Positions 1 to 64,000 of a stretch of DNA of 64,000 bases are shown here, in pieces (within the stretch, counting starts at the first letter, position 1; each line of letters begins with the position of its first letter). A program made the position numbers and the translations under genes. This DNA comes from Streptomyces sp. M10(2022) (GTDB lineage: Bacteria; Actinomycetota; Actinomycetes; Streptomycetales; Streptomycetaceae). The stretch spans positions 7,509,461 through 7,573,460 of the forward strand of contig JAMYWH010000005.1 in NCBI GenBank assembly GCA_038070475.1, given 5' to 3'. Under the pieces are notes generated by a model. It had not been told where the DNA came from. It saw nothing but the letters and a program-made list of their open reading frames with translations, and did no database searches.

Positions 1-650
1 TGGGTCGGCGGTCCGGAAGTTGGTCCGGAGCAGCCCGAGTTCGAGCGGGTTCCCCAGGACCACCGATGCAAAGGCGCCGGGGTCGACGCTCGCCATCTCC
101 GGCTCGGCGTAGTAGGCGTTGACGTCGAGATCGACGGGACACCAGGCGGATACGTAGACGATCCTGTCGATCAGGTCGGGGCGGGCGTTGCCGGCCGCGG
201 TGATCGTGGCACCCCTCTGCTGTGGCCGACGAGGACGACCGGCCCGTTCTGCTTCGCCCGTTCGAGGACTTCGATCAGACGGGAGGCGTTGTCGGCGAGG
301 GTGACGCCCTTGATGCCGCCTGGATCGGTGGCCAGCGCGTGGAGATCCTGCGGAGCCTGGTAGCCCACGGGGAAGGTCGCCTCGAAGCCGTGGCCCGGGA
401 GGTCGACGGCGAGCGAGCGGTGCCCGAGCAGGGCCAGTTCGGCCTGCAGCGGTGCGAAGGAGAAGGAATTCCCGAAGGCTCCATGAACGAGAACGAAGGT
501 CGGCATACGCATGCCTCTACCTTGCAACAGCGTGATCTTCGAAACAAGGTCAAGGCGGCCGACGGTGTCCGTTGAATAGAGTGGGTCAACGCCCGGGTTC
601 CACCGGTCCGTTCGGCAGGCTGTGGTGATGGAACTCAGCTGCCCGGCCAC
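1..650 (-). CDS. alpha/beta-fold hydrolase, partial at the window edge and frameshifted near 220
   Basis: ORF 171..650 carries an HGxGG-like start (VLVHGAFGNSFSF) and a GHSxG nucleophile elbow (VLVGHSRG). The homology continues into another frame below 171. Confidence 0.6.
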
Positions 651-849
651 GCAGCGTCGACCCCGGCGTACCGCTTCTGCACGGCGGGCAAGGCTGTCCG
701 GACACCCAGAGATGCAGATGGCGCCGCCGCCGTAGTGTGTCTGGGTGGCAGCGCAGACCGTGGCTGTCGGCCCGGATCAGGTGGGCATGCCGGATCCGCC
801 GTACTTCGGTGCGACTCCCGTGCTCTGCCGCTCGATCAGGCGGGGATGG

Positions 850-2637
850 GCACATGGACGGTGCGCGCAGGTCCTCCGTCCAGCAGCACAGTCAGCTCCT
901 CCGCGGCGGTCCGCCCGAAGGCGATCGTGTCCCGGGAAAGCGCGGCGAAGAACTTCAAGGACAAGGGTGTCGCACGGCACTCCCTGGCTCCGACCGGCTG
1001 GGGCGACGGCGGTGGCGGTACCACCCGCGAGATGATCGCCAAGGCCGCCAGAATGCGCGATCTCGAAGGGGCGGCGACCGTTGCCTGGGAGAAGCCGGCC
1101 GATTTCTTCGCCAGGGCGGAGGCGGAATATCCAGACGCACCGGTGTGGGTGGGGAGCTGTACCTGGAGCTGCACCGTGCCACGCTCACCAGCCTGGCGAA
1201 GACCAAGCAGGGCAACCGGCGCGGCGAGCACCTCCTGCGGGAGGCCGAACTGTGGGCCGCGACCGCCGCTGTGCGGGCCGGTTCGCCCTATCCGTACGAG
1301 CAGTTGGACCGGATCTGGAAGACGGCGCTGCTGCACCAGTTCCACGACATCCTGCCCGGCTCGTCGATCGCCTGGGTGCACCGCGAGGCCGAGAAGACGT
1401 ACGCGGCTGTCGCCGTGGAACTGGACACACTCATCGGGGACGCCCGGCGCGCTCTGGCCGGAGACGGCGATTCGGGCGGGACGCTCCTTTCAACTCCGCC
1501 CCGCACGCCCGCGGCGGAGTTCCGGCCGGTGCGGCCACGGTGGTGACCGTCGGCGCCGCGGGCCGGCTGGCACCGCGGGACGGCGGTGGCTTCGTACTGG
1601 ACAACGGTCTGCTCCAGGTGGAGATCGACAGTGCGGGTCTGGTCGTGTCCGCCTATGACATCGGTGCGGAGCGCGAGTCGGTGGCCCCGGGATGGCGGCG
1701 AACCTGCTGCAGATCCACCCCGATTTCCCGAACATGTGGGACGCGTGGGACGTCGACGAGTTCTACCGCAACACGGTGACCGATCTGACGGAGGTCGACG
1801 AGCTCACACCGGTGGAGAACGGGGAGCGGTCGGGGTCCGGGTCATGCGCAGCTTCGGCGACTCGACGGTCAGCCAGCTGCTGATGCTCGCGCCGGGCGCC
1901 AAGCGGCTCGACATCGACACCGAGGTCGACTGGCACGAGACGGAGAAGTTCCTGAAGGCCGCCTTCCCGCTGGACATTCACGCCGAGCGGTACGCATCCG
2001 AGACGCAGTTCGGGCACTTCTACCGGGCCACGCACACCAACACCAGCTGGGAGGCGGCCAAGTTCGAGGCGTGCAACCACCGCTTCGTGCATCTGGAGGA
2101 GCCGGGATGGGGAGTCGCGCTGACCAACGACTCGACGTACGGCCATGACGTGACCCGTACGGTCCGCGGGTCGGACGCGGGCACGACCACCACTGTCAGG
2201 GTCTCGCTGCTGTGTGCCCCGCGCTTCCCCGACCCGGAGACCGACCAGGGGCTGCACCGCTTCCGGCACGCCCTGGCGCCCGGCGCGGGGATCGGCGACG
2301 CGGTCCGAGAGGGCTTCCACATCAATCTGCCGGAGCGCCATGTCGCGGGGACCGTGAAGTGGCGCCGCTGGTGTCCGCCGACAACGACGCGGTTGTCGTC
2401 AGCGCGGTCAAGCTGGCCGACGACGCGAGCGGAGATGTCGTCGTCCGGGTGTACGAGTCGACGGGTGGCCGGGCTCAAGTACGGCTCGGCCTGGGCTTCG
2501 ACGCATCCGGTGTCGCGGTGACCGACCTGCTGGAGCGGCCGCTCGACGGGGCATCCGTGCCGGCACTGCACGAGGGCGGGGTGCAACTGGCGCTGCGGCC
2601 CTTCGAGCTGGTGACCCTGCGCCTGGCGCGCGGCTGA
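850..2637 (+). pseudogene. GH38 alpha-mannosidase, 5'-truncated (mid and C-terminal domains only) and split over at least 4 frames
   Basis: The fragments carry GWGDGGGGTTREM and LHQFHDILPGSSI, which are GH38 mid-domain motifs. The C-terminal part (FYRATHTNTSWEAAKFE ... VYESTGGRAQVRL) sits in ORFs 1586..2521 and 2212..2637. There is no N-terminal catalytic domain upstream, where a divergent hydrolase gene lies. Confidence 0.75.
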
Positions 2638-2686
2638 TCCAGACGTCCGGGCCGGCCGGTGTGCCGGGCCGGCCCGGACGGCACTG

Positions 2687-3852
2687 TCAGCCGAGGGCTT
2701 CGAACGGGCCCGGGGCCTTGCCCGTCCAGCGGTGGAGACGGATCTCGCCCTCCTGCTCGAGGACGCCGTCCTCCTCCACGGTCCGGCCCTCCGCCAGGTA
2801 GTAGCGTCCGTCGCCCAGCGCGTCGAACCCGTAGCTGCCGTGGAACTCCCAGCCGCGGATGCCGGTCGCCTCGTCGCGCAGGCCGGCCTCGCGGAGGGTG
2901 AGGAGATTGCCGGTCTCCGGCGTGGGCTGTCCCTTGATCTCGCCGCGTACCGGTTCGGCGGAGCCGTCCACGGTGAACAGGGAGTAGTTGGGGAAGCCCT
3001 CCTTCTTGCCCTTGTATACCGCCATGAACCAGTTCCTGGTGTACGGGTCGTACTGGAGGTTCTGTACGCCGTAGGTGGTGTTGCCGGTGTGGACGAAGAA
3101 CTTGCCGTCGTGGTGTTCGGGGCCGCTGTGGTGCGGGGCGTCCTGGGAGAGGGGCGTGCGTACCTGCCCCAGGTGCTGATGTCGTACTCCAGGATCACCT
3201 GGTGGTCGTTGTCGGTCCGGCCGGTGTGGGAGTAGACGCCGTACGCGACCTTGAGCGTCTGCTTGCCGCCCCGCCTGCCGAACTCGGGGCCGAACGACAC
3301 GCCGTCAATCCCGCTGCACCCGTAGCGGTGGTCAGGGTGTCGGCGATGTCGCCGTCGAAGACGCCGTTGCCGTCCATGTCAGCGGTGAAGTCCGCGGCCA
3401 CCTCGTCGAGATGGACCGCGGTCATGACGCCGTCCCGCTCGGCGTTCATCCCGGTCCGGTCGATCGCGCGGCCGTCGAAGACGGCGATGTAGAACGATTC
3501 CGCCGCCTTGTACTCGAGCGATCCGTAGACCCTGCCGCTCCGGTCGTCGACGTCGATGTCACCGAGGTGGCCGGTGAGTCCGTCGACGGTCCCGACGACC
3601 TTGCCGCCGAGGTCGGTCTTGACCAGCTTCTGGGTGAATGACCAGTAGACGAACCCGCGTTTGCGGTCCACGGTCACGCCCTGCAGATGGCTGGTCGGCC
3701 AGGCGCCGCCGTATACGTAGGAGGGCAGCTCGGGCGGTCGGTTGCCGCGGTCGCCATCGGCGGCGAGGCCGGGGAAGGGCGGCGAGGAGGAAGGCCAGGA
3801 CACTGATCCCGGCGACGAGAACGGTTCGTAACGTCCGGAGCTTGCCGCGCAC
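2687..3852 (-). CDS. secreted hypothetical protein, frameshifted
   Basis: It starts with a signal peptide (MRGKLRTLRTVLVAGISVLAFLLAALP at 3852). The homology then continues through ORF 3195..3890 and ORF 2687..3025, with a linking piece in the 2020..3300 frame. Confidence 0.45.
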
Positions 3853-3977
3853 GCGGTTTCCTTTCCACGAGATCGTGAGTCGTGCTCCACCGGAGCGTCC
3901 CGCGACGTCAGCGGGCGGGCAGGAGGCGAACCGGTGGTGCGTTAGCCGGGAGAACGCCTTCGTGTGCCGGTCAGGAT

Positions 3978-5003
3978 CAGGTCTTCAGCACCTCCGGGTT
4001 CGCGCAGTGGGCCGGGGCGCGGCCGGCCAGGAACCGGGCGACCTCACCGGCCACGAGGGCGGCCGCGTTGTGGGCGGTCTGCTTGCTGGCACCGGCCAGA
4101 TGCGGGGTCATGACGAGGTTGGGGTACGCGGCAGCCGGGAGCCTGCCGGGATCGGCTCCTCGGGGAAGACGTCGAAGGCGGCGCCGAAGAGCCTGCCCTC
4201 GTCCAGGGCGTCGCAGACGGCGTCGTAGTCGAGCAGGGAGCCGCGGGCGCAGTTGACGAGCACGCCGCCGGGAGGCATGAGTCCGATCAGTTCGCGGGAG
4301 AGCAGCCCTTCGGTCTTCACAGTGGCCCGGGCGTGCACCGTGACGAAGGAGGAGCGGCGCATCAGTTCGGGGAGGTCCACCAGCTCCGCCGGGGCCAGGC
4401 CGGCCTCGTCGACGTACGGGTCGGCGACCAGGACATGGGCGCCGAAACCGAGGACGATGCGCGCGACCCGGGAGCCGATGGCGCCGTACCCCACGATGCC
4501 GACCGTGCTGCCCTCCAGCTCGGGGCCGACGCTGTCGTAGCGGTAGTAGTCGCCCCGCCAGACGCCCGCGGTGAGGTCCTGGTGGGTGGCGGGGACGCGG
4601 CGGGTGGCCGCCAGCATCAGGGCGACCGTGTGCTCGGCGGTGGCGGTGGCGTTGCGCCCGGGGCGAAGGTGACCGCGACGCCGTGCCGGGTGGCCGCCGC
4701 GAGATTGGCGTTGACCGGGCCGCCCCGGCCGACGCAGAACAGGCGGAGCCCGGGGCTCGCCCGGAGGACCCGTTCCGTCAGCGGTGCCATCTGGGTGACG
4801 CAGATGTCCACACCTTCCAGGGCCTCGATGAGCTGGTCCTCGGTCCCGGAGGCCTCGTGGACCTCGGCCACCGGGCCGAAGGGCTCGACGGGCCAGGGCA
4901 GGGTGAGCTCACGGAAGGCGGCCTCGGGTGCGACCGGCCGGAGGCGGTCGGTGAACAGGGAGTTACGGACGAAGTGGTCGCCGGCCGCGAGGATCGTGGT
5001 CAC
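3978..5003 (-). CDS. D-isomer-specific 2-hydroxyacid dehydrogenase (PGDH-like), frameshifted
   Basis: It carries the NAD-binding motif GIVGYGAIGSRVA and the catalytic region LVNCARGSLLD...FDVFPEEP. The N-terminus is in ORF 4617..5234 and the C-terminal tail (ANPEVLKT*) is in a third frame. Confidence 0.8.
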
Positions 5004-5636
5004 TCGGGTTCTCCTGGGGTCACGTGCTGGTTCAGCGCCAGCAGCGAGGGTGTGCCGTCGCGGAGGATCAGTTCGTTCAACGCGCAGTTGGCCAGGTAGG
5101 GAAGACACGGCGGTAGTCCCGCAGTGGCACTCCGAGCAATCGGCAGAGGGTGAGCCGGATCGCGGTGGAGTGGGCCACGACGAGGATGCGCCCGTCCTGG
5201 TGACCGGCCCGCAGTCCGGCGAGGAAGCCGGCATAGCGTTCGCCGGCGGCGGCGGGATCCTCCCTCCGGGAAGTGACTGCCGACCGGGTCGGCCTCGAAG
5301 GCCTTGAGCGCGCCCGGTAGGCGTTCCCGCATCTCGGCGCGGGTCATCCCTCGGCGATGCCGAAATCGAGTTCGCGCAGCCGTGGTTCGAGAATCAGTGG
5401 CAGACCGGTGCGGGCCGCACTCTCCTGCGCGGTCTGCCGGCAGCGTCTCATCGGGGAGGACCACACTGCTGTGAGATCGGCCTGCGCGGCCCAGGAGGCG
5501 AGCCGGGTGGCCTGGGTGCGGCCTCGCTCGGAGAGATCGATGTCGGTGACGCCGGCGTAGCGGTTCTCGTCATGCCAGACGCTCTCCCGTGCCGTACGAG
5601 GATGACGTGGAGGCTCATGGTGCGGTCCTTTCCGTG
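5003..5636 (-). CDS. histidine phosphatase (phosphoglycerate-mutase family), frameshifted
   Basis: The N-terminus carries the RHG motif (MSLHVILVRHG). The rest follows in another frame: ESVWHDENRYAGVTDIDLSERGRTQA, then C-terminal LANCALNELILRDG. Confidence 0.7.
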
Positions 5637-5639
5637 CGT

Positions 5640-7105
5640 GGGCCGCGACGGTTTCGGGCAGCCAGCCACGCTGGACCAGCAGATCGAGCAGCCGGGCGTA
5701 GCCTTCGTCATGGTCGGATCGGTGCGAGGCCCGCGGCTCCAGGACCTGTCCGGGCCGCACCATCGCGGCGGCGGTACGGTCCAGGCCTCCCGGGTCCCCG
5801 CAGACGGAGGCGGCGAGTACGGCCATGCCGAGCGCGGGCTGGGCATGGCGGGGCAATGACACGGGCCGGCGCAGCACATCGGCGCGCAGCTGGTTCCACA
5901 CCGGGTTGCGGGTCGCGCCGCCGGTGAGTACGACGGCCCCGTCGGTCGGGGCGCCGAGCAGGTCCACGTAGTCGAAGCAGAGGCGTTCGACGTACGCGAC
6001 GCCCTGCATCAGCGCGGCGAAGTCCTCGGCGCGGCCCGTCGGTTCCCGGCTGCGGAACGCGAGCGCGTCCGGGGCGACGAAGGGGAACCGCTCCCGGGCG
6101 AGACCAGCGGATAGCGCAGCAGCCCGGTGGGCAGCAGGGTGCCGCCTCGTCGGTCAGCCGGTCCAGGCCGGTGTCGGCGAACTCCCGCGCGACCAGGCCG
6201 GCGCCGACGCTGGAGGCACCGCCGGGAAGCCAGTGGCCGGAAGGTGAGCGGTGGGAGTAGACGACGCCGTTCGGGTCGTGCAGAAGGTCCTCGGTGACTC
6301 CTTTGAGGACGAGGGTGGTGCCCAGGACCGAGTTCCAGCTGCCGACCGCGGTCGCCCGGAGCCCAGTTGGGCCGCACAGCCGTCGGTCATTCCGGCGACC
6401 ACGGGAATGCCGGGACGAGACCGCACTCCGCCGCGGCACCGGCGCAGATCTCGCCGATGACGGTGCCGGGCAGCACGAGGCCGGGCAGTATCCCCATGGG
6501 GATCCCCAGCGCGGCGAAGACCTGTTCGGGCCAGGTCACCGTCGCGGCGTCGGCCCCGGACTTGAGGGCGCTGCTGGTGTCGGTGGGCACCTGGTGCCCG
6601 ACGAGCCTGCGGTTGATCACGTCGTTCTGGTGGGCGAGGCGCCAGCCGTCCGCCACCGCGTGCGGGTACCGGTCGAGCAGCCAGCGGAGCTTGGGAAGCC
6701 CCAGGAACGCTGCATCCGCCCGTATCCGGCCTTGGCCCACTGCTGTTCGCCGAGCGCGTTGACCTGCTCCGCCTCCACGGTGGCGCGGCCGTCGTCGTAC
6801 ATGAGGCCGGGTGCGACGCATCTGCCGTGCCGGTCGGTCAGGGTGAGGGTGCCGGAGGTCGCGTCGACGGCCACGGCCGGATACGACGCGGGTCGGCGCC
6901 TGCGGCGCAGGCCTGCCCGACGGACGAGCAGACCGCACGCCACCACTGCCCGGGTCCTGTTCGTGGCGTTCGCCCCGCCGATTACTGGTCAGCGGCGACG
7001 ACCCCGTGCCGAGCAGCCGGCCGTCCGAGGCCACGGCGACCGCGCGGACCCCTGCGTGCCCAGGTCGATGCCCAGCCATACGTCCGGGCCGGCGCCGGTC
7101 ATGCG
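5640..7105 (-). CDS. FGGY-family carbohydrate kinase (paralog 2), multiply frameshifted
   Basis: The N-terminus reads MTGAGPDVWLGIDLGTQG. The C-terminal FGGY motifs are VVLTGGATRNPVWNQLRADVLRRPV and PALGMAVLAA. Its end overlaps the start of the phosphatase gene. Confidence 0.75.
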
Positions 7106-8607
7106 CCGACTCCGCCGGTGAGGCCCGCGCCACCGCGGCCGAGCGCCCAGATCGGCCGGTGCAGCTCCCGCAGCCGCAGGAACTCCGCATAGCGGTCGCC
7201 CACGGCCCGGCCCTTGGCCGGGTCCGGCTCGCAGGTGGCGGAGATACGTACGTGCTGTGCCGCCGCGGTGGCGAAGTCCGGCTCGCGGCCGGTCGCGACC
7301 ATGCCGGTCAGCCAGGCGCCGCGGGCCCCGGTCTCGGTATCGGCGGGGATCGCCACCGGCAGGCCGACGACATCCGCGATCAGCCGCGTCCAGTACGCGC
7401 TCCGGGCACCGCCGCCGCTGAGGGTCAACAGCTCCGGGGTGGCCGCGGAGGCGGCGAGGCAGTCGCGGATGGCCATGGTGACGCCCTCCACCACCGCGCG
7501 GGCCACGTCCTCCCGGCCGCTGTCCAGGGACAGACCGGACAGGGAACCGCGGGCTCCCGGGTCGAAGAACGGGGCACGCTCCCCGGCCGAGGAGACGTAG
7601 GGCAGGAACCGCACTCCGGCCGTGTTCTCGGCGCCGCGCTCGGCCAGCGCCATCAGGTCGGTGACCGAGGCGAGCCCGAGGAGCCGTGCGCCCCAGTGCA
7701 GCATGTCGCCGCCGCTCATGGTGGGGAAGGCGCGCAGATAATGCCCGGGACGCCCAGGGTGACGGTGATGCCCACCGGTTCGTCGGTGAGCACGGAGTCG
7801 GCGCGATCGGTGACGATCTCGGTGGACAGTGTGGTACCGAGCACGGTGCAGGCCCGGCCGGTGCTGACCGCGCCGGAGCCGATGGCGGTGGCGCAGATGT
7901 CGTAGGGCGCCAGCACCACCGGGATGCCCGCGGGCAGCCCTGTCTCGGCCGTCGCGGTGGCACTGAGCGCGGTCACACGGTGGTCGTCGTCCCGGGCGGG
8001 GCAGCAGGTCACGGGCCCACTCCAGGCCGTACAGCTCGAACAGCCGCTCGGACCAGGCGCGTTGTCTGATGTCCAGGAAGGGCGCCGATGCTTCGGACTC
8101 GTCCACGGCCGCTTCTCCGGTGAGCTTCAGGAAGAGCCAGCCGCCGCAGGTCAGCAGGTGGCGTGAGCGGCGCGTCCGGTCCGGGTCGTGCTCCCGCATC
8201 CAGGTCAGTACGGCGTTGGGCATGCCGGTGGACAGCCGGGAGCCGCAGATCCGGAAGGCCTGCTCCAGGGTGCCGTCGTGCTCCCACCGGCTGACCAGGT
8301 CGGCGGCCCGGCCGTCGTTCCACAGCACGGCGGGCCCGGTGGGGCGGCCCCGGTCGTCGACGAGCCATGCTCCGTCGCCCTGCCCGGTGACGGCGACCAG
8401 CTCGGGCGGCTCGGGCAGCGCGGCCACGACCTCGCGGGTGGCGGAGGCGACCGCCTCCCAGACGTGGCCCATGTCCTGCTCCGCCCAGCCCGGCCGGGGC
8501 CGCAGTACTCGCGTCGGACGGTGACTGACCGTCAGTTCTCGCCCGTCCGGCCCGTATCCGACGACTTTGACCGTGGTGGTGCCGGCGTCGATGGCCAGCG
8601 ACGTCAT
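7099..8607 (-). CDS. FGGY-family carbohydrate kinase (paralog 1), locally frameshifted
   Basis: The 502-aa ORF starts MTSLAIDAGTTTVKVV. It contains FLPYVSSAGERAPFFDP and LSGGGARSAYWTRLIADVVGLPV. An internal segment is recovered in ORF 7716..8012. Confidence 0.8.
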   Translation of the reverse strand: MTSLAIDAGTTTVKVVGYGPDGRELTVSHRPTRVLRPRPGWAEQDMGHVWEAVASATREVVAALPEPPELVAVTGQGDGAWLVDDRGRPTGPAVLWNDGRAADLVSRWEHDGTLEQAFRICGSRLSTGMPNAVLTWMREHDPDRTRRSRHLLTCGGWLFLKLTGEAAVDESEASAPFLDIRQRAWSERLFELYGLEWARDLLPRPGRRPPCDRAQCHRDGRDRAARGHPGGAGALRHLRHRHRLRRGQHRPGLHRARYHTVHRDRHRSRRLRAHRRTGGHHRHPGRPGHYLRAFPTMSGGDMLHWGARLLGLASVTDLMALAERGAENTAGVRFLPYVSSAGERAPFFDPGARGSLSGLSLDSGREDVARAVVEGVTMAIRDCLAASAATPELLTLSGGGARSAYWTRLIADVVGLPVAIPADTETGARGAWLTGMVATGREPDFATAAAQHVRISATCEPDPAKGRAVGDRYAEFLRLRELHRPIWALGRGGAGLTGGVGA

Positions 8608-8611
8608 GCCC

Positions 8612-9850
8612 TCAGCCCCTTCCGTGTGCCTGCCGCGAGCGGCGTGCGGCGGAGTCCAGGGCGACGGCGACCAGCAGCACGCCGCCCGTGATGATGAAGC
8701 GGTAGGAGGAGTCGAGATTGAGAAGGGTGAGCCCGCTGGAGATCGACTGGATGACGAGGACTCCGAGCAGGGCGGCGAAGGCGGAACCGCGGCCGCCGAA
8801 GAGGCTGGTTCCGCCGATCACCGCGGCGGCGATGGCGTTGAGGTTCACATCCGCGGTGCCGGTGCTCTGATTCGCCGCAGCGAGGCGGGCGGCGGCCAGG
8901 ACCCCGCCGGTCGCGGCGAGTGTGGAACACATGACGAACGAGGCGGTGTACACGGCGCGTACGTTGATTCCGGCCCTGCGCGCAGCCTCCGGGTTGCCGC
9001 CCACCGCGTACAGGGACCGGCCGAACCTGGTGCGGGTGAGGACGTAGTGCAGGATCAGGACCAGGGTGACGAAGAGCATGAACATCCACGGCACACCGCG
9101 GGTGCGGTTCAGGTAGTACGCCGCGAACAGCAGTGCCGCCGCCAGTGCGAGCGACTGCACCGCCAGCCACCGCAGCGAGAGGGACGACAGCCCGGCGCGG
9201 CGGCGGCTGCGGGCACAGGCCCAGCCGATGGCGAAGAAGCCGCCGGCCGCCAGGACCATGAAGGCGTAGGCCAGCGGCTCGGGGACGAACCACACCTGGG
9301 CGAATTTCACCAGGGCGGAGTCGTACGGCAGGTTGATGGCGTTCTGGCCGCGCAGGAGCCACAGCTGAGTGCCGAGAAACGCCAGCAGACCGCCCAGGGT
9401 CGCGACGAAGCTGGGCACGCCGAAGCGGTTGAGTGCCTGCCCGTAGAGCCAGCCGATCAGCGCGCCGACACCGACCGCCACCAGGATCGCCAGCCACACC
9501 GACTGCTCGTGACGGACCATCACCACGCCTGTGGTCGCAGCGGCGACACCGCTCACGGAGCCCACCGACAGGTCGATCTGGCCGACCAGCAGCACGCACA
9601 CGATGCCCAGCGCGATGACGCCCAGGGACACCATGTCGAAGGCCAGGTTCACCAGGTTGGTGCTGGACAGGAACGTCGGATTCAGCGACTGGAAGATCGT
9701 CCAGGTCACCACGACACCGGCGACGACGGGCAGCATTCCCAGATCACCGTCCGGGCCCGGCGGACCGTGACGCGGACGCTGTCGCGGAAACCGTGCGGTG
9801 CCGCCGGAGATTCGTCCTGCCGGGCGGGGCGGTCGCCACCGGTGAGCCGG
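8612..9850 (-). CDS. sugar ABC transporter permease (CUT2 / ribose-xylose type). The 5' boundary is uncertain
   Basis: The 374-aa ORF has multiple TM segments and a typical AraH/RbsC-like fold (GGRGSAFAALLGVLVIQSI). Confidence 0.75.
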   Translation of the reverse strand, partial: PAHRWRPPRPAGRISGGTARFPRQRPRHGPPGPDGDLGMLPVVAGVVVTWTIFQSLNPTFLSSTNLVNLAFDMVSLGVIALGIVCVLLVGQIDLSVGSVSGVAAATTGVVMVRHEQSVWLAILVAVGVGALIGWLYGQALNRFGVPSFVATLGGLLAFLGTQLWLLRGQNAINLPYDSALVKFAQVWFVPEPLAYAFMVLAAGGFFAIGWACARSRRRAGLSSLSLRWLAVQSLALAAALLFAAYYLNRTRGVPWMFMLFVTLVLILHYVLTRTRFGRSLYAVGGNPEAARRAGINVRAVYTASFVMCSTLAATGGVLAAARLAAANQSTGTADVNLNAIAAAVIGGTSLFGGRGSAFAALLGVLVIQSISSGLTLLNLDSSYRFIITGGVLLVAVALDSAARRSRQAHGRG

Positions 9851-9859
9851 GAGATGTCA

Positions 9860-10703
9860 CGGCGCTTCCTCCTCTTCTTCCCGCGAGGGACGCGCGCCGC
9901 GCGGCCCGCTGCGAAACGGCGTTGTCGGTGGCGCCGGTGATCGCGGCGACCACCTGCTCGGAGGAAACCTCCCGGGCGTCGAACACGCCGTTGTTGCGCC
10001 CGAGCCGGAGCACAGCCACCCGGTCGGCGACGGCCTGGACGTCCTCCATGTTGTGGCTGATCATGACGACGCCGAGCCCGTTGCTCTTCAGCCGCTCGAT
10101 CAGGTTCAGCACCTCGGCGGTCTGCGCGACTCCGAGGGCGGCGGTCGGTTCGTCGAGCAGGACGATCTCCGGTCGGCCGAGCAGGGCCGGGCGATCGCCA
10201 CCGTCTGCCGCTGGCCGCCCGAGAGAGCGGCCACCGGGACGTCGAGGGAGGGATCCGGGCCGACAGTTCGCGCAGCAGTTCCCAGGACCGCTTCTCCATT
10301 GCGACGTCGTCCAGCATCCAGGGCCGGATCTCCTGGCCCAGGAAGAGGTTCGCCTTGACATCGAGGTTCTCGCACAGTGCCAGGTCCTGGTAGACGGTCG
10401 CGATCCCCAGTGCGTGTGCTGCGCTCGGGGAATCGAACGAGACCTCCCTGCCGTGGAAGGAGACCGTTCCCGCGTCGGGCGGGTACACCCTGAGAGGATC
10501 TTCACGAGAGTGGACTTGCCGGCGCCGTTGTCCCCACCACGGCGATCACCTCACCGGCCGCGACATCGAGGTCGATGCCGGTGAGCGCGGCGACCGCACC
10601 GAACTGTTTGCTCACACCCCTCAGCGACAGCACACCGGCGCTGCCGGACACGGGGCTCGTTCCAGGGGCGGACCAGGAGCAGGCCCGGGGAGGTGGAGCT
10701 TGT
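9860..10703 (-). CDS. sugar ABC transporter ATP-binding protein with a single NBD, split over at least 3 frames
   Basis: It carries Walker A (VGDNGAGKSTLVKIL), the signature motif LSGGQRQ and Walker B (IVLLDEPTAALG). The frame breaks sit at G homopolymers. Confidence 0.75.
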
Positions 10704-10737
10704 CATGCGCACCCTCTCGCTCTGGCACAGGACGCCG

Positions 10738-11800
10738 CTACTCGATGTCCAGACGCCGGCAGTCGTCGGCATACACGCGGGTGCAGACGTCCTTGGCCTC
10801 GAGCACCCGTCGGGGCCGAAGACGACCTCCTTGAGGTTCTCCCGCGTCACCACCGTCGGCTCGAACAGCTGCGACGGCGTGTCGAAGAGCGTCGAGTCGG
10901 CCTTGGGCGTCTTGCCCTCCATCAGCTGATGGGCCGCCTCCGCCGCCGCCTCGGCGACGGTCTTGATGGGCTTGGAGATGGTGTTGTACTGGTCGCCCGA
11001 GACGACGCGCTGGACCGCCGCCAGCTCGGCGTCGTTACCGGTGACCGGGGACCTTCACCTCGGCGCCCTTGAAGGCCGCGATCGCTCCACCCCGGTGCCG
11101 TCATTGGCGGCCACCACGCCGGCGATCCGGCCGGGGTACTGGGCGATCTGCCCGCTCGTCCACTGCTGCGCCTTCTCCGGTGACCAGTCCGGGGTGTCGT
11201 ACTCGGCGAGCAACTCGAACCCGCTGTCGTCGACCGCCTTGTGGATGCCCTTCTTGATCAGCCCGGCAGCGGCGTCGGTCGGAGAACCGTTGACCTGGAG
11301 CAGCCCGCCCTCGGCCCCGTCTTCTCGAGATGGCCGACCAGCGACCGGCCGATGGATTCACCGATCGCCTCGTTGTCGAACGAGACATAGAAATCCGCAG
11401 GCTTCTTGGTTACCGGGCGGTCGTAGGCGATCACCTTGACGCCCTGGGAATGTGCCATCTGCACAATGGTGGACGCCGAGTCGGAGTCGACCGGGTCCAG
11501 CACGATGACCTTGGCGCCCTGCGCCATCGCTGAGTTCGCCTGCTGCTGCTGCAACGACGCGTCGCTGTCGGCGTTCTGGTAGATGACCTTGCATTCCTGG
11601 CAGAGCTTGCCCATGCGCTTCTTGAAGAGCGGGGCGTCGTACCGCTCGTACCGGGTGGAGGCGAGGTCAGGCATCAGGAACGCGACCTTGCCCACGCCGC
11701 TGCCGTCGCCGGAACCAGCCGTGACGGGCTCCTCGGCGCACGATACGAGTGAGCCCATGGCGAGGATGCCGATGAGAGCGAGACTTGCCGGTCTTCTCAT
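10738..11800 (-). CDS. sugar ABC periplasmic substrate-binding lipoprotein, frameshifted near 10800
   Basis: It has a lipoprotein signal (MRRPASLALIGILAMGSLVSCAEE) and a periplasmic-binding fold (KVAFLMPDLASTRYERYD, KVIVLDPVDSDS). The stop is TAG at 10738. Confidence 0.75.
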
Positions 11801-11838
11801 GTTCCACTCCTGCTCATGGACGCTGAAGGCAACGCTCA

Positions 11839-11902
11839 GGAAACTCAGATGTTTCATTTGTGTCAACGGGTCGCAGTAATTGAACAATTGCTGTGCTGTT
11901 TC
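11839..11902. promoter_or_regulatory. divergent promoter region with GAAAC/GTTTC inverted-repeat motifs, a candidate DeoR operator
   Basis: This AT-richer intergenic region lies between the substrate-binding-protein gene and the DeoR gene. Two inverted-repeat motifs are seen: GGAAACtcagatGTTTC and GAACAattgctgtgcTGTTTC. Confidence 0.25.
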
Positions 11903-12080
11903 CCGCCTTCGATGTTCGCGCGGTGTGCGGGACGCGGCGTGTGGGATGCGGAGTCCGGCCAACGGTCATCGTTCCCGAGCGCGGCAACAGCGTAGGCAGG
12001 TGTACAAGCGGCCTCTCCGGAAGGAGCGACGGACGAGACGGACGGGGCAGGCCCGGGATGTTCACTTCACAGAAAATGAA

Positions 12081-12930
12081 CAGGAGCTTTCATGGGAGCA
12101 GAGCACCGGCAGCCGGCCGACATGAGCGGCAGGAAACCCGCGAACGCAGAGAGCGGATCAAAGGCCGCGTCGTGGACAGGGGTTCGTTCGGATCGAACAG
12201 CTGGCCGACGAGCTGGGTGTGACCGCGATGACCATCCGCCGGGACCTCGACTACCTGCAGGACCGGGGCTGGCTGAGAAAGGTCCGCGGCGGCGCGACCG
12301 CTCAGCCTTCGACCGCCTTCCACGGCGACGTCCGTCACCGTGCCCGGGCCATGACGGCGGCCAAGGACGCCATCGCCCGCGCCGCCCTGCCTCTGGTCAA
12401 ACCCGGGCAAGCGGTCGTCATCGACGACAGTACGACGGCTCTGGCACTCACCCGTCTCCTGGACCGGCACGCCCCTTGACCGTTATCACCAACTTCGGCC
12501 CGGTCACCCAGATGCTGGCCGACAGCCCGGGTATCGAGCTCATCTCCTGGGCGGCACCTACTACCCGCCTACGACGCCTTCCTCGGCCTGCGCACTGTGG
12601 ACGCCGTGACCAGTCTCAGCGCCGACACACTCTTCGCCTCCACGACCGCCATCACCCGCGGTCACTGCTACCACCAGTCGCAGGAGACGGTGGCGGTGAA
12701 GCGTGCGCTGATGGATGCCTGTGCGCGGAAGATCCTTCTGGTCGACCACACGAAGTTCCGCCGCCGTGGCCTCTACCAGCTGGCCCCGTGACCGCCTTCG
12801 ACCTCGTCATCGTCGACTCCGGCATCCCGGCTTTCGACCTCGATGCCCTCCAGGCCGATGGCGTCGAGGTTCTCGTGGCCCGCCGGGACCACCGAGCCCG
12901 TAGCGGTGTTGGCACCGGTACTGGCACCGG
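12081..12930 (+). CDS. DeoR-family transcriptional regulator, spread over 3 frames
   Basis: It carries ETRERRERI and MTIRRDLDYLQDRGWL (HTH region), then the sugar-binding C-terminal domain (VVIDDSTTALAL, ILLVDHTKF). Confidence 0.75.
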
Positions 12931-13199
12931 CGTGTGGCGCGACGTCCTGCCGCGTCCCCGCATGACGTACGTTTCGGCCTGCCCGCCGATGCCCGACGCA
13001 ATGGCTCACGAGTTCGCTACGGGGAGGGCCCCGGTGGCGACGCCGGGCAGGCCGAGTCGTCCAGGTGGCGAGCGGGGCCGTCCGTCCGCGGATCGACCAC
13101 CAGCACACCGTTGGCCCTGTGCTCGGCCCACCGGCGCAGGCAGAGCGTGCATTCGGCCGTCACGCGGCCTTGGCTATGCATCAACTCCTTAGAGTGCCA

Positions 13200-13620
13200 A
13201 CATGGTTACGGGTGAAAGAGGCGAATCGGAGAGCTCGCGGAACAGGCCGGTGTCAGCCCTCGTTCCTTGCGTTATTACGAGCAGCAAGGACTCTTGTCGC
13301 TTTCCAGGGACGCCAACGGGCACCGGGAGTACGACGAAGCCGCTCTCGACCGTGTACTCAACATCAAGGACCTGATCGCCGCCGGGCTGACAACCGATGA
13401 TGTCCTGCTCTATCGCTCTGCGGGCGCTCTGGGGCATCGTCTGACCGATTCGCCCCGCCGCTCCGTCGAACTGGTCAGCGCGCAGCGGCGGCTGGCGGGC
13501 TGGAGGACAGGATTGCCCGGCTGCATCAGATCAGGGACCGCTTGATCCAGCACAGTGCCGACCTGGAAGACGCGATCGTGTCGCAACTCGCGAGCCCAGG
13601 GTCGAGCAGGGCAGCCTCCG
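13200..13620 (+). CDS. MerR-family transcriptional regulator, frameshifted at the N-terminus
   Basis: It carries the MerR HTH region (IGELAEQAGVSPRSLRYYEQQGLL). Confidence 0.65.
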
Positions 13621-13954
13621 GCGAGGCAGGGCACAGCCAGACCCATTGGCTGTCCGGCTGGGGCACGGCACTCAGGCTCAACCCTGGTCGCCGGGGAGGC
13701 ACTGTAACTGCGGTGTCGCCCGGGCCGGGCACGGGGACGCGCTGAGCCGCTGGTGCAGCTCGGGGTGGTGGCGGTGACGGGCTGCCGAATCCGCGGCTGC
13801 CCCGGGTGCTCAGCTGAGACGCGGGTGGCCGGCCGAGAGCTGAGCGGGACCGGCCACGCCCGGAACGGCAGCAGAGCCCCGGTACGGCAGCAGGGCCCGG
13901 ACCGCGTGTCGCGGTCCGGGCCCTGCCCGGCCTTGCGGCGGCGGCGGTGGTGCG

Positions 13955-14170
13955 TCAGCTCTGTGCGGTGTCGTCGCCGGCCTGCCCGGCGCCCTCGGCT
14001 GCGCCTGCCCTCTCGCGCATCTTGCGCACCAGCTCCGCCTTCTGGTCGGCGGCATCCTGGCGGTCGAGGTTGCGGTGCGGACCGTTGTTCTGCCGTTCGG
14101 CGCGGGACTGCCTCTTGCGCTGGCCGCCGCCCATGCCTATGGGGTTGTTGATGTTCTTGCTTACGGTCAT
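13955..14170 (-). CDS. small highly charged hypothetical protein (71 aa), DUF5302-like
   Basis: The ORF is intact. A GGAGAG Shine-Dalgarno sits 4 nt before the ATG at 14170. Its basic/acidic composition is typical of conserved small actinomycete proteins. Confidence 0.45.
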   Translation of the reverse strand: MTVSKNINNPIGMGGGQRKRQSRAERQNNGPHRNLDRQDAADQKAELVRKMRERAGAAEGAGQAGDDTAQS

Positions 14171-14397
14171 GGGCTCTCCCGGTAATGATGTGAAGTGATC
14201 TACGGATTTATCGGCGGGGACAGGCGGCGACGTCGAAGGACGTCAGCGGGGCCCATCACGCTCTCACTCGTAAATCGGCGTCTGGAAGAACATGACAAAG
14301 ACGTTACCCGGTTCCGTCGGCCCCGCACACCAGACTTTTCGGTTCCCCGGCGTCGGGCGCCGCGGGCGTTGTCAGTGGTCGCGAGCACACTGACGGC

Positions 14398-14570
14398 ATG
14401 AGGATCATCTCACTTGCGCCCGCCGTTACAGGACAACCTTCAGTGGAGCGGAGAATCGGCTGGATCATGGTGCACCGTCCGCTCGCCCGCGATTACGAGA
14501 CCCTCGCCGCCAGCTCCGAAGTAATGATCCAGATCGCCTCGATCGACAATCTCGCCAAGCATATAACAGA
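14398..14570 (+). mobile_element. IS5-family transposase C-terminal remnant
   Basis: It carries ERRIGWIMVHRPLARDYETLAASSEVMIQIASIDNLAKH, which matches the conserved IS5/IS427 C-terminus (…KQWRGIATRYDK…AVTLA…IWL). It lies in a low-GC patch. Confidence 0.55.
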
Positions 14571-14645
14571 CGAGACCGCATCAACCTGGCGAGGAACCTA
14601 CTGTGGCATAAGAGACAATTCGGCTACAGCGAACGCCCCTAAGTC

Positions 14646-15110
14646 TCACTCCAGGAACTCCCGGCTCCCGTGGAAAAGCCCGGCGAAGCTCGTACACGAG
14701 TCCAAATCATCGCATTTCGGGGAGAAGAGGTAGGCCGCCCACTCGCCGTCCGGGCCGATGCCGGTCGGGTCGAGCAACCAGACGTCCTCACCGCTCGCGA
14801 CCTGAAGCGACCGCCGGAACAGTGCCACGAAGTCGTCGTACCCGTCGGCCCCGTCCGCCACCTGCGCCGCGTAAAGGGGCAGAAGGCTGCCACCCATGCC
14901 GGTGTCGCGCATCCAGGTGGCGTCTTCGCAGGAATGGACTTCGTCGATCCAGTCGCGGAGTGCGCCCCATCCGTTCGAGGTCAGCAGGAAACTGCGGTAG
15001 CCGGGCGGAAATCGCAGGCCCTTTGGTGGCCACTCGTCGGAGGCTCCCGAAGCGGTGGAGGTATCCCAACACGCAGTCGGGGAGGGCGGTCGCCACAGCG
15101 ACCGCGTCCA
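14646..15110 (-). CDS. SMI1/KNR4 (SUKH-1) family protein
   Basis: It carries YRSFLLTSNGWGALRDW...GEDVWLLDPTGIG...GEWAAYLF...SFAGLF. The N-terminus is frameshifted. Confidence 0.6.
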   Translation of the reverse strand, partial: WTRSLWRPPSPTACWDTSTASGASDEWPPKGLRFPPGYRSFLLTSNGWGALRDWIDEVHSCEDATWMRDTGMGGSLLPLYAAQVADGADGYDDFVALFRRSLQVASGEDVWLLDPTGIGPDGEWAAYLFSPKCDDLDSCTSFAGLFHGSREFLE

Positions 15111-15692
15111 CCCTGCTCGTACTGATGCTGGGTGCGCCTGGTGTGGGCGGTGAGTCTGCGGCGGACCTGGCGGAGGCGCGGCCCGCCCACGATCGGGAGC
15201 GGGGCGTCGCGGAGTGGCACAGGCGTTGGTGGCCGAGCAGGGCGAGGAGGTGACCCACCTGGCCGCCGTACGGGTCGACGATGCCGGTGGACGCGACGGA
15301 GGTGCTGCTCGCCGGTGCGGTGATCAACATGCTGGCGGTGGGCGTGCTGTCGGCGGCACTTCTGGCCGCCGCAGCCGGGCTCTGGGCGCGTACCGTGGAG
15401 GACGGCGCCCTCGCCAAGCACGCGGGGACGCGCTCTGCACGGTAGGGCGCCCCATGACGGCCCCAGCAGCTGGCGGTCATATCAGCGTTTCTTCGCTGAG
15501 GAGGTGCGCGCATACGCTGGCGTAGGTCGTATGGCACAGAGCCCGCCGCCCGGACCCGGATGCGCGTACGATCTGCGGCCGGGCCGCCGTTCTTCAGCGG
15601 GCCCAGGACCTCCTCCTCGCCCCTGGCAGAGCCCGCCTTCGCGGAGCTGCTCGCCCTGGGGCCGGTGCAACGGCACCCGGCCGGCTGAGCGT

Positions 15693-16410
15693 TCAGCGGC
15701 GCAGCGCCGCCGTCAGCATCGGCAGAGCGTGGCGCAGTTCCCGGTAACCGTAGGTGCCGCTGTGCCCACCTGGGTAGACATGGGTGGTGACGGGCGTGCC
15801 CAGAGACTTGAGACGGTCGCTGAGCATCCGCGTCTCCTCGCCGCACACGGCTTCGGTGATCGATACGACGCCGTCGTCGGCGAGCGCGACCCATTTCTCG
15901 GAACCGGGGATGTGGGGATCGGGCTCGTCGCCGTCGAGCGGGCCGGGTTTGCCGTCGCCGGAGGCGAGGTAGACGGGTGTGTGACGCAGCCCCGGCGTGA
16001 TGGTACGGATCCCAGTCGAGCCAAGTCTTCCACTGCTTCCACGGGTCGCCGAAGATCGCGTAGCCGTCCACGCCGACGAACTTCGCTCCGGAGAGCCACA
16101 TCTCCGGGTGCCGGACCGGGTGCACGGGTGCCCCGAAAGCGGCGACGGCGCCGAACAGCCCGTGATACGGGCGGCGAGCCCCAGGGCGCCGAATCCACCT
16201 TGGGACTCGCCGGCTGCCGCCCTGTTCGGCCCAGCCCCGTAGTCCCGTTCTACCAGGGGCAGGACTTCACGGAGGAAGTACGTACGCACCCTGGGGAGCC
16301 TCCCTGCCGTGGTTCCACCAGTCGGTCCAGAAACCGAACAGCGGCATGCCCGGCATGACCACCAGGACATCACGCAGCTCGGCCAGGTCCTGCACTTCGA
16401 ACAGGTTCAT
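15693..16410 (-). CDS. putative esterase (esterase-D / mycolyltransferase-like alpha/beta hydrolase), frameshifted
   Basis: It carries WMN...VMPGMPLFGFW and AAAGESQGGFGALGLAAR (GxSxG). The first in-frame Met lies about 37 bp from the end of IS5 copy 1. Confidence 0.65.
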
Positions 16411-16450
16411 CCAGGTCGTGTGGTCACCGTCTCCGCCCGCGAACAGCTAG

Positions 16451-17447
16451 GCCCTGTTTCTCGGATCATGTTCGGAGCCAGATGACGAGGGCTGCGAGCG
16501 TGACGGTGCCGAGGTAGATGTAGGCGCGTTTCTCGTAGCGGGTTGCGACGGCGCGGAACCCTTTCAGGCGGTTGATGGTGCGTTCGACGGTGTTGCGTTT
16601 CTTGTAGCGCTCGCTGTCGAAGCTGGTGGGACGGCCTCCTTGTGATCCCCGATTCTTGCGGTGTCTTTGCTGGTCAAGACGTTCCGGAATGGTGTGCGGG
16701 ATCCCGCGTCGTCGCAGATAGCGGCGGTTGCTGCGGGACGTGTAGGCCTTGTCGGCCAGGACCCGGTCGGGTCTGGTTCGGGGCCGGCCGACCCGGCCCG
16801 GGCACGGACACCTGCTCCAGCACACGCTCGAGCTGGGGTCCGTCGCCGTAGTGTCCGGGCGTCAGGACGAGAGCGAGGGCCGGCATCGTCCGTCGGCGGC
16901 GAGGTGAATTTTGGTGGTGAATCCGCCGCGGGAGCGTCCCAGACACTCGCCGATCTGACCACCTCCTCCAGCCGGACGACGAGTTTCCGCAGTACCGGAT
17001 CGACCTGGTTCGTCCCTCGAACATTCCCCTTTGAGGCGACACGGCCGGCGGTGTCTTCCTCGCGCCGGCGGCGTGCTGGTGGGCTCGCACCGCTGTCGAG
17101 TCCACCGATACGTCCCAGTCGATTCGGCCCGCAGCGTCCTCGGCAGCCTGAATCCGCGACAGGAGCATCGCCCACGTTCCGTCCGCTGACCAGCGGCGAT
17201 GCCGCTTATAGACCGTCTCCCAGGGCCCGAACCGCTCCGGCAGATCTCTCCACTGCACGCCCGTCCGGACCCGGTAGAGCACCCGTTGATCACCCGGCGG
17301 TGATCACTCCACCGCCCGCCACGGGCACCACCAGGAGGTAGGAACGACTCCAGTCGGTCCCACTCCGCATTGGTCAGATCTCCACGCCCCATGCAGACAG
17401 CCTGACCCCAACACCCCACTCATGTCAGGAGATCCGAGAAACAGGGC
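16451..17447 (-). mobile_element. IS5-family (IS427-group) insertion sequence, copy 1, with a frameshifted transposase
   Basis: It has perfect 17-bp terminal inverted repeats (GCCCTGTTTCTCGGATC at 16451-16467 and the reverse complement at 17431-17447). A CTAG target-site duplication flanks it (16447-16450 and 17448-17451). The transposase pieces read LYRVRTGVQWRDLP, DSTAVRAHQHAAGARK and DKAYTSRSNRRYLRRRGIPHTIPERLDQ. Confidence 0.9.
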
Positions 17448-17469
17448 CTAGTGCTGAGTCAGGCAACGT

Positions 17470-18700
17470 TGGCCCTGTTGTGATGTGACGCACCGTCCGG
17501 GTGCTTTGCCGGGCGGCGTGGGACGGTCACCCTGTCCGGGTGGCGATACGAGTGCAGGTTCGTGAGATCGATGATGACGAGGGCGGCGGCTGCTGCGGAT
17601 CATCCGCAGGGGCACTGGGTCGGTGGTGACCTGGCGGCGGGCCCAGATGGTCCTGCTGTCCGCACAGGGCATGCCGGTGGCGAGGATCGCCGAGGTGTCG
17701 TTCACCAGCGACGACCGCGTCCGGGATGTGATCCACAACTTCAACACGGACGGCTTCGACTCGCTGTATCCGAAGTATTCCGGCGGCCGGCCGAAGACGT
17801 TCACGCTGCCTGAACGCCGCGAGATCAAGAAGATCGCGAAGTCGAAGCCGACCGAGCACGACCTGCCGTTCTCGACCTGGAGCCTGACCAAGCTGGCGGA
17901 CTTCCTGGTAGCCGAGGGGTGGTCGACGACATCAGCCACGAGGGCCTGCGCATCCTGCTCCGCGAGGAAGGCGTCTCCTTTCAACGCCTGAAAACCTGGA
18001 AGACCTCCAGCGATCCCGACTACGCGGCCAAGAAGGCCCGGGTCGAGCACCTCTACGCGATCGCCGACGGCGAGGTCATACCGAGGACGGCGAACCCGAA
18101 GTCATCTTCTGCATGGACGAGTTCGGACCGCTCAACCTGATGCCGCACCCGGGAGGCAGTGGGCCGAACGCGGAGGCAAGCACAGGGATCCCGACCGTGA
18201 ACCCGCCGGCGGCTCGGGCCACCTACAACCGCTACGGCGGAGTGCGGCACCTGTTCGCCGCCCTGGACCTGGCCAAGGACAAGCTCTACGGTCACATCAA
18301 GCCGGTCAAGAAGCGGACGCAGTTCCTGGAGTTCTGCCGCTACCTCCGCACCCTCTACCCGCGAGAGGTCCGGATCGCGATCATCAGCGACAACTTCTCC
18401 CCTCACCTGACCACGAAGAAATGCCAGCGGGTCGGCACCTGGGCCGCTGCGAACAACGTCGAGATGGCCTACACACCGACCAACAGTTCCTGGCTCAACC
18501 GCATCGAGGCCCAGTTCACAGCCCTGCGCTACTTCACCCTCGACGGCACCGACCACGCCGACCACAAGGAACAGGGCAGCATGATCCGCCGCTACATCAT
18601 CTGGCGAAACCGCCACGCCGACGACCGGCGCCTACGCGCAGTCGTCGACAGGACAAACGTCGCCTGATCCGGCGAGGCCTGGTTCATGGCGTGGGCACGC
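17470..18700 (+). mobile_element. IS630-family element with a frameshifted transposase. The ends are not resolved
   Basis: The transposase is about 350 aa across 3 frames. It has an HTH (RAQMVLLSAQGMPVARIAEV) and a DDE/DDD core (IISDNFSPH, AYTPTNSSWLNRIEAQF). Confidence 0.75.
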
Positions 18701-18877
18701 GCAGGAGGACGCGGACTGTGGTTGATCCGAGAACTTCAGTCACTAACCAACATCCACCGTCGGGGAAATCAATGGTGGTGGGCCACCAGCGGATCCTGCG
18801 GCCGTTGTCCTTCTCGGCAGATGCGTAGCCACCGGTGCTACCGCGAGCGGTGCCGGAACCATCTACCCGCTCGGCGC

Positions 18878-19250
18878 TCACCGTCGGCGGCCCTTGCGGT
18901 CAGTCACCTTCCCCTGCTCGTCGAGAGTGACCGACACATACTTCGCTCGGTATCCTTCTGCGCTGCGGGCAGTGGAGCCCAGGGTGGGGATACGAACCCA
19001 CAAGTCAGCAGCACCATGCCACTGTTGTTTCTTGTCCATGTCGTGGAGGGCGGGCGGCACAGTGGCTGTGGTGTTCAGAGCGGTGACAGGACACGCTGCG
19101 TCCGCCAACGCTGCATCAGGTCGCAGCGTAGAAGCGGTCGGTGGTGGATGAGGATCTGAGGAGTCGATCCGGAGCACCCAACCGCCATTAGCAGCAGCAG
19201 AATCTGCATGGGCGCGGCTCGCCTTGTCGCTCTGCCTTGCACCACATGCT
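18878..19250 (-). CDS. putative small lipoprotein in a low-GC patch
   Basis: It has a lipobox signal (MQILLLLMAVGCSGS) followed by a hydrophilic tail, and needs one frameshift. Confidence 0.3.
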
Positions 19251-19252
19251 CC

Positions 19253-19400
19253 TCACATTCGTATGGCTCCTGTAGCGAGCAGTACAGCAGCAATGCCCGC
19301 CATCGCGATTATCTCAACCGCCTTGCCCACCGGATAGGCCACTGACGAATGAGCCGGATGATCCGCAACGGTCACCGGTCCTCGCGTCATCGATGTCATG
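19253..19400 (-). CDS. small protein with a C-terminal TM helix
   Basis: The sequence reads MTSMTRGPVTVADHPAHSSVAYPVGKAVEIIAMAGIAAVLLATGAIRM. Confidence 0.25.
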
Positions 19401-19467
19401 CACGCGCACTCGTCCGCCGCTGACACCGCGTCACGTTGGCGCAGGGCGAACGTTGCCTGGTGTGGCA

Positions 19468-20913
19468 CTAGTAGGGCTTGGTCAGGTTGGTGTGCGTGTG
19501 GGTATGTCGCGGTGGCAGGTGGGGCATGCACCGGCCCAGGTGGCGAGGAGTGATTGCAGCTCGCGGACGATCTGGTAGAGGCTCAGGCCGGTGCCGTGTC
19601 TTTGGGGCGTGGGCCAGCCTCCGCAGGGTGCAGAAGGCATGGGCGAGGGAGGCGAGGGTGACGTGGTGGTGCCAGCCGTTGAAGGTGCGGCCTTCGAAGT
19701 GGGCAAGTCCCAGGGCCTGTTTCATCTCGCGGTAGTCGTGCTCGATGCGCCAGCGGAGCTTGGCCAGGCGGACCAGGGTGGTCAGCGGGGTGTCGGCGGG
19801 CAGGTCGGAGAGCCAGAACTGGATCGGCTCGGCCTCTTTGGCGGGCCACTCGGCCAGTAGCCAGCACTCGGCCAGTTCAACGCCTTCGGTGGCGTCACGG
19901 ATCTCGCGTCCTGCCGGGCGGATCCGCAGGGCCACGAAGCGCGAGTACATACGCTTCAAGCCGGTGCGGCCTTGCCCGGGCGTGAGCCCTCACGCCATGA
20001 GACCGGCTTAGCCGAACCACGACCCGCCTCGATGACCAGCGACTTCACGCTGCGGGCCGGGTCCGGATACCTGGGCACCGGCCGCCGTCCGATGCCGCTG
20101 TAGGGCGGGGTGAACGGACTGGTGGCGGCCGGGTGGGCGGTGGGCGTGGTGGAGATGCCGACCACGTAGTGCAGACCGCGCTGGTTCAAACCCAGACGGA
20201 AGGCCGCCGCGTCGCCGTAGCCGGCGTCTGCCAGCACCAGCGGGACATCGATGTCCCAGGACCGGGTCTCGTCAATCATGTCCAGCGCGAGTTGCCACTT
20301 CTCCACGTGGCCCAGGTCGGCGGGAATGCCGCACCGCTCGCGGCGGGCCACCTTGAGCGGGACGGCCTGCGGTGAAGCCGGGTCCCAGGACTTGGGCAGG
20401 AACAACCGCCAGTTCACCGGCGTCGAGGCGTGGTCGCGGGCCAGGTGCACCGAGACCCCGACCTGGCAGTTGGTGACCTTCCTGCGGTGCCGGTGTACTG
20501 CCGCGACACACACGCCGAAGCGTCGCCATCCTTCAAGAACCCGGTGTCGTCGACGATCAACGCCGTCGGGGCGATTGCCTCGTGCATCCGCCAAGCCAGC
20601 CGGGCCCGCACCTGGGCCCAACTCCACGGACTGGAGGTGACGAAATGCGCCAGCGCTTGCCGGTTGCCATCCTCGCCCAGCCGAGCGGCCATCGGTTCCA
20701 CCGATTTGCGCCGTCCGTCCAGCAGCAGTCCACGCACATACGCCTGCCCCCACCGATACTGGTCCGCGCGCGTGAACGCATCGAACATCTCCGCCGTGAA
20801 CGTCTCCAGGTCCTCCCGGACCTGATCCATCTCCTCAGGTGTCACACACCATCAACGCGCCCACAGACACCAAGACACGCCACCAGTGCGTACATCTGAC
20901 CAAGCCCTACTAG
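19468..20913 (-). mobile_element. IS701-family insertion sequence, copy 1
   Basis: It has 18-bp terminal inverted repeats (CTAGTAGGGCTTGGTCAG / CTGACCAAGCCCTACTAG). The transposase is split over 3 ORFs (MTPEEMDQVREDLETF, VTNCQVGVSVHLA, LFLPKSW, LKWRIEHDYREMKQALGLAHFEGRTFNGWHHH). Confidence 0.9.
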
Positions 20914-21434
20914 AGCGTGGGCCAACGGTCGCCGGGGCGGCGCCGGCCCCAGCCGCGCGGTGTCAGCAGGGCTACCGTGCTTCGGCCTCCGAGAGCAGGG
21001 GAGCTCACGGTCAGTTCGACCAACCGGTCGTTCAGGCGGCGTTCGGCGAGGACCTTGCCGGTGGCACCGGCAAGGTCCTCGCCGAGGAGGTTCCGGCGCC
21101 CAGCAGGGCCTCGGTCGTCAAAACGGTGCGGCGTGTGTGCGTGCGACATACCTCAGTATTCGGCCGGTGGTCCCGCCGCCTTGAACTCGTCGGGCCGCTA
21201 CCGGCGCCGAGGGCACGATCTCCCAGGCTGTCCACGACAACGGCCTGCGGCATCGCCTCACTGCAACCCCGACCAACCTGGCCCGCATCAGTGCCTGGTG
21301 CTCGGATGCCCTGGGCCCGCGCTCGCACCACGCACGAGCTTCGGCTTCTACCGCGGATCTCGCTCGGCTCCGCAGCCGCCCGGCCGGTGGCCGGTTCCCT
21401 CGACCTGGCCCACGGGTTCTGAGGGCATGGCGTC

Positions 21435-22082
21435 TCATGCACCGCGTGCCGCGAGCCCGGTGCGCCAGGCCCAGACCGCGATTTCCACGCGGTTTCTCGC
21501 AGGGAGCTTGGCCTGCACGTTGGTGAGGTGTGTTTTGACCGTGCCCACGGAGATGGAAAGGGCTGTGGCGATCTCGGCGTTGGTCAGGCCCTCGGCCAGC
21601 AGCACGACGACTTCCTCTCGCGCGGAGAGAGCTGGCTGGCGGGCTCCGGCCCGGAGGAGACGGTACGGAGCTGTCTCAGGAGCCGAACGGTGATCGACGG
21701 GCTGACCAGGGAGTCGCCGGCCGCGGCTGCGCGGACCGCCTCGCCCAGCAGGCGCGGGCCGGAGTCCTGAGAATGAATCCGCTGGCACCCGCGTCCACCG
21801 CGCGGGTCAGGTACTCCTCGTCGTCGAAGGTGGTCACGATCACGACGCGGGGCTGGTACGAGGCATGGGGCCGGGTCAGGTGGCGCAAGGCATCCAGACC
21901 GTTCAGGCGCGGCATCCGGATGTCCATCAGAACGACGTCCGGTCGGTGCAGCTCGACCATCTCCAGGGCTTGGAGGCCGTCCCGGGCGTGGGCGACGACG
22001 TGGATGTCGTCCTCGGCGGAGAGGATCATAGACATACCGGTGCGGACGATCTCCTGATCGTCGGCGAGCAGCACCCGGATCA
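21435..22082 (-). CDS. NarL/LuxR-family response regulator
   Basis: It has a receiver domain (IRVLLADDQEIVRTGM, VVLMDIRMP) and a LuxR HTH (LSAREEVVVLLAEGLTNAEIA). It is frameshifted. Confidence 0.8.
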
Positions 22083-22084
22083 CG

Positions 22085-23283
22085 GACCGTCCTTCCACGC
22101 ACTCTCCAAGGGAATTCGGGCCTTCACCAGCCAGTGTCCACTGCCATCGGGCCCCGCCTGGAAGACGCCGCCTTCGGCAGTAACGCGTTCCTCGAGTCCG
22201 ACAAGACCGTACCCCTTCGCCGCAGGTGCGCCCGCGCCGGGCCGATCGTTGACGATGTCGAGTTCGGCGGACCGGGGAAGGACCCGAGCGCCACGGACAC
22301 CTGCCGGGAGTCCGGTGCGTGCTTGCGTACATTCGTCAGCGACTCCATGACGACGCGGTGCACGGCCGCCATGGCCGCTGCCGGCAAACGGTCGGCAGGC
22401 CCTTCCTCCTCAAGCCTGGCCGCACCCCGCCGGGCAGCGCAAAGGCCATCACCAGAGTACGCAGTTGTTCCACCCCGCCCACCGGTACGAGCGCGGCTTC
22501 AGTGCGAAGTCCGCTCACCATGTGTCGCAGAGCCCGGAGGGCCTCCGAAGCCGTCCCTTCGATCTGCCCCAACGCCGACGCGACCATCTCCGGCCTGGAC
22601 GCCGCGACCACCTGGACCCCTGGGCCTGCACGACGATGCCCGTCACATGATGAGCCACGAAATCGTGCAGATCCCGGGCGAAGGTGAGCCGCTGTTCCAG
22701 GCGCACCTGCTCGGCGTGGCGCCGGCGGTCGACAGCTGCCAGCCGGGCCACGAGTGCCCCGATCAGTCCGGCACTGACGGCCAACGTGCAGAACAGCGCC
22801 AGGATGAGGCTGTTCTCGGTCGCCTCGACGGCTACCGGTCGCAGGACTGCGGCAAGGGACAGCAGGACGGCTGCCCCGGCTGCAGGCCAGGCGTCTCCGT
22901 ACCGGACGGCGAGGACCAGCACCGCGATAAGCGCGGTGATCTCGAACAGGGTGTACGCGTCGGCGTGCCCGCCGACGACCCCGCCTCACGGCCGTGACAT
23001 GCATCCACGCACTGCACCCGAGGGACACGGCCCCACCAGTGCGCCGGCCACCGCCAGGGTCCGCAGATCACTTCGCCAGCGGCGCACTGCCCAGATCGAC
23101 ACCACCAGGACGGGTGCGACGGCCGAGAGACGGACCTGGGACGCGAGGGCGGACTGGTAGACACCGGTGTAGTAGTCGGCTGCGAGCGCCAGCACCAGGG
23201 CGCACCCGACGAGAACGACGCCGAGGCGAAACAGAACGCGACGCGTCCGGGAGGAGCGTCTGCCGAAGTGTGTGGAGTACATA
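22085..23283 (-). CDS. sensor histidine kinase (HisKA_3/NarX-type)
   Basis: It has TM segments at the N-terminus, an H-box (FARDLHDFVAHHVTGIVVQAQ) and an ATPase region (VHRVVMESLTNVRKHA). It is frameshifted. Confidence 0.75.
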
Positions 23284-23431
23284 TCCGCAGCGTACGTACC
23301 CGCCTCGGGAGGGCTTCTCCACCGAAAGTCGTAATGCTCCGGACAGGCTCCGTCCTTCGGTGGATCCGCGACGGCGCCCGCGCGGACAGGATCGCTAAAA
23401 CGATCGACAAGCAAGCCCGCAGGGGCACCGC

Positions 23432-23991
23432 ATGAACTTCCAGACCCAGATTCCCACCGCCGCCGTTCTCGGGCCGACACTCGCCGTCTTCGTTCTCGTG
23501 GCCCTGGCGGGCCACCGACGCAACGCCCCCGGCTGGCGGGCGGCGCACTGGTGCTGCGGAGCGTCATTGCGCTCTACGCGGCAGCGGTCGCCTCACTCAC
23601 GTTCTTCCCCTGTGGATCTACGGCGGGGATTACCGCAACCAGACGGAGTGGATCGGGCAGATTCAGCCGATCCCCTTGCTCACGGCGGACATCTCCATGA
23701 TTCCCAACGTGATCATGTTCGTGCCGCTCGGCTTCCTCCTGCCGCTGCTCCTGCCCCGCATCAGGGTTGGCCGTACCGTCCTGACCTGCGCTCTCATCAG
23801 CCTTGGCATCGAGGTCATCCAACTGCTCCAGTACATCGCTTTCGCCAACGGGCCGCGCGGTCGATGTCAATGACCTGATCGCGAACACCCTCGGGAGCCT
23901 CCTCGGATACGCGGTCCTGCGTACCGCACAGCGCACGGCCGCCACACGCACTGTGCTGGACAAGGCATCGCCGTCGCCCGAAACCGACTGA
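23432..23991 (+). CDS. VanZ-family membrane protein, frameshifted
   Basis: It carries MIPNVIMFVPLGFLLPLL and RAVDVNDLIANTLGSLLGY. Confidence 0.7.
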
Positions 23992-24245
23992 CCGCCTGCC
24001 GGGAGGGTGCGGTCCCTCACAAGCCGCTCTCCGCCACTGCTTGACGCATGTCCTCAACGCCTCGCTTTCAGCTTCACTCCTGCCCAGCGCCTTCGCCTGG
24101 TGGCGCGTCAGTGAAGTGGGCAAGTGGTTGGCATGAGTCCTGAAAACCTGGGGAATGCTGCCCTGTGCACGACTGGTTGTAGGATATGGAAATAGCCTTT
24201 GACCTGCAAAACGCAGGCAGGGAGCCTACTTGTGGGAGTGTCGCG

Positions 24246-24668
24246 ATGTTGCGTAAAATGTTCAAGTCCAAGATCCACCGGGCCACGGTGACCCAGGCCG
24301 ACCTGCACTACGTTGGCTCGGTGACGGTCGATGCCGACCTGATGGACGCCGCCGATCTGCTGCCCGGCGAGCTTGTCCATATCGTGGATATCGACAACGG
24401 TGCCCGGCTCGAGACCTATGTCATCGAGGGTGAGCGCGGCTCCGGAGTCATCGGGATCAATGGCGCCGCCGCCCATCTCGTGCACCCCGGCGACCTGGTC
24501 ATCCTCATCAGCTACGCACAGGTCGAAGACGCCGAGGCCCGCACGCTCATTCCGAGCATCGTGCACGTCGACGCGGACAACCGGATCGTCGCGCTGGGCA
24601 CCGATGCGTCGGCGCCGGTCCCGGGCAGTCGTACCGAGCGCAGCCCGCACGCCGCCGCGCAGAGCTGA
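24246..24668 (+). CDS. panD: aspartate 1-decarboxylase proenzyme
   Basis: It starts [29 protein letters not shown] and includes the GS self-cleavage site. It is about 140 aa and intact. Confidence 0.9.
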
Positions 24669-24736
24669 ACCGCCCGGTCCCGGTCTCATCCCCGTAGCGT
24701 GGCAGTCACGTCGATACGTACGAGGGAGCGCCCGCC

Positions 24737-25080
24737 ATGGCCGAGAACACCGCAGCCGAGATCCGCGACGACCGTGAGCACGGCAGGCTGGTGGCGCACC
24801 GGGACGGCAAGGCCGCCGGGGTTGTCACCTACTTCGTGATGTATCCCGAGCCGGGCGCCCTCGTGGCCGTGCACACAGTCGTCGAACCGGAGTACGAGGG
24901 CCAGGGCATCGGCGGCGCTCTCGTCCAGGAGTTCTACTCGATGGCGGCGCAGGAGGGCATCCCCGTCGTCCCGCTCTGCCCCTACACAGCGAAGTGGGCC
25001 CAGCGTCATCCCGACCGGGCGCCGGTGGCCCCGGCCGAGCTGGTGGAGGGGCGGAGCGGCAGCTCAGAAGTCACCCCGAG
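24737..25080 (+). CDS. GNAT-family (YjdJ-like) N-acetyltransferase. The ORF runs on with no stop until 25573
   Basis: It carries HTVVEPEYEGQGIGGALV...VVPLCPYTAKWAQRHPD. Confidence 0.6.
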
Positions 25081-25437
25081 CTGTTCTGATCCGTACGTGT
25101 GGACTCGGCAGGCGAGGGCAGCCGCATCGGGAGACGGTGGAGATGCATTCCACTCGTATCGCCGAATCTGCTGGAGGAGCGAGATGACCCATCCGTACCC
25201 CGACCCGGTACCACCCGCGCCGACGCCCTCGCCCGTCCCCGGTCCGCCCACTCCGGTGCCCTCACCGCCCCGGGCCGGGGCCCATGCCGCCCGGCCCGGC
25301 GCCGGACCCGATTCCGCAGCCGCCCGCGCCGAACCCCGACCCGGTGCCGGAACCGGAGCCGTCCCCGCAGCCTGCCGGATGACCTGCGGGCCGGGTGTGC
25401 TCGGCCCCGGCCCACAGAGGCCGAGCGCACCCGGCGG

Positions 25438-26830
25438 TCAGCGGCCTTCGGTCGGCCCGAGCCCGGTCAGCGCATCGGCATGGGCCAGACCGCTCTCCGC
25501 CGCGACCGAGTCCAGCGACTGGGCGTCGCGCACCGGCGCGAAGCGCACGCCGTCCCCTGCGGCCCGGCGCTGAAGCCGTACACAGCGGGCCGCGGCAGGC
25601 TGTTGTAGCCCCACGGGGTGGAGAGTAGTACGCACCCGTGTCGTACAGGACGACGAAGTCGCCCTCCCGCAGCTCCGGGAGCTCCCGTGCGTGCGCCACC
25701 ACATCCCCGGCGAAGCAGCACGGACCCGCGATGTCCTGGACCATGGCGGGCCCGCTGTGCGGAAGTCCCGCCGCGTCGAAGGCGCCGACCCGCAGCGGCC
25801 AGGCGTCGGGCATGAAGACGGTACGCGTGGCGATCTGCGCACCCGCATGGGTGAGCGCGATCCGGCGCCCGCCCGCGTCCTTCGTGTACTCCACCAGCGC
25901 TGCGATGAAGCCGTTCTTGGCGAGCAGTGACCGGCCGAACTCGGTGACCAGCGCGTACCTGCCGTCGAAGAGGCCCGGCGCCGTGGTCCGCAGGGCGGCC
26001 ACATAGTCGGTGAAGGCGGGCCGGACCGTGTCGTCGGCGAAGTTGACCGGCAGTCCGCCGCCGATGTCGATACTCGTGATCTGCCGGGCGCCCAGCGTCT
26101 CGTTGATCTCCTCCGCGAGCCGGTAGGTCTCCGCGATGCCTTCCGCGATGAGCCCCAGCGAGCAGCCCTGTGAGCCGACATGGGCATGCAGCCGGGTCAG
26201 CCACGGCCGCTCGGCGAACGCCTGCACGACGCGCTCGCGGGCCCCGGGTCGCGTAGGGCCACACCGAATTTGAGGTTTCGGTCGCGGTGCTCATCGCTCC
26301 GATGGAACCGCCGCCCACCTGCGGATTGACCCGGAGCCCGAGGACGGACAGCGATTCGGGCGACCGCAGTTCGTCCATACGGTGCAGCTCGGCGAAGCTG
26401 TCCGCGTTCACCGCGACGCCGAGCTCCAGCGCCAGCCGGAGCTCGTCTCGGGTCTTGGCCGGGGAATCGAGGACGATCCGCGCCGGTGTGAACCCGGCCT
26501 CGAGCGCGAGCCGCAGCTCACCGGGGCCGGCCACCTCGCACCCCATTGCACAGTCGGCGAGGAGCCGCAGTACGGGGATGAGGGAGGCGGCCTTCGCGGC
26601 GAAGGTATGGAGCACGGGCACGCCGGGCACGTCGGCGAACGCATCCCGCAGGGCGGCCACGCTGTCGCGCACTCCGTCGGTGTCGATGAAGCCTGCGACG
26701 GGCTGGTCCTCGCCGAGCATCCCTCCTCGACGGCGCTGCGCAGCGCAGCGGCGAACCGGGCGGTGGGCGTAGCGCGAAGGGGTTCTGTGGAGCTCGGGGG
26801 CTCGTCATAGGAGTCATACCGCGAGAGTCG
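25438..26830 (-). CDS. PLP-dependent fold-III decarboxylase (diaminopimelate/ornithine-decarboxylase-like), frameshifted
   Basis: It carries HAHVGSQ, IDIGGGL and a C-terminal beta-domain (FVVLYDTGAYY...). Confidence 0.75.
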
Positions 26831-26944
26831 GTGATGGGTCCCCACCGGTCATTGTCGGGAGGGACAAGAATGTCGGCAAATCCTGGTCTGTCGGGCAATC
26901 ACCATGCGAAACCGGTTGAAACAGCTGCCGCTCCGCTCAGACAT

Positions 26945-27791
26945 CACCCGCTAGGAGTTGTCGTCAAAGTGTCACGCCCACATCAGCAGAGAGGCGAGGG
27001 TTACGGCTGCCTGGAAGGACTCGGCGGTTTTGTCGTAGCGGGTCGCGATGCCGCGCCATTGCTTCAAGCGGTTGAAGCACCGTTCCACAACGTTGCGCTG
27101 CTTGTAGATCTCGCGATCGACCACTGGCGGACGTCCGCCGAGGCTGCCGCGCCGGGCCCGGTTGCGAATCTGGTCGGCCCGTTCCGGGATGGTGTGCGCG
27201 ATGCCCCGGCGTCGCAGCCAGGCCCGGATCGCCTTCGAGCTGTAGCCCTTGTCTCCCAAGACATGATCGGGCCGTACGCGGGGTCGGCCAGGACCGAGAC
27301 GGGGCACCCGTATCGCCTCCATCACGGCGGTGAACTGGGTGCAGTCGTTGGTGTTCCCGCCGGTGAGAACGAAGGCGAGCGGTCGGCCGACAGCATCGCA
27401 GACCAGGTGAATCTTGCTGGTCAGTCCACCTCTGGAGCGGCCGAGCGCCGGGTTTCGGAGCCCCTTTCGGGCCCCGGCCGCGTGCTGGTGGGCTCGGACG
27501 ATGGTGGAGTCGACCGATACCAGCCAGTCGACCTCACCGGCCGCATCCGCCCGCGCCTGGGCTTCCCGGAGCATCCGCTCGAAGGTGCCGTCCCTGGCCC
27601 ATCGGCGGAAGCGAGTGTGCAGCGTGGCCCAGGATCCGTACCGCTCGGGTACGTCCCGCCAGGCCGTGCCCGTCCGGAACTTCCAGACGATCCCGTTAAG
27701 AACCGTCCGGTCCGGGTGATACGTCGCCATGAACTGTCCGATGCCGAGTGGGAACCATGATTTACCACGCAAGATCATTTGACGACAGACC
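26945..27791 (-). mobile_element. IS5-family (IS427-group) insertion sequence, copy 2, with an intact 268-aa transposase (26972..27778)
   Basis: The transposase carries NGIVWKFRTGTAWRDVP, DSTIVRAHQHAAGARK and DKGYSSKAIRAWLRRRGIAHTIPER. The terminal inverted repeats are imperfect (TGTCGTCAAA core). CTAG flanks both ends (26941-26944 and 27792-27795), and the right-hand CTAG is shared with the IS701 inverted repeat. Confidence 0.85.
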
Positions 27792-29236
27792 CTAGTAGGG
27801 CTTGGTCAGGTTGGTGTGCGTGTGGGTATGTCGCGGTGGCAGGTGGGGCATGCACCGGCCCAGGTGGCGAGGAGTGATTGCAGCTCGCGGACGATCTGGT
27901 AGAGGCTCAGGCCGGTGCCGTGTCTTTGGGCGTGGGCCAGCCTCCGCAGGGTGCAGAAGGCATGGGCGAGGGAGGCGAGGGTGACGTGGTGGTGCCAGCC
28001 GTTGAAGGTGCGGCCTTCGAAGTGGGCAAGTCCCAGGGCCTGTTTCATCTCGCGGTAGTCGTGCTCGATGCGCCAGCGGAGCTTGGCCAGGCGGACCAGG
28101 GTGGTCAGCGGGGTGTCGGCGGGCAGGTCGGAGAGCCAGAACTGGATCGGCTCGGCCTCTTTGGCGGGCCACTCGGCCAGTAGCCAGCACTCGGCCAGTT
28201 CAACGCCTTCGGTGGCGTCACGGATCTCGCGTCCTGCCGGGCGGATCCGCAGGGCCACGAAGCGCGAGTACATACGCTTCAAGCCGGTGCGGCCCTTGCC
28301 CGGGCGTGAGCCCTCACGCCATGAGACCGGCTTAGCCGAACCACGACCCGCCTCGATGACCAGCGACTTCACGCTGCGGGCCGGGTCCGGATACCTGGGC
28401 ACCGGCCGCCGTCCGATGCCGCTGTAGGGCGGGGTGAACGGACTGGTGGCGGCCGGGTGGGCGGTGGGCGTGGTGGAGATGCCGACCACGTAGTGCAGAC
28501 CGCGCTGGTTCAAACCCAGACGGAAGGCCGCCGCGTCGCCGTAGCCGGCGTCTGCCAGCACCAGCGGGACATCGATGTCCCAGGACCGGGTCTCGTCAAT
28601 CATGTCCAGCGCGAGTTGCCACTTCTCCACGTGGCCCAGGTCGGCGGAATGCCGCACCGCTCGCGGCGGGCCACCTTGAGCGGGACGGCCTGCGGTGAAG
28701 CCGGGTCCCAGGACTTGGGCAGGAACAACCGCCAGTTCACCGGCGTCGAGGCGTGGTCGCGGGCCAGGTGCACCGAGACCCCGACCTGGCAGTTGGTGAC
28801 CTTCCTGCGGTGCCGGTGTACTGCCGCGACACACACGCCGAAGCGTCGCCATCCTTCAAGAACCCGGTGTCGTCGACGATCAACGCCGTCGGGGCGATTG
28901 CCTCGTGCATCCGCCAAGCCAGCCGGGCCCGCACCTGGGCCCAACTCCACGGACTGGAGGTGACGAAATGCGCCAGCGCTTGCCGGTTGCCATCCTCGCC
29001 CAGCCGAGCGGCCATCGGTTCCACCGATTTGCGCCGTCCGTCCAGCAGCAGTCCACGCACATACGCCTGCCCCCACCGATACTGGTCCGCGCGCGTGAAC
29101 GCATCGAACATCTCCGCCGTGAACGTCTCCAGGTCCTCCCGGACCTGATCCATCTCCTCAGGTGTCACACACCATCAACGCGCCCACAGACACCAAGACA
29201 CGCCACCAGTGCGTACATCTGACCAAGCCCTACTAG
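27792..29236 (-). mobile_element. IS701-family insertion sequence, copy 2, in direct orientation with copy 1
   Basis: It has the same terminal inverted repeats as copy 1. It differs from copy 1 only by homopolymer-length changes (GGGG/GGG, CC/CCC, GGG/GG), and a 348-aa ORF persists. Confidence 0.9.
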
Positions 29237-29244
29237 GCGCACCG

Positions 29245-30866
29245 CGATCATGAGGAGCAGTCGGGTGTCGGGGTCGTCGGTGTCCACCCCGAAACGTTCC
29301 CGCACCCGGCGCAGCCGGTAGCGCAGGGTGTTGGGATGCACGACGAGCTGCCTCGCCGCCCTGCCGACGTCCCCGAAGCATCCAGGTAGGCGGCCAGCGA
29401 GCGGACCAGTTCACCCCGGCCGCGAGATCGGTGCGCACGAGATCGTGCACCGGCCCGGTGCCCGACTCCCACAGAGGCTGTACGGCGTCCAGGACCCGCA
29501 GGACATCGAGTGCGGGTCCGGCCTCGGCGGGTCCGGCATGCCGTACCGGTACGCCATCGCCGCCACGGTCCTCGCGCTTACGCAGCACCCGCAGGACGAG
29601 TGCCGCCTCCTCGCACGAGACGGCAGCTGCCGGGGCGGAAGGGACCACGGGCCCGCCCCGCCCGGACCGGTACCCCGCCCGGCAGCGACACGGCGAGCCG
29701 GTCCAGTTCCCTGGCCAGCGCGAGTACATCCCGCTCCCGTCCCACAGCCGCGGGCAGCAGCACCAGCAGCCGCTCCGGCTCACGCAGCACGAGCGCGCCG
29801 GGCCGGAAGGCGGTGGCCTGCAACGCCAGCACATCCAGGGTGCGGCCGGCCGGCCGCCGCGAGGCCCGGCCGGCTCCGCGATCACCACGGCGCACGGCGC
29901 GTCCGGGGAGAGGCCCAGCGACCACGCGTGCGTGCGCTGGTCACCCTGCCCGTACAGCAGGCCCCGCAGTGCATGATCCCGGCGCCGCACGGCCCGCTCT
30001 CGCGTAGCCGGTGCTGCACCAGATGGGGGCGGCGGCCTCGGCGGCACCCGCAGGGCGTCCGCGGCCAGCGGGAGAGGCTGCGCCCGTCCGCTGCGACCCA
30101 GATGGAACCGAGCACCTCGGGGCCGCTGCGGACGGCGATGACCAGACGCTCCGGGCTGTCGCCCTCCGCGGGCCGGCGGATCACGTCCCGTGAGGTCCAC
30201 AGCGCTCGCAGAATCCCGCTGCGGCGCAGTTCGGCGATGCGCCACTGAGGCACTCGCCCGCCCAGAATCGTGGACCTGCGCACCCGGTCGGCCTCAGGCC
30301 GGGTGGCTGAGTGGGCCAGCACCCGGAACCGGGTGTCCTCAATGGTGATCGAGCCGCCCGTCGACTCCGCGATGGCCTCGGCGAGAGCCCCGAGACCGCC
30401 CACGCCGTCCTCGTCCCGCCGGTGCGCCTCCTCGTCGCGGCCCGCACCGGCGAAGGCGAGTGCGGAACGCAGCAGCGCCGCGGTGTCCGTCCAGTCGGCC
30501 CACGCAGCCCGGCCAGCAGGGCGAGCCCCGTGTCCTCGGCAGCGGCAAGCACATCCGGCGCCGTGGACTCACCCTGCGTATCGCGCAGGATCACCGCGCA
30601 GGCACCGCGCCGGGCCGCGTCGCGCACCCCGCCACCGCGTCGGCACTGGCCGCGGGCGGGCCGACGGCCAGCACGACATGGGCATCGGCGAGCCGTCCGG
30701 CCTCCTCGTCACCGAAAGCCACGCCACGGACCGTGACGTCCTGCCCGGCGGGCGCGAGCAGCAGCCGCAATGTCCCCGCGTCGTCGAACGCGAGGATCTC
30801 GCGGAGTGTTGCCCCGGCTGCCACCGGTGCGCCCTGGGGCCGGCTGCTGGTCACAGGAGCGAGCAT
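29245..30866 (-). CDS. PucR/CdaR-family transcriptional regulator. The 3' end runs into the IS701 inverted repeat
   Basis: The C-terminal HTH region reads PNTLRYRLRRVRE...DTDDPDTRLLLMIAVR. The N-terminal fragments are in ORFs 29882..30403, 30181..30627 and 30591..30866. Confidence 0.7.
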
Positions 30867-30903
30867 ACGAGCCTGCGGGCGCCGGGGTGCTCAGCGGCCG
30901 CGC

Positions 30904-31699
30904 TCAGGCGATGAGCGGGACCACTGCCTCCGGGGTCAGCATCCGGAAGGTGAAGGCCTGCTGGAAGTAGAGCCGGACGCTCGTCGCGTCATGGTCCAGG
31001 TAGCCGATGGACAGGTCCTGTCCCAGCCGCAGCTCGAAGTCCCCGCCGCGAGTGGACAGCAGTACCCGCCGGTGACGGCTGGCGCCCACAGGATCGTGTC
31101 GTCGAGCAGCCGCGCCAGATGTGTGGTCACCGGGTAGCCGTGATCGGAGGTCTCGGTGGCCTCGGTGAAGGCATCGGCGCCGAGCAGCAGCCGGTAGGGA
31201 CCGTCGACGCCGGCCAGCCGCAGCTGTGTCAGGGCCTGGCTCACCGCCGCCGGATAGTCGCGTGCATCGGCCGGCAGCGGGTGCGGGCGTGCGAGGAGCC
31301 GTCCCGCAGACCGGTGATCCCGGCCGCCGCGTACCCGTCGATGACGGCCATGTCCTCGGCGAACGCGCAGGTACGGGCCGCGTCCTTGACCGGCTGCCAG
31401 TCGCTGTCCTCGGACCCCGTTCGACGTCGTCGACGGCGGCCCGGTGACCGTGAACGGCACCCGCCACTCGATGAGGGGCGCCGATGTGCGGGCGCGGGCG
31501 ACCACGTCCGGGGCGGGCGGGTCGATGTCCCGCAGGTGTCCGTCCCCGATCGCGGCCAGCCCCGGCCCTGCGGGTCGCCGACGTCCACGACCCGGCGCCC
31601 GGCCACATGGCGGCTGAAGGTGCGCCGGGCCTCTTCTTCGATCTGGCCCCATGCGGCGTCCGTGACGGGGCGAGTTCGCGGTGGAGGTTGTTCATCGCC
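30904..31699 (-). CDS. family-1 encapsulin shell protein (Linocin_M18-like), frameshifted
   Basis: It starts MNNLHRELAP and carries ITDAAWGQIEEEARRTF, DHGYPVTTHLARLLDDTILWAPA and RGGDFELRLGQDLSIGYLDHDATSVRLYFQQAFTFR. Confidence 0.85.
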
Positions 31700-32761
31700 G
31701 GTCGCTTTCTTGCAGGCTGCCGATTCGCAGCGAACCATCGCCCGACGCCGCGGCGGCGGGCCTGCGGCACTGGCGCGGACGCCGGGTGCAACAGTGTCGC
31801 GGCCACGGCGGGGCGGGCGACGGCGGCGGGGCGTCGAGGAAGTCGGCGCTGGGGTGTAGAAGAGCGTGCCGGTGACGGCGGTGGAGAAGTCGAGAATGCG
31901 GTCGTGCGTGGCGGTCGGGTCGCCGAGGAACATGTTGCGGAGCATCTGCTCGGTCACCTCCGGATCGGCGGCGTATCCGATGAAGTACGTGCCGAATCCG
32001 CCCTGTTCGAAGCTGCCGAAGGGCATGTTGGCCCGCAGGATGTCGTGTTCGGTGCCGTCCGGGTCGGTGATGGTGTTCAGCGCCACATGGGAGTCGGCGG
32101 GTTTGACGTCGTCGGCGAGTTCGATGTCGGTGAACTTGGTGCGGCCGATGATCTGTTCCTGCTGCTCCGTGCTCAGCCTGTTCCAGCCGGCCAGATCGTG
32201 CAGGTACTTCTGCACGACGGCGTAGCTGCCGCCCGCGAAGCCGGGGTCGCTGTCGCCGACCAGCGCTGCCGCCACGGCGTCGCCGCCCACCGGGTTCTCC
32301 GTACCGTCGACGAAGCCGAGCAGATCCCGGTGGTCGAAGTAGCGGAAGCCCTGGGTCTCATCGACGACCGTTACGGCCCCTCCGAGCCTGCCGAGCAGTT
32401 GACTCATCCACTCGTAACAGACGTCCATCTGTTCGGCCCGGACGTGGAACAGCAGATCGCCCGGGGTTGCCGGAGCATGGTGCAGCGGACCCCTCAACTC
32501 CTGGAACGGGTGCAGCCCGGCCGGCCTGGGGCCGGCGAACAGCCGGTTCCAGGCCTCGGAGCCGAATCCCGTCACACAGGCCAGCTGGGCACTGGGGACC
32601 CGGAAGCCGATGGAGCGGGCGAATGCCGCGAGATCGGGCAGTGCCTCGCGTACGGCAGCTTCGCCGCCCGGTTCGATCGTGGCCACCACAATCAGCGCTG
32701 CGCTGGTCAGCGGAGCTACGACGGGCTGGACCGCGACGGGGTCCGGGACGGCGTCGGGCAT
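31700..32761 (-). CDS. Dyp-type (dye-decolorizing) peroxidase with a C-terminal extension. It is the probable encapsulin cargo
   Basis: It starts MPDAVPDPV and carries GFVDGTENP, FIGYAADP and GTLFYTP. It sits directly upstream of the encapsulin gene with no intergenic gap. Confidence 0.85.
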
Positions 32762-32883
32762 GCGCGCACTCCGTTGGGTGGTGGCGTCGGGCGGGCTCGT
32801 TGCTACTACGCACACCCGGTCCCTGCCCGCACCCGGGTGGTCCGGCCGGACGAAGCATGCCCGGTCCGGCCGGACCGGGCTGG

Positions 32884-34323
32884 TCAGCCTGCCGATTCCT
32901 CCGACCTGTCGCCGCCCCAGAGCGTGTGGAAGGAGCCCTCGCGGTCCGTACGCCGGTAGGTGTGGGCGCCGAAGAAGTCCCGCTGGCCCTGGGTGAGCGC
33001 CGCCGGGAGCCGGTCGGCGCGCAGCCCGTCGTAGTACGAGAGGGCGGCGGCGAACCCGGGAGTCGGGACGCCCTGGCGGACCGCCTCGGTGATCACCGCG
33101 CGCCAGTCGTCCTGAGCCGCGCCGATCTCCTTGGCGAACTGCTGGTCGGAGAGCAGACTCAGCAGATCGGGCCGGGCGTCGTACGCGGACCTGATGCGGT
33201 CGAGGAAGGCCGCACGGATGATGCATCCGGCCCGCCAGATCGCCGCCACCGCACCGAGATCGATGTCCCAGCCGTAGGCCTCGCTGCCCGCCCTGATCTG
33301 GTGGAAGCCCTGGGTGTACGAGACGATCTTGGATGCGTACAGCGCCTGCTCGACGCGGTCGGCGAAAGCCGCGGCCTCGGCCTCGTCCAGCGCACCGGCG
33401 GCCGGCCCGGAAGCCCGCGGGCCGCCTCGCGCAGATCAGCGTGGCCGGAGAGCGAACGGGCGAATACGGCCTCCGCGATCCCGGATACCGGCACACCGAG
33501 GTCGAGTGCGATCTGTACGGTCCAGCGGCCGGTGCCCTTCTGCTCCGCCCGGTCCTGCACGATGTCGACGAAGGGCTTGCCGGTGGCCGCGTCCGTATGG
33601 GCGAGGACTTCCGCCGTGATCTCGATCAGATAGGAATCCAGGCGCCCGGTGTTCCAGCTGCGGAAGGTCTCGGCGATCTTCGCGGGGAGTAGCCGGCGAC
33701 GGTCCGCAGCAGGTCGTATGCCTCCGCGATGAGCTGCATGTCCGCGTATTCGATGCCGTTGTGGACCATCTTCACGAAGTGCCCGGCTGCGTCAGGGCCG
33801 ATGTGCGTGGTGCACGGCGTGCCGTCCTTCGCCCTGGCCGCGATCTTCTCGAGCATCGGGCCCAGCGACTCATACGATTCGGCCGAGCCGCCGGGCATGA
33901 TGCTCGGGCCGTTCAGCGCACCTTCCTCACCGCCCGAGATGCCGACGCCGACGAAGTGGATACCGCGCTCGCGCAGTTCCTTCTCGCGGCGTCGGGTGTC
34001 CTCGAAGTGGGCGTTGCCGCCGTCGATGATGACGTCGCCGTTCTCCAGCAGCGGCGCGAACTCCTCGATCACGGCATCGGTCGGACCTCCCGCCTTCACC
34101 ATGATCACCAGCCGGCGGGGCGCTCCAGGGCGGCGACGAACTCCTGCGGTGTGTGGGCGGCGACGAACGTGCCCTCGTCGCCGAACTCCTCGACCAGGGC
34201 ATCGGTCTTCGCGGTGGTGCGGTTGTGCACGGCGACGGTGAAGCCGTTGCGGGCGAAGTTACGGGCCAGGTTGCGGCCCATCACCGCGAGTCCTGTGACG
34301 CCGATCTGTGCATTGCCGCTCAT
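32884..34323 (-). CDS. gnd: 6-phosphogluconate dehydrogenase (decarboxylating), frameshifted
   Basis: It starts [22 protein letters not shown] and carries MVKAGGPTD and [23 protein letters not shown]. The C-terminal tail reads FFGAHTYRR. Confidence 0.85.
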
Positions 34324-34417
34324 CTGTGGACTCCTGCAAGTCTGTTCGGGAAAACCGGGCGGACCGGTATGGATACGGGCTCGGAGCTTGAAATTTAAGG
34401 TGCGGGGAGCCCGGCAC

Positions 34418-34888
34418 TCAGGATGCGTGTTCCTCGGCGGGCACGTCCTTGTTCTCGGGAATCACATGCATGGCGGCTTCCTCGGCCGATGCCGCCGCAC
34501 CGTCGATCCCGACGTCCTGCGCGGTCAGCGTCGCAGGGATGTGGCCGTCCCCTTCCTGGGTGAGCCGGCCGGCGCGCTCCGTGCCCACCTCGGTGTCGTA
34601 GAGCTCACCGTCACCGCCCGCCAGGTCTCCGGGGCCGTCGTCGGTGTCGCCGGATATCTCGGGCAGCTCTCTGGCCAGACGGCCGCCCAGGGACTCGCCG
34701 GTGTGCTGTTCCGACGCGGTGGTGCCCTGGTCGTCGACGGCCCACGGCCGGTCGGGAGGGAGTAGCCCTCGTCGAGGACATCGCGGATACCGGTGGTGTC
34801 CAGGGTGTCCTCCACATCGAGGAGGTCGTCGGGGTCGGAGGCCTCCGGCTGCTGGGGCTGGTAGACGTCGTCCCCGGTCGCTGTCAGT
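34418..34888 (-). CDS. acidic DUF5709-like protein
   Basis: It carries DDLLDVEDTLDTTGIRDVLDEGYS...PDRPWAVDD...GESLGGRLARELPE. There is one frameshift. Confidence 0.55.
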   Translation of the reverse strand, partial: TDSDRGRRLPAPAAGGLRPRRPPRCGGHPGHHRYPRCPRRGLLPPDRPWAVDDQGTTASEQHTGESLGGRLARELPEISGDTDDGPGDLAGGDGELYDTEVGTERAGRLTQEGDGHIPATLTAQDVGIDGAAASAEEAAMHVIPENKDVPAEEHAS

Positions 34889-35133
34889 CATCGTGTGTCC
34901 CTTCGCAGTGGGGTCCCGCCGGCCGTCAGGCCTTCATTCGCCGCCCTGTATGCAATTCCACTCCGGTCGCGCGGGTGCCGCAACGGAAGAGGGGCGGGGA
35001 GTGCCCCGAGGGAGCCCTAGATGACAATGAAAACGATTGTCGATAACGTATGTGCCATCGGGACGGACGGCCCCTCTGCCGGGGTGACTCATGCCTGCCC
35101 GCAATTCCAACAGAACTGTTTGAAGGGGAGTTC

Positions 35134-36385
35134 GTGGCTCACCTACTGGTGGTCGAGAGCTGGGTCGGATCGATGAGCAGGCTGCTGCCCAGGGCGCTGG
35201 GTGAGGGTGGGCACCACTTCACCTTCCTCACCCGCGACCTCGGGCACTATCTTCACGCCGCCCCGGAAGGCGCCGGTCATCCGCTGCTCACGGCCCGCAA
35301 CATCATCACGGCACAGACCAATGACGCCGGAACCCTGCTGCCCGTGGCCGAGCGGCTGCACGCCGCACTCGGCTTCGACGGAGTGATCACCTCCTGCGAC
35401 TACTACCTGCCCACCGCCGCCCGGATCGCCGCCCGGCTTGGTCTGGCGGGACCCAGGCCCGAAGCGATGGAGAACGCCTGCCGCAAGGACGCGACCCGTC
35501 GTGTCCTGGCCGCCGCGGGCTCCCCGGCCCCAGGTTCGCCGTCTGTACGGACGCGGTCGCCGCCGCCGAGGCCGCCCGGGACATCGGCTACCCGCTGGTG
35601 TTCAAGCCGGTGGATCTGTGCGCGGGCATGTTCGTACGGCGTATCGACGACGAACGGCAGCTGGCGGCGGCCTGCCGTGCGCTGAGCGCCTTTCCCGTCA
35701 ACGCCCGCGGACAGCGCGCAGCCCCGACATCCTGCTGGAGGAGCTCCTCGACGGCCCGGAGGTCAGTGTGGAGACGGTGCTCCACGCGGGCACGGCCCAT
35801 GCGGTAGGGTGACTGACAAGAGTGTCGGCGGCGCACCCGCGTTCATCGAGACCGGCCATATGTTCCCGGCGGCTCTCACGCCCGACGACGTCGAGGCCGC
35901 CACCGGAACCGCCCTGAGCGCGGCGGCCGCGCTCGGCCTCGACGACGTCGTGACGCACACCGAGATCAAGCTGACCTCCGCAGGGCCGCGCGTCGTGGAG
36001 GTCAACCCCGGCCCGCGGGCAACCGGATCACCGAACTGGTCCGCCACGTGACAGGCATCGACCTCGCCGCCGCCTGCATCGATGTGGCACTGGGCCGCGA
36101 GCCCGACCTGCGCCGGCGCGACACCGGGCTGCTCAGCGCGGCCATCGGATTCCTGGTCCCCGGCACCGCGGGCACGCTCGCGTCCATCGACGGCAGCGCC
36201 GGGTGCGCGCCGCCGCCGGGGTGCTCGATGTCCAGCTGGCCGAACCCGGCAGAAGGGTCGAGGCGGCGAAGAGCAACAACGAGTACCTGGGGCACGTCAT
36301 GGCCGGCGACCCCACAGGGCCCGGCGCCCGCGACCGGGTCGAATCGCTGCTCGGTGAACTGCGTCCCCGGCTGGTGCGGGCATGA
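35134..36385 (+). CDS. ATP-grasp enzyme (L-amino-acid-ligase-like), frameshifted
   Basis: It has a GTG start (VAHLLVVESW). The ATP-grasp core carries YPLVFKPVDLCAGMFVRR, EELLDGPEVSVE and VVEVNPRPAG. Confidence 0.75.
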
Positions 36386-37225
36386 CCGTCACCGTATCCA
36401 CGGAAGCGGAGCCGCTGACTCTCCACGGGCTCCTGCGCCGGGTGCTGGCCGGGGAGCTGGGGCCGGATCCGCGTACCCGCCGGATCGCCGTGGCCTTCAC
36501 GACATCCCAGGCCGTACGGCACGACGGGCGGCGCGGCGGGTACCGCAACGAAGTCCTCAGCCTCCGCCTCGGCCGTGCGGTCGGGTCCTGTGCTGTCGAG
36601 CCCGGCGCCCTGGCCGGCGAAACGGTCCACGACTGCGCGGGTGCGGACGTCGCCCGGCTGCTGGAACACCCTGCCTGCCCGTCCGGGTGGCGGCCCTGGA
36701 CGCCTATCTGATGGACGTCCTGCCGCACACCCCGCACCACGGCGCCAGGCCGGTGGGCATCCCCGCCGGAAGTTCACTGGAGCGCTCCCTGGCGCGCGCG
36801 AAGGCTGTCGTCGATCTGCTGGAGGTACGCCCCGGTGCCACGGTCCTGGTCGTCGGAGTCGTCAACTCCCTCCTGGCGGAGCTGCGTTCACGGGGCTTCG
36901 GATACATCCCGTGCGACCTGTTGGGCGGCACCACCGAATGGGGAGAAAGTATCGCCACCGATGCCCTCGAGCGCATCGAACACTGCGACGCGGTGCTCGC
37001 GTCCGGCATGACGCTCGGCAACGGGACCTTCGACCCGCTGCGGGCGCATGCCCTGCGCCACGGCAGGCGGCTGGTGATGTTTGCCCAGACGGGCAGCGCG
37101 GTCCTGCCCGGTTCCTGGGCGCCGGAGTCGGCGCGGTGTGCGCGGAGCCGTATCCGTTCTTCTGGCTCGACGGCGGCTCCGGCACGATCCACCGCTACCG
37201 CGCCGACGACAGGGGTACCTCATGA
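36382..37225 (+). CDS. Rossmann-like DUF364/DUF4213-type protein (tentative)
   Basis: It carries VLVVGVVNSLLAELR...CDAVLASGMTLGNGTFDPL...LVMFAQTGSAVLP. Its ATGA start overlaps the upstream stop. Confidence 0.5.
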
Positions 37226-38353
37226 CAACGGCATCACTGGACACCCTCGCACCCAACCGCGGGCTTCTCGCGCTGCTCGGCCGCACCCGCTGGCGAGAGT
37301 CACAACCGGGCTGCCGGGGCCCCACCCGGCTTCTGGGCCAAGCTCGAAGGCCAGGCCGTAGGCGGCATGAAGGCCCGGGCAGCGGTTTCCATGCTGCTCG
37401 GCGCGGAAGAACGCGGTGAACTGCTCCCCGGAGCGCCAGTGGTGGAATCCACCTCGGGCACCCTCGGCATAGGACTGGCCTTCGCCGGACAGGCGCTCGG
37501 ACACCCCGTCGTCCTGGTGGGCGACATCGAACTCGAGCCGTCCATGCGGCAGTTGCTGCGTTCGTACGGAGTGCGGCTGGAGCTCGTCGACCGCCCGGCC
37601 GAACACGGCGGCTGGCAGGGTGCCCGGCTCGCCAGGCTGCGGCAGCTGCTCGGCCGGCTGCCGGACGCCTACTGGCCCGACCAGTACAACAACCCCGACA
37701 ACATCGCCGGTTACGCCTCCCTCGCCGCCGAACTGGCCACCCAGCTCGACCACCTCGACATCCTCGTATGCAGCGTCGGCACCGGCGGGCACAGCGCCGG
37801 AATCGCCGGACCGCTTCGCAGGCACTGGCCCGCGCTGCGCCTCATCGCCGTGGACGCCACTGGATCCACCATCTTCGGACAGCCCGCGGCACCACGCCTG
37901 ATGCGTGGCCTCGGCAGCAGCATCCACCCGCGCAACGTCGCCTACGAGGCGTTCGACGAGGTCCACTGGATCGGCCCGGCCGAGGCCGCGGACGCCTGCC
38001 GGCGCCTGGCCAGGGGCAATTTCGTCAGCGGCGGCTGGAGCACCGGCGCCGTCGCACGCGTCGCCGCCTGGGCCGCCCGCACCAATCCCGGTGCGGCGGT
38101 CGCCACGGTCTTCCCCGACGGACCGCACCGCTATCTCGGCACCGTCTACGACGACGACTTCGCCGCCACCCACCAACTGGAGACGGACGCCGCGGCAGCC
38201 GAACCCGTCGAGATCCCGCACCGAGAACCACCGGGCCGGGGCTGGGCCCGGTGCACCACCGTCACTGATCCGCTCGCGGACCCATCCCCGTCCCCGCCGG
38301 CCGCGATCCGGCTGCCGCACCGAAAGCCCCATCGACCGGAAGAGAACCGGTGA
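37222..38353 (+). CDS. PLP-dependent cysteine-synthase/SbnA-like beta-replacement enzyme
   Basis: It carries FWAKLEGQAVGGMKARAA (lysine-PLP region), STSGTLGIGLA, GTGGHSAG and PDGPHRYL. It is frameshifted near the N-terminus and its ATGA start overlaps the upstream stop. Confidence 0.75.
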
Positions 38354-39447
38354 ACGTCACGCAGCGCACCGAACGGCTCGTCCTCACCGAGCCACTGCGC
38401 ATCTCGCGATCGATCATGGCCGCCCGCGACGCCGTCCGGCTGACCGTAGGACACGAGGGCCTGCACGGCCACGGAGAAGCGGTCACCAGCGTCTACTACG
38501 GGCTCGACACCTCCACCCTCCAACGCCTGATCGCCGAAACCGCCGGACAGCTGGCCCGCTTCGGGGACCGGAGACAGCCCTGCACGCCCTGCGCACGGGC
38601 GAGCTCAGCAGGTCCGCCACCCCGCCGCGGTGACCGCTGCCGTCGAGGGGCGCTTCTCGACCTGGTCGGCAAACGCACGGCAACCGCCGTCCACCGGTTC
38701 CTGGGATCTTCATCCGCACCCCGGACCGCGACTGCCCGCACCATCTCGCTCACCTCGGCCGGACGGGCGGCGACGCAGGCCCGGCGGCTCGCCGACGCCG
38801 GATTCACGGTGATCAAGATCAAGGCCGGTGACCCGGATCCCGAACTCGATCTCGACCGGGTCCGGGCCGTGCGCGGCGGCCCCGGCGCCCGGCTGCTGCT
38901 CGACCCCAACGGGGCCTGGACGGCACCGCAGGCACGCCGGCTCCTGCCCCGGTTCGGTGAGCTCGGGATCGAGGCGGTCGAGCAGCCGCTGGCCCCGGGC
39001 GACCCGGAAACCCTGGCCCGCCTGGCTGAACGCTCGCCCGTGCCCGTCATCGCGGACGAGGACGCCGTCAGCTACGAGGACGCGCGGCGTCTTGCCGGCC
39101 GCGTCCACGGCATCAACGTCAAACTCGCCAAATGCGGCGGCGTCCACGAGGCCCTGCGCATCGCCGCCCTGATCGAGGGCAGCGGGACGGAACTCATGCT
39201 CGGCTGCCTGACGGCCAGCACCCTCGGCATCGCACCGGCCGTCCATATCGCCGACCGAGCCCGGTGGATCGATCTGGACGGGCATCTGCTGCTCTCCCAC
39301 GATCCCTGGACCGGCATCGGCGGCAGCGACGGATTCGTGGCCGCGAGCGAGCGGCCGGGGCTGGGCGTACGACCACGCGGCACGGCACCGGACGAAGCCC
39401 TGCCCGGCCTGCCGGAGCCCCGTACGTCCTGCGGAGTGGCCTTGTGA
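38350..39447 (+). CDS. enolase-superfamily (MR/MLE) enzyme, probably a dipeptide-epimerase-like protein
   Basis: It carries KIKAG, LLDPNGAW, EQP, IADE and KLAKCGG. Its GTGA start overlaps the upstream stop. It is frameshifted near residue 100. Confidence 0.7.
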   Translation: MNVTQRTERLVLTEPLRISRSIMAARDAVRLTVGHEGLHGHGEAVTSVYYGLDTSTLQRLIAETAGQLARFGDRRQPCTPCARASSAGPPPRRGDRCRRGALLDLVGKRTATAVHRFLGSSSAPRTATARTISLTSAGRAATQARRLADAGFTVIKIKAGDPDPELDLDRVRAVRGGPGARLLLDPNGAWTAPQARRLLPRFGELGIEAVEQPLAPGDPETLARLAERSPVPVIADEDAVSYEDARRLAGRVHGINVKLAKCGGVHEALRIAALIEGSGTELMLGCLTASTLGIAPAVHIADRARWIDLDGHLLLSHDPWTGIGGSDGFVAASERPGLGVRPRGTAPDEALPGLPEPRTSCGVAL

Positions 39448-39650
39448 GGACCTGGCACGAAATCCGCAGCTTCCCACCCGCCGTCCGCCTCCTGCTGGTC
39501 AACCAGCTCGGTGTCAACACCGGCTTCTACCTGCTCATCCCTTTCTCGCCAGCCACCTCGACGACAACCTGGGCATGTCGGCAGCTGTCGTCGGCATCGT
39601 CCTCGCGATGGAAGACCGCACCCGGCCCGGAAAGGAGCGACGCCCGTGAA
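39444..39650 (+). pseudogene. MFS transporter N-terminal remnant (about 68 codons)
   Basis: It reads VRTWHEIRSFPPAVRLLLVNQLGVNTGFYLLIPF...VVGIVLA and then stops abruptly. A GTGA overlap links it to the ABC gene. Confidence 0.55.
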
Positions 39651-41164
39651 CCAGCCTCCCGTACTCGCCGACATCAACGCACTGACCGTCGAGATCGACG
39701 GACGCGTGATCGTCGACCGTGTCGGCTTCCGGATCCGGGCCGGTACGGTCACCGCGCTTGTCGGCGCATCAGGCAGCGGCAAGACGACGACCGGACTCGC
39801 CCTGCTCGGCGAGTACCCGCGGGCGCCAGGGTGACGGGCGAGGTGCGGATGCACGACACCCGTGTCGGCTACATCCCCAGCACCCGCTGCCGTCCTGAAC
39901 CCGGCCCGCCGTATCGGCGCCCTCCTGCTCGACATGGCGCGACAGCAGGTGCGCGACCTGCCCAGGTCCCGGCGCCGCACAGCCGCACGCGAGCGAGTGA
40001 TCGAGGTGCTGGGCAACGCTGAACTACCCGACCCGGAAGCCATATTGCGCCGATACCCGCATCAGCCGTCCGGTGGCCAGCAACAGCGCGTCGTCCTCGC
40101 GCAGGCACTGCTCATCGGCGCTCGCATCCTCGTGGCCGACGAACCCACCACGGGGCAGGACACCCTCACCGAACGCCGCATCGTGGGCCGGCTGGCAGCA
40201 GTGGCCCGCCGGGGCGTGGCCGTGGTGCTGCTCAGCCACGACCTCGACGTCGTACGGGAACTCGCCGACGAGGTGCTGGTGATGCGCGGCGGCCGTGTGG
40301 TGGATCGCGGACCGGCACACCGCCTGCTGGACGACGCCCCGCACGCCTGCGGACCCGGAAATCCTTGCCGCGTCAGGCCGACCGCCCCTCCCGGAAACCG
40401 GCACTCCCAGGGCGCAGGTGCTGCGCGTGGACGGACTCGCACTGCGAACCGGCGAATGCCTCGCCGTCGTCGGACGCTCGGGCAGCGGCAAGACAACGCT
40501 CGCCCGCTGCCTGGCCGGCCTCCACCGAGACCATCAGGGCGAGGTGCTGCTCGACGGGACGCCGCTGCCCCGCAGTCTGCGTGACCGCAGCCGCGAGCAA
40601 CTCGCCGCCGTGCAGTACGTCTTCCAGGACGCGCGGGCCGCCTTCGATGAACACCGTCCCGTCCTGGACCAGGTGGCACGCACTGCCGTACGCCTGCGCG
40701 GCGCCGGCCGGCCGGAAGCGGAGCAGGAAGCCCGGCAGACCCTGGCCGACCTGGGACTGGAGGGGCAGCTCGTACGCCGTCCGCCCGGACTCCTGTCCGG
40801 CGGCGAACTCCAGCGCGCCGCGCTCGCAAGGGCACTCCTCGCCCGGCCCCGGGTGCTCGTCTGCGACGAAATCACCTCCGGGCTCGACCCGGTCACCCGG
40901 CGTGTCCTGCTGGACCTGCTGGCCCGGTTCCTCGAACAGCGGGACGGGCTGTCCATCGTGCTGATCACCCACGACCTGGACACGGCTGCCGTACTGGCGG
41001 CACGCATCGTCGTACTGGACGGCGGGGAGATGGTCGAACAGGGCTCGGCACAAAGGATTCTGACCAGTGCCCGGCACCCGTTCACGGCCGCGCTGCTCGG
41101 TGCGTCGACGCACTGGGGAGCTGCCGTACGTTCCCGATCGCACGAGCCGGATCCGGCCACTTAG
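39646..41164 (+). CDS. ABC ATP-binding protein with two NBDs (DppD/DppF-like, fused or overlapping), frameshifted
   Basis: NBD1 carries GASGSGKTT and SGGQQQRV. NBD2 carries GRSGSGKTT, LSGGELQR and VCDEITSGLD. Both show the oligopeptide-type C-terminal region. No cognate permease or substrate-binding-protein gene is adjacent. Confidence 0.7.
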
Positions 41165-41173
41165 GGTTGTCTC

Positions 41174-42079
41174 CATGTGGCCTGGACAGCAGTCGACCGG
41201 TAGCGAGCACAATCCGTACCAGCAAGGACAAGGGGCTCAGGGGCCGGCTCCTGGGCAGCGCCCACGCTCCCGGGTGGGATGCCCTCGCCGCCGCCCCTCC
41301 TCGGCGCGGCGGCGGCAGGACCGCGGTCATCGCCGTCGTGGCGGCGGCTGCCGTTGTGATCGCCGCCGGGGTGACCGGATTCCTCGTACTGGGTGGCGAC
41401 AAGGACGAAAAGGCTGCGCCCGTTGCCACACCCACGGCTTCCGGAACGGGTGCCGGCGCCGCACGCGCGGGCACCGATGGCGAAGCTGTTCCCGTCATAC
41501 CCGGCTGGAAGACGGTGGTGAACCCAAGCGCGGTATCGCCTTCGACGTTCCCGTCGAGTGGGCGCTCAAGTCGGTGACCTGGTCCAGCTATGTCGCGGAC
41601 AACAACGATCCGGAGGAGAAGCCCCTTGTCGGCTTCAGCGCCCCGGCCGTGCTCCAGGAGAAGTGGTGCACGTCCGACGACGACCGGGACGGCAGCATGG
41701 ACGACAGCCCCTGGCCACCGCGGGTTCGCGGGGTGAGAGCGCGGCCAGGAGCACCGGGGAAGCGGCCAGGAGCAACGCGGACCTGTGGGTGTTCGGGGCC
41801 TATGCCCAGCCGGACAGGAAGAAGGTCACCACCGGTGCGGCCGAGTCCTTCACGACCGGGTCCGGTATCACCGGCAGCGTCGCGACGGCCACTTCCTCCG
41901 GTGTGGTGAAGAAGGGCAAGTGCGACACTGACGGCAAGGCCACGGCGTTCGCCTTCAAGAACGCGCAGGGAGAAATCGTCTCCTGGACCTTCATCGGCGC
42001 GCTCGGTGTCGCGGACGAGGTGCCGGACGCGACCGTACGGAAGATCCTCGGCACGGTCCGTCTGCTGGACGGCCACTGA
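41174..42079 (+). CDS. hypothetical membrane-anchored protein, frameshifted
   Basis: It has a Pro/Gln-rich N-terminus, one TM segment (VIAVVAAAAVVIAAGVTGF) and a C-terminal domain ending LLDGH. Confidence 0.45.
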
Positions 42080-42106
42080 TCCGGGCGCAGAGCCCTCCGC
42101 ACATCC

Positions 42107-42146
42107 GAGCGTCCCGGCAGCCGCCCGTCCGGCCGCCGGGACGCTC
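42107..42146 (+). terminator. perfect 12-bp-stem hairpin, a candidate intrinsic terminator
   Basis: The stem is GAGCGTCCCGGC ... GCCGGGACGCTC and lies 28 bp after the stop at 42079. There is no clear U-tract, which is common in high-GC genomes. Confidence 0.4.
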
Positions 42147-42583
42147 TGCTGTCCGGGGCGGGAGGGCTTCGCCCCGGCCGAAGCGGAATCAGAACCACCT
42201 GACCGGACGTACACTCGGCTCATGGGTCGCACTAGTGCCACGAGGGAGTGCCTGCAGCAGGCCACCTCCGTGCTGCGCCCGCTCGCCCGGACCCGGCAGT
42301 CACCGGCCCGGCGACCACAGCAGGACTGGACGCGCCGAAGAACTGCCGCATAGCGCTGCACGGTCACGGCTAGCGATCTTCAGCGGTTTCTGACCGGGTG
42401 ATCCCGGCCGCTGCTTCTCCACGTACATCGCAGGACATTTCTGCCAGGCCGGTCTGTCGTGCCCGGCACCCGCCGGACGGGAACGACCGCCGGCTCCACC
42501 ACATCACCGCAGCTTCGGCTTACCGCCGTCGCTGCTGACAGGCGACGCCGCACCACGGCAGAGCCACCTTCGAAGGGATCATC

Positions 42584-44053
42584 TTGAAACTGAGCGAGCT
42601 GCTGGCAGGGCAGGAGTACCACACTCTCCAGGGTGACCCGGAGAAGACGTGGATCACCGCGGGAACCGCCTTCGACGCGGACCGGGTGGTGCCGGGCTCG
42701 CTTTTCATCGCGGTCCCCGGCCACGTCGAGGAGGTCCGGGCTCAGTCGCCCCGGCCCTCGCACGGGGAGCGGTTGCAGTACTCGTCGACGGCACCGCACC
42801 CGCGCTCCCCGCATCGGAAGCGGATGTATGCGTAGTGCGGGTGCCGGACACCCGTACCGCCGCCGCGGTCGTCGCCTCGCGCTACTTCGGTGAGCCGGGC
42901 CGGCAGATGGACATGGTGGCGATCACCGGCACCAACGGGAAGACCTCGGTCTCGTACATGGTCGAGTCCGTGCTGCGGATCTCCGAGGGCGTGAGGGCCG
43001 GAGTCATCGGAACGGCCGGGAGCAGGATCGGTGACGAACTGATCCCGATGCCGCGGTCGGTGCTGACCACGCCGGAATCCCCGGACCTGCAGTACCTGCT
43101 GGGGTGCATGCGCGACCGGGGTGGCCAGTGTGGTGCTCGAGGCCACGTCGATGGGGCTGCTGACACACCGGGTGGACCGTACGTTCGTCGACGTCGGAGT
43201 CTTCACCAACCTGAGCCAGGACCACCTGGACGACCACGGGACGATGGAGAACTACCGGGACGCCAAACTCCGACTCTTCCAGGGTCTGTGCCGGCACGCG
43301 GTGGTCAACATCGACGACGCGGTGGGCGCCACCATCCCGGCGATGATGCCCGGCGCGGTGACGACGTACGCCCTGGACACCGAGGCGGACTACCGGGCCA
43401 CCGATCTGACCGTCGACGCCCGGGGTACCCGCTTCACGCTGCACCACGACGGCCGCAAGTACCCGGCGGCGATCCCCGCACCCGGCAGGTTCTCCGTCGC
43501 CAACGCGCTGGCGACGGTGGCGGCCTGCCACGTCCTCGGGCACGACCTGGCAGGGCTGGTCGACGCCCTCGAACGGATGCCGCAGATCCCGGGCAGGTTC
43601 GAACGCTTCCAGACCCCGAAGGGCACTTCGGTGATCGTGGACTACGCGCACTCCCGGACTCCTGCACAAGGTCCTGACCACGATCCGCGGCTTCGCCGGG
43701 GCCAAGGTCATCACGGTCTTCGGCTGCGGCGGGGACCGGGACACCACCAAGCGTGCCGAGATGGGGAGATCGCCGGAACCCACTCCGACCTGTGCGTCCT
43801 GACCTCCGACAATCCCCGCAACGAGGACCCCGGGGCGATCATGGACCAGATCGCCCCCGGCATCGAATCGACCGGTACCCCGTTCGAGCGCTTCGCCGAC
43901 CGCCGCCAGGCCATCGCCTCGGCCCTGGCCGCCGCCGGCCCGGACGACATCGTCCTGGTCGCGGGCAAGGGCAGCGAGCCGTATCAGATCGTCGGCGACG
44001 ACCTGATTCCCTTCAGCGACATGGCCACCGTGCACGAACTCGCGGAGGCGTAA
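42584..44053 (+). CDS. Mur-ligase-family protein (MurE-like paralog), frameshifted
   Basis: It carries [53 protein letters not shown] and VAGKGSE. Confidence 0.8.
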
Positions 44054-44110
44054 CAACCCGCCTGTCCCGGGCACGATCGCGTCCGGGACAGGACATCTGC
44101 GCGGGTCCGG

Positions 44111-44766
44111 TCACTCGGGCCACGGTGAGTCCAGGATGGTGCGGACGAAGTCCCCGCGCTCGAAGCCGGGATCGTAGTGCTGGAGCACATCGGCCTTGAC
44201 GTTCCCGAACGTTGTCTCCGGCTTCGGCCGGATTCCGTCCGTGAACGCGCCGAGGATGCGCCGCTTGAAGTCCGGCCGCGGATGCAGCGCGACGATCTCG
44301 GCCCGGTCGGCCTCGGAGATGTCCCCGTAGCCGATGCCGAGCACGTCGTACTCCACACCTGCCGTCACCAGCGCCACCTCGGGTTCCATGTAGGACGGAA
44401 TTCCGGGTGTCGTATGCAGGGCGATGGCTGTCCACACCCGTCGGACACTGTCCTGGGGAACCTGATGGGACTGCAGGAAGCGGCGCGCCTCGTCCGCACT
44501 GTCGACCTCGAAGCGCCGTCCGCTGGAGCGGAACCGCTCACCGAGCCCGAGGTCGTGGAACATGGCGCCGATGTAGAGCAGCTCGGAGTCGAAGCCGAGG
44601 TCGCGGTTGCGCCCTGCAGGGCGCCGAAGAGGAAGACCCGGCGCGAGTGGTGGTAGACCAGCTCACTTGTGGTGTCCCGCACCAGCTCCGTGGCTTCGGC
44701 GGCGAGCCTCGTCTCCGGTACGCGCACACCGGCTACGAGGGGCGGGTCGGTCGTCAACGTGTTCAC
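44111..44766 (-). CDS. HD-domain phosphohydrolase-like protein
   Basis: It carries VYHHSRRVFLFGAL...MFHDLGL. It is frameshifted. Confidence 0.55.
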
Positions 44767-45088
44767 CCGAATCTCTGTGGAACGGTACGCCGGGCTCTCC
44801 GGCGTACCGCTCCAGGATCGGTGGTAGGTGCCTGCCGTGCCATGGCCGACAGGCCGTGCATTCCACAGAGACAGGAAGACAGGCGGCGGCCCGCCGGGTC
44901 CCGCCGATCGCGAACTGCCCTGATCCTGTTCGGCCGGCCGGTTGCTTCCGTTCCCTCGGTCATTGGCATGGACCTGCCCATGAAAACGGACTACAGTCCG
45001 TTTCGGCACATCTGAGAGCGCTCTCAGGTCGCTCTCGTACATCTCCTGTTCCACCCCCACAAGCTGGAACAACAGAAGGGTCACTCCC

Positions 45089-46235
45089 TTGAGACATGCG
45101 ACGCTCGTACGGACCGGCCTGTCCGTACTTCTCATCCTCGGCAGCTGGACCACCGCCGGCCTGACCCAGGCCTCCGCGGCGGACTCGCCGGCTGCCGCGC
45201 CTCCGCCGGCCTCCGCCGGACTCCTCACCGCGATGCAGAGGGACCTGGGGCTGACGAAGAGTCAGGCCGAGGCGCGGCTCTCCGCCGAAAAGGCGGCAAC
45301 AGCCCTGCAGGGCGTGGCGCAGCGCGCTGCGGGAACCTCGTTCGGCGGCTCCTGGTTCGACGCCGGGAGCGGCAAGCTGACGGTCGCGGTCACGGACGGG
45401 CGGAAGGCACCCGCGGTACGGGCGACCGGCGCCGACGTCCAGTTGGTCGACCACACCGCCCGGCAGCTCGACGCGGCCAAGAAGCAGATAGACGCGCTCA
45501 AGGCCCCAGCGGCGTCAGTAGCTGGCACGTCGACCCCGAAACCAGCACCGTCGTCGTGAACGTCGTCGCATCCGAGCAGAATGACAACGATGTCCGCGCC
45601 TTCGTCGCGAAGGCACGGAAGGCCGGCCCTGTCACCGTCGACCCGACCGCCGCTGCTCCGCAGACCTTCGCTGCGGGAACAGTGGGCGGTGACCCTACTA
45701 CACGGGCAACGTCCGCTGCTCCATCGGCTTCTCGGTGCACGGCGGCTTCGTCACGGCCGGTCACTGCGGCCAGGCCGGCGCGGCAGTCCGGGGATGGGAC
45801 AACTCGGCGATAGGCAACTTCCAGGGTTCGTCCTTCCCGGACAACGACTACGCCTGGGTTAACGTGGGCAGCGGCTGGTGGACCGTGCCGGTGGTCCTGG
45901 GCTGGGGCACCGTATCGGACCAGCTGGTCCGGGGCTCCAACGAGGCACCGATCGGCGCCTCGATCTGCCGCTCCGGTTCCACGACGCACTGGCACTGCGG
46001 CAATGTCCTGGCCAAGAACGACACCGTGAACTACAGCCAGGGCGCCGTCCACCAGATGACCAAGACCAGCGTGTGCGCCGAGGGCGGCGACTCGGGCGGC
46101 TCGTTCATCAGCGGTGACCAGGCGCAGGGTGTCACCTCCGGCGGCTCGGGCAACTGCAGCAGCGGCGGTCAGACCTGGCACCAGCCGATCAACGAGATTC
46201 TCAACCGGTACGGGCTGACGCTCCACACGGCCTGA
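45089..46235 (+). CDS. secreted S1 (chymotrypsin-fold) streptogrisin / alpha-lytic-type protease with a propeptide
   Basis: It has a signal peptide. The catalytic triad region carries TAGHCG, GDSGGS and the C-terminal segment SGGSGNCSSGGQTW. It is frameshifted. Confidence 0.8.
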
Positions 46236-46569
46236 CCGGTTCCGGCTGCCCGGCGCAGGCGCCGGGCAGCCGGGGCTGGATCATGATGCCGGAGGTCCGA
46301 TGCGGGCGGGTGCTTCCCTGTCCGCATCGGACCTCCGTGCGTCGTGGCCCGCGTTTTCCGGGTTCCGCGCAACTGTGCTGATGACGCCGTCCCCATCGGG
46401 AACGTCAACGGCCCGTGCACCGGGCATCGTTGACTCACTATTGACATGTTCTCAGCAGCGGCGTAACACTGGCACCGCTTTGGAGAGCGCTCTCCCAACT
46501 GCGCGATCCGGCTCCACTCTTCCCCAGCGCACACCCCGTGTGCGTACGCAGAGCGGCATGGAGGTCCGC

Positions 46570-47678
46570 ATGGCCGAACGACTCAGCAGAACCGCACTGG
46601 TGTCCGCCCTGATCGTCGCGACCGCCCTGGCCCTGGTGGTCATGGGACTCACGGCGATCACGAACGCCGGCGCCACAACCGGCGATACGGCCCGCGCGCG
46701 GCCGGTGAACCGGCCGCGGCTTCGCATGCGATGCAAGGGCATGTGAAGGCGGCGGCCGATCCCGTCCCATCGGGCGACGACCCCGACGGTGACGGTTACA
46801 TTCCGGCGAACCCGCCGGTCACCGGGGTGGAACCGTCCACAGAGATTCCGCCTCCCGCTACTTCCACGAGTTTCAGGCGAACTGCTCGGTCAACCACACC
46901 GGTTCGGTGGACCCGATCGTCTACCCCGGCCAGACCGGCAAGTCGCACAACCACACTTTCATGGGCAATGACACCACCGACGAGAACAGCACCACTGCCT
47001 CGCTCGGGGCGGGCGGCACCGCCTGCAAGGCGCCCGGTGACCTGTCCGCGTACTGGATGCCGACTCTCTTCGACGGAGACGAGGAGGTGCGTCCGGTCGG
47101 TCCGCAGACCATCTACTACAAGGCGGGGTGACCGACTACACCAGTGTCCGGCCGTTCCCCAAGGGGCTGCGGTTCGTCGTCGGCAGTCCGATGCAGACCG
47201 CGGAAGAATTCCGCAACCACCCGGGCATGGTCGAGGGCTGGGAGTGCGGGAGAGCTACAACAACTTCGAATTCCCGCGACCTGCCCGGAACGCCAGGACG
47301 TGCAGCTCAACCTGCGGATGCAGGCGCCCAGCTGCTGGGACGGAAAGAACCTGGACACTCCCGACCACCAGTCCCACATGGCCTATCCGGGGCCCAGGGG
47401 CCAACCAGAACGTCTGCCCGTCCACCCACCCGGTGGCCCTGCCGATGATCGAGTTCAAGATGGCCTGGCCCGTCAACGGTGATATGTCGCAGGTGAGGCT
47501 GGCCAGCGGTACCGGTCACTCCTTCCACTACGACTTCTTCAACGCCTGGGACGATGCCACGCTGAACGCCATGGTCAGCCACTGCATCACCGGCGGCCTG
47601 CAGTGCGACGCCCGTGGCTACGACCAGAACCACCCCGGTGAGGGTGCGGCTCTGGACGAGAACTACGAACTGCCCTGA
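46570..47678 (+). CDS. DUF1996-domain secreted protein, frameshifted
   Basis: It carries DPIVYPGQTGKSHNHTFMGN and YWMPTLF, plus a C-terminal segment in the 46731..47678 frame. Confidence 0.6.
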
Positions 47679-47808
47679 CCCGCGGGCCTCTCCCTCATGG
47701 GCGACGTGCGCCCATGAGGGAGAGCTCTCCTCATCCGGGCGCCACCCGCCCCCACACCCACCACCGGTACAGCGATACCCGTCGCCCACCCGTGAGGAGC
47801 CACCTCCC

Positions 47809-49580
47809 CATGAACATGCCATGTCTTACCCGCCGCGCCCACGCCCGCAGTCGCGCCCGCAGGCGTACGACGGCACGCCTCGCCGTCGCCGCACTCGTCG
47901 CCGCCGGTGCGGCCACCCTGCCGGTACCGGCCGCCCAGGCGGCAGGGAGCGTAGTCAAGGTCGAGGGATCGCAGGGCAACTGGCGGCTGACCGTGGACGG
48001 TTCGCCGTACACGGTGAAGGGCCTGACCTGGGGCCCGGCCGTCGCGGACGCCGGAAGGTACATGCCTGACGTCAAGTCGATGGGCGTCAACACCATACGT
48101 ACCTGGGGCACGGACGCCACCACCGAGCCCCTTCTCGACAGCGCCGCCGAACACGGCATCAAGGTAGTCGCCGGATTCTGGCTCCAGCCCGGCGGCGGTC
48201 CGGGAAGCGGCGGCTGCGTCGACTATCTGACGGACACCGAGTACAAGAACAACATGCTCGCCGAGTTCCCCAAGTGGGTGGACACCTACAAGGACCACGC
48301 GGGCGTCCTGATGTGGAACGTCGGCAACGAGTCCGTGCTCGGGCTGCAGAACTGTTACAGCGGCGAGGCTCTGGAGCAGCAGCGCGACGCGTACACGACC
48401 TTCGTGAACGACATCACGAAGAAGATCCACGCGGTCGACCCCAACCACCCGGTCACCTCGACCGACGCCTGGACCGGGGCCTGGCCGTACTACAAGAAGA
48501 ACGCACCGGACCTCGACCTCTACGCCGTGAACTCCTACGGCGCCGTCTGCGACATCCAGAAGACCTGGGAGGACGGCGGCTTCGACAAGCCCTACATCGT
48601 CACCGAGGGCGGGCCCGCCGGTGAATGGGAGGTGCCGGACGACGCCAACGGGTGCCGGACGAGCCGGCCGACCGGGCGAAGGCGGAGGGCTACGGCAAGG
48701 CCTGGCAGTGCATCACCGGTCACTCCGGGGTGGCACTCGGTGCGACGCTCTTCCACTACGGCACGGAGTACGACTTCGGCGGCGTCTGGTTCAATCTGCT
48801 GCCCGCAGACCAGAAGCGGCTCTCGTACTACGCAGTCAAGGAGGCCTACGGAGCGGACACCTCCGGCGACAACACCCCGCCAGTGATCACGGACATGACG
48901 GTGGACAATGCCGCCGCGGTGCCGGCGGGCCGGCCCTTCACCGTGAAGGCGTCGGTCTCCGACCCCGATGGTGACGCGCTCTCCTACGAGGTGCTGGTCA
49001 ACAGCAAGTACATCGACGAGAACGGCGCGCTGACACCAGTGGCGTTCACGGACAAGGGCGATGGCACCTTCGAGGTCACCGCACCGGACCGGCTCGGCGT
49101 CTGGAAGGTCTACATCAAGGCGTCGGACGGCAAGGGCAACGTCGGCATCGAGACCAAGTCGTTCAAGGTCGTGCCACCCGTGGTCGACGGTACGAACGTG
49201 GCAGCAGGCAAGCCGGCCACGGCGTCCACCTTCCAGCCGGACAGCGTCGGCTGCCCGTGCCCGGCGGGCAACGCGGTCGACGGGTCGTTCGACACCCGGT
49301 GGGCGAGCGACTGGGCCGACCAGCAGTGGCTCCAGGTCGATCTGGGCGAGCGGACCGCCTTCAACCATGTGCAGCTCGCCTGGGAAGCCGCGTACGCGAA
49401 GGGCTACACCCTCCAGACCTCGGACAACGCCCAGGACTGGACCACGGTGCACACCGTTACCGGGGCAACGGCGGTATCGACGACATCGAGGTATCGGGTG
49501 AAGCACGCTACATCCGGTTGAACACCTCCGAACGCGGCACCCTTGGGGCAACTCACTCTACGAGTTCGGCGTCTACCGGA
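47809..49580 (+). CDS. secreted clan GH-A (GH5-like) glycoside hydrolase with a C-terminal F5/8 type-C (discoidin) domain
   Basis: It has a signal peptide (ARLAVAALVAAGAATLPVPAAQA). The catalytic region carries WNVGNE. The discoidin-like tail carries AVDGSFDTRWAS...QWLQVDLG. It is frameshifted near 48650 and 49440. Confidence 0.7.
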
Positions 49581-49739
49581 GCTGACAGCCGATCTCGCAG
49601 GGCCTGCCGCGCCGTCCCACTCCCCGCTGTCGGCGCGGCGGGCAGTCCGCGGCGGGTCACGGACATCCGTGGCCCGCCGCGCACCCATGTCTCCAGCGAT
49701 GCCGCGAGGGGCCCGGCCGGACAGTGCCTGCCGACCCGT

Positions 49740-50114
49740 CCTAGGACGGGTCCTGGGGCCGTCGTCGTCCGAGCTCAGCTCCTCGGCCCGCAGCGCCAGG
49801 TCCTGCAGCACATCGGCGGAGGTCACGTCCTGCTGGCCGGAGTCGTGGATCTGCGCGAGCGCGATGAACGCCAGCGTGAAGGCGCCGACCAGCTGCTCGA
49901 CCGCGCCGCCGACCTCCCGGCCCACCAGGGCGGCCATCTCCTCGACCGTCGCGTCACCGGGAATGGCGATATGCGGCATCGTCTCGTTGAGAAGAGACGT
50001 CACAATGCTCGGGCCGGCTTCCGGATCGTTCTGGTCCGCGTCGGCGTGGCGCTGCATCTCGCCCGCCTCGGTGAGGATGCCGATCACTCGCTTCAGGACT
50101 TCACTCTGCTCCAT
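49740..50114 (-). CDS. hypothetical protein
   Basis: The ORF 49404..50114 has a plausible N-terminal 125 aa. Its 3' end is uncertain. Confidence 0.3.
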
Positions 50115-50257
50115 ACGGTGAGCATATGCGCCCTCGCGCCCTGATCAGGTGCCCTTCCCGCGGCGTGCGCGACGACCGCAGCCCCGGCCTTGGCAGCTGA
50201 GCTGCTGTGACCGGGGCTGCGTCGTAGGGCGGGCGGCCGTGCGGGGCCGGCCGTGCT

Positions 50258-51633
<1,376 letters not shown>

Positions 51634-51637
<4 letters not shown>

Positions 51638-52548
51638 TTCACGGCACCCGCGGTGAGACCGGCGACGAGATAGCGCTGCAGGAGAAGGAACCCGGCGACG
51701 ACGGGCACGCTGACGACGAGCGAGGCCGCCATCACCTGGTTCCAGTACACGTCGTTCTGGGTGGCGTAGCCCTGGAGACCGACCGCGAGTGTGCGGGTGG
51801 CGTCATTGGTCATGACGGAGGCGAAGAGCACCTCGCCCCAGGCCGTCATGAACGCGTACACGGACACCGCGACGATCCCCGGCACCGCGGCCGGCACGAC
51901 CACCCGGAACAGAGCGCCGAGGGGCCCGCAGCCGTCCACCATCGCGGCCTCGTCCAGGTCTCGCGGGATGGAGTCGAAGTAACCGATCAGCATCCAGATG
52001 GAGAACGGCAGCGAGAACGTCAGATAGGTGAGGATCAGCCGCCGCGCGAGCCGTACAGGGCGATGCCGGTGCTGTTGCCGATGTTGACGAAGATCAGGAA
52101 CAGGGGCAGCAGGAAGAGGATGCCGGGGAACATCTGGGTGGAGAGCACCGTGATGGTGAAGACGCGCTTGCCGCGGAACTTGTAGCGGCTCACGGCGTAC
52201 GCGGAGAACACCGCGATGACCACCGACAGGACGGTCGCCGATCCCGCCACGACGAGCGAGTTCATGAAGTACTTGGCGAGGGAACGGTGTCCCAGATGTC
52301 GAAGTACGGCTGGACGGTCAGCTCGGAGGGATCCACTGGAACTTCCCGGACACGTCCTGGAGCGGCTTCAGTGAGCTGCTGACCATCACATAGACGGGCA
52401 GCAGGACGAAGCCCGCCAGCAGCGTCAGGATGATGCGTCGGGTCCAGAGGAAGGACCGCGGCGCGGCCATCGGGGAGCGGTTCTTCGCAAGCGTCGTGAG
52501 TGTGTGTGTCTTCGTGGACGGCTCCGCCTGCGCGAGGCTAGACATCGG
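51634..52548 (-). CDS. sugar ABC permease (CUT1, MalG/CebG-like), frameshifted
   Basis: It has the EAA loop region ([19 protein letters not shown]) and multiple TM segments. Confidence 0.75.
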
Positions 52549-53540
52549 CTCCCTTCCTTCCGCGTGAGGTGAGGACGAGGTAGACGGCCGTGATGACCAG
52601 CAGGAAGAGCAGCAGCAGCACGGACATCGCCGAGCCGGTGCCGAAGTTCCAGGTGACGAACGACGACTGGTAGATGTGGATCGAGATCAGATCGGCGTTC
52701 TCCGGTGCCGACTTCCCGAACAGCACGTACGGGGTGTTGAAGTCGTTGAACGTCCACAGGAACAGGACGAGCACCAGCACCTGGTTGACGGGGCGCAGCG
52801 ACGGCATCGTGATCTTCCGGATCTGCTGCCAGATGCCGGCTCCGTCGATCGACGCGGCCTCGTAGAGGTCACGCGGAATGTTCTGCAGGCCCGCCATCAC
52901 GATGAGGAAGGCGAACGGCCAGCCCTTCCAGACCGAGACGATGATCAGGGTGTAGATGCTGTTGTCGCCGATCAGCCAGAACGACGGCTGATCGGTGAGT
53001 CCGAGCTGGTCGTGCAGCACGTGATTGACCAGGCCGTTGTCCCGCTGGAACATGAACGCCCAGGTGATCACCGCCGCATAGACCGGCAGGGCGTAAGGGA
53101 CGAGGAAGATCGCCCGGAGGACACCGCGGCCGCGGAAGTTCTCCTGCAGCATGATCGCCGCGGTTACCCCGAACAGCCAGGCCAGGCCCACGGAGAAGAA
53201 GGTGAAGACACACGTGACGAGGAACGAGTGGAGCAGCGCCTCGCCTATCGGGGCGTTGAAGTCGACCGCGAGCTCATAGTTGTCGAATCCGGTCCAGGGG
53301 CCGCGCCCCAGTTGTTGATGAAGAACTGCGTGAGCTGACGGAAGCTCATCACGATCCCGATGATCATCGGGACGATGTGGATCAGAAGTTCGAGCAGGAC
53401 GGCCGGCAGCAGCAGGAGATAGGGCAGTCCGCCGTGGCGGATCCGGTCGGGGATGCGCGGCAGTCTTCCGCGCGCACCCCGGTGCCCGTGCTCCCGCCGT
53501 TGGCCGGCTTGTCGGCCCGGTGGTCGGTGGTCACGGTCAT
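52538..53540 (-). CDS. sugar ABC permease (CUT1, MalF/CebF-like), frameshifted
   Basis: It carries GLQNIPRDLYEAASIDGAG and has N-terminal TM helices. Confidence 0.75.
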
Positions 53541-53562
53541 GGGGAGTGCCTTACTGCTGCAT

Positions 53563-54861
53563 CGTCTGCTGGGCCTTTTCCAGGCGCGCCCTGACGGATT
53601 CGTCGGTTATCCGCTTTCCCGCGGCGGCCTCGGCCCACAGCTCCTTGACAGCCGTACCCACGGCCGTCTCGAACTGCGACTCGTTCGGCACCTGGGGAGT
53701 GGCGCGGCGCTGGTGGCGAGGGTGTCGCGCAGGACCTTCAGGTCGGGGCGGCGAACGCCTTGTCCGCCTGCGCGGCCTCGACCGGGGAATCGATCCGTAG
53801 GTCTTGTTGAGGAGCACCTGCTCCTCGTCGCTCGTCATGAACTTCACGAACTTCGTGGCACCGTCGATGTTCTTGGTGTTCTTGAAAACCGCCATGTTGA
53901 TGCCGGCGACCATGGAGTTGATGTTCTTGCCTTCGCCCGGCGTCCCGGCCGGGACCGGGACCGGAGCGGCACCCCAGTCCTCGGGCTTCATGCCCTGGGC
54001 GGCGAAAGTGGAGGCGGCCGCCTGCCACAGCACCATGGCGGTCTTGCCCTTGGCGAAGTCGGTGAGGGACTGGTTCTGGGCGTACTCCGCGTTGCCCGGG
54101 CGATGATCTTGTCCTTCGCCATGAAGCCGACATATTGCTTCACCGCGGCGACCGCGCCGTCGGAGGCGAACGTCGGCTCGCCCGAGGCGTCGAAGAAGTC
54201 GGCACCGTGCTGTTTGCTCAGGACGAAGGTCTGGTGAATGTTGTTGGAGAGGTTGGCGCCCTCGGCTCCCAGCCCCCACTTGCCGTCCTTGGAGAGCTTC
54301 TTGCCGTCGGTGACCAGCTGGTCCCAGGTGGCGGGCGGCTCGGTGATCCCGGCCTCGGCGAACAGCTTCTTGTTGTAGTAGAGGGCGTACGCCAGCGAGT
54401 ACAGCGGCACGGCGGAGGGCGGTTCGCCCTCCGCGCCGGCCGAAGCCACCGCCGAGTCGACGAAGCGGTCCCGGCCGCCGATCGCCTCGAAGTTCTTGTC
54501 GTCCCAGGGAAGCAGCGCTCCGGTCGCCTGGAGCGAGGCGGACCAGGTGTTGCCGATGTTCAGCACGTCCGGGCCCTGGCCGGAGGTGGCGGCGGCGAGG
54601 ATCCGGTTCAGCAGGTCGGCCCAGGGCACGACCTCCAGCTTCACCTTGATCCCGGTCTCCTTCTCGAACTTCTTGAGTTCCGGAGTGAGGATCTTCTTGT
54701 CGGCCTCGATGCTCGGGCCCTGGTTGGACGCCCAGTACGTGAGGGTCTTCGGCGACTCGTTGCTGCCGCCGCCCGAGGTCGTACCGCCTCCGCAGCCGGT
54801 GACCCCGGCGGTGATGGCGAGGGTGAGGGTGGCTGCTGCCGCGGCTCTGGAATTGCGCATG
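53563..54861 (-). CDS. sugar ABC substrate-binding lipoprotein (CUT1), frameshifted
   Basis: It has a lipoprotein signal (MRNSRAAAAATLTLAITAGVTGCGG) and carries LTYWASNQG. Confidence 0.8.
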
Positions 54862-54996
54862 CGGGTGGCCCTTTCCGGGATGGCCGTCGTGGTCCGAACG
54901 GCCTCACGACTTAATTTATGGCATGAGTTAAGAGCTGAGGGAAGGTTCGCGTCAAGGGTCGGCACCGGGGTATGTTGCCGGAACGGAAGGAGCAAC

Positions 54997-56409
54997 ATGG
55001 CTGAGCGCAGTAGACGGACCGTGCGTGACCTGCGAAGGGGCAATCGGGCGAGGGTATTGCAACGGTTGTATTTCGACGGCCCGCTGAGCCGTCAGGAGCT
55101 CGGCCCCGTGACGGGACTGAGCTCGGGCTCGATCAGCAACGTGGTCGCGGAGCTGGCGGCGGAAGGGCTGCTCGAGGAGGCCGGCATCGTCGACTCCGAC
55201 GGCGGGCGCCCCGCACGCTGCTGCGCGTCGCCTCCGGCGGCGGTCTGCTCATCGGCATCGACATCGGTGAGACCCGGGTCCGAGTCGAGCTCTTCGACCT
55301 CGCGCTCACCGAACTGGCCCGCACCGAACGGCTGCTGGCCCAGCACGGCTACGACGTGGACCGTATCGTCGGCCATGTCCGTACGGGCGTGGCCGACGTC
55401 CTGCGGGACGCGGGCGCGGACCCGTACCGGCTCCTCGGCATCGGCATCGGTGTCCCGGGCATCATCGAACGCGACGGGCCCGGGGAGGGCAGGCGAACGG
55501 AGCGCGGTCGTCCACGGCCAGACCATCGGCTGGAGCGCCGTTCCCTTCGAGCAGCTGCTGCGCGGCGCCGTCGATGTGCCGCCCGAGGTGCCGTTCTTCA
55601 TCGACAACGGGGCCAAGACGCTGGGCCAGGCCGAGATGTGGTTCGGTGGCGGGCGGGGTGCGGTGCCGCCGCCATCGCCCTCATCGGATCCGGCGTGGGC
55701 GCCTGTGTGAACAGGGGCGACATCCTCGACGAGGACCGTTCGAGCGCTGCCCTCGAATGGGGTCACACCACCGTGCAGCTACGAGGCCGGCGCTGCCGCT
55801 GCGGCTCCATCGGCTGCCTGGAGGCGTACGCGGGAGCCGAGGCCATGAGGGAGCGCTGGCACGAAGCCGGCGGCCCGCTGCCCGCGGACGCCGACGACGA
55901 GACCGCCCTCGCGGCGCTTCTCGCTGCCGCCTACCCAGAGCCCGAGGGTCCCGCCCCGACGTGGTGGCACTCTCACTGCTCGACGAGACGGCGGAGTGCC
56001 TGGGTGCCGCCCTCGGAGATCTGGTCAATCTGTTCCAGCCCGAACGGATCCTGCTGGGCGGCTGGGCAGGCCTGCTGATCGGCCCGCACCTGCTCCCGGA
56101 GATCCGCCGGTACGCCCAGGAGTACGCCCTCAGCCACGCGGCCGCCCGCACCACCATCGAGATGGGCCGGCTCGGCCCGGACGCGGTCACCGTGGGTGCG
56201 GCGACCCTGCCCTGGCCGACTTCTTGGCCCGCGGCGGCAGCCGGCCGAACGGCGGGAGCCGGCCGAACGGCGGGAGCCGGCCGAACGGCGGGAGCCGGCC
56301 GAACGGCGGGAGCCGGCCGAACGGCGGGAGCCGGCCGAACGGCGGGAGCGACCCCGGCACAACGGCCGCCGATACTGTGCGCCGCCGTCACCGCACCCCG
56401 GCAGGCTGA
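54997..56409 (+). CDS. ROK-family transcriptional regulator with a C-terminal (SRPNGG)x6 repeat tail, frameshifted
   Basis: It has an N-terminal wHTH (VLQRLYFDGPLSRQELGPVTGLSSGSISNVV). The ROK sugar-kinase-like core carries GIDIGETRV. The tandem repeat is in frame before the stop. Confidence 0.7.
56241..56348 (+). repeat. perfect tandem repeat of 6 x 18 bp (CCGGCCGAACGGCGGGAG)
   Basis: Six exact copies are read directly. The repeat encodes SRPNGG units at the 3' end of the ROK gene. Confidence 0.95.
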
Positions 56410-56470
56410 GGGAGCTGCCGGTAATGGGTCGGGCGGGGCCCCGGCGAGTGCCGTGGCCCCGTGGAGCGGC

Positions 56471-57531
56471 TCACGCCGAGTCGCGTACCACCAGCGCGGG
56501 TTCGAAGATCACCGAAGTCGCCGGGCTGTCCGGCCTCGCCAGCCGGTCGAGCAGGAGCCGGGCCATCTCGGCAGCCATGTCCTCCACCGGCTGGCGCACA
56601 GTGGTCAGCGCGGGCCGGCAGGCGGAGGCCGCGCTGCTGTCGTCGAAGCCGATCACCGCCACGTCCTCGGGTACCCGCCTGCCGTGCTCGCGCAGTACAT
56701 GGCACGCCCCCATCGCCATCAGGTCGTTGCAGGCGAACACCGCGTCCAGATCGGGGTGTTCGATCAGCAGCCGCTCCATGGCGGCCTCCCGCTCTCCTGG
56801 GTGAACAGCCCTCGGCGACCGGGATGTACGGATGTCCGCGCCGCGCCATAGTGTCCCGGAATCCGGCCAGCCGGTCCTGGCCCGCGGGCACGTCCAGCGG
56901 ACCGCTGATCGTCGCGATGCGGCGGCAGCCCGGGCAAGCAGATGCTCGGCGGCCAGCCGTGCACCGTCCTGGTGGGCGAGGTCGACGTAGCTGATCCGTG
57001 CCGGCCTGGCGGGGCGGGCGTACAGCACCGCTGGCAGGCCCGCTTCGGTGATCAGACCGGGCAGCGGATCCTGCGCGTGCGTCGACACGACCAGGGCGCC
57101 GTCGGCGCTGCCCTGCCGCAGATAGGACATCACCTCCTCACGGGCGCGTGAGGTCTCGGCGAACATCAGCACGGGATGTATCCCGCGAGGCCGGAGGAAG
57201 TCGACGACGCCGGTCACCACCCTGCCGAAGAACGGATCGGCGAAGACCTGGGCGGTGAAGGAAGCACCGTCGCCGGCATCCGGTTCGACACCTGCGCCCG
57301 ACACCACCAGGGCGATCGCGTCGGCGCGCCTGGTGACCAGGGACCGGGCCGCGCGGTTGGGCATGTACCCGGTGACGGCCACCGCCTGCCGCACCGCCTC
57401 CTGGATCACGGGGTCCACATTGCGTACACCGTTGATGACCCGTGAGACGGTGGCGCGCGAGACACCGGCGGCTCTCGCCACGTCCTCCAGGGTGGGTGCC
57501 GTGCCGGCCGATCGCAGATCATCCGTCATGA
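56471..57531 (-). CDS. LacI-family transcriptional regulator (CebR-like), frameshifted
   Basis: The N-terminal HTH reads PTLEDVARAAGVSRATVSRVING. The periplasmic-binding-fold core carries VIGFDD. Confidence 0.8.
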
Positions 57532-57579
57532 GCGCATTTATAGCATCAGTGGAGAGCGCTCTCCTCCGCTCCGTCTGCC

Positions 57580-60039
57580 ACTGGGCCGGACACGGCTGAC
57601 GGTTCTCGCACCGTGAGCGTCGCAACGAGCGGCAGATCACCCGCCGAACGCCCGCCCAGCAGGCCGAAGTCCCCGGCTCCGTCTCCCACCGCCCCCACGT
57701 GGACGACCAGTGCGCGCAGGCCCGGCCGGACACCCGCACCACGGCGACGACGCTCCTGCCCGGCGCCGCCTCCACAGCCGTATAGCCGATCAGCTTGCGC
57801 ACCGGCCGCTCCACCCGGGAACCAGGCCTGCCCAGGTAGAGCTGTACGACCTCGCGCCCGTGCCGGTGCCCCGTGTTGCGCAGCCGTACGTGTACGTCAA
57901 AGGCCTCACCGGCCCGTACTGTCGCGGGCGCCGTCAGCTTCTCGTACTCCCAGCGTGTGTAACCGAGCCCGTGTCCGAACCAGTAGGCGGGCGTGGCGGC
58001 GGATCGCAGCCAGCCGCGGTACCCGATGTGCAGGCCCTCCTCGTAGTGCAGCAGCCCCACGGCAGGTTCGGTGCCCAGTACCGGGACGTCGCGCTGGGCG
58101 GCGGCCCACGTGGTGGAAGCCTGCCGCCCGGCTCCGTACGGCCGAACAGAATGTCGGCCAGCCCGTCGCCGGCCTCCTGGCCGGGGAACCAGGCCAGCAG
58201 CAGCGCGGGTACGCGTTCGTGCCACGCGACGGCCACCGGACCACCGGAGTTCACGATGACCACCGTGCGGGGTTGGCCGCCACGACCGCGCGGACCAAAT
58301 CGTCCTGACCGTCCGGCAGGGTCAGGTCCGCCCGGTCCTGCCCCTCCGACTCGCTCCGTTCACTCGTGCCCACGACCACCACGGCGACATCCGCCGAACG
58401 CGCCGCCGTCACCGCGGCGGCGCGCGCCGCCGGCATCGCCCGGAGGCGGCGCCGCAGCCAGGACGGTCGCCACACCGGTCCCGGCCGCCAGCCCGCGCCG
58501 GGCCACGACCTCGACCTCCGCGCCGGCTTCGAGTACGGCCCGCGCGTACCGGTAGGGCGGGGCGACATGCACCCGGTCGGGTCCTCGCTGTCCAGCGGGA
58601 ACGTACCGTTCAGCACCTCGCGGCCGTCGACCGTCAGCGTGAGCGGTCCCCAGCCGCCGACCGCCCAGTTCCACACCCCTGCGGTCTCCGGGCGGACCAG
58701 CGCCCTGATCTCCACGTCCGTGGCACCGTCCACCCGCACCGAAGGCTCCACGATGCGGCCGGACAGCCGGTGCTCCGCGTGCAGTTCGTTGCCTTCGCCA
58801 TCCAGCAGCCGTACCAGCACACCCGGTTCACCGGTACGCGGATCTCGCGACCAGGGCCCCTCCAGCGGCCGGGGCCGGCCGGACGCCGGCAGGCCGGGAG
58901 CGTGAATCACCGGCGCGGCGCCGCGCAGCGCGTTCTCGATGCCGGCCAGCGGGGTCACGACGCGGGACGGAAACACCTCCGCGCTGCCACCGCCCTGAAT
59001 GCGCACCGCGGTGGCGTGCGTCCCGATGACCGCGACGCTGCGCAGCTGCGCCGGATCCAGTGGCAGCAGACCGCCCTCATTGCGCAGCAGGACCGAAGCT
59101 GCGCCGACGGCCCGGCGCAGCAGACCAAGCCGGTGGGCGGGGAGGCCGCAGGCCGCCGCGACGGCTGCTCACCGCCCAGCGCCCCGACCCGGCCGGCCAG
59201 CCGCAGGAGCCGCCGTACCTTGTCGTCGAGCAGCTCCCGGTCCACGAGGCCCTGTTCCACGGCGGCGAGCAGACCAGAGGCCCAGGGGCCGGCCGGGCCC
59301 GGCATCGCCAGATCCTGCGCGGACCGCGCGGTGTCGAGCAGTGTGCGCACCGCGCCCCAGTCGGACACGACCAGCCCATCGAATCCCCAGCCGGTCTTGA
59401 GCGGCCGCTCCAGCAGCGGGAGGCGGCCATCGTGGCGCCATTGACCTTGTTGTACGCGGACATCACCGCCCATACGCCCGCATCGACGGCCGCTTCGAAG
59501 GGGCCAGGTACACCTCGTGCAGCGTCTGCTCGTCGATCCGTACGTCCACGGTCAGCCGGTCGGTCTCGGAGTCGTTGGCGACGAAGTGTTTGGCGGTGGC
59601 GGCCACCCCGCCCGACTGGATGCCCCTGATCAGGGCGGCGCCGGTCCGCCCGGTGAGCAGCGGGTCCTCCGAGAAGCACTCGAAGTGCCGTCCGCCCAGC
59701 GGGGACCGGTGCAGATTGAGTGTCGGTGCCAGGAGTACGTCGACCCCTTGCCGCGTGCCTCGGCAGCCAGCAGTACGCCGAGCTCGGTGATCAGCGGCTC
59801 GTCCCAGGTGGCGGCCAGTGCGGTGGGTGAGGGCAGGACGAGCGAGGTCTGCCGCTCGTCCCAGCTCTCGCCACGCACCCGGCGGGCCCGTCGGACAGGG
59901 TGAGCGAGCGCAGGCCGACAGTCGGTTCCGGGCGGGTGCGCCAGGTGGTGGCCCCGGTCAGCAGGCCTGTTTTCTGCCCGAGATCGAGCTTCTCCAGCAG
60001 GTGGTCGGTCTCTTCGTCCGTCATGACATGCTCCCTCAC
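57580..60039 (-). CDS. GH3 beta-glucosidase, multiply frameshifted
   Basis: It carries SDWGA, GLDMEMPG-like regions, KHFVANDSE and a C-terminal FnIII-like domain (VVQLYLGRPGSRVERPVRKLIGY). Confidence 0.8.
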
Positions 60040-60236
60040 CCCACCTCTTGCGGGAGAGCGCTCTCCCAGTAACTGGACACAGCGTCGCTGGCGGGTTCCG
60101 CCCTGTCAATGGGGATCGGCTGCGGTGCCGCGGTCGGCGGGGAGAATGGGCGCTAACTGTCCACTTGTCATCAGCCGCTGACTGCACCTAAGTTGGCCGC
60201 TTGCGACGTGTCCTACTGCCAGTGGGGAGCCAAGTC

Positions 60237-61584
60237 ATGGCCGCGAACGGACGGCACCGCAGATATCAGCCCAGCCTGATCAACCGTGCCACGCTCACGG
60301 TGACGGTGGGCGGCGCGGGCATCGCGCTCCCGCTGATCACCGCCGCATCGGCCGGTGCCGCATCAGCCGATGTGTGGGAGAAGGTCGCCGCGTGCGAGTC
60401 GACCGGCAACTGGCACGTCAACACGGGCAACGGCCATTACGGCGGCCTGCAGTTCACCGGGTCGACCTGGGCAGCCTACGGGGTACGGTTTTCGCCTCAC
60501 GTGCGGACCTCGCCACCAAGGACCAGCAGATCGCCGTCGCTGAGAAGGTGCTGGACGGGCAGGGGCCGGGGCCTGGCCTGCCTGCTCCGTGAGCGCGGGC
60601 TGACGCGGGCGGCGGCGCCCCGATATCGCTCCGCAGACCCGGCGCAGCGAGGCGATCGGCGCCGTGAAGGCCGCGCCGGAGGCGGCTGAGGAGAAATTCG
60701 TCCCGCGGCTCCGGCCGCAGACCGTCAAGGCACCCGCATCGCCGATGACTGCGCCGGGCAGGAGCGATTCGTACACCGTCGCGAGCGGCGACTCGCTTCG
60801 GGCATCGCTGCCGCCGAAGATCTCCGGGCGGCTGGCAGGGTCTGTACGAGGCGAACCGTACCGTCGTCGGGGAGGATCCCGATCTGATCCTCCCGGGCAG
60901 CGGCTGAGCCTGGCCGAAGCAGCGCACGCGCGGGACCGCGCCGAAGGAGAATGCCGCTCCCCAGCGGTCGGAGGGCCGGCCGGCCAAGCCCGAGACGGCG
61001 GCGCCGAAGCCCGAACCGAAGCAGAGCGCGAAGCCCGAACCGAAGCAGGCGGCGAAACAGCAGCCGAAGAAGCAGGAACCGAGCAAAGAGCAGCCGAAGA
61101 AGGCAGAGCCGAAGAAGGCAGAGCCGAAGAAGGCAGAGCCGAAGAAGGCAGACCGTTCCTCCCCGAGCGGACCGAGAAGCGGCCGGGCTTCACCGCGCCG
61201 GTGTCGGCCCGTACCGGAACCCCGTACCACCAGGCCGGATCATGGTCGAGCGGCTATCACACGGGCGTCGACTTCCCGGTACCCACGGGGACCTCGGTCA
61301 AGGCGGTGGGCTCGGGGAAGGTTGTCTCGGCCGGCTGGGCCGGTGCATACGGCTATGAGGTCGTGATCCGGCACAGCGACGGCAAGTACAGCCAGTACGC
61401 GCACCTGTCCGCGCTCCATGTTCGTGCAGGCCAGCAGGTCGGCAGCGGTCAGCGGATCGCCCGCTCAGGCACCACGGGCAACAGCACCGGCCCGCATCTG
61501 CACTTCGAGATCAGGACCGGCCCCGGCTACGGCTCCGACGTCGACCCGCTCGCCTACCTCAGGGCGGGTGGTGCCAATGTCTGA
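60237..61584 (+). CDS. Rpf-like transglycosylase + LysM + Lys/Pro/Glu-rich repeat linker + M23 peptidase wall hydrolase, frameshifted
   Basis: It starts MAANGRHRR. The Rpf domain carries [27 protein letters not shown]. The LysM module carries YTVASGDSL. The M23 domain carries [23 protein letters not shown]...GPHLHFE. Confidence 0.8.
61000..61150 (+). repeat. degenerate KPEPK-coding repeats ending in 4 x 15 bp GAGCCGAAGAAGGCA
   Basis: This is a direct tandem repetition in the linker of the Rpf-M23 gene. Confidence 0.8.
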
Positions 61585-61939
61585 ACGTTCCCGTCCGGAT
61601 CCGAGCGCCCCGTGGCCGGACAGCACCGGCGCGCGGGACCGGAGAAGGCGCGCCCTCCGCTGAATTCGACGCGTCGCACCTCGCGTTCCAGCGGCATGAT
61701 CAAATCCAGCGCCGACGCGGACGGCGACGGAAAGGGATCAGCGCCCTGTGGCGGGGCGGGTGATGTGCGGGATGCTGATTTGTCGGGCATGGCCTCTGCC
61801 TCGCCCGACGCGGGCTTCTCCGCTCCCGCTCCAACGGTGCCGCCGGTCATCCCGGCCGCCCCGGCAGCCGTCCCTGAGGTGTTCCCGCCCGTAGCCCTTG
61901 ACCTGGCTCCGGGCACCGGGCTTCGCAGGGAGGGCCGGA

Positions 61940-62843
61940 TCACAGCGGCCCGGCCACCGTCGGCGTCCTGGGGTGCCCGGTCCGTGGTCGGCCCGGTCCC
62001 TGACAGCTGCGCGGCCAGCCGTTCGGTGGTCAGCAGGATCAGCCCGCCCGCCGCCACCACACCGCAGGCGAGCGCGAGCACCGTGCCCGTTGTCCCGTAG
62101 CGGAACTGCTCTTCGAACAGGGTGATGCCCACTGCCGCTGCGACCACCGGATTCACCACGGTCACGGTCGCCAGCGGCGCCGTCAGGCCGGCCCCGCGGT
62201 ATGCCGCCTGGGACAGCAGGAGCCCCGCCGCCGCGAGGCCTGCGATCACCAGCAGAGTCGGCAGACCCGAGGTCACCGAACCCGATGTCCACTCCATGGC
62301 CACCGTCTTGGTGAACACCGAAGCCATACCGAACGCCACGCCGGCGCCCGTGGCCAGTACGACGCTCCGCAGCATCGGCCGGTGCAGAGACTTCGCGACG
62401 AGCAGGAGCGCCGCCACCGCACCGAAGGCCACCATCGCCAGCATCAACTGCTCCGGCGCGTCCAGCGTGTGCGACCCGGCGCTCCCCGTGAGCGCCATCA
62501 GCCCGGCCAGGCCCACCGTGGCCATGATCGCGCCGCGCCAGGCCGTCGAGCCCGCTTTGCGGCGGACGAACAGCGCCGCCATCGGCAGGGCGAACACGAT
62601 CGTGAGCGCGCCGAGCGGCTGGACGAGGCTGAGCGGCCCGTAGGCCAGGGCCACCACATGCAGCACGGCGCCCACACCGTTCAGCGCCACCGCCGCCCAC
62701 CAGGCGGCGTTTTGCAGCAGCGCGTACGAGCGGCCGTCACCGGCAGCGGCCACGCGCTCCTGGACGATCGCCCCGGCCGCATAGGCGACCGCGGAGATCA
62801 GTGACAGCAGCACAGACAGCGCAAGGGAACTCATGTACACCAC
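61940..62843 (-). CDS. multi-TM membrane protein (DMT/EamA-like or NIPA-like). The 3' end is uncertain
   Basis: It has about 9 predicted TM helices. The ORF runs on into a Gly/Ala/Pro-rich tail that is probably not coding. Confidence 0.5.
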
Positions 62844-63140
62844 GATGTCCCGTCGCGGCCGCTACGTCGTCGTCCTTGAGGCGGCGATTCGGCATACTGC
62901 TCTAGTAGTACGTCCATCACTTCCACGTCCTCCTCTCGACGGTAGTCCTCCTCGGCCCATAGCTCAGAAGTTGCGCCGGGGCGGCTACATTTGGCTGCCC
63001 GGCCGGCACTGCGAGTGCCCGGTACCTGACCCCAGCAAGCCGGGCACGGTCACCGGATCATGGCCCAACTCTTGACGCGGACACTGCGGGAACAAAGAAT
63101 GATCGCGCGTTGACAACGTTGTCCAAGGAGGAGTCCAACC

Positions 63141-64000
63141 ATGCACCGGACCCAACGGCCGAGACTGCGGGGACCGGCCGCCGTACTCGCGGCCGCCGCG
63201 CTCTCACGGGCGCCCTCACCACCGGAGCCACGGCCCAGGCCGCGCCCCGGCCACAGGGGCAGCTGACCGATCTGGTCAACCCGTTCATCGGCACCCAGAA
63301 CGAGGGCAACACCTACCCCGGGGCCGCTGTCCCGTTCTCCATGGTCCAGCTCTCGCCCGATACCGGCCACGCGGTCGGCTACGACTACACGGACGATCAC
63401 ATCCGTGGATTCAGCAGCACGCATATCTCCGGCGTCGGCTGCGGTCTCGGCGGTGATCTGCCCGTGCTGCCCACCACCGGAGACATCACCGAGACGGACA
63501 ACACGAAGTACGCGGCCGGATTCAGTCACGACAACGAGAAGGCGAGCCCCGGCTACTACCAGGTCGGCCTCACCTCCTACGGCGGTATCAACGCCGAACT
63601 GACCGCGACGGAGCGTACCGGGGTCCAGCGCTACACCTTCCCGGCCACCGACAAGGCCAACGTGCTGCTCAACGCGGGCCAGTCGCTGCACAAGACGGTC
63701 AGCACCTCAGTGGAGGTCCTGGACTCCCGCACGGTCAGGACCGCCATCACCGGCCGCGGTTTCTGCCAGGACACCAAGCCGTACACGCTCTACACCCTCA
63801 CGCGCTTCGACCGGCCCTTCACCACCTCGGGCACCTGGAAGGACGGGGCGGTCACCGGAGCCAAGAAGTCCACCGGCGAGGCCGGCAACGGCGCCTGGGT
63901 GCGATTCGACACGACGAAGGACCGCACCGTCGAGGCGACGACGGCGATCAGCTTCGTCGACGCCGACGGCGCCGCGCGCAACCTGCGGGCCGAGGGCGGC
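63141..64000 (+). CDS. GH92 alpha-1,2-mannosidase-like, 3'-partial at the window edge, frameshifted in the signal region
   Basis: It carries LVNPFIGTQNEGNTYPGAAVPFSMVQLSPDT and FSSTHISGVGCGLGGD. Confidence 0.8.

Follow-up and report, generated by a model that had tools for sequence, protein, structure and literature searches.

Frame breaks across 64 kb of Streptomyces sp. M10(2022) DNA very probably reflect consensus deletions rather than gene decay

The stretch of DNA analysed here (the window, positions 1–64000) is Streptomyces-type DNA of 69.4% GC that carries glycosidase, transporter, metabolic and transposase genes. HMM frame segmentation of the window returned 114–186 segments and revealed 96 frame hops on the same strand (75 of them −1), spaced every 300–500 bp. 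Thirty-five junctions, in approximately 20 genes, fall inside single contiguous Pfam domain alignments, including those to GH38, 2-Hacid_dh, ABC_tran, FGGY, DeoRC, ROK, GH1, GH3, DUF1996, SBP_bac_1 and DDE_5, which confirms the original prediction that nearly every recognisable gene is split. PanD is a clear exception, with no junction inside its domain or at its start or stop. The junctions are approximately threefold enriched for G/C runs of at least 4 nt within 5–10 nt. The features considered below are as follows.

891–2625, plus strand: GH38 alpha-mannosidase, in six frame pieces
10488–10540, minus strand: Walker A region of a sugar ABC-transporter ATPase; G runs shortened at two sites 40 nt apart
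19468–20913, minus strand: IS701-family copy a, 1446 nt, transposase broken by three one-base deletions
27792–29236, minus strand: IS701-family copy b, 1445 nt, transposase broken by four one-base deletions
32907–34311, minus strand: gnd (6-phosphogluconate dehydrogenase), in four frame pieces, with three one-base deletions at approximately 33409, 33686 and 34121
34442–39605, plus strand: syntenic block of approximately 5.2 kb, with approximately 20 window-private 1–2-nt deletions at sites from 34757 to 39544
approximately 35050–39460, plus strand: four contiguous genes of this block, including a cysteine-synthase-like and an enolase-superfamily gene
42493–44043, plus strand: Mur-ligase-like gene, with eight private deletion events
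49749–51637, minus strand: GH1 beta-glucosidase, in three or more frame pieces

The Walker A motif of the ABC ATPase had been put forward as an example of a break in a G run, and this reading held. The sequence GTGGTGGGGACAACGG occurs once in the window (10525–10540, minus strand) and reads V-V-G-D-N-G-A-G-K-S-T only if the GGGG at 10532–10535 is the expected GGGGG, so that the motif is in frame only with an added G. A further deletion lies 40 nt downstream, where the GGG at 10488–10490 should be GGGG, giving ILSGVY; the HMM switched frames at 10533/10534 and 10493/10494, and the ABC_tran Pfam alignment spans three junctions. The GH1 beta-glucosidase covers positions 4–361 of the 453-position model in a single frame and 4–448 when its pieces are joined across two junctions (E = 2.5e-153). 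The GH38 alpha-mannosidase keeps its N, middle, C and C2 domains in colinear order over five junctions, two of which are spanned by the Glyco_hydro_38C alignment (1–206 of 206).

The two insertion sequence copies provided an internal control. Each is a member of the IS701 family, with a DDE_5-type transposase, a length of approximately 1.45 kb and 18-nt terminal inverted repeats (CTAGTAGGGCTTGGTCAG), and the element is 80–85% identical to annotated 1450-nt IS701 elements with intact 416-aa transposases. The DDE_5 alignment of copy b covers positions 1–271 of 272 (E = 7.7e-86) and spans two frame junctions. Neither copy is flanked by a direct repeat, nor is the pair taken together; the terminal CTAG may itself derive from the target. 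Alignment of the copies over 1445 nt revealed no substitutions and three internal 1-nt gaps, as had been predicted from the sequence with coordinates 3–15 nt off. The three sites, all read on the plus strand, are these.

Site 1: GGGG at 19604–19607 (copy a) versus GGG at 27928–27930 (copy b); a 4-run in the intact relative L084
Site 2: CC at 19970–19971 (copy a) versus CCC at 28293–28295 (copy b); a 3-run in intact relatives, hence a deletion in copy a
Site 3: GGG at 20322–20324 (copy a) versus GG at 28646–28647 (copy b); a 3-run in the intact relatives L084 and L001, hence a deletion in copy b

At all three sites the longer allele is that of the intact homologue, and every indel difference between the IS copies and intact relatives is a deletion. 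Relative to the intact L084 and L085, copy a has deletions after 20480, at GG 19970–19971 (G3 to G2 in the sense direction) and at TTT 19601–19603 (A4 to A3 in the sense direction). Two deletions are common to both copies: one in the T-run at 19601–19603/27925–27927 and one after 20480/28803, where an isolated C that is not in a homopolymer is missing next to a substitution. The closest intact relative, L084, has 91.5% nucleotide identity, which is enough to polarise the three differences between the copies but not to prove the two shared deletions. Combining the longer alleles and filling the two shared gaps gave a 416-aa ORF that matches an intact transposase with 95% identity and 100% coverage.

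In a syntenic part of the window, the direction of the indels could be read against orthologues. We aligned 10.3 kb (10,286 nt) of the window to 16 syntenic relatives and counted window-private indels whose length is not a multiple of three. The window has 32 such deletions and one insertion, whereas each of the 16 relatives has 0–1 private deletions and 0–3 insertions. Among the 32 nucleotide-resolved deletions, approximately 11 abut a G/C 4-run, approximately 12 a G/C 3-run and one a T 3-run, and approximately eight lie in 2-runs or at isolated bases. The claim that breaks sit in G or C runs is correct for most sites, though not for all. All nucleotide-resolved errors but one are deletions, and they affect runs of 2–4 and A/T runs, not only long G/C runs. 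The share in 2-runs or at single bases, approximately a quarter, is less typical of pure homopolymer error.

We then filled only the window-private gap sites, re-read the ORFs and compared them with those of relatives; the true base at each site was inferred from orthologues, the closest relatives being approximately 80–90% identical at the nucleotide level. Repair gave full-length ORFs for gnd, the Mur-ligase-like gene and the four contiguous genes, with no residual nonsense mutations and with lengths equal to those in relatives, and every ORF tested was restored by reversing 1–2-nt deletions only. For gnd, the longest coding ORF grew from 176 aa as read to 469 aa with three private gaps filled (468 aa in the relative L007). 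Once repaired, Gnd aligns with the 480-aa S. atratus Gnd at 93% identity and 100% coverage, and 93%, in the S. atratus group, was also the best match in a search of 5.8 billion proteins. The Mur-ligase-like gene went from 325 aa to 519 aa, the same length as in L007. In the 34442–39605 block, repair yielded ORFs of 447, 289, 376 and 394 aa with overlapping stop and start codons as in relatives; the alignment places C4-to-C3 deletions at 37286 and 37328, in the conserved RTPL and HPGFW codons. The best match to the enolase-like protein in a scan of genome contigs has 87% amino-acid identity. In line with the caution urged earlier, gene and pseudogene calls in this region are not to be trusted.

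The repaired genes also retain a signature of selection. Differences between gnd and its L007 orthologue amount to 3.7, 2.4 and 25.1% at codon positions 1, 2 and 3, respectively, and those of the Mur-ligase-like gene to 8.5, 7.2 and 27.1%. The codon-position substitution profile of the window against relatives matches the relative-to-relative profile of intact orthologues.

The run-length spectrum of the whole window points in the same direction as the alignments. With expectations built from GC-matched 4-kb tiles of 1.5 Mb of control Streptomyces loci, G/C runs of at least 5 nt numbered 11 against approximately 141 expected, so that approximately 92% are missing; all 11 are runs of exactly 5, and none is of 6 or more. 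Runs of 1–4 occur at normal or slightly excess frequency (486 observed versus 452 expected for G/C 4-runs, 2011 versus 1867 for 3-runs). The spectrum is cut off at length 4–5 in all sixteen 4-kb tiles of the window, each with 0–2 runs of at least 5, whereas control tiles average 6.4–9.8 such runs, depending on the GC bin, and every control tile has at least 2. A shared 9.6 kb of orthologous sequence contains 20–28 G/C runs of at least 5 in relatives and one in the window. Whether a 5-run survives depends on its neighbouring base: 8 of the 11 lie in a CCCCCA/TGGGGG context, compared with 18% in controls (p = 1.2e-4). The deletion rate rises with run length, as approximately 19% of conserved 4-runs have lost length (3 of the 16 without substitutions) and under 1% of 2–3-runs are affected in the alignment to relatives. 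By mass balance, approximately 130 lost runs of at least 5 and approximately 90 4-to-3 events predict approximately 220 deletions, and extrapolation of 3.1 events per kb (32 events in 10,286 nt) to the window gives approximately 200. Shuffled and control comparisons of the junction enrichment, the 5-run context and the run spectrum ruled out chance as the cause.

Could the deletions nevertheless be real? Many genes are interrupted over a long region, as in Mycobacterium leprae, a genuine pseudogene landscape of reductive evolution. Real decay leaves a mixed record of nonsense mutations, insertions and deletions of every size, together with relaxed substitution patterns, and genuine decay of this kind was rejected here: unlike such a landscape, the window has only 1–2-nt deletions, no stop codons after repair and an intact selection signature, with the third-position excess kept. 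Phase-variable contingency loci and programmed frameshifting likewise let homopolymer length set the reading frame, but contingency loci are single long tracts, usually of at least 7–8 nt, at specific genes; the window has no run above 5 and approximately 200 short-run sites in every gene class and in non-coding DNA, and we rejected this explanation as well. A very recent mass pseudogenisation, in which a homopolymer-contraction mutator or relaxed selection really removed one base from most G/C runs, would account for the frameshifts that the given sequence really contains and for two deletions common to both IS copies, a pattern expected of inherited mutations. We regard it as highly improbable: approximately 92% of runs of at least 5 are missing, uniformly in coding and non-coding DNA and with no nonsense mutations or larger deletions, which a mutational process would not produce, the substitution patterns are those of undiminished purifying selection, the IS copies differ by three indels to no substitutions (3:0), the 32:1 deletion bias is extreme and 5-run survival depends on the flanking base. 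Moreover, if the pattern were genome-wide, an organism in which approximately 90% of genes have shifted frames, among them gnd and all transporters and regulators of the window, would not be viable. Least probable of all is that a replication or repair defect in the strain or culture lineage specifically contracts G/C homopolymers and has shifted the frames of most genes, too recently for substitutions to show relaxed selection; if true, a mutational catastrophe without precedent would have been caught in this genome. A mixture, in which most breaks are errors and a minority are real, with the frameshifts shared by the IS701 copies (the element then being truly defective) and a handful of real pseudogenes hidden among the artefacts as candidates, is unlikely but deserves more weight than either. 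The shared deletion after 20480/28803 is non-homopolymeric and adjoins a substitution, and some true pseudogenes are normal in bacterial genomes (PMC8011154); however, systematic errors would be expected to recur in both copies because their sequence context is identical, copies with 100% identity point to a recent transposition event, for which an intact transposase would be the easier route, and no evidence here tells a real frameshift from an artefact.

If the deletions are technical, short reads from a flow-based instrument (454 or Ion Torrent) would be one possible source, since flow chemistry miscalls homopolymer length and the errors in the window are homopolymer-associated. Such chemistry errs in both directions, over-calling as well as under-calling, and seldom leaves errors at runs of 2–5 after consensus, whereas 32 of 33 indels here are deletions and runs as short as 2–4 are affected. 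In addition, identical 1.45-kb IS copies are correctly placed 8.3 kb apart in a 64-kb contig, while in many short-read assemblies the IS sits alone on a contig of approximately 1.45 kb; a flow-based origin is therefore improbable. The resolution of the two copies in one contig and the dependence of 5-run retention on flanking sequence instead suggest long-read data that were not accurately polished; nanopore would be the most plausible platform and low-coverage PacBio CLR a possible one, although sequence alone cannot identify it. The earlier attribution to long-read or flow-based indel error thus stands as to indel error, and the resolved IS repeats narrow it to long reads as the more likely source. 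Low-coverage or unpolished PacBio CLR data would also resolve the IS repeats, and residual CLR errors are mostly single-base homopolymer indels, but CLR errors are more random, and neither near-total 5-run loss nor flank dependence would be expected after consensus. Systematic errors in nanopore data are for the most part homopolymer indels, which cause frame shifts and raise the number of apparent pseudogenes (PMC8011154), and false deletions dominate, being most frequent after 4–5-nt runs (PMC12007338). The window resembles the unpolished or lightly polished nanopore assemblies (R9-era) of the Homopolish (PMC8011154) and Kastor (PMC12007338) studies in its homopolymer indels, with deletions predominating and peaking after 4–5-nt runs, and in frame shifts and inflated pseudogene counts that can be corrected from homologous sequences, as in our repair. 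Its approximately 3 errors per kb are within the range reported after polishing with Racon only, such as the 11,215 deletions in an E. anophelis isolate (PMC8011154). It differs in that the loss of 5-runs (approximately 92%) is near-total and more extreme than the error rates in those papers. G/C runs dominate here because the genome is 69% GC, compared with more A/T-run errors in Kastor's genome of 59% GC (PMC12007338). A literature search on nanopore homopolymer frameshifts in Streptomyces found nothing directly relevant.

With the deletion bias, the truncated run spectrum, the restoration of ORFs by repair and the preserved purifying-selection signature, including its third-position excess, all observed here, and with the IS copies and the 5-run context, technical indel error is favoured over decay. 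The frame breaks across the window are, with high confidence, consensus errors from sequencing or assembly and not mutations, and every independent test that we ran on the sequence supports this part of the original prediction. The process that made the sequence would have under-called homopolymer length, shortening approximately 90% or more of G/C runs of at least 5, mostly to 4, cutting roughly a fifth of 4-runs to 3 and removing one base from a small fraction of shorter and A/T runs. The outcome would be approximately 3 one-base deletions per kb, or approximately 200 in the window, and as a result nearly every gene would change frame every 300–500 bp.

The finding is technical rather than biological, and the window holds no new biology. 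ORF, pseudogene, fusion-protein or 'novel small gene' calls on the window, and presumably on the whole assembly, are unreliable; the open frame at 56966–58117, which runs from a GH3 glycosidase C-terminal domain straight into a LacI repressor, is one example. The run-length spectrum test (G/C runs of at least 5 absent, runs of 1–4 normal) is nearly costless and could flag such assemblies automatically. Findings that rest on frames, gene boundaries or apparent decay here should be discounted or re-derived after frame repair, and the underlying organism would be an ordinary Streptomyces with intact genes, S. atratus-group strains being the closest relatives found.

The evidence supports reading the frame breaks in the window's genes as a technical artefact of a familiar type rather than as a biological feature. 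Segmentation of the whole window with a self-trained codon-position HMM gave 114–186 frame segments. Where both segments were 75 nt or longer, the reading frame hopped 96 times on the same strand, and 75 of these hops went the way that the loss of one base would produce. When the frame pieces were joined and scanned against Pfam, 35 junctions fell inside single contiguous domain alignments in approximately 20 genes, bearing out the original observation that nearly every recognisable gene is split; PanD is a clear unbroken case, without a junction in the domain, at the start or at the stop.

Pfam domains recovered across frame junctions in joined frames
GH1: alignment 4–448 of 453, two junctions crossed
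ROK: three junctions crossed
DUF1996: three junctions crossed
ABC_tran: three junctions crossed
GH3: three junctions crossed

The reading of the Walker A motif proved exact, as VVGDNGAGKST is readable only if GGGG at 10532–10535 is taken as GGGGG; a further G-run deletion lies 40 nt downstream. At 56966–58117 (minus strand), an uninterrupted 384-codon frame links the GH3 Fn3-like C-terminal domain with the LacI-family HTH encoded by the gene that follows. Here the frameshift bypasses the GH3 stop, so the artefact creates false fusion ORFs too.

The run-length spectrum is the decisive statistic. G/C runs in the window reach 5 nt at 11 places and nowhere exceed it, against 141 runs of at least 5 expected from a GC-matched fit on 4-kb tiles; control Streptomyces loci (1.5 Mb) have approximately 150 per 64 kb (minimum 86). 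All 16 window tiles hold 0–2 such runs, whereas control tiles average 6.4–9.8 across GC bins and never fall below 2; over 9.6 kb of orthologous sequence, the window has 1 and its relatives 20–28. Shorter runs are slightly above expectation (486 versus 452 4-runs; 2,011 versus 1,867 3-runs), as expected if longer runs had collapsed into runs of 4 and 3. By mass balance, approximately 130 collapsed runs of at least 5 and approximately 90 4-to-3 events amount to approximately 220 deletions, in agreement with the approximately 200 extrapolated to the window from a measured 3.1 events per kb and consistent with the shortening of 19% of conserved 4-runs. Eight of the 11 surviving 5-runs occur in the context CCCCCA/TGGGGG, which accounts for 18% in controls (p = 1.2 × 10^-4).

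Surviving runs in CCCCCA (= TGGGGG) context
C5: 20747, 29070, 45054, 47749, 54273, 56707 and 57692
G5: 30025

CCCCCG, the commonest control context (64%), has nearly all collapsed in the window. Survival that hinges on the flank is expected of a signal-calling process and not of mutation, and the CCCCCA pattern could be used to recognise the basecaller or consensus tool involved.

We aligned five syntenic blocks within 32907–44749 (10,286 nt in total) with up to 20 relatives and found 32 deletions (36 nt in all) and 1 insertion private to the window and not a multiple of three, versus 0–1 deletions and 0–3 insertions for each relative. The frame-switch positions of the HMM match the private deletion sites to within a few nucleotides. 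Breaks had been described as sitting in G or C runs, which holds for most of the deletions: approximately 11 adjoin a window run of 4 that is often 5–6 in relatives and approximately 12 a run of 3 that is a conserved 4-run in relatives. It fails for the approximately 8 at single bases or in runs of 2 and for the one beside a T run of 3. The same region carries, at 38280–38330, a 51-nt in-frame insertion that none of 16 syntenic relatives shares. It gives a cysteine-synthase-like gene, just upstream of an enolase-superfamily gene, a C-terminal tail rich in Pro/Ala/Arg and looks like genuine lineage-specific variation, not error.

Filling only these private gaps restored full-length genes, and no nonsense codons were left in the repaired ORFs.

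Coding ORFs as read and after repair, with relative L007
gnd: longest 176 aa as read, 469 aa repaired, 468 aa in L007
Mur-ligase-like gene: longest 325 aa as read, 519 aa repaired, 519 aa in L007
Four contiguous genes in 34442–39605: 447, 289, 376 and 394 aa repaired, with ATGA stop/start overlap as in relatives

Differences between gnd and its relatives at codon positions 1/2/3 are 3.7/2.4/25.1%, and codon-position differences between the window and relatives are indistinguishable from those among relatives. Genes that carry 3 frameshifts per kb yet show no weakening of purifying selection and no further damage are not credible as pseudogenes.

The two IS701 copies lie in direct orientation in an IS-rich patch (17.5–29.2 kb), so called because an IS630-like element lies approximately 800 bp from copy a.

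17593–18688: IS630-like transposase (HTH_29/HTH_32 + DDE_3), broken into three frame pieces
19468–20913 (minus strand): IS701 copy a
20914–27791: flanked approximately 6.9 kb, with a HisKA_3 kinase and LuxR-type response regulator, VanZ-like gene, panD, GNAT, Orn/DAP-type decarboxylase and an IS5/IS4-family element
26942–27753: IS4/IS5-family transposase (DUF4096 + DDE_Tnp_1) immediately adjoining copy b; its DUF4096 alignment begins at model position 27, beside a frame junction
27792–29236 (minus strand): IS701 copy b

Together with the enclosed 6.9 kb, the pair has a layout like that of a composite transposon. A search for target-site duplications flanking each copy singly, or the two as a unit, found none. 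Both copies have 18-nt terminal inverted repeats, and their alignment shows 0 substitutions and 3 internal one-base gaps, in line with the original description of copies identical save three homopolymer-length changes.

Difference sites in the pairwise alignment of copies a and b
Site 1: G4 19604–19607 (a), G3 27928–27930 (b)
Site 2: C2 19970–19971 (a), C3 28293–28295 (b)
Site 3: G3 20322–20324 (a), G2 28646–28647 (b)

We compared them with three intact elements of 1,449–1,450 nt (two with annotated 416-aa transposases) and two closer intact relatives (91.5% and 88.5% identity). Because relatives carry the longer allele at all three sites, every difference reflects a base lost from one copy or the other. 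Two further one-base deletions are common to both copies (A4 to A3, sense strand, at 19601–19603; a base lost after 20480). Taking the longer allele at each difference site and restoring the two bases that both copies lack yielded a 416-aa transposase, 95% identical to an intact protein across 100% of its length.

A consensus that systematically under-called homopolymer length best explains the frame breaks. Real mass pseudogenisation is highly improbable: the run-length spectrum, the one-directional indel bias, the purifying-selection signature, the 3:0 ratio of indels to substitutions separating the two IS copies, and the flank-dependent 5-run survival all argue against it and, together with the repair, support the original interpretation of indel error. 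It is unlikely but conceivable that a smaller share of the breaks is real, above all the two common to both IS copies.

Of the two error sources proposed, long-read or flow-based, the former fits better. The identical 1.45-kb copies, 8.3 kb apart, are both placed in one contig, whereas public assemblies built from short reads very often have this IS701 lineage by itself on a 1,335–1,450-nt contig (L084, L085 and many others) as a collapsed repeat; their resolution here points to long reads. A flow-based platform is improbable, as the errors are one-sided, short runs are hit and repeats are resolved. In deletion bias, 4–5-nt-run peak, context dependence and approximately Q25 error density, the window is like what has been described (PMC8011154, PMC12007338) for nanopore assemblies that were not accurately polished, and from the sequence alone we infer such an origin; low-coverage PacBio CLR is possibly the source instead.

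The window (69.4% GC) has gene content typical of Streptomyces: GH38, GH1, GH3, GH2-like and GH92 glycosidases, sugar ABC transporters, ROK, LacI and DeoR regulators, a Dyp peroxidase, gnd, panD, a two-component system and several insertion sequences. The nearest genomes among those found belong to the S. atratus group, and the repaired Gnd matches a protein from that group at 93% identity from end to end; syntenic loci share approximately 80% nucleotide identity with the window. At 11776–17590, the HMM is mostly in the non-coding state and the 12–20 kb tiles are lower in GC (65–68%); the interval includes a DeoR regulator (12180–12892) and ORFs without a Pfam match, and may be horizontally acquired DNA or merely harder to segment. 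Frame-dependent annotations in the window are unreliable, and the main worth of the finding, otherwise of little interest, is as a warning.

Follow-up and report, generated by a model that had tools for sequence, protein, structure and literature searches.

What four overlapping enzyme genes make, and why they run into an exporter fragment and an ATPase without a permease, is the question raised by this locus of Streptomyces sp. M10(2022). We favor the reading, at a probability of roughly 0.6, that the window (the whole stretch of DNA analyzed, 64,000 nucleotides) carries a truncated copy of a widespread, Zur-boxed ten-gene operon, and that the operon is an uncharacterized zincophore system that makes, exports, and re-imports a chelator. 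The genes and remnants in the window are as follows.

35134..36385, + strand: L-amino-acid-ligase-like ATP-grasp gene (Pfam ATP-grasp_4 and LAL_C2)
36382..37225, + strand: DUF364 (PF04016) gene (Pfam, 30.4 bits against a cut-off of 23)
37222..38353, + strand: SbnA-like PLP beta-replacement enzyme gene (Pfam PALP, 1.3e-49)
38350..39447, + strand: enolase-superfamily dipeptide-epimerase-like gene (Pfam MR_MLE_C)
39444..39649, + strand: deletion scar (alignment to the reference locus, L001)
39646..41164, + strand: twin-NBD ATPase of a Nik/Opp/Cnt-type importer (Pfam, two ABC_tran domains)

Pfam searches of hand-joined frames bore out the families proposed in the initial annotation, namely ATP-grasp_4 with LAL_C2, DUF364, PALP, MR_MLE_C, two ABC_tran domains, and Mur_ligase_M for a MurE paralog downstream. 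The DUF364 assignment held in particular, as PF04016 scored above its cut-off and the fold agreed: an AlphaFold model of an orthologue (pLDDT 85.6) returned two DUF364 structures, 3l5o and 3npg, as its best Foldseek matches. The four-base overlaps were also as described (ATGA at 36382 and 37222, GTGA at 38350) and match the junctions of the intact L001 operon, and the same style continues downstream with GTGA at 39444 and 39646, again as in L001.

Comparison of Streptomyces loci indicated that the intact unit in related genomes is a ten-gene, translationally coupled operon. It begins with a LAL-type ATP-grasp ligase, DUF364, an SbnA-like PLP enzyme, an X-Glu-type dipeptide epimerase, and an MFS exporter, and continues with an N-methyltransferase-like enzyme, a family-5 solute-binding protein, two permeases, and a fused twin-NBD ATPase. 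Of 81 Streptomyces species loci, 79 had all ten genes in the same order, a strong answer to the earlier concern that homologs might never co-localize. In L001, a 4-bp start/stop overlap was found at every junction except that between the methyltransferase and binding protein genes. At least 511 stretches in a one-genome-per-species collection encode a relative, and the flanks of the operon vary by lineage. We conclude that the ten-gene operon is an autonomous unit that is widespread in Streptomyces. The gene order had not been recognized as a described pathway, and indeed, our literature search found no paper on this order or system, nor did the literature searched report a product, metal specificity, or Zur binding for the operon.

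The copy in the window has lost its middle. Alignment to L001 stops at position 13199 and restarts at 18459, and therefore 5.26 kb is missing. The deletion is clean and in frame, and the exporter, methyltransferase, binding protein, and permeases are gone. The scar is an in-frame fusion of the MFS exporter gene (roughly its first 55 codons) with the final 14 codons of the gene for the second permease. The fusion point lies near 39605 and reads ...VVGIVL followed by AMEDRTRPGKERRP and a stop; the scar has also lost a single base near 39540 and remains coupled to the ATPase gene through GTGA. The deletion explains the "MFS remnant" and "orphan ATPase" of the initial annotation, both of which were recovered by tblastn, with the MFS match limited to residues 1-63, and by the L001 alignment. 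Thus, the cassette described earlier is real but represents the front half of an operon of ten genes, the central deletion of which had been overlooked; overall, that description was confirmed in part as observation and supported in part as interpretation.

The window copy may be non-functional, as suggested by the loss of exporter and importer and by substitutions in what is left. DUF364 carries K181L at a residue that never varies among 38 aligned orthologues and hardly varies in the 81 loci. The ATPase, which has no adjacent permeases or binding protein, carries L142P, which alters the LSGGQ signature of NBD1. Moreover, the ATPase departs at 7 (range, 4 to 7) near-invariant residues, whereas the loci average 0.5 such departures and reach 3 at most, and 2 or 3 of the 7 fall in out-of-frame stretches.

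Base-by-base decay of the cluster is less likely. The genes had been taken as continuous open reading frames and the frameshifts overlooked, but tblastn returned the frames in pieces and alignment to orthologues revealed at least 24 one- or two-base deletions that break genes. The ATP-grasp gene fell into six tblastn frame pieces when searched with intact orthologues and has five single-base deletions (near 35523, 35717, 35802, 36009, and 36204), the DUF364 gene has two (near 36672 and 37107; three pieces), and the SbnA-like gene has two toward its 5' end (37286 and 37325), where the first 35 or so PALP residues found no tblastn alignment. Three more in the epimerase gene (38564, 38621, and 38649) compensate each other and leave its reading frame open, with a shift that affects about 30 codons. 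The ATPase gene has at least four frameshifting deletions and at least two frame pieces.

Such deletions are most likely sequencing or assembly errors rather than decay of the cluster, because flanking housekeeping genes carry the same defect. The genes for 6PGD (three sites), encapsulin (six sites), and a decarboxylase are broken by like deletions, and long open reading frames in other parts of the window give truncated or fused Pfam matches; therefore, the defect is window-wide. The frameshifting indels comprise approximately 30 deletions and 2 insertions, and G/C runs contain many of them. Moreover, frame-corrected products have no internal stop and 77 to 86% amino acid identity (82% to L001 for the ATP-grasp product). 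Were the frameshifts instead real and the cassette a decaying pseudogene cluster in this strain, removal of the export and import genes would fit, as would the ATPase substitutions and the four enzymes' 7 deviations at near-invariant residues (locus mean, 1.6; maximum, 8). The shared defects of the flanking genes, the excess of deletions, and the lack of stops speak against decay, however, as does a relative, L004, that retains all four enzyme genes intact though every transport gene is absent, and we consider decay unlikely.

How the operon is controlled is suggested by a conserved site upstream that the initial annotation missed.

35021..35049, + strand: putative promoter with Zur box (motif comparison)

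The box, TGAAAACGATTGTCG (35028-35042), lies about 115 bp upstream of the ATP-grasp gene, inside the 17-nt spacer between a -35-like hexamer, ATGACA (35021-35026), and a -10-like hexamer, TAACGT (35044-35049). We infer both hexamers, and a consensus promoter scan detected nothing. The box is the single Zur-box-like site of the 64-kb window. In related genomes, all 79 loci (of 81) with enough upstream sequence had the motif at the matching place, usually about 115 bp ahead of the ATP-grasp start. The generic core TGANAANNNTTNTCA, with at most one mismatch, had 73 matches across the related loci (1.63 Mb), and 67 of these matches fell within the 180-bp stretch from 40 to 220 bp upstream of the ATP-grasp start. 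The window box fits the S. coelicolor Zur box, tGaNNatSatNNtCa, with its G2/G8/C14 signature, forms a 7-1-7 palindrome, and agrees with published actinobacterial Zur motifs. The motif thus suggests Zur, and another Fur-family regulator could bind. The S. coelicolor Zur ChIP table contains no such operon and therefore gives no indirect experimental support.

What the operon makes may be approached through its enzymes. The earlier proposal of a small amino-acid-derived product that is made and epimerized fits the evidence. The SbnA-like enzyme is closest to SbnA (best solved relative, 4e-40) and CmnB (8e-35) of the SbnA/SbnB and CmnB/CmnK modules that provide L-2,3-diaminopropionate for staphyloferrin B and capreomycin, and NCBIfam PLP_SbnA_fam scored 243 bits, versus 148 to 168 bits for cysteine-synthase models. 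At SbnA positions 132 and 152 the orthologue has a fitting Arg and Tyr; the aligned SbnA entry has Phe at 152, which we take to be Tyr in the wild type. The enzyme differs from SbnA in having Gly at position 185 and in falling short of the equivalog cut-off of 350. The Pfam lists of the operon also hold no ornithine cyclodeaminase family partner like SbnB, and DUF364 is instead the constant partner. The only characterized DUF364 protein is Orf5 of the bonnevillamide cluster, a 4-methylazetidine-carboxylate synthase whose nucleophilic chemistry targets the gamma-carbon of a SAM derivative. Family and fold are common to both, but the partner of Orf5, within an NRPS cluster, is a B12-radical SAM methylase, whereas the operon has no such methylase and a metal-transport context; family-wide, DUF364 gene context is linked to metal transporters. 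The epimerase has dipeptide and L-Ala-D/L-Glu epimerases such as YcjG and YkfB as its best solved relatives, and it keeps the KxK motif and second Lys, the D/E/D metal (Mg) ligands, the ammonium-binding DxD motif, and the equivalent of YcjG Arg24, which contacts the Glu side chain. It differs in scoring higher against the N-acetyl-D-Glu racemase DgcA (223 bits) than against Ala-Glu epimerase (146 bits), both below cut-off, and in a context that is biosynthetic rather than one of murein recycling. Finally, the methyltransferase is of the class I SAM type, closest to N-methyltransferases. No operon enzyme reached the cut-off of an NCBIfam equivalog model, and hence the substrates named below are guesses.

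The conserved Zur box, the exporter, and a Nik/Cnt-like importer together point to a metallophore. The MFS protein is MdtH-like, the binding protein most resembles NikA-type and opine-binding proteins (NCBIfam and solved relatives), and the best NCBIfam matches of an ATPase orthologue are NikD, CntF, and CntD. A sister operon in Corynebacterium, Tsukamurella, and S. ambofaciens points the same way, as it combines DUF364 and an SbnA-like enzyme with an exporter and a FecCD-type importer behind Zur-like boxes. The operon shares its logic with the staphylopine and pseudopaline (cnt) systems: an epimerase or racemase that modifies an amino acid, a candidate SAM-using enzyme, an exporter of the MFS type, an Opp/Nik-family ABC importer, and a zinc-responsive Fur-family operator, here predicted from the motif. 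Indeed, CntD and CntF gave scores of 270 to 274 bits with the ATPase, and CntA gave a weak match with the binding protein. The chemistry differs, as the Pfam lists of L001, L085, and L086 contain no homologue of CntL (nicotianamine-synthase-like), CntM (opine dehydrogenase), or SbnB, and the operon instead has DUF364, the SbnA-like enzyme, an ATP-grasp ligase, an enolase-superfamily epimerase, and a methyltransferase. [S,S]-EDDS (aes) of Amycolatopsis japonicum is a Zur-controlled aminopolycarboxylate zincophore discovered via Zur boxes, and like the operon it comes from a non-NRPS actinomycete pathway. The aes pathway has an SbnA-like first step and uses SbnA/SbnB-like enzymes and a decarboxylase; it is not known to include an ATP-grasp enzyme, DUF364, or an enolase-type epimerase.

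We propose that when zinc is sufficient, Zn-Zur would sit on the operator between the hexamers and repress the operon. Under zinc starvation, the enzymes would assemble a small amino-acid-derived chelator. The SbnA-like enzyme may draw an aminoacrylate unit from O-phosphoserine and add it to an amine, the ligase may form an amide bond, probably to glutamate, and the epimerase may invert the glutamate center. DUF364, with an adenosyl cofactor, could perform SAM gamma-carbon chemistry like that of Orf5 or take an SbnB-like NAD role, and the methyltransferase could cap an amine. The MFS pump would export the product, and the Nik/Cnt-like ABC system would re-import the metal complex.

Alternatively, the operon might make a dipeptide-type antimetabolite or antibiotic in the style of bacilysin, dapdiamide, or tabtoxin, with the MFS efflux gene for self-resistance and the ABC system an unrelated peptide importer. 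LAL-type ligases are typical of dipeptide antibiotics, and the closest solved relatives of the ATP-grasp enzyme are BacD and the LAL BL00235 (3vot, 3e-34); there is also a weak NCBIfam match to the dapdiamide synthase DdaF, and the SbnA-like enzyme could provide a diaminopropionate-type warhead. Nonetheless, a Zur-type operator precedes the operon wherever enough sequence is available, and the importer is translationally coupled within it and closest to nickel and metallophore systems. Moreover, the sister operon, with its FecCD-type metal-chelate importer, repeats the exporter-plus-importer logic, and an antibiotic seems quite improbable. The metal could be nickel or cobalt, or the operon a zinc-sparing metabolic bypass, were a different Fur-family regulator to read the operator: the transporter components match nickel systems best (NikA-type binding protein, NikD ATPase), and the operator was assigned by motif. 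That motif carries the Zur signature and palindrome, however, and presumably differs from the Streptomyces Nur box. Furthermore, the sister operon of S. ambofaciens adjoins a Zur-type L32 paralog with its own Zur-like box, and L32 paralogs are classic Zur targets. We therefore doubt another metal about as strongly as an antibiotic, and we retain zinc.

Least probable is salvage or catabolism of imported peptides, opines, or peptidoglycan stem peptides, for which an Ala-Glu epimerase and MurE would be apt. The epimerase does keep all catalytic and substrate-binding residues of L-Ala-D/L-Glu epimerases, the importer is Opp/Dpp-like with a binding protein whose best solved relative binds an opine, and MurE lies downstream in the window. 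Against salvage, the ligase, SbnA-like enzyme, and methyltransferase are anabolic, and the operon includes an efflux pump behind a zinc-type operator. The neighbors argue likewise.

41131..42165, + strand: strain-specific insertion, adjacent to and outside the operon
42584..44053, + strand: MurE paralog with a TTG start (Pfam Mur_ligase_M and Mur_ligase_C), adjacent to and outside the conserved operon

MurE adjoins the operon in only 20 of the 81 loci, and because of this, the peptidoglycan-stem version of the earlier proposal is unsupported; the paralog is lineage-specific synteny and not an operon member. It has four frameshifting deletions here (42733, 43121, 43656, and 43768), and on the MurE equivalog model its intact L004 orthologue scored 460 bits, above the cut-off of 373. 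The insertion separates MurE from the operon in this strain and has no counterpart in any of the 81 related loci. It carries a frameshifted gene for a membrane-anchored protein (41174-42079), with no Pfam match in the one frame tested, and then a 60-nt palindrome (42097-42156).

The four coupled enzyme genes of the window belong to a ten-gene operon, and the best-supported reading of its gene content is a Zur-repressed system that would make, export, and re-import a small amino-acid-derived metallophore. In the intact reference copy of Streptomyces sp. NBC_00683 (L001), genes for an ATP-grasp ligase, a DUF364 protein, an SbnA-like PLP enzyme (PALP), and a dipeptide-epimerase-like enzyme (MR_MLE) are followed by those for an MFS protein (424 amino acids), a methyltransferase (267 amino acids), an SBP_bac_5 binding protein (531 amino acids), two permeases, and a twin-NBD ATPase. 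A one-genome-per-species scan for DUF364 relatives returned at least 511 stretches, the best 80 of which were all from Streptomyces, and the ten genes were complete and in the L001 order in 79 of 81 loci of related Streptomyces species. The co-localization noted in the initial annotation extends well beyond this strain, and S. liliifuscus and S. auratus are further examples with an intact operon. An exact-sequence look-up with the MR_MLE ORF of the window matched no record, and the genome from which the window comes is not one of the best 80 loci. One of the two exceptions is ended by the end of its contig, and the other, from Streptomyces sp. NPDC060035 (L004), has a Zur box and four intact enzyme genes only (8697-15284), with everything from the MFS gene through the ATPase gene absent. 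The genes flanking the operon vary between lineages, and the ten genes are therefore an autonomous unit. No description of the operon was found in the literature searched. The relevant features of the window are as follows.

27806-28852, minus strand: DDE-type transposase ORF (DDE_5, DDE_Tnp_1), within a stretch of about 4 kb (26800-30900) that is missing between the decarboxylase and encapsulin genes of the syntenic L001
30907-32761, minus strand: encapsulin (Linocin_M18) gene, then a DyP-type peroxidase gene, a known encapsulin-cargo pair
35028-35042: Zur-type operator
35134: start of the ATP-grasp ligase gene
36382: start of the DUF364 gene
37222: start of the PALP gene
38350: start of the MR_MLE gene
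39444: start of the MFS remnant
39646: start of the twin-NBD ATPase gene
41131-42165: strain-specific insertion of about 1 kb with a frameshifted gene for a membrane-anchored protein, without counterpart in any of the 81 loci
42097-42156: 60-nt palindrome after the membrane-protein gene, which may be a terminator
42584-44053: MurE paralog gene

The genes of the cassette cannot be read as uninterrupted ORFs, as had been done initially. They are absent from the list of ORFs for 35.1 to 44.1 kb, in which single ORFs cover only 38350-39447 and most of 37367-38353. The GC3 frame plot of the cassette region changes frame every few hundred bases (the G+C content of the window is about 70%), and tblastn of the window with L001 proteins returned the genes in several frame pieces. 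In nucleotide alignments to orthologues, nearly all frameshifting differences were deletions of 1 or 2 bases on the window side, often within C or G runs (e.g., CACCCCGC to CA-CCCGC).

Table. Frame pieces (tblastn with L001 proteins) and frameshifting deletions (nucleotide alignment) in window genes
ATP-grasp: 6 frame pieces; 5 deletions
DUF364: 3 frame pieces; 2 deletions
PALP: 2 deletions
MR_MLE: 3 deletions, mutually compensating
ATPase: at least 4 deletions
MurE: 4 deletions
6PGD (flank): 4 frame pieces; 3 deletions
Decarboxylase (flank): 4 frame pieces
Encapsulin (flank): 3 frame pieces; 6 deletions (single-base)

Pseudogenization specific to the cluster was considered as the cause of these frameshifts and was rejected, because the flanking genes and other parts of the window are hit as well and because no internal stops remain after frame correction; with frame restored, five operon genes lack internal stops and are 75 to 86% identical to L001. 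Moreover, where long ORFs in other parts of the window match Pfam, the matches are truncated or chimeric. The deletions in G and C runs across the window, the absence of internal stops, and the garbled Pfam matches together lead us to conclude that the window sequence most probably carries systematic indel errors and that decay confined to the cassette is unlikely. ORF-based readings of this window are therefore unreliable, and as a practical matter the strain's copy also lacks the export and uptake genes. Example deletion sites are 31065, 33684, 34117, 37286, 39816, and 43121, and most genes of the window are broken or garbled; one chimeric ORF (56471-58225, minus strand) joins Fn3-like, LacI, and Peripla_BP domains. 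The initial family assignments nevertheless stood when frames were joined by hand, as Pfam returned ATP-grasp_4 with LAL_C2, DUF364, PALP, MR_MLE_C, two ABC_tran domains, and Mur_ligase_M. The 4-bp overlaps are also real (ATGA at 36382 and 37222; GTGA at 38350, 39444, and 39646), and the junctions are the same as those in the intact orthologous operon.

A deletion separates this copy from that of L001. The alignment of the window to L001 stops at L001 position 13199 and restarts at 18459, such that 5.26 kb is missing. The lost stretch begins at about codon 55 of the MFS gene, continues through the genes for the methyltransferase, the binding protein, and permease 1, and takes in most of the permease 2 gene. 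Thus, the loss of the exporter and of the importer except for its ATPase accounts for two features that had been recognized from the window alone, a remnant of an MFS gene and an ATPase lacking a permease. At the junction near 39605, the MFS N-terminus is joined in frame to the final 14 codons of permease 2, and the fused gene still overlaps the ATPase gene by GTGA. Two residues that hardly vary over the 81 loci are replaced in the window, one in the CDxKGG motif of DUF364 (K181L; 36922-36924) and one in the LSGGQ signature of the first NBD of the ATPase (L142P; about 40069-40071). The four enzymes together deviate at 7 near-invariant residues, where the 81 loci average 1.6 and reach 8 at most, a difference that is suggestive of, but not conclusive for, relaxed constraint on the window copy. 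L004 shows that a four-gene version is able to stay intact.

Regulation of the operon by Zur would follow from its operator. The sequence TGAAAACGATTGTCG at 35028-35042 fits the 15-bp, 7-1-7 consensus tGaNNatSatNNtCa at 13 of 15 positions and has the signature G2, G8, and C14. The window and all 79 loci whose upstream sequence is long enough have an AT-rich palindrome, placed in most cases some 115 bp ahead of the ATP-grasp start, and its core, ATGAAAAYGATTRTCG, is 96 to 100% conserved at most positions between variable flanks. The palindrome fits both the Zur box derived from ChIP in S. coelicolor and the actinobacterial 21-mer, and it resembles validated corynebacterial Zur sites. No other Zur-box-like site occurs in the 64-kb window, and 67 of the 73 consensus matches in 1.63 Mb of related loci lie 40 to 220 bp upstream of the ATP-grasp start. 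A generic consensus scan called no promoter or terminator around the box; we infer a promoter with ATGACA and TAACGT separated by a 17-nt spacer that contains the box, which would thus overlap the promoter. The operon is not listed in the S. coelicolor Zur ChIP table. Finally, the whole window gave no Rfam match at gathering thresholds and no tRNA in a tRNA scan.

How the enzymes might build a chelator, and from which substrates, is suggested by their closest relatives. The ligase has an ATP-grasp fold and a LAL C-terminal domain (ATP-grasp_4, 3e-19; LAL_C2, 1e-15, for the window protein), and among solved proteins it is closest to BL00235 and BacD, both L-amino-acid ligases. The PLP enzyme is closest to SbnA and CmnB; NCBIfam PLP_SbnA_fam (TIGR03945) is its best-scoring family, well over the cysteine-synthase models, at 243 bits, which is under the equivalog cut-off of 350. 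It has Arg, Tyr, and Gly aligned with SbnA positions 132, 152, and 185, of which the aligned PDB entry has Phe152 and Gly185. We take Arg132, Tyr152, and Ser185 to be the specificity residues of wild-type SbnA. The enolase-superfamily enzyme aligns with YkfB at K160/K162 and K268 (the catalytic KxK and Lys), D191, E219, and D244 (metal ligands), and D321/D323 (the DxD motif), as well as with YcjG R24, the Arg for the Glu side chain, and the frame-corrected window copy retains all of these catalytic and binding residues. Because they are kept, the likely substrate is either a dipeptide of the X-Glu type or an N-substituted Glu whose ammonium group is free. Equivalog scores were under cut-off for both PRK15129 (146 versus 343 bits) and DgcA, the N-acetyl-D-Glu racemase, which scored highest (223 versus 400). 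The operon methyltransferase resembles N-methyltransferases.

The DUF364 assignment made from sequence was borne out by HMM search, with the frame-joined window protein scoring 30.4 bits against PF04016 (cut-off, 23), and PF04016 annotation is precomputed for most orthologues. A PDB sequence search found no match even at an E value of 1. An AlphaFold model (pLDDT, 85.6) had as its top Foldseek matches 3l5o and 3npg, the two DUF364 structures, over about 253 columns with TM scores of 0.5 to 0.64, and the predicted fold is one of two domains, enolase-N-like and Rossmann-like. Orf5, the only characterized member of the family, cyclizes a methylated SAM, and context analyses dating from 2010 tie the family to metal transporters. 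DUF364 could perform chemistry at the SAM gamma carbon or, alternatively, could play an SbnB-like, NAD-dependent role.

The transport proteins point toward metallophore traffic. The binding protein is closest to an opine-binding protein and to NikA-type proteins, the ATPase to NikD, CntF, and CntD, and the MFS protein is MdtH-like. The working logic would be that of the cnt operons for opine-type metallophores, in which an Opp/Nik-family importer and an MFS-type exporter share one operon, as they do in the intact orthologues here, but the enzymes are different. The operon Pfam lists of L001 and two further loci (L085 and L086) contain neither CntL (nicotianamine-synthase-like) nor CntM (opine dehydrogenase), nor an SbnB-type NAD-dependent partner. 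Coelibactin is the Streptomyces zincophore discussed in the literature searched. At least several hundred Streptomyces species have the present operon, which is preceded by a textbook Zur box and contains no known zincophore enzyme. If its product is a zincophore, it would be the first of a new class of small molecules by which soil actinomycetes acquire zinc, and the DUF364 family, with its one characterized member, would gain a second and physiological function.

A sister operon shows another arrangement of similar parts. When 1.84 billion representatives were searched with a profile, only 319 related clusters (50%) came up, of which 28 were below 1e-30; one of these is from Corynebacterium kroppenstedtii, and the sister family is present in many actinobacterial genera. 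Its order in C. kroppenstedtii, S. ambofaciens, and Tsukamurella is FecCD permease, ATPase, Peripla_BP_2, (methyltransferase-like), DUF364, (MFS), GHMP kinase, and PALP, the last likewise SbnA-like, and identity to the ten-gene operon is 43% for DUF364 and 28% for PALP. Zur-like boxes lie upstream in all three, and the S. ambofaciens operon adjoins a paralog of ribosomal protein L32 that has a box of its own. The core that recurs in both operons is therefore a DUF364 protein and an SbnA-like enzyme, together with export and import functions and a Zur box. In both S. coelicolor and C. glutamicum, the znuB2C2 genes are listed under ABC transporters (Zn/Mn-type in the latter), and no tie between these genes and the sister operon was found. 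If the zincophore reading is correct, its reach may include host-associated Corynebacterium. More tentatively, and with the odds against it, DUF364 and the SbnA-like enzyme might mark an unrecognized, actinobacteria-wide class of Zur-controlled zincophore pathways with at least two architectures, the ten-gene one of Streptomyces and the FecCD/GHMP-kinase one of Corynebacterium, Tsukamurella, and others, in which DUF364 would replace the nicotianamine-synthase-like CntL as a SAM-dependent aminocarboxypropyl-transfer or azetidine-forming enzyme. Such a class would account for the association of DUF364 with metal transporters.

The MurE paralog was rejected as an operon member because it adjoins the operon in only 20 of 81 loci; DUF5709 does so in 24 of 81, and both adjacencies are clade-specific synteny. 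The intact MurE orthologue of L004, about 0.7 kb past the epimerase gene, scores above the NCBIfam MurE equivalog cut-off (460 versus 373 bits), and the window copy is 86% identical once frame-corrected. Just 3' of the ATPase gene and 5' of the MurE paralog, 16 related species (L001 20127-20219 and 15 other loci) have a conserved, Cys/His-rich small ORF of 30 codons, MG[RH]xGVxGKCLHQAAxGxxASxRxALHGHG, which in the window (42222-42353) is interrupted by a 56-nt insertion. A conserved GC hairpin leader follows the small ORF, about 60 nt ahead of the MurE start.
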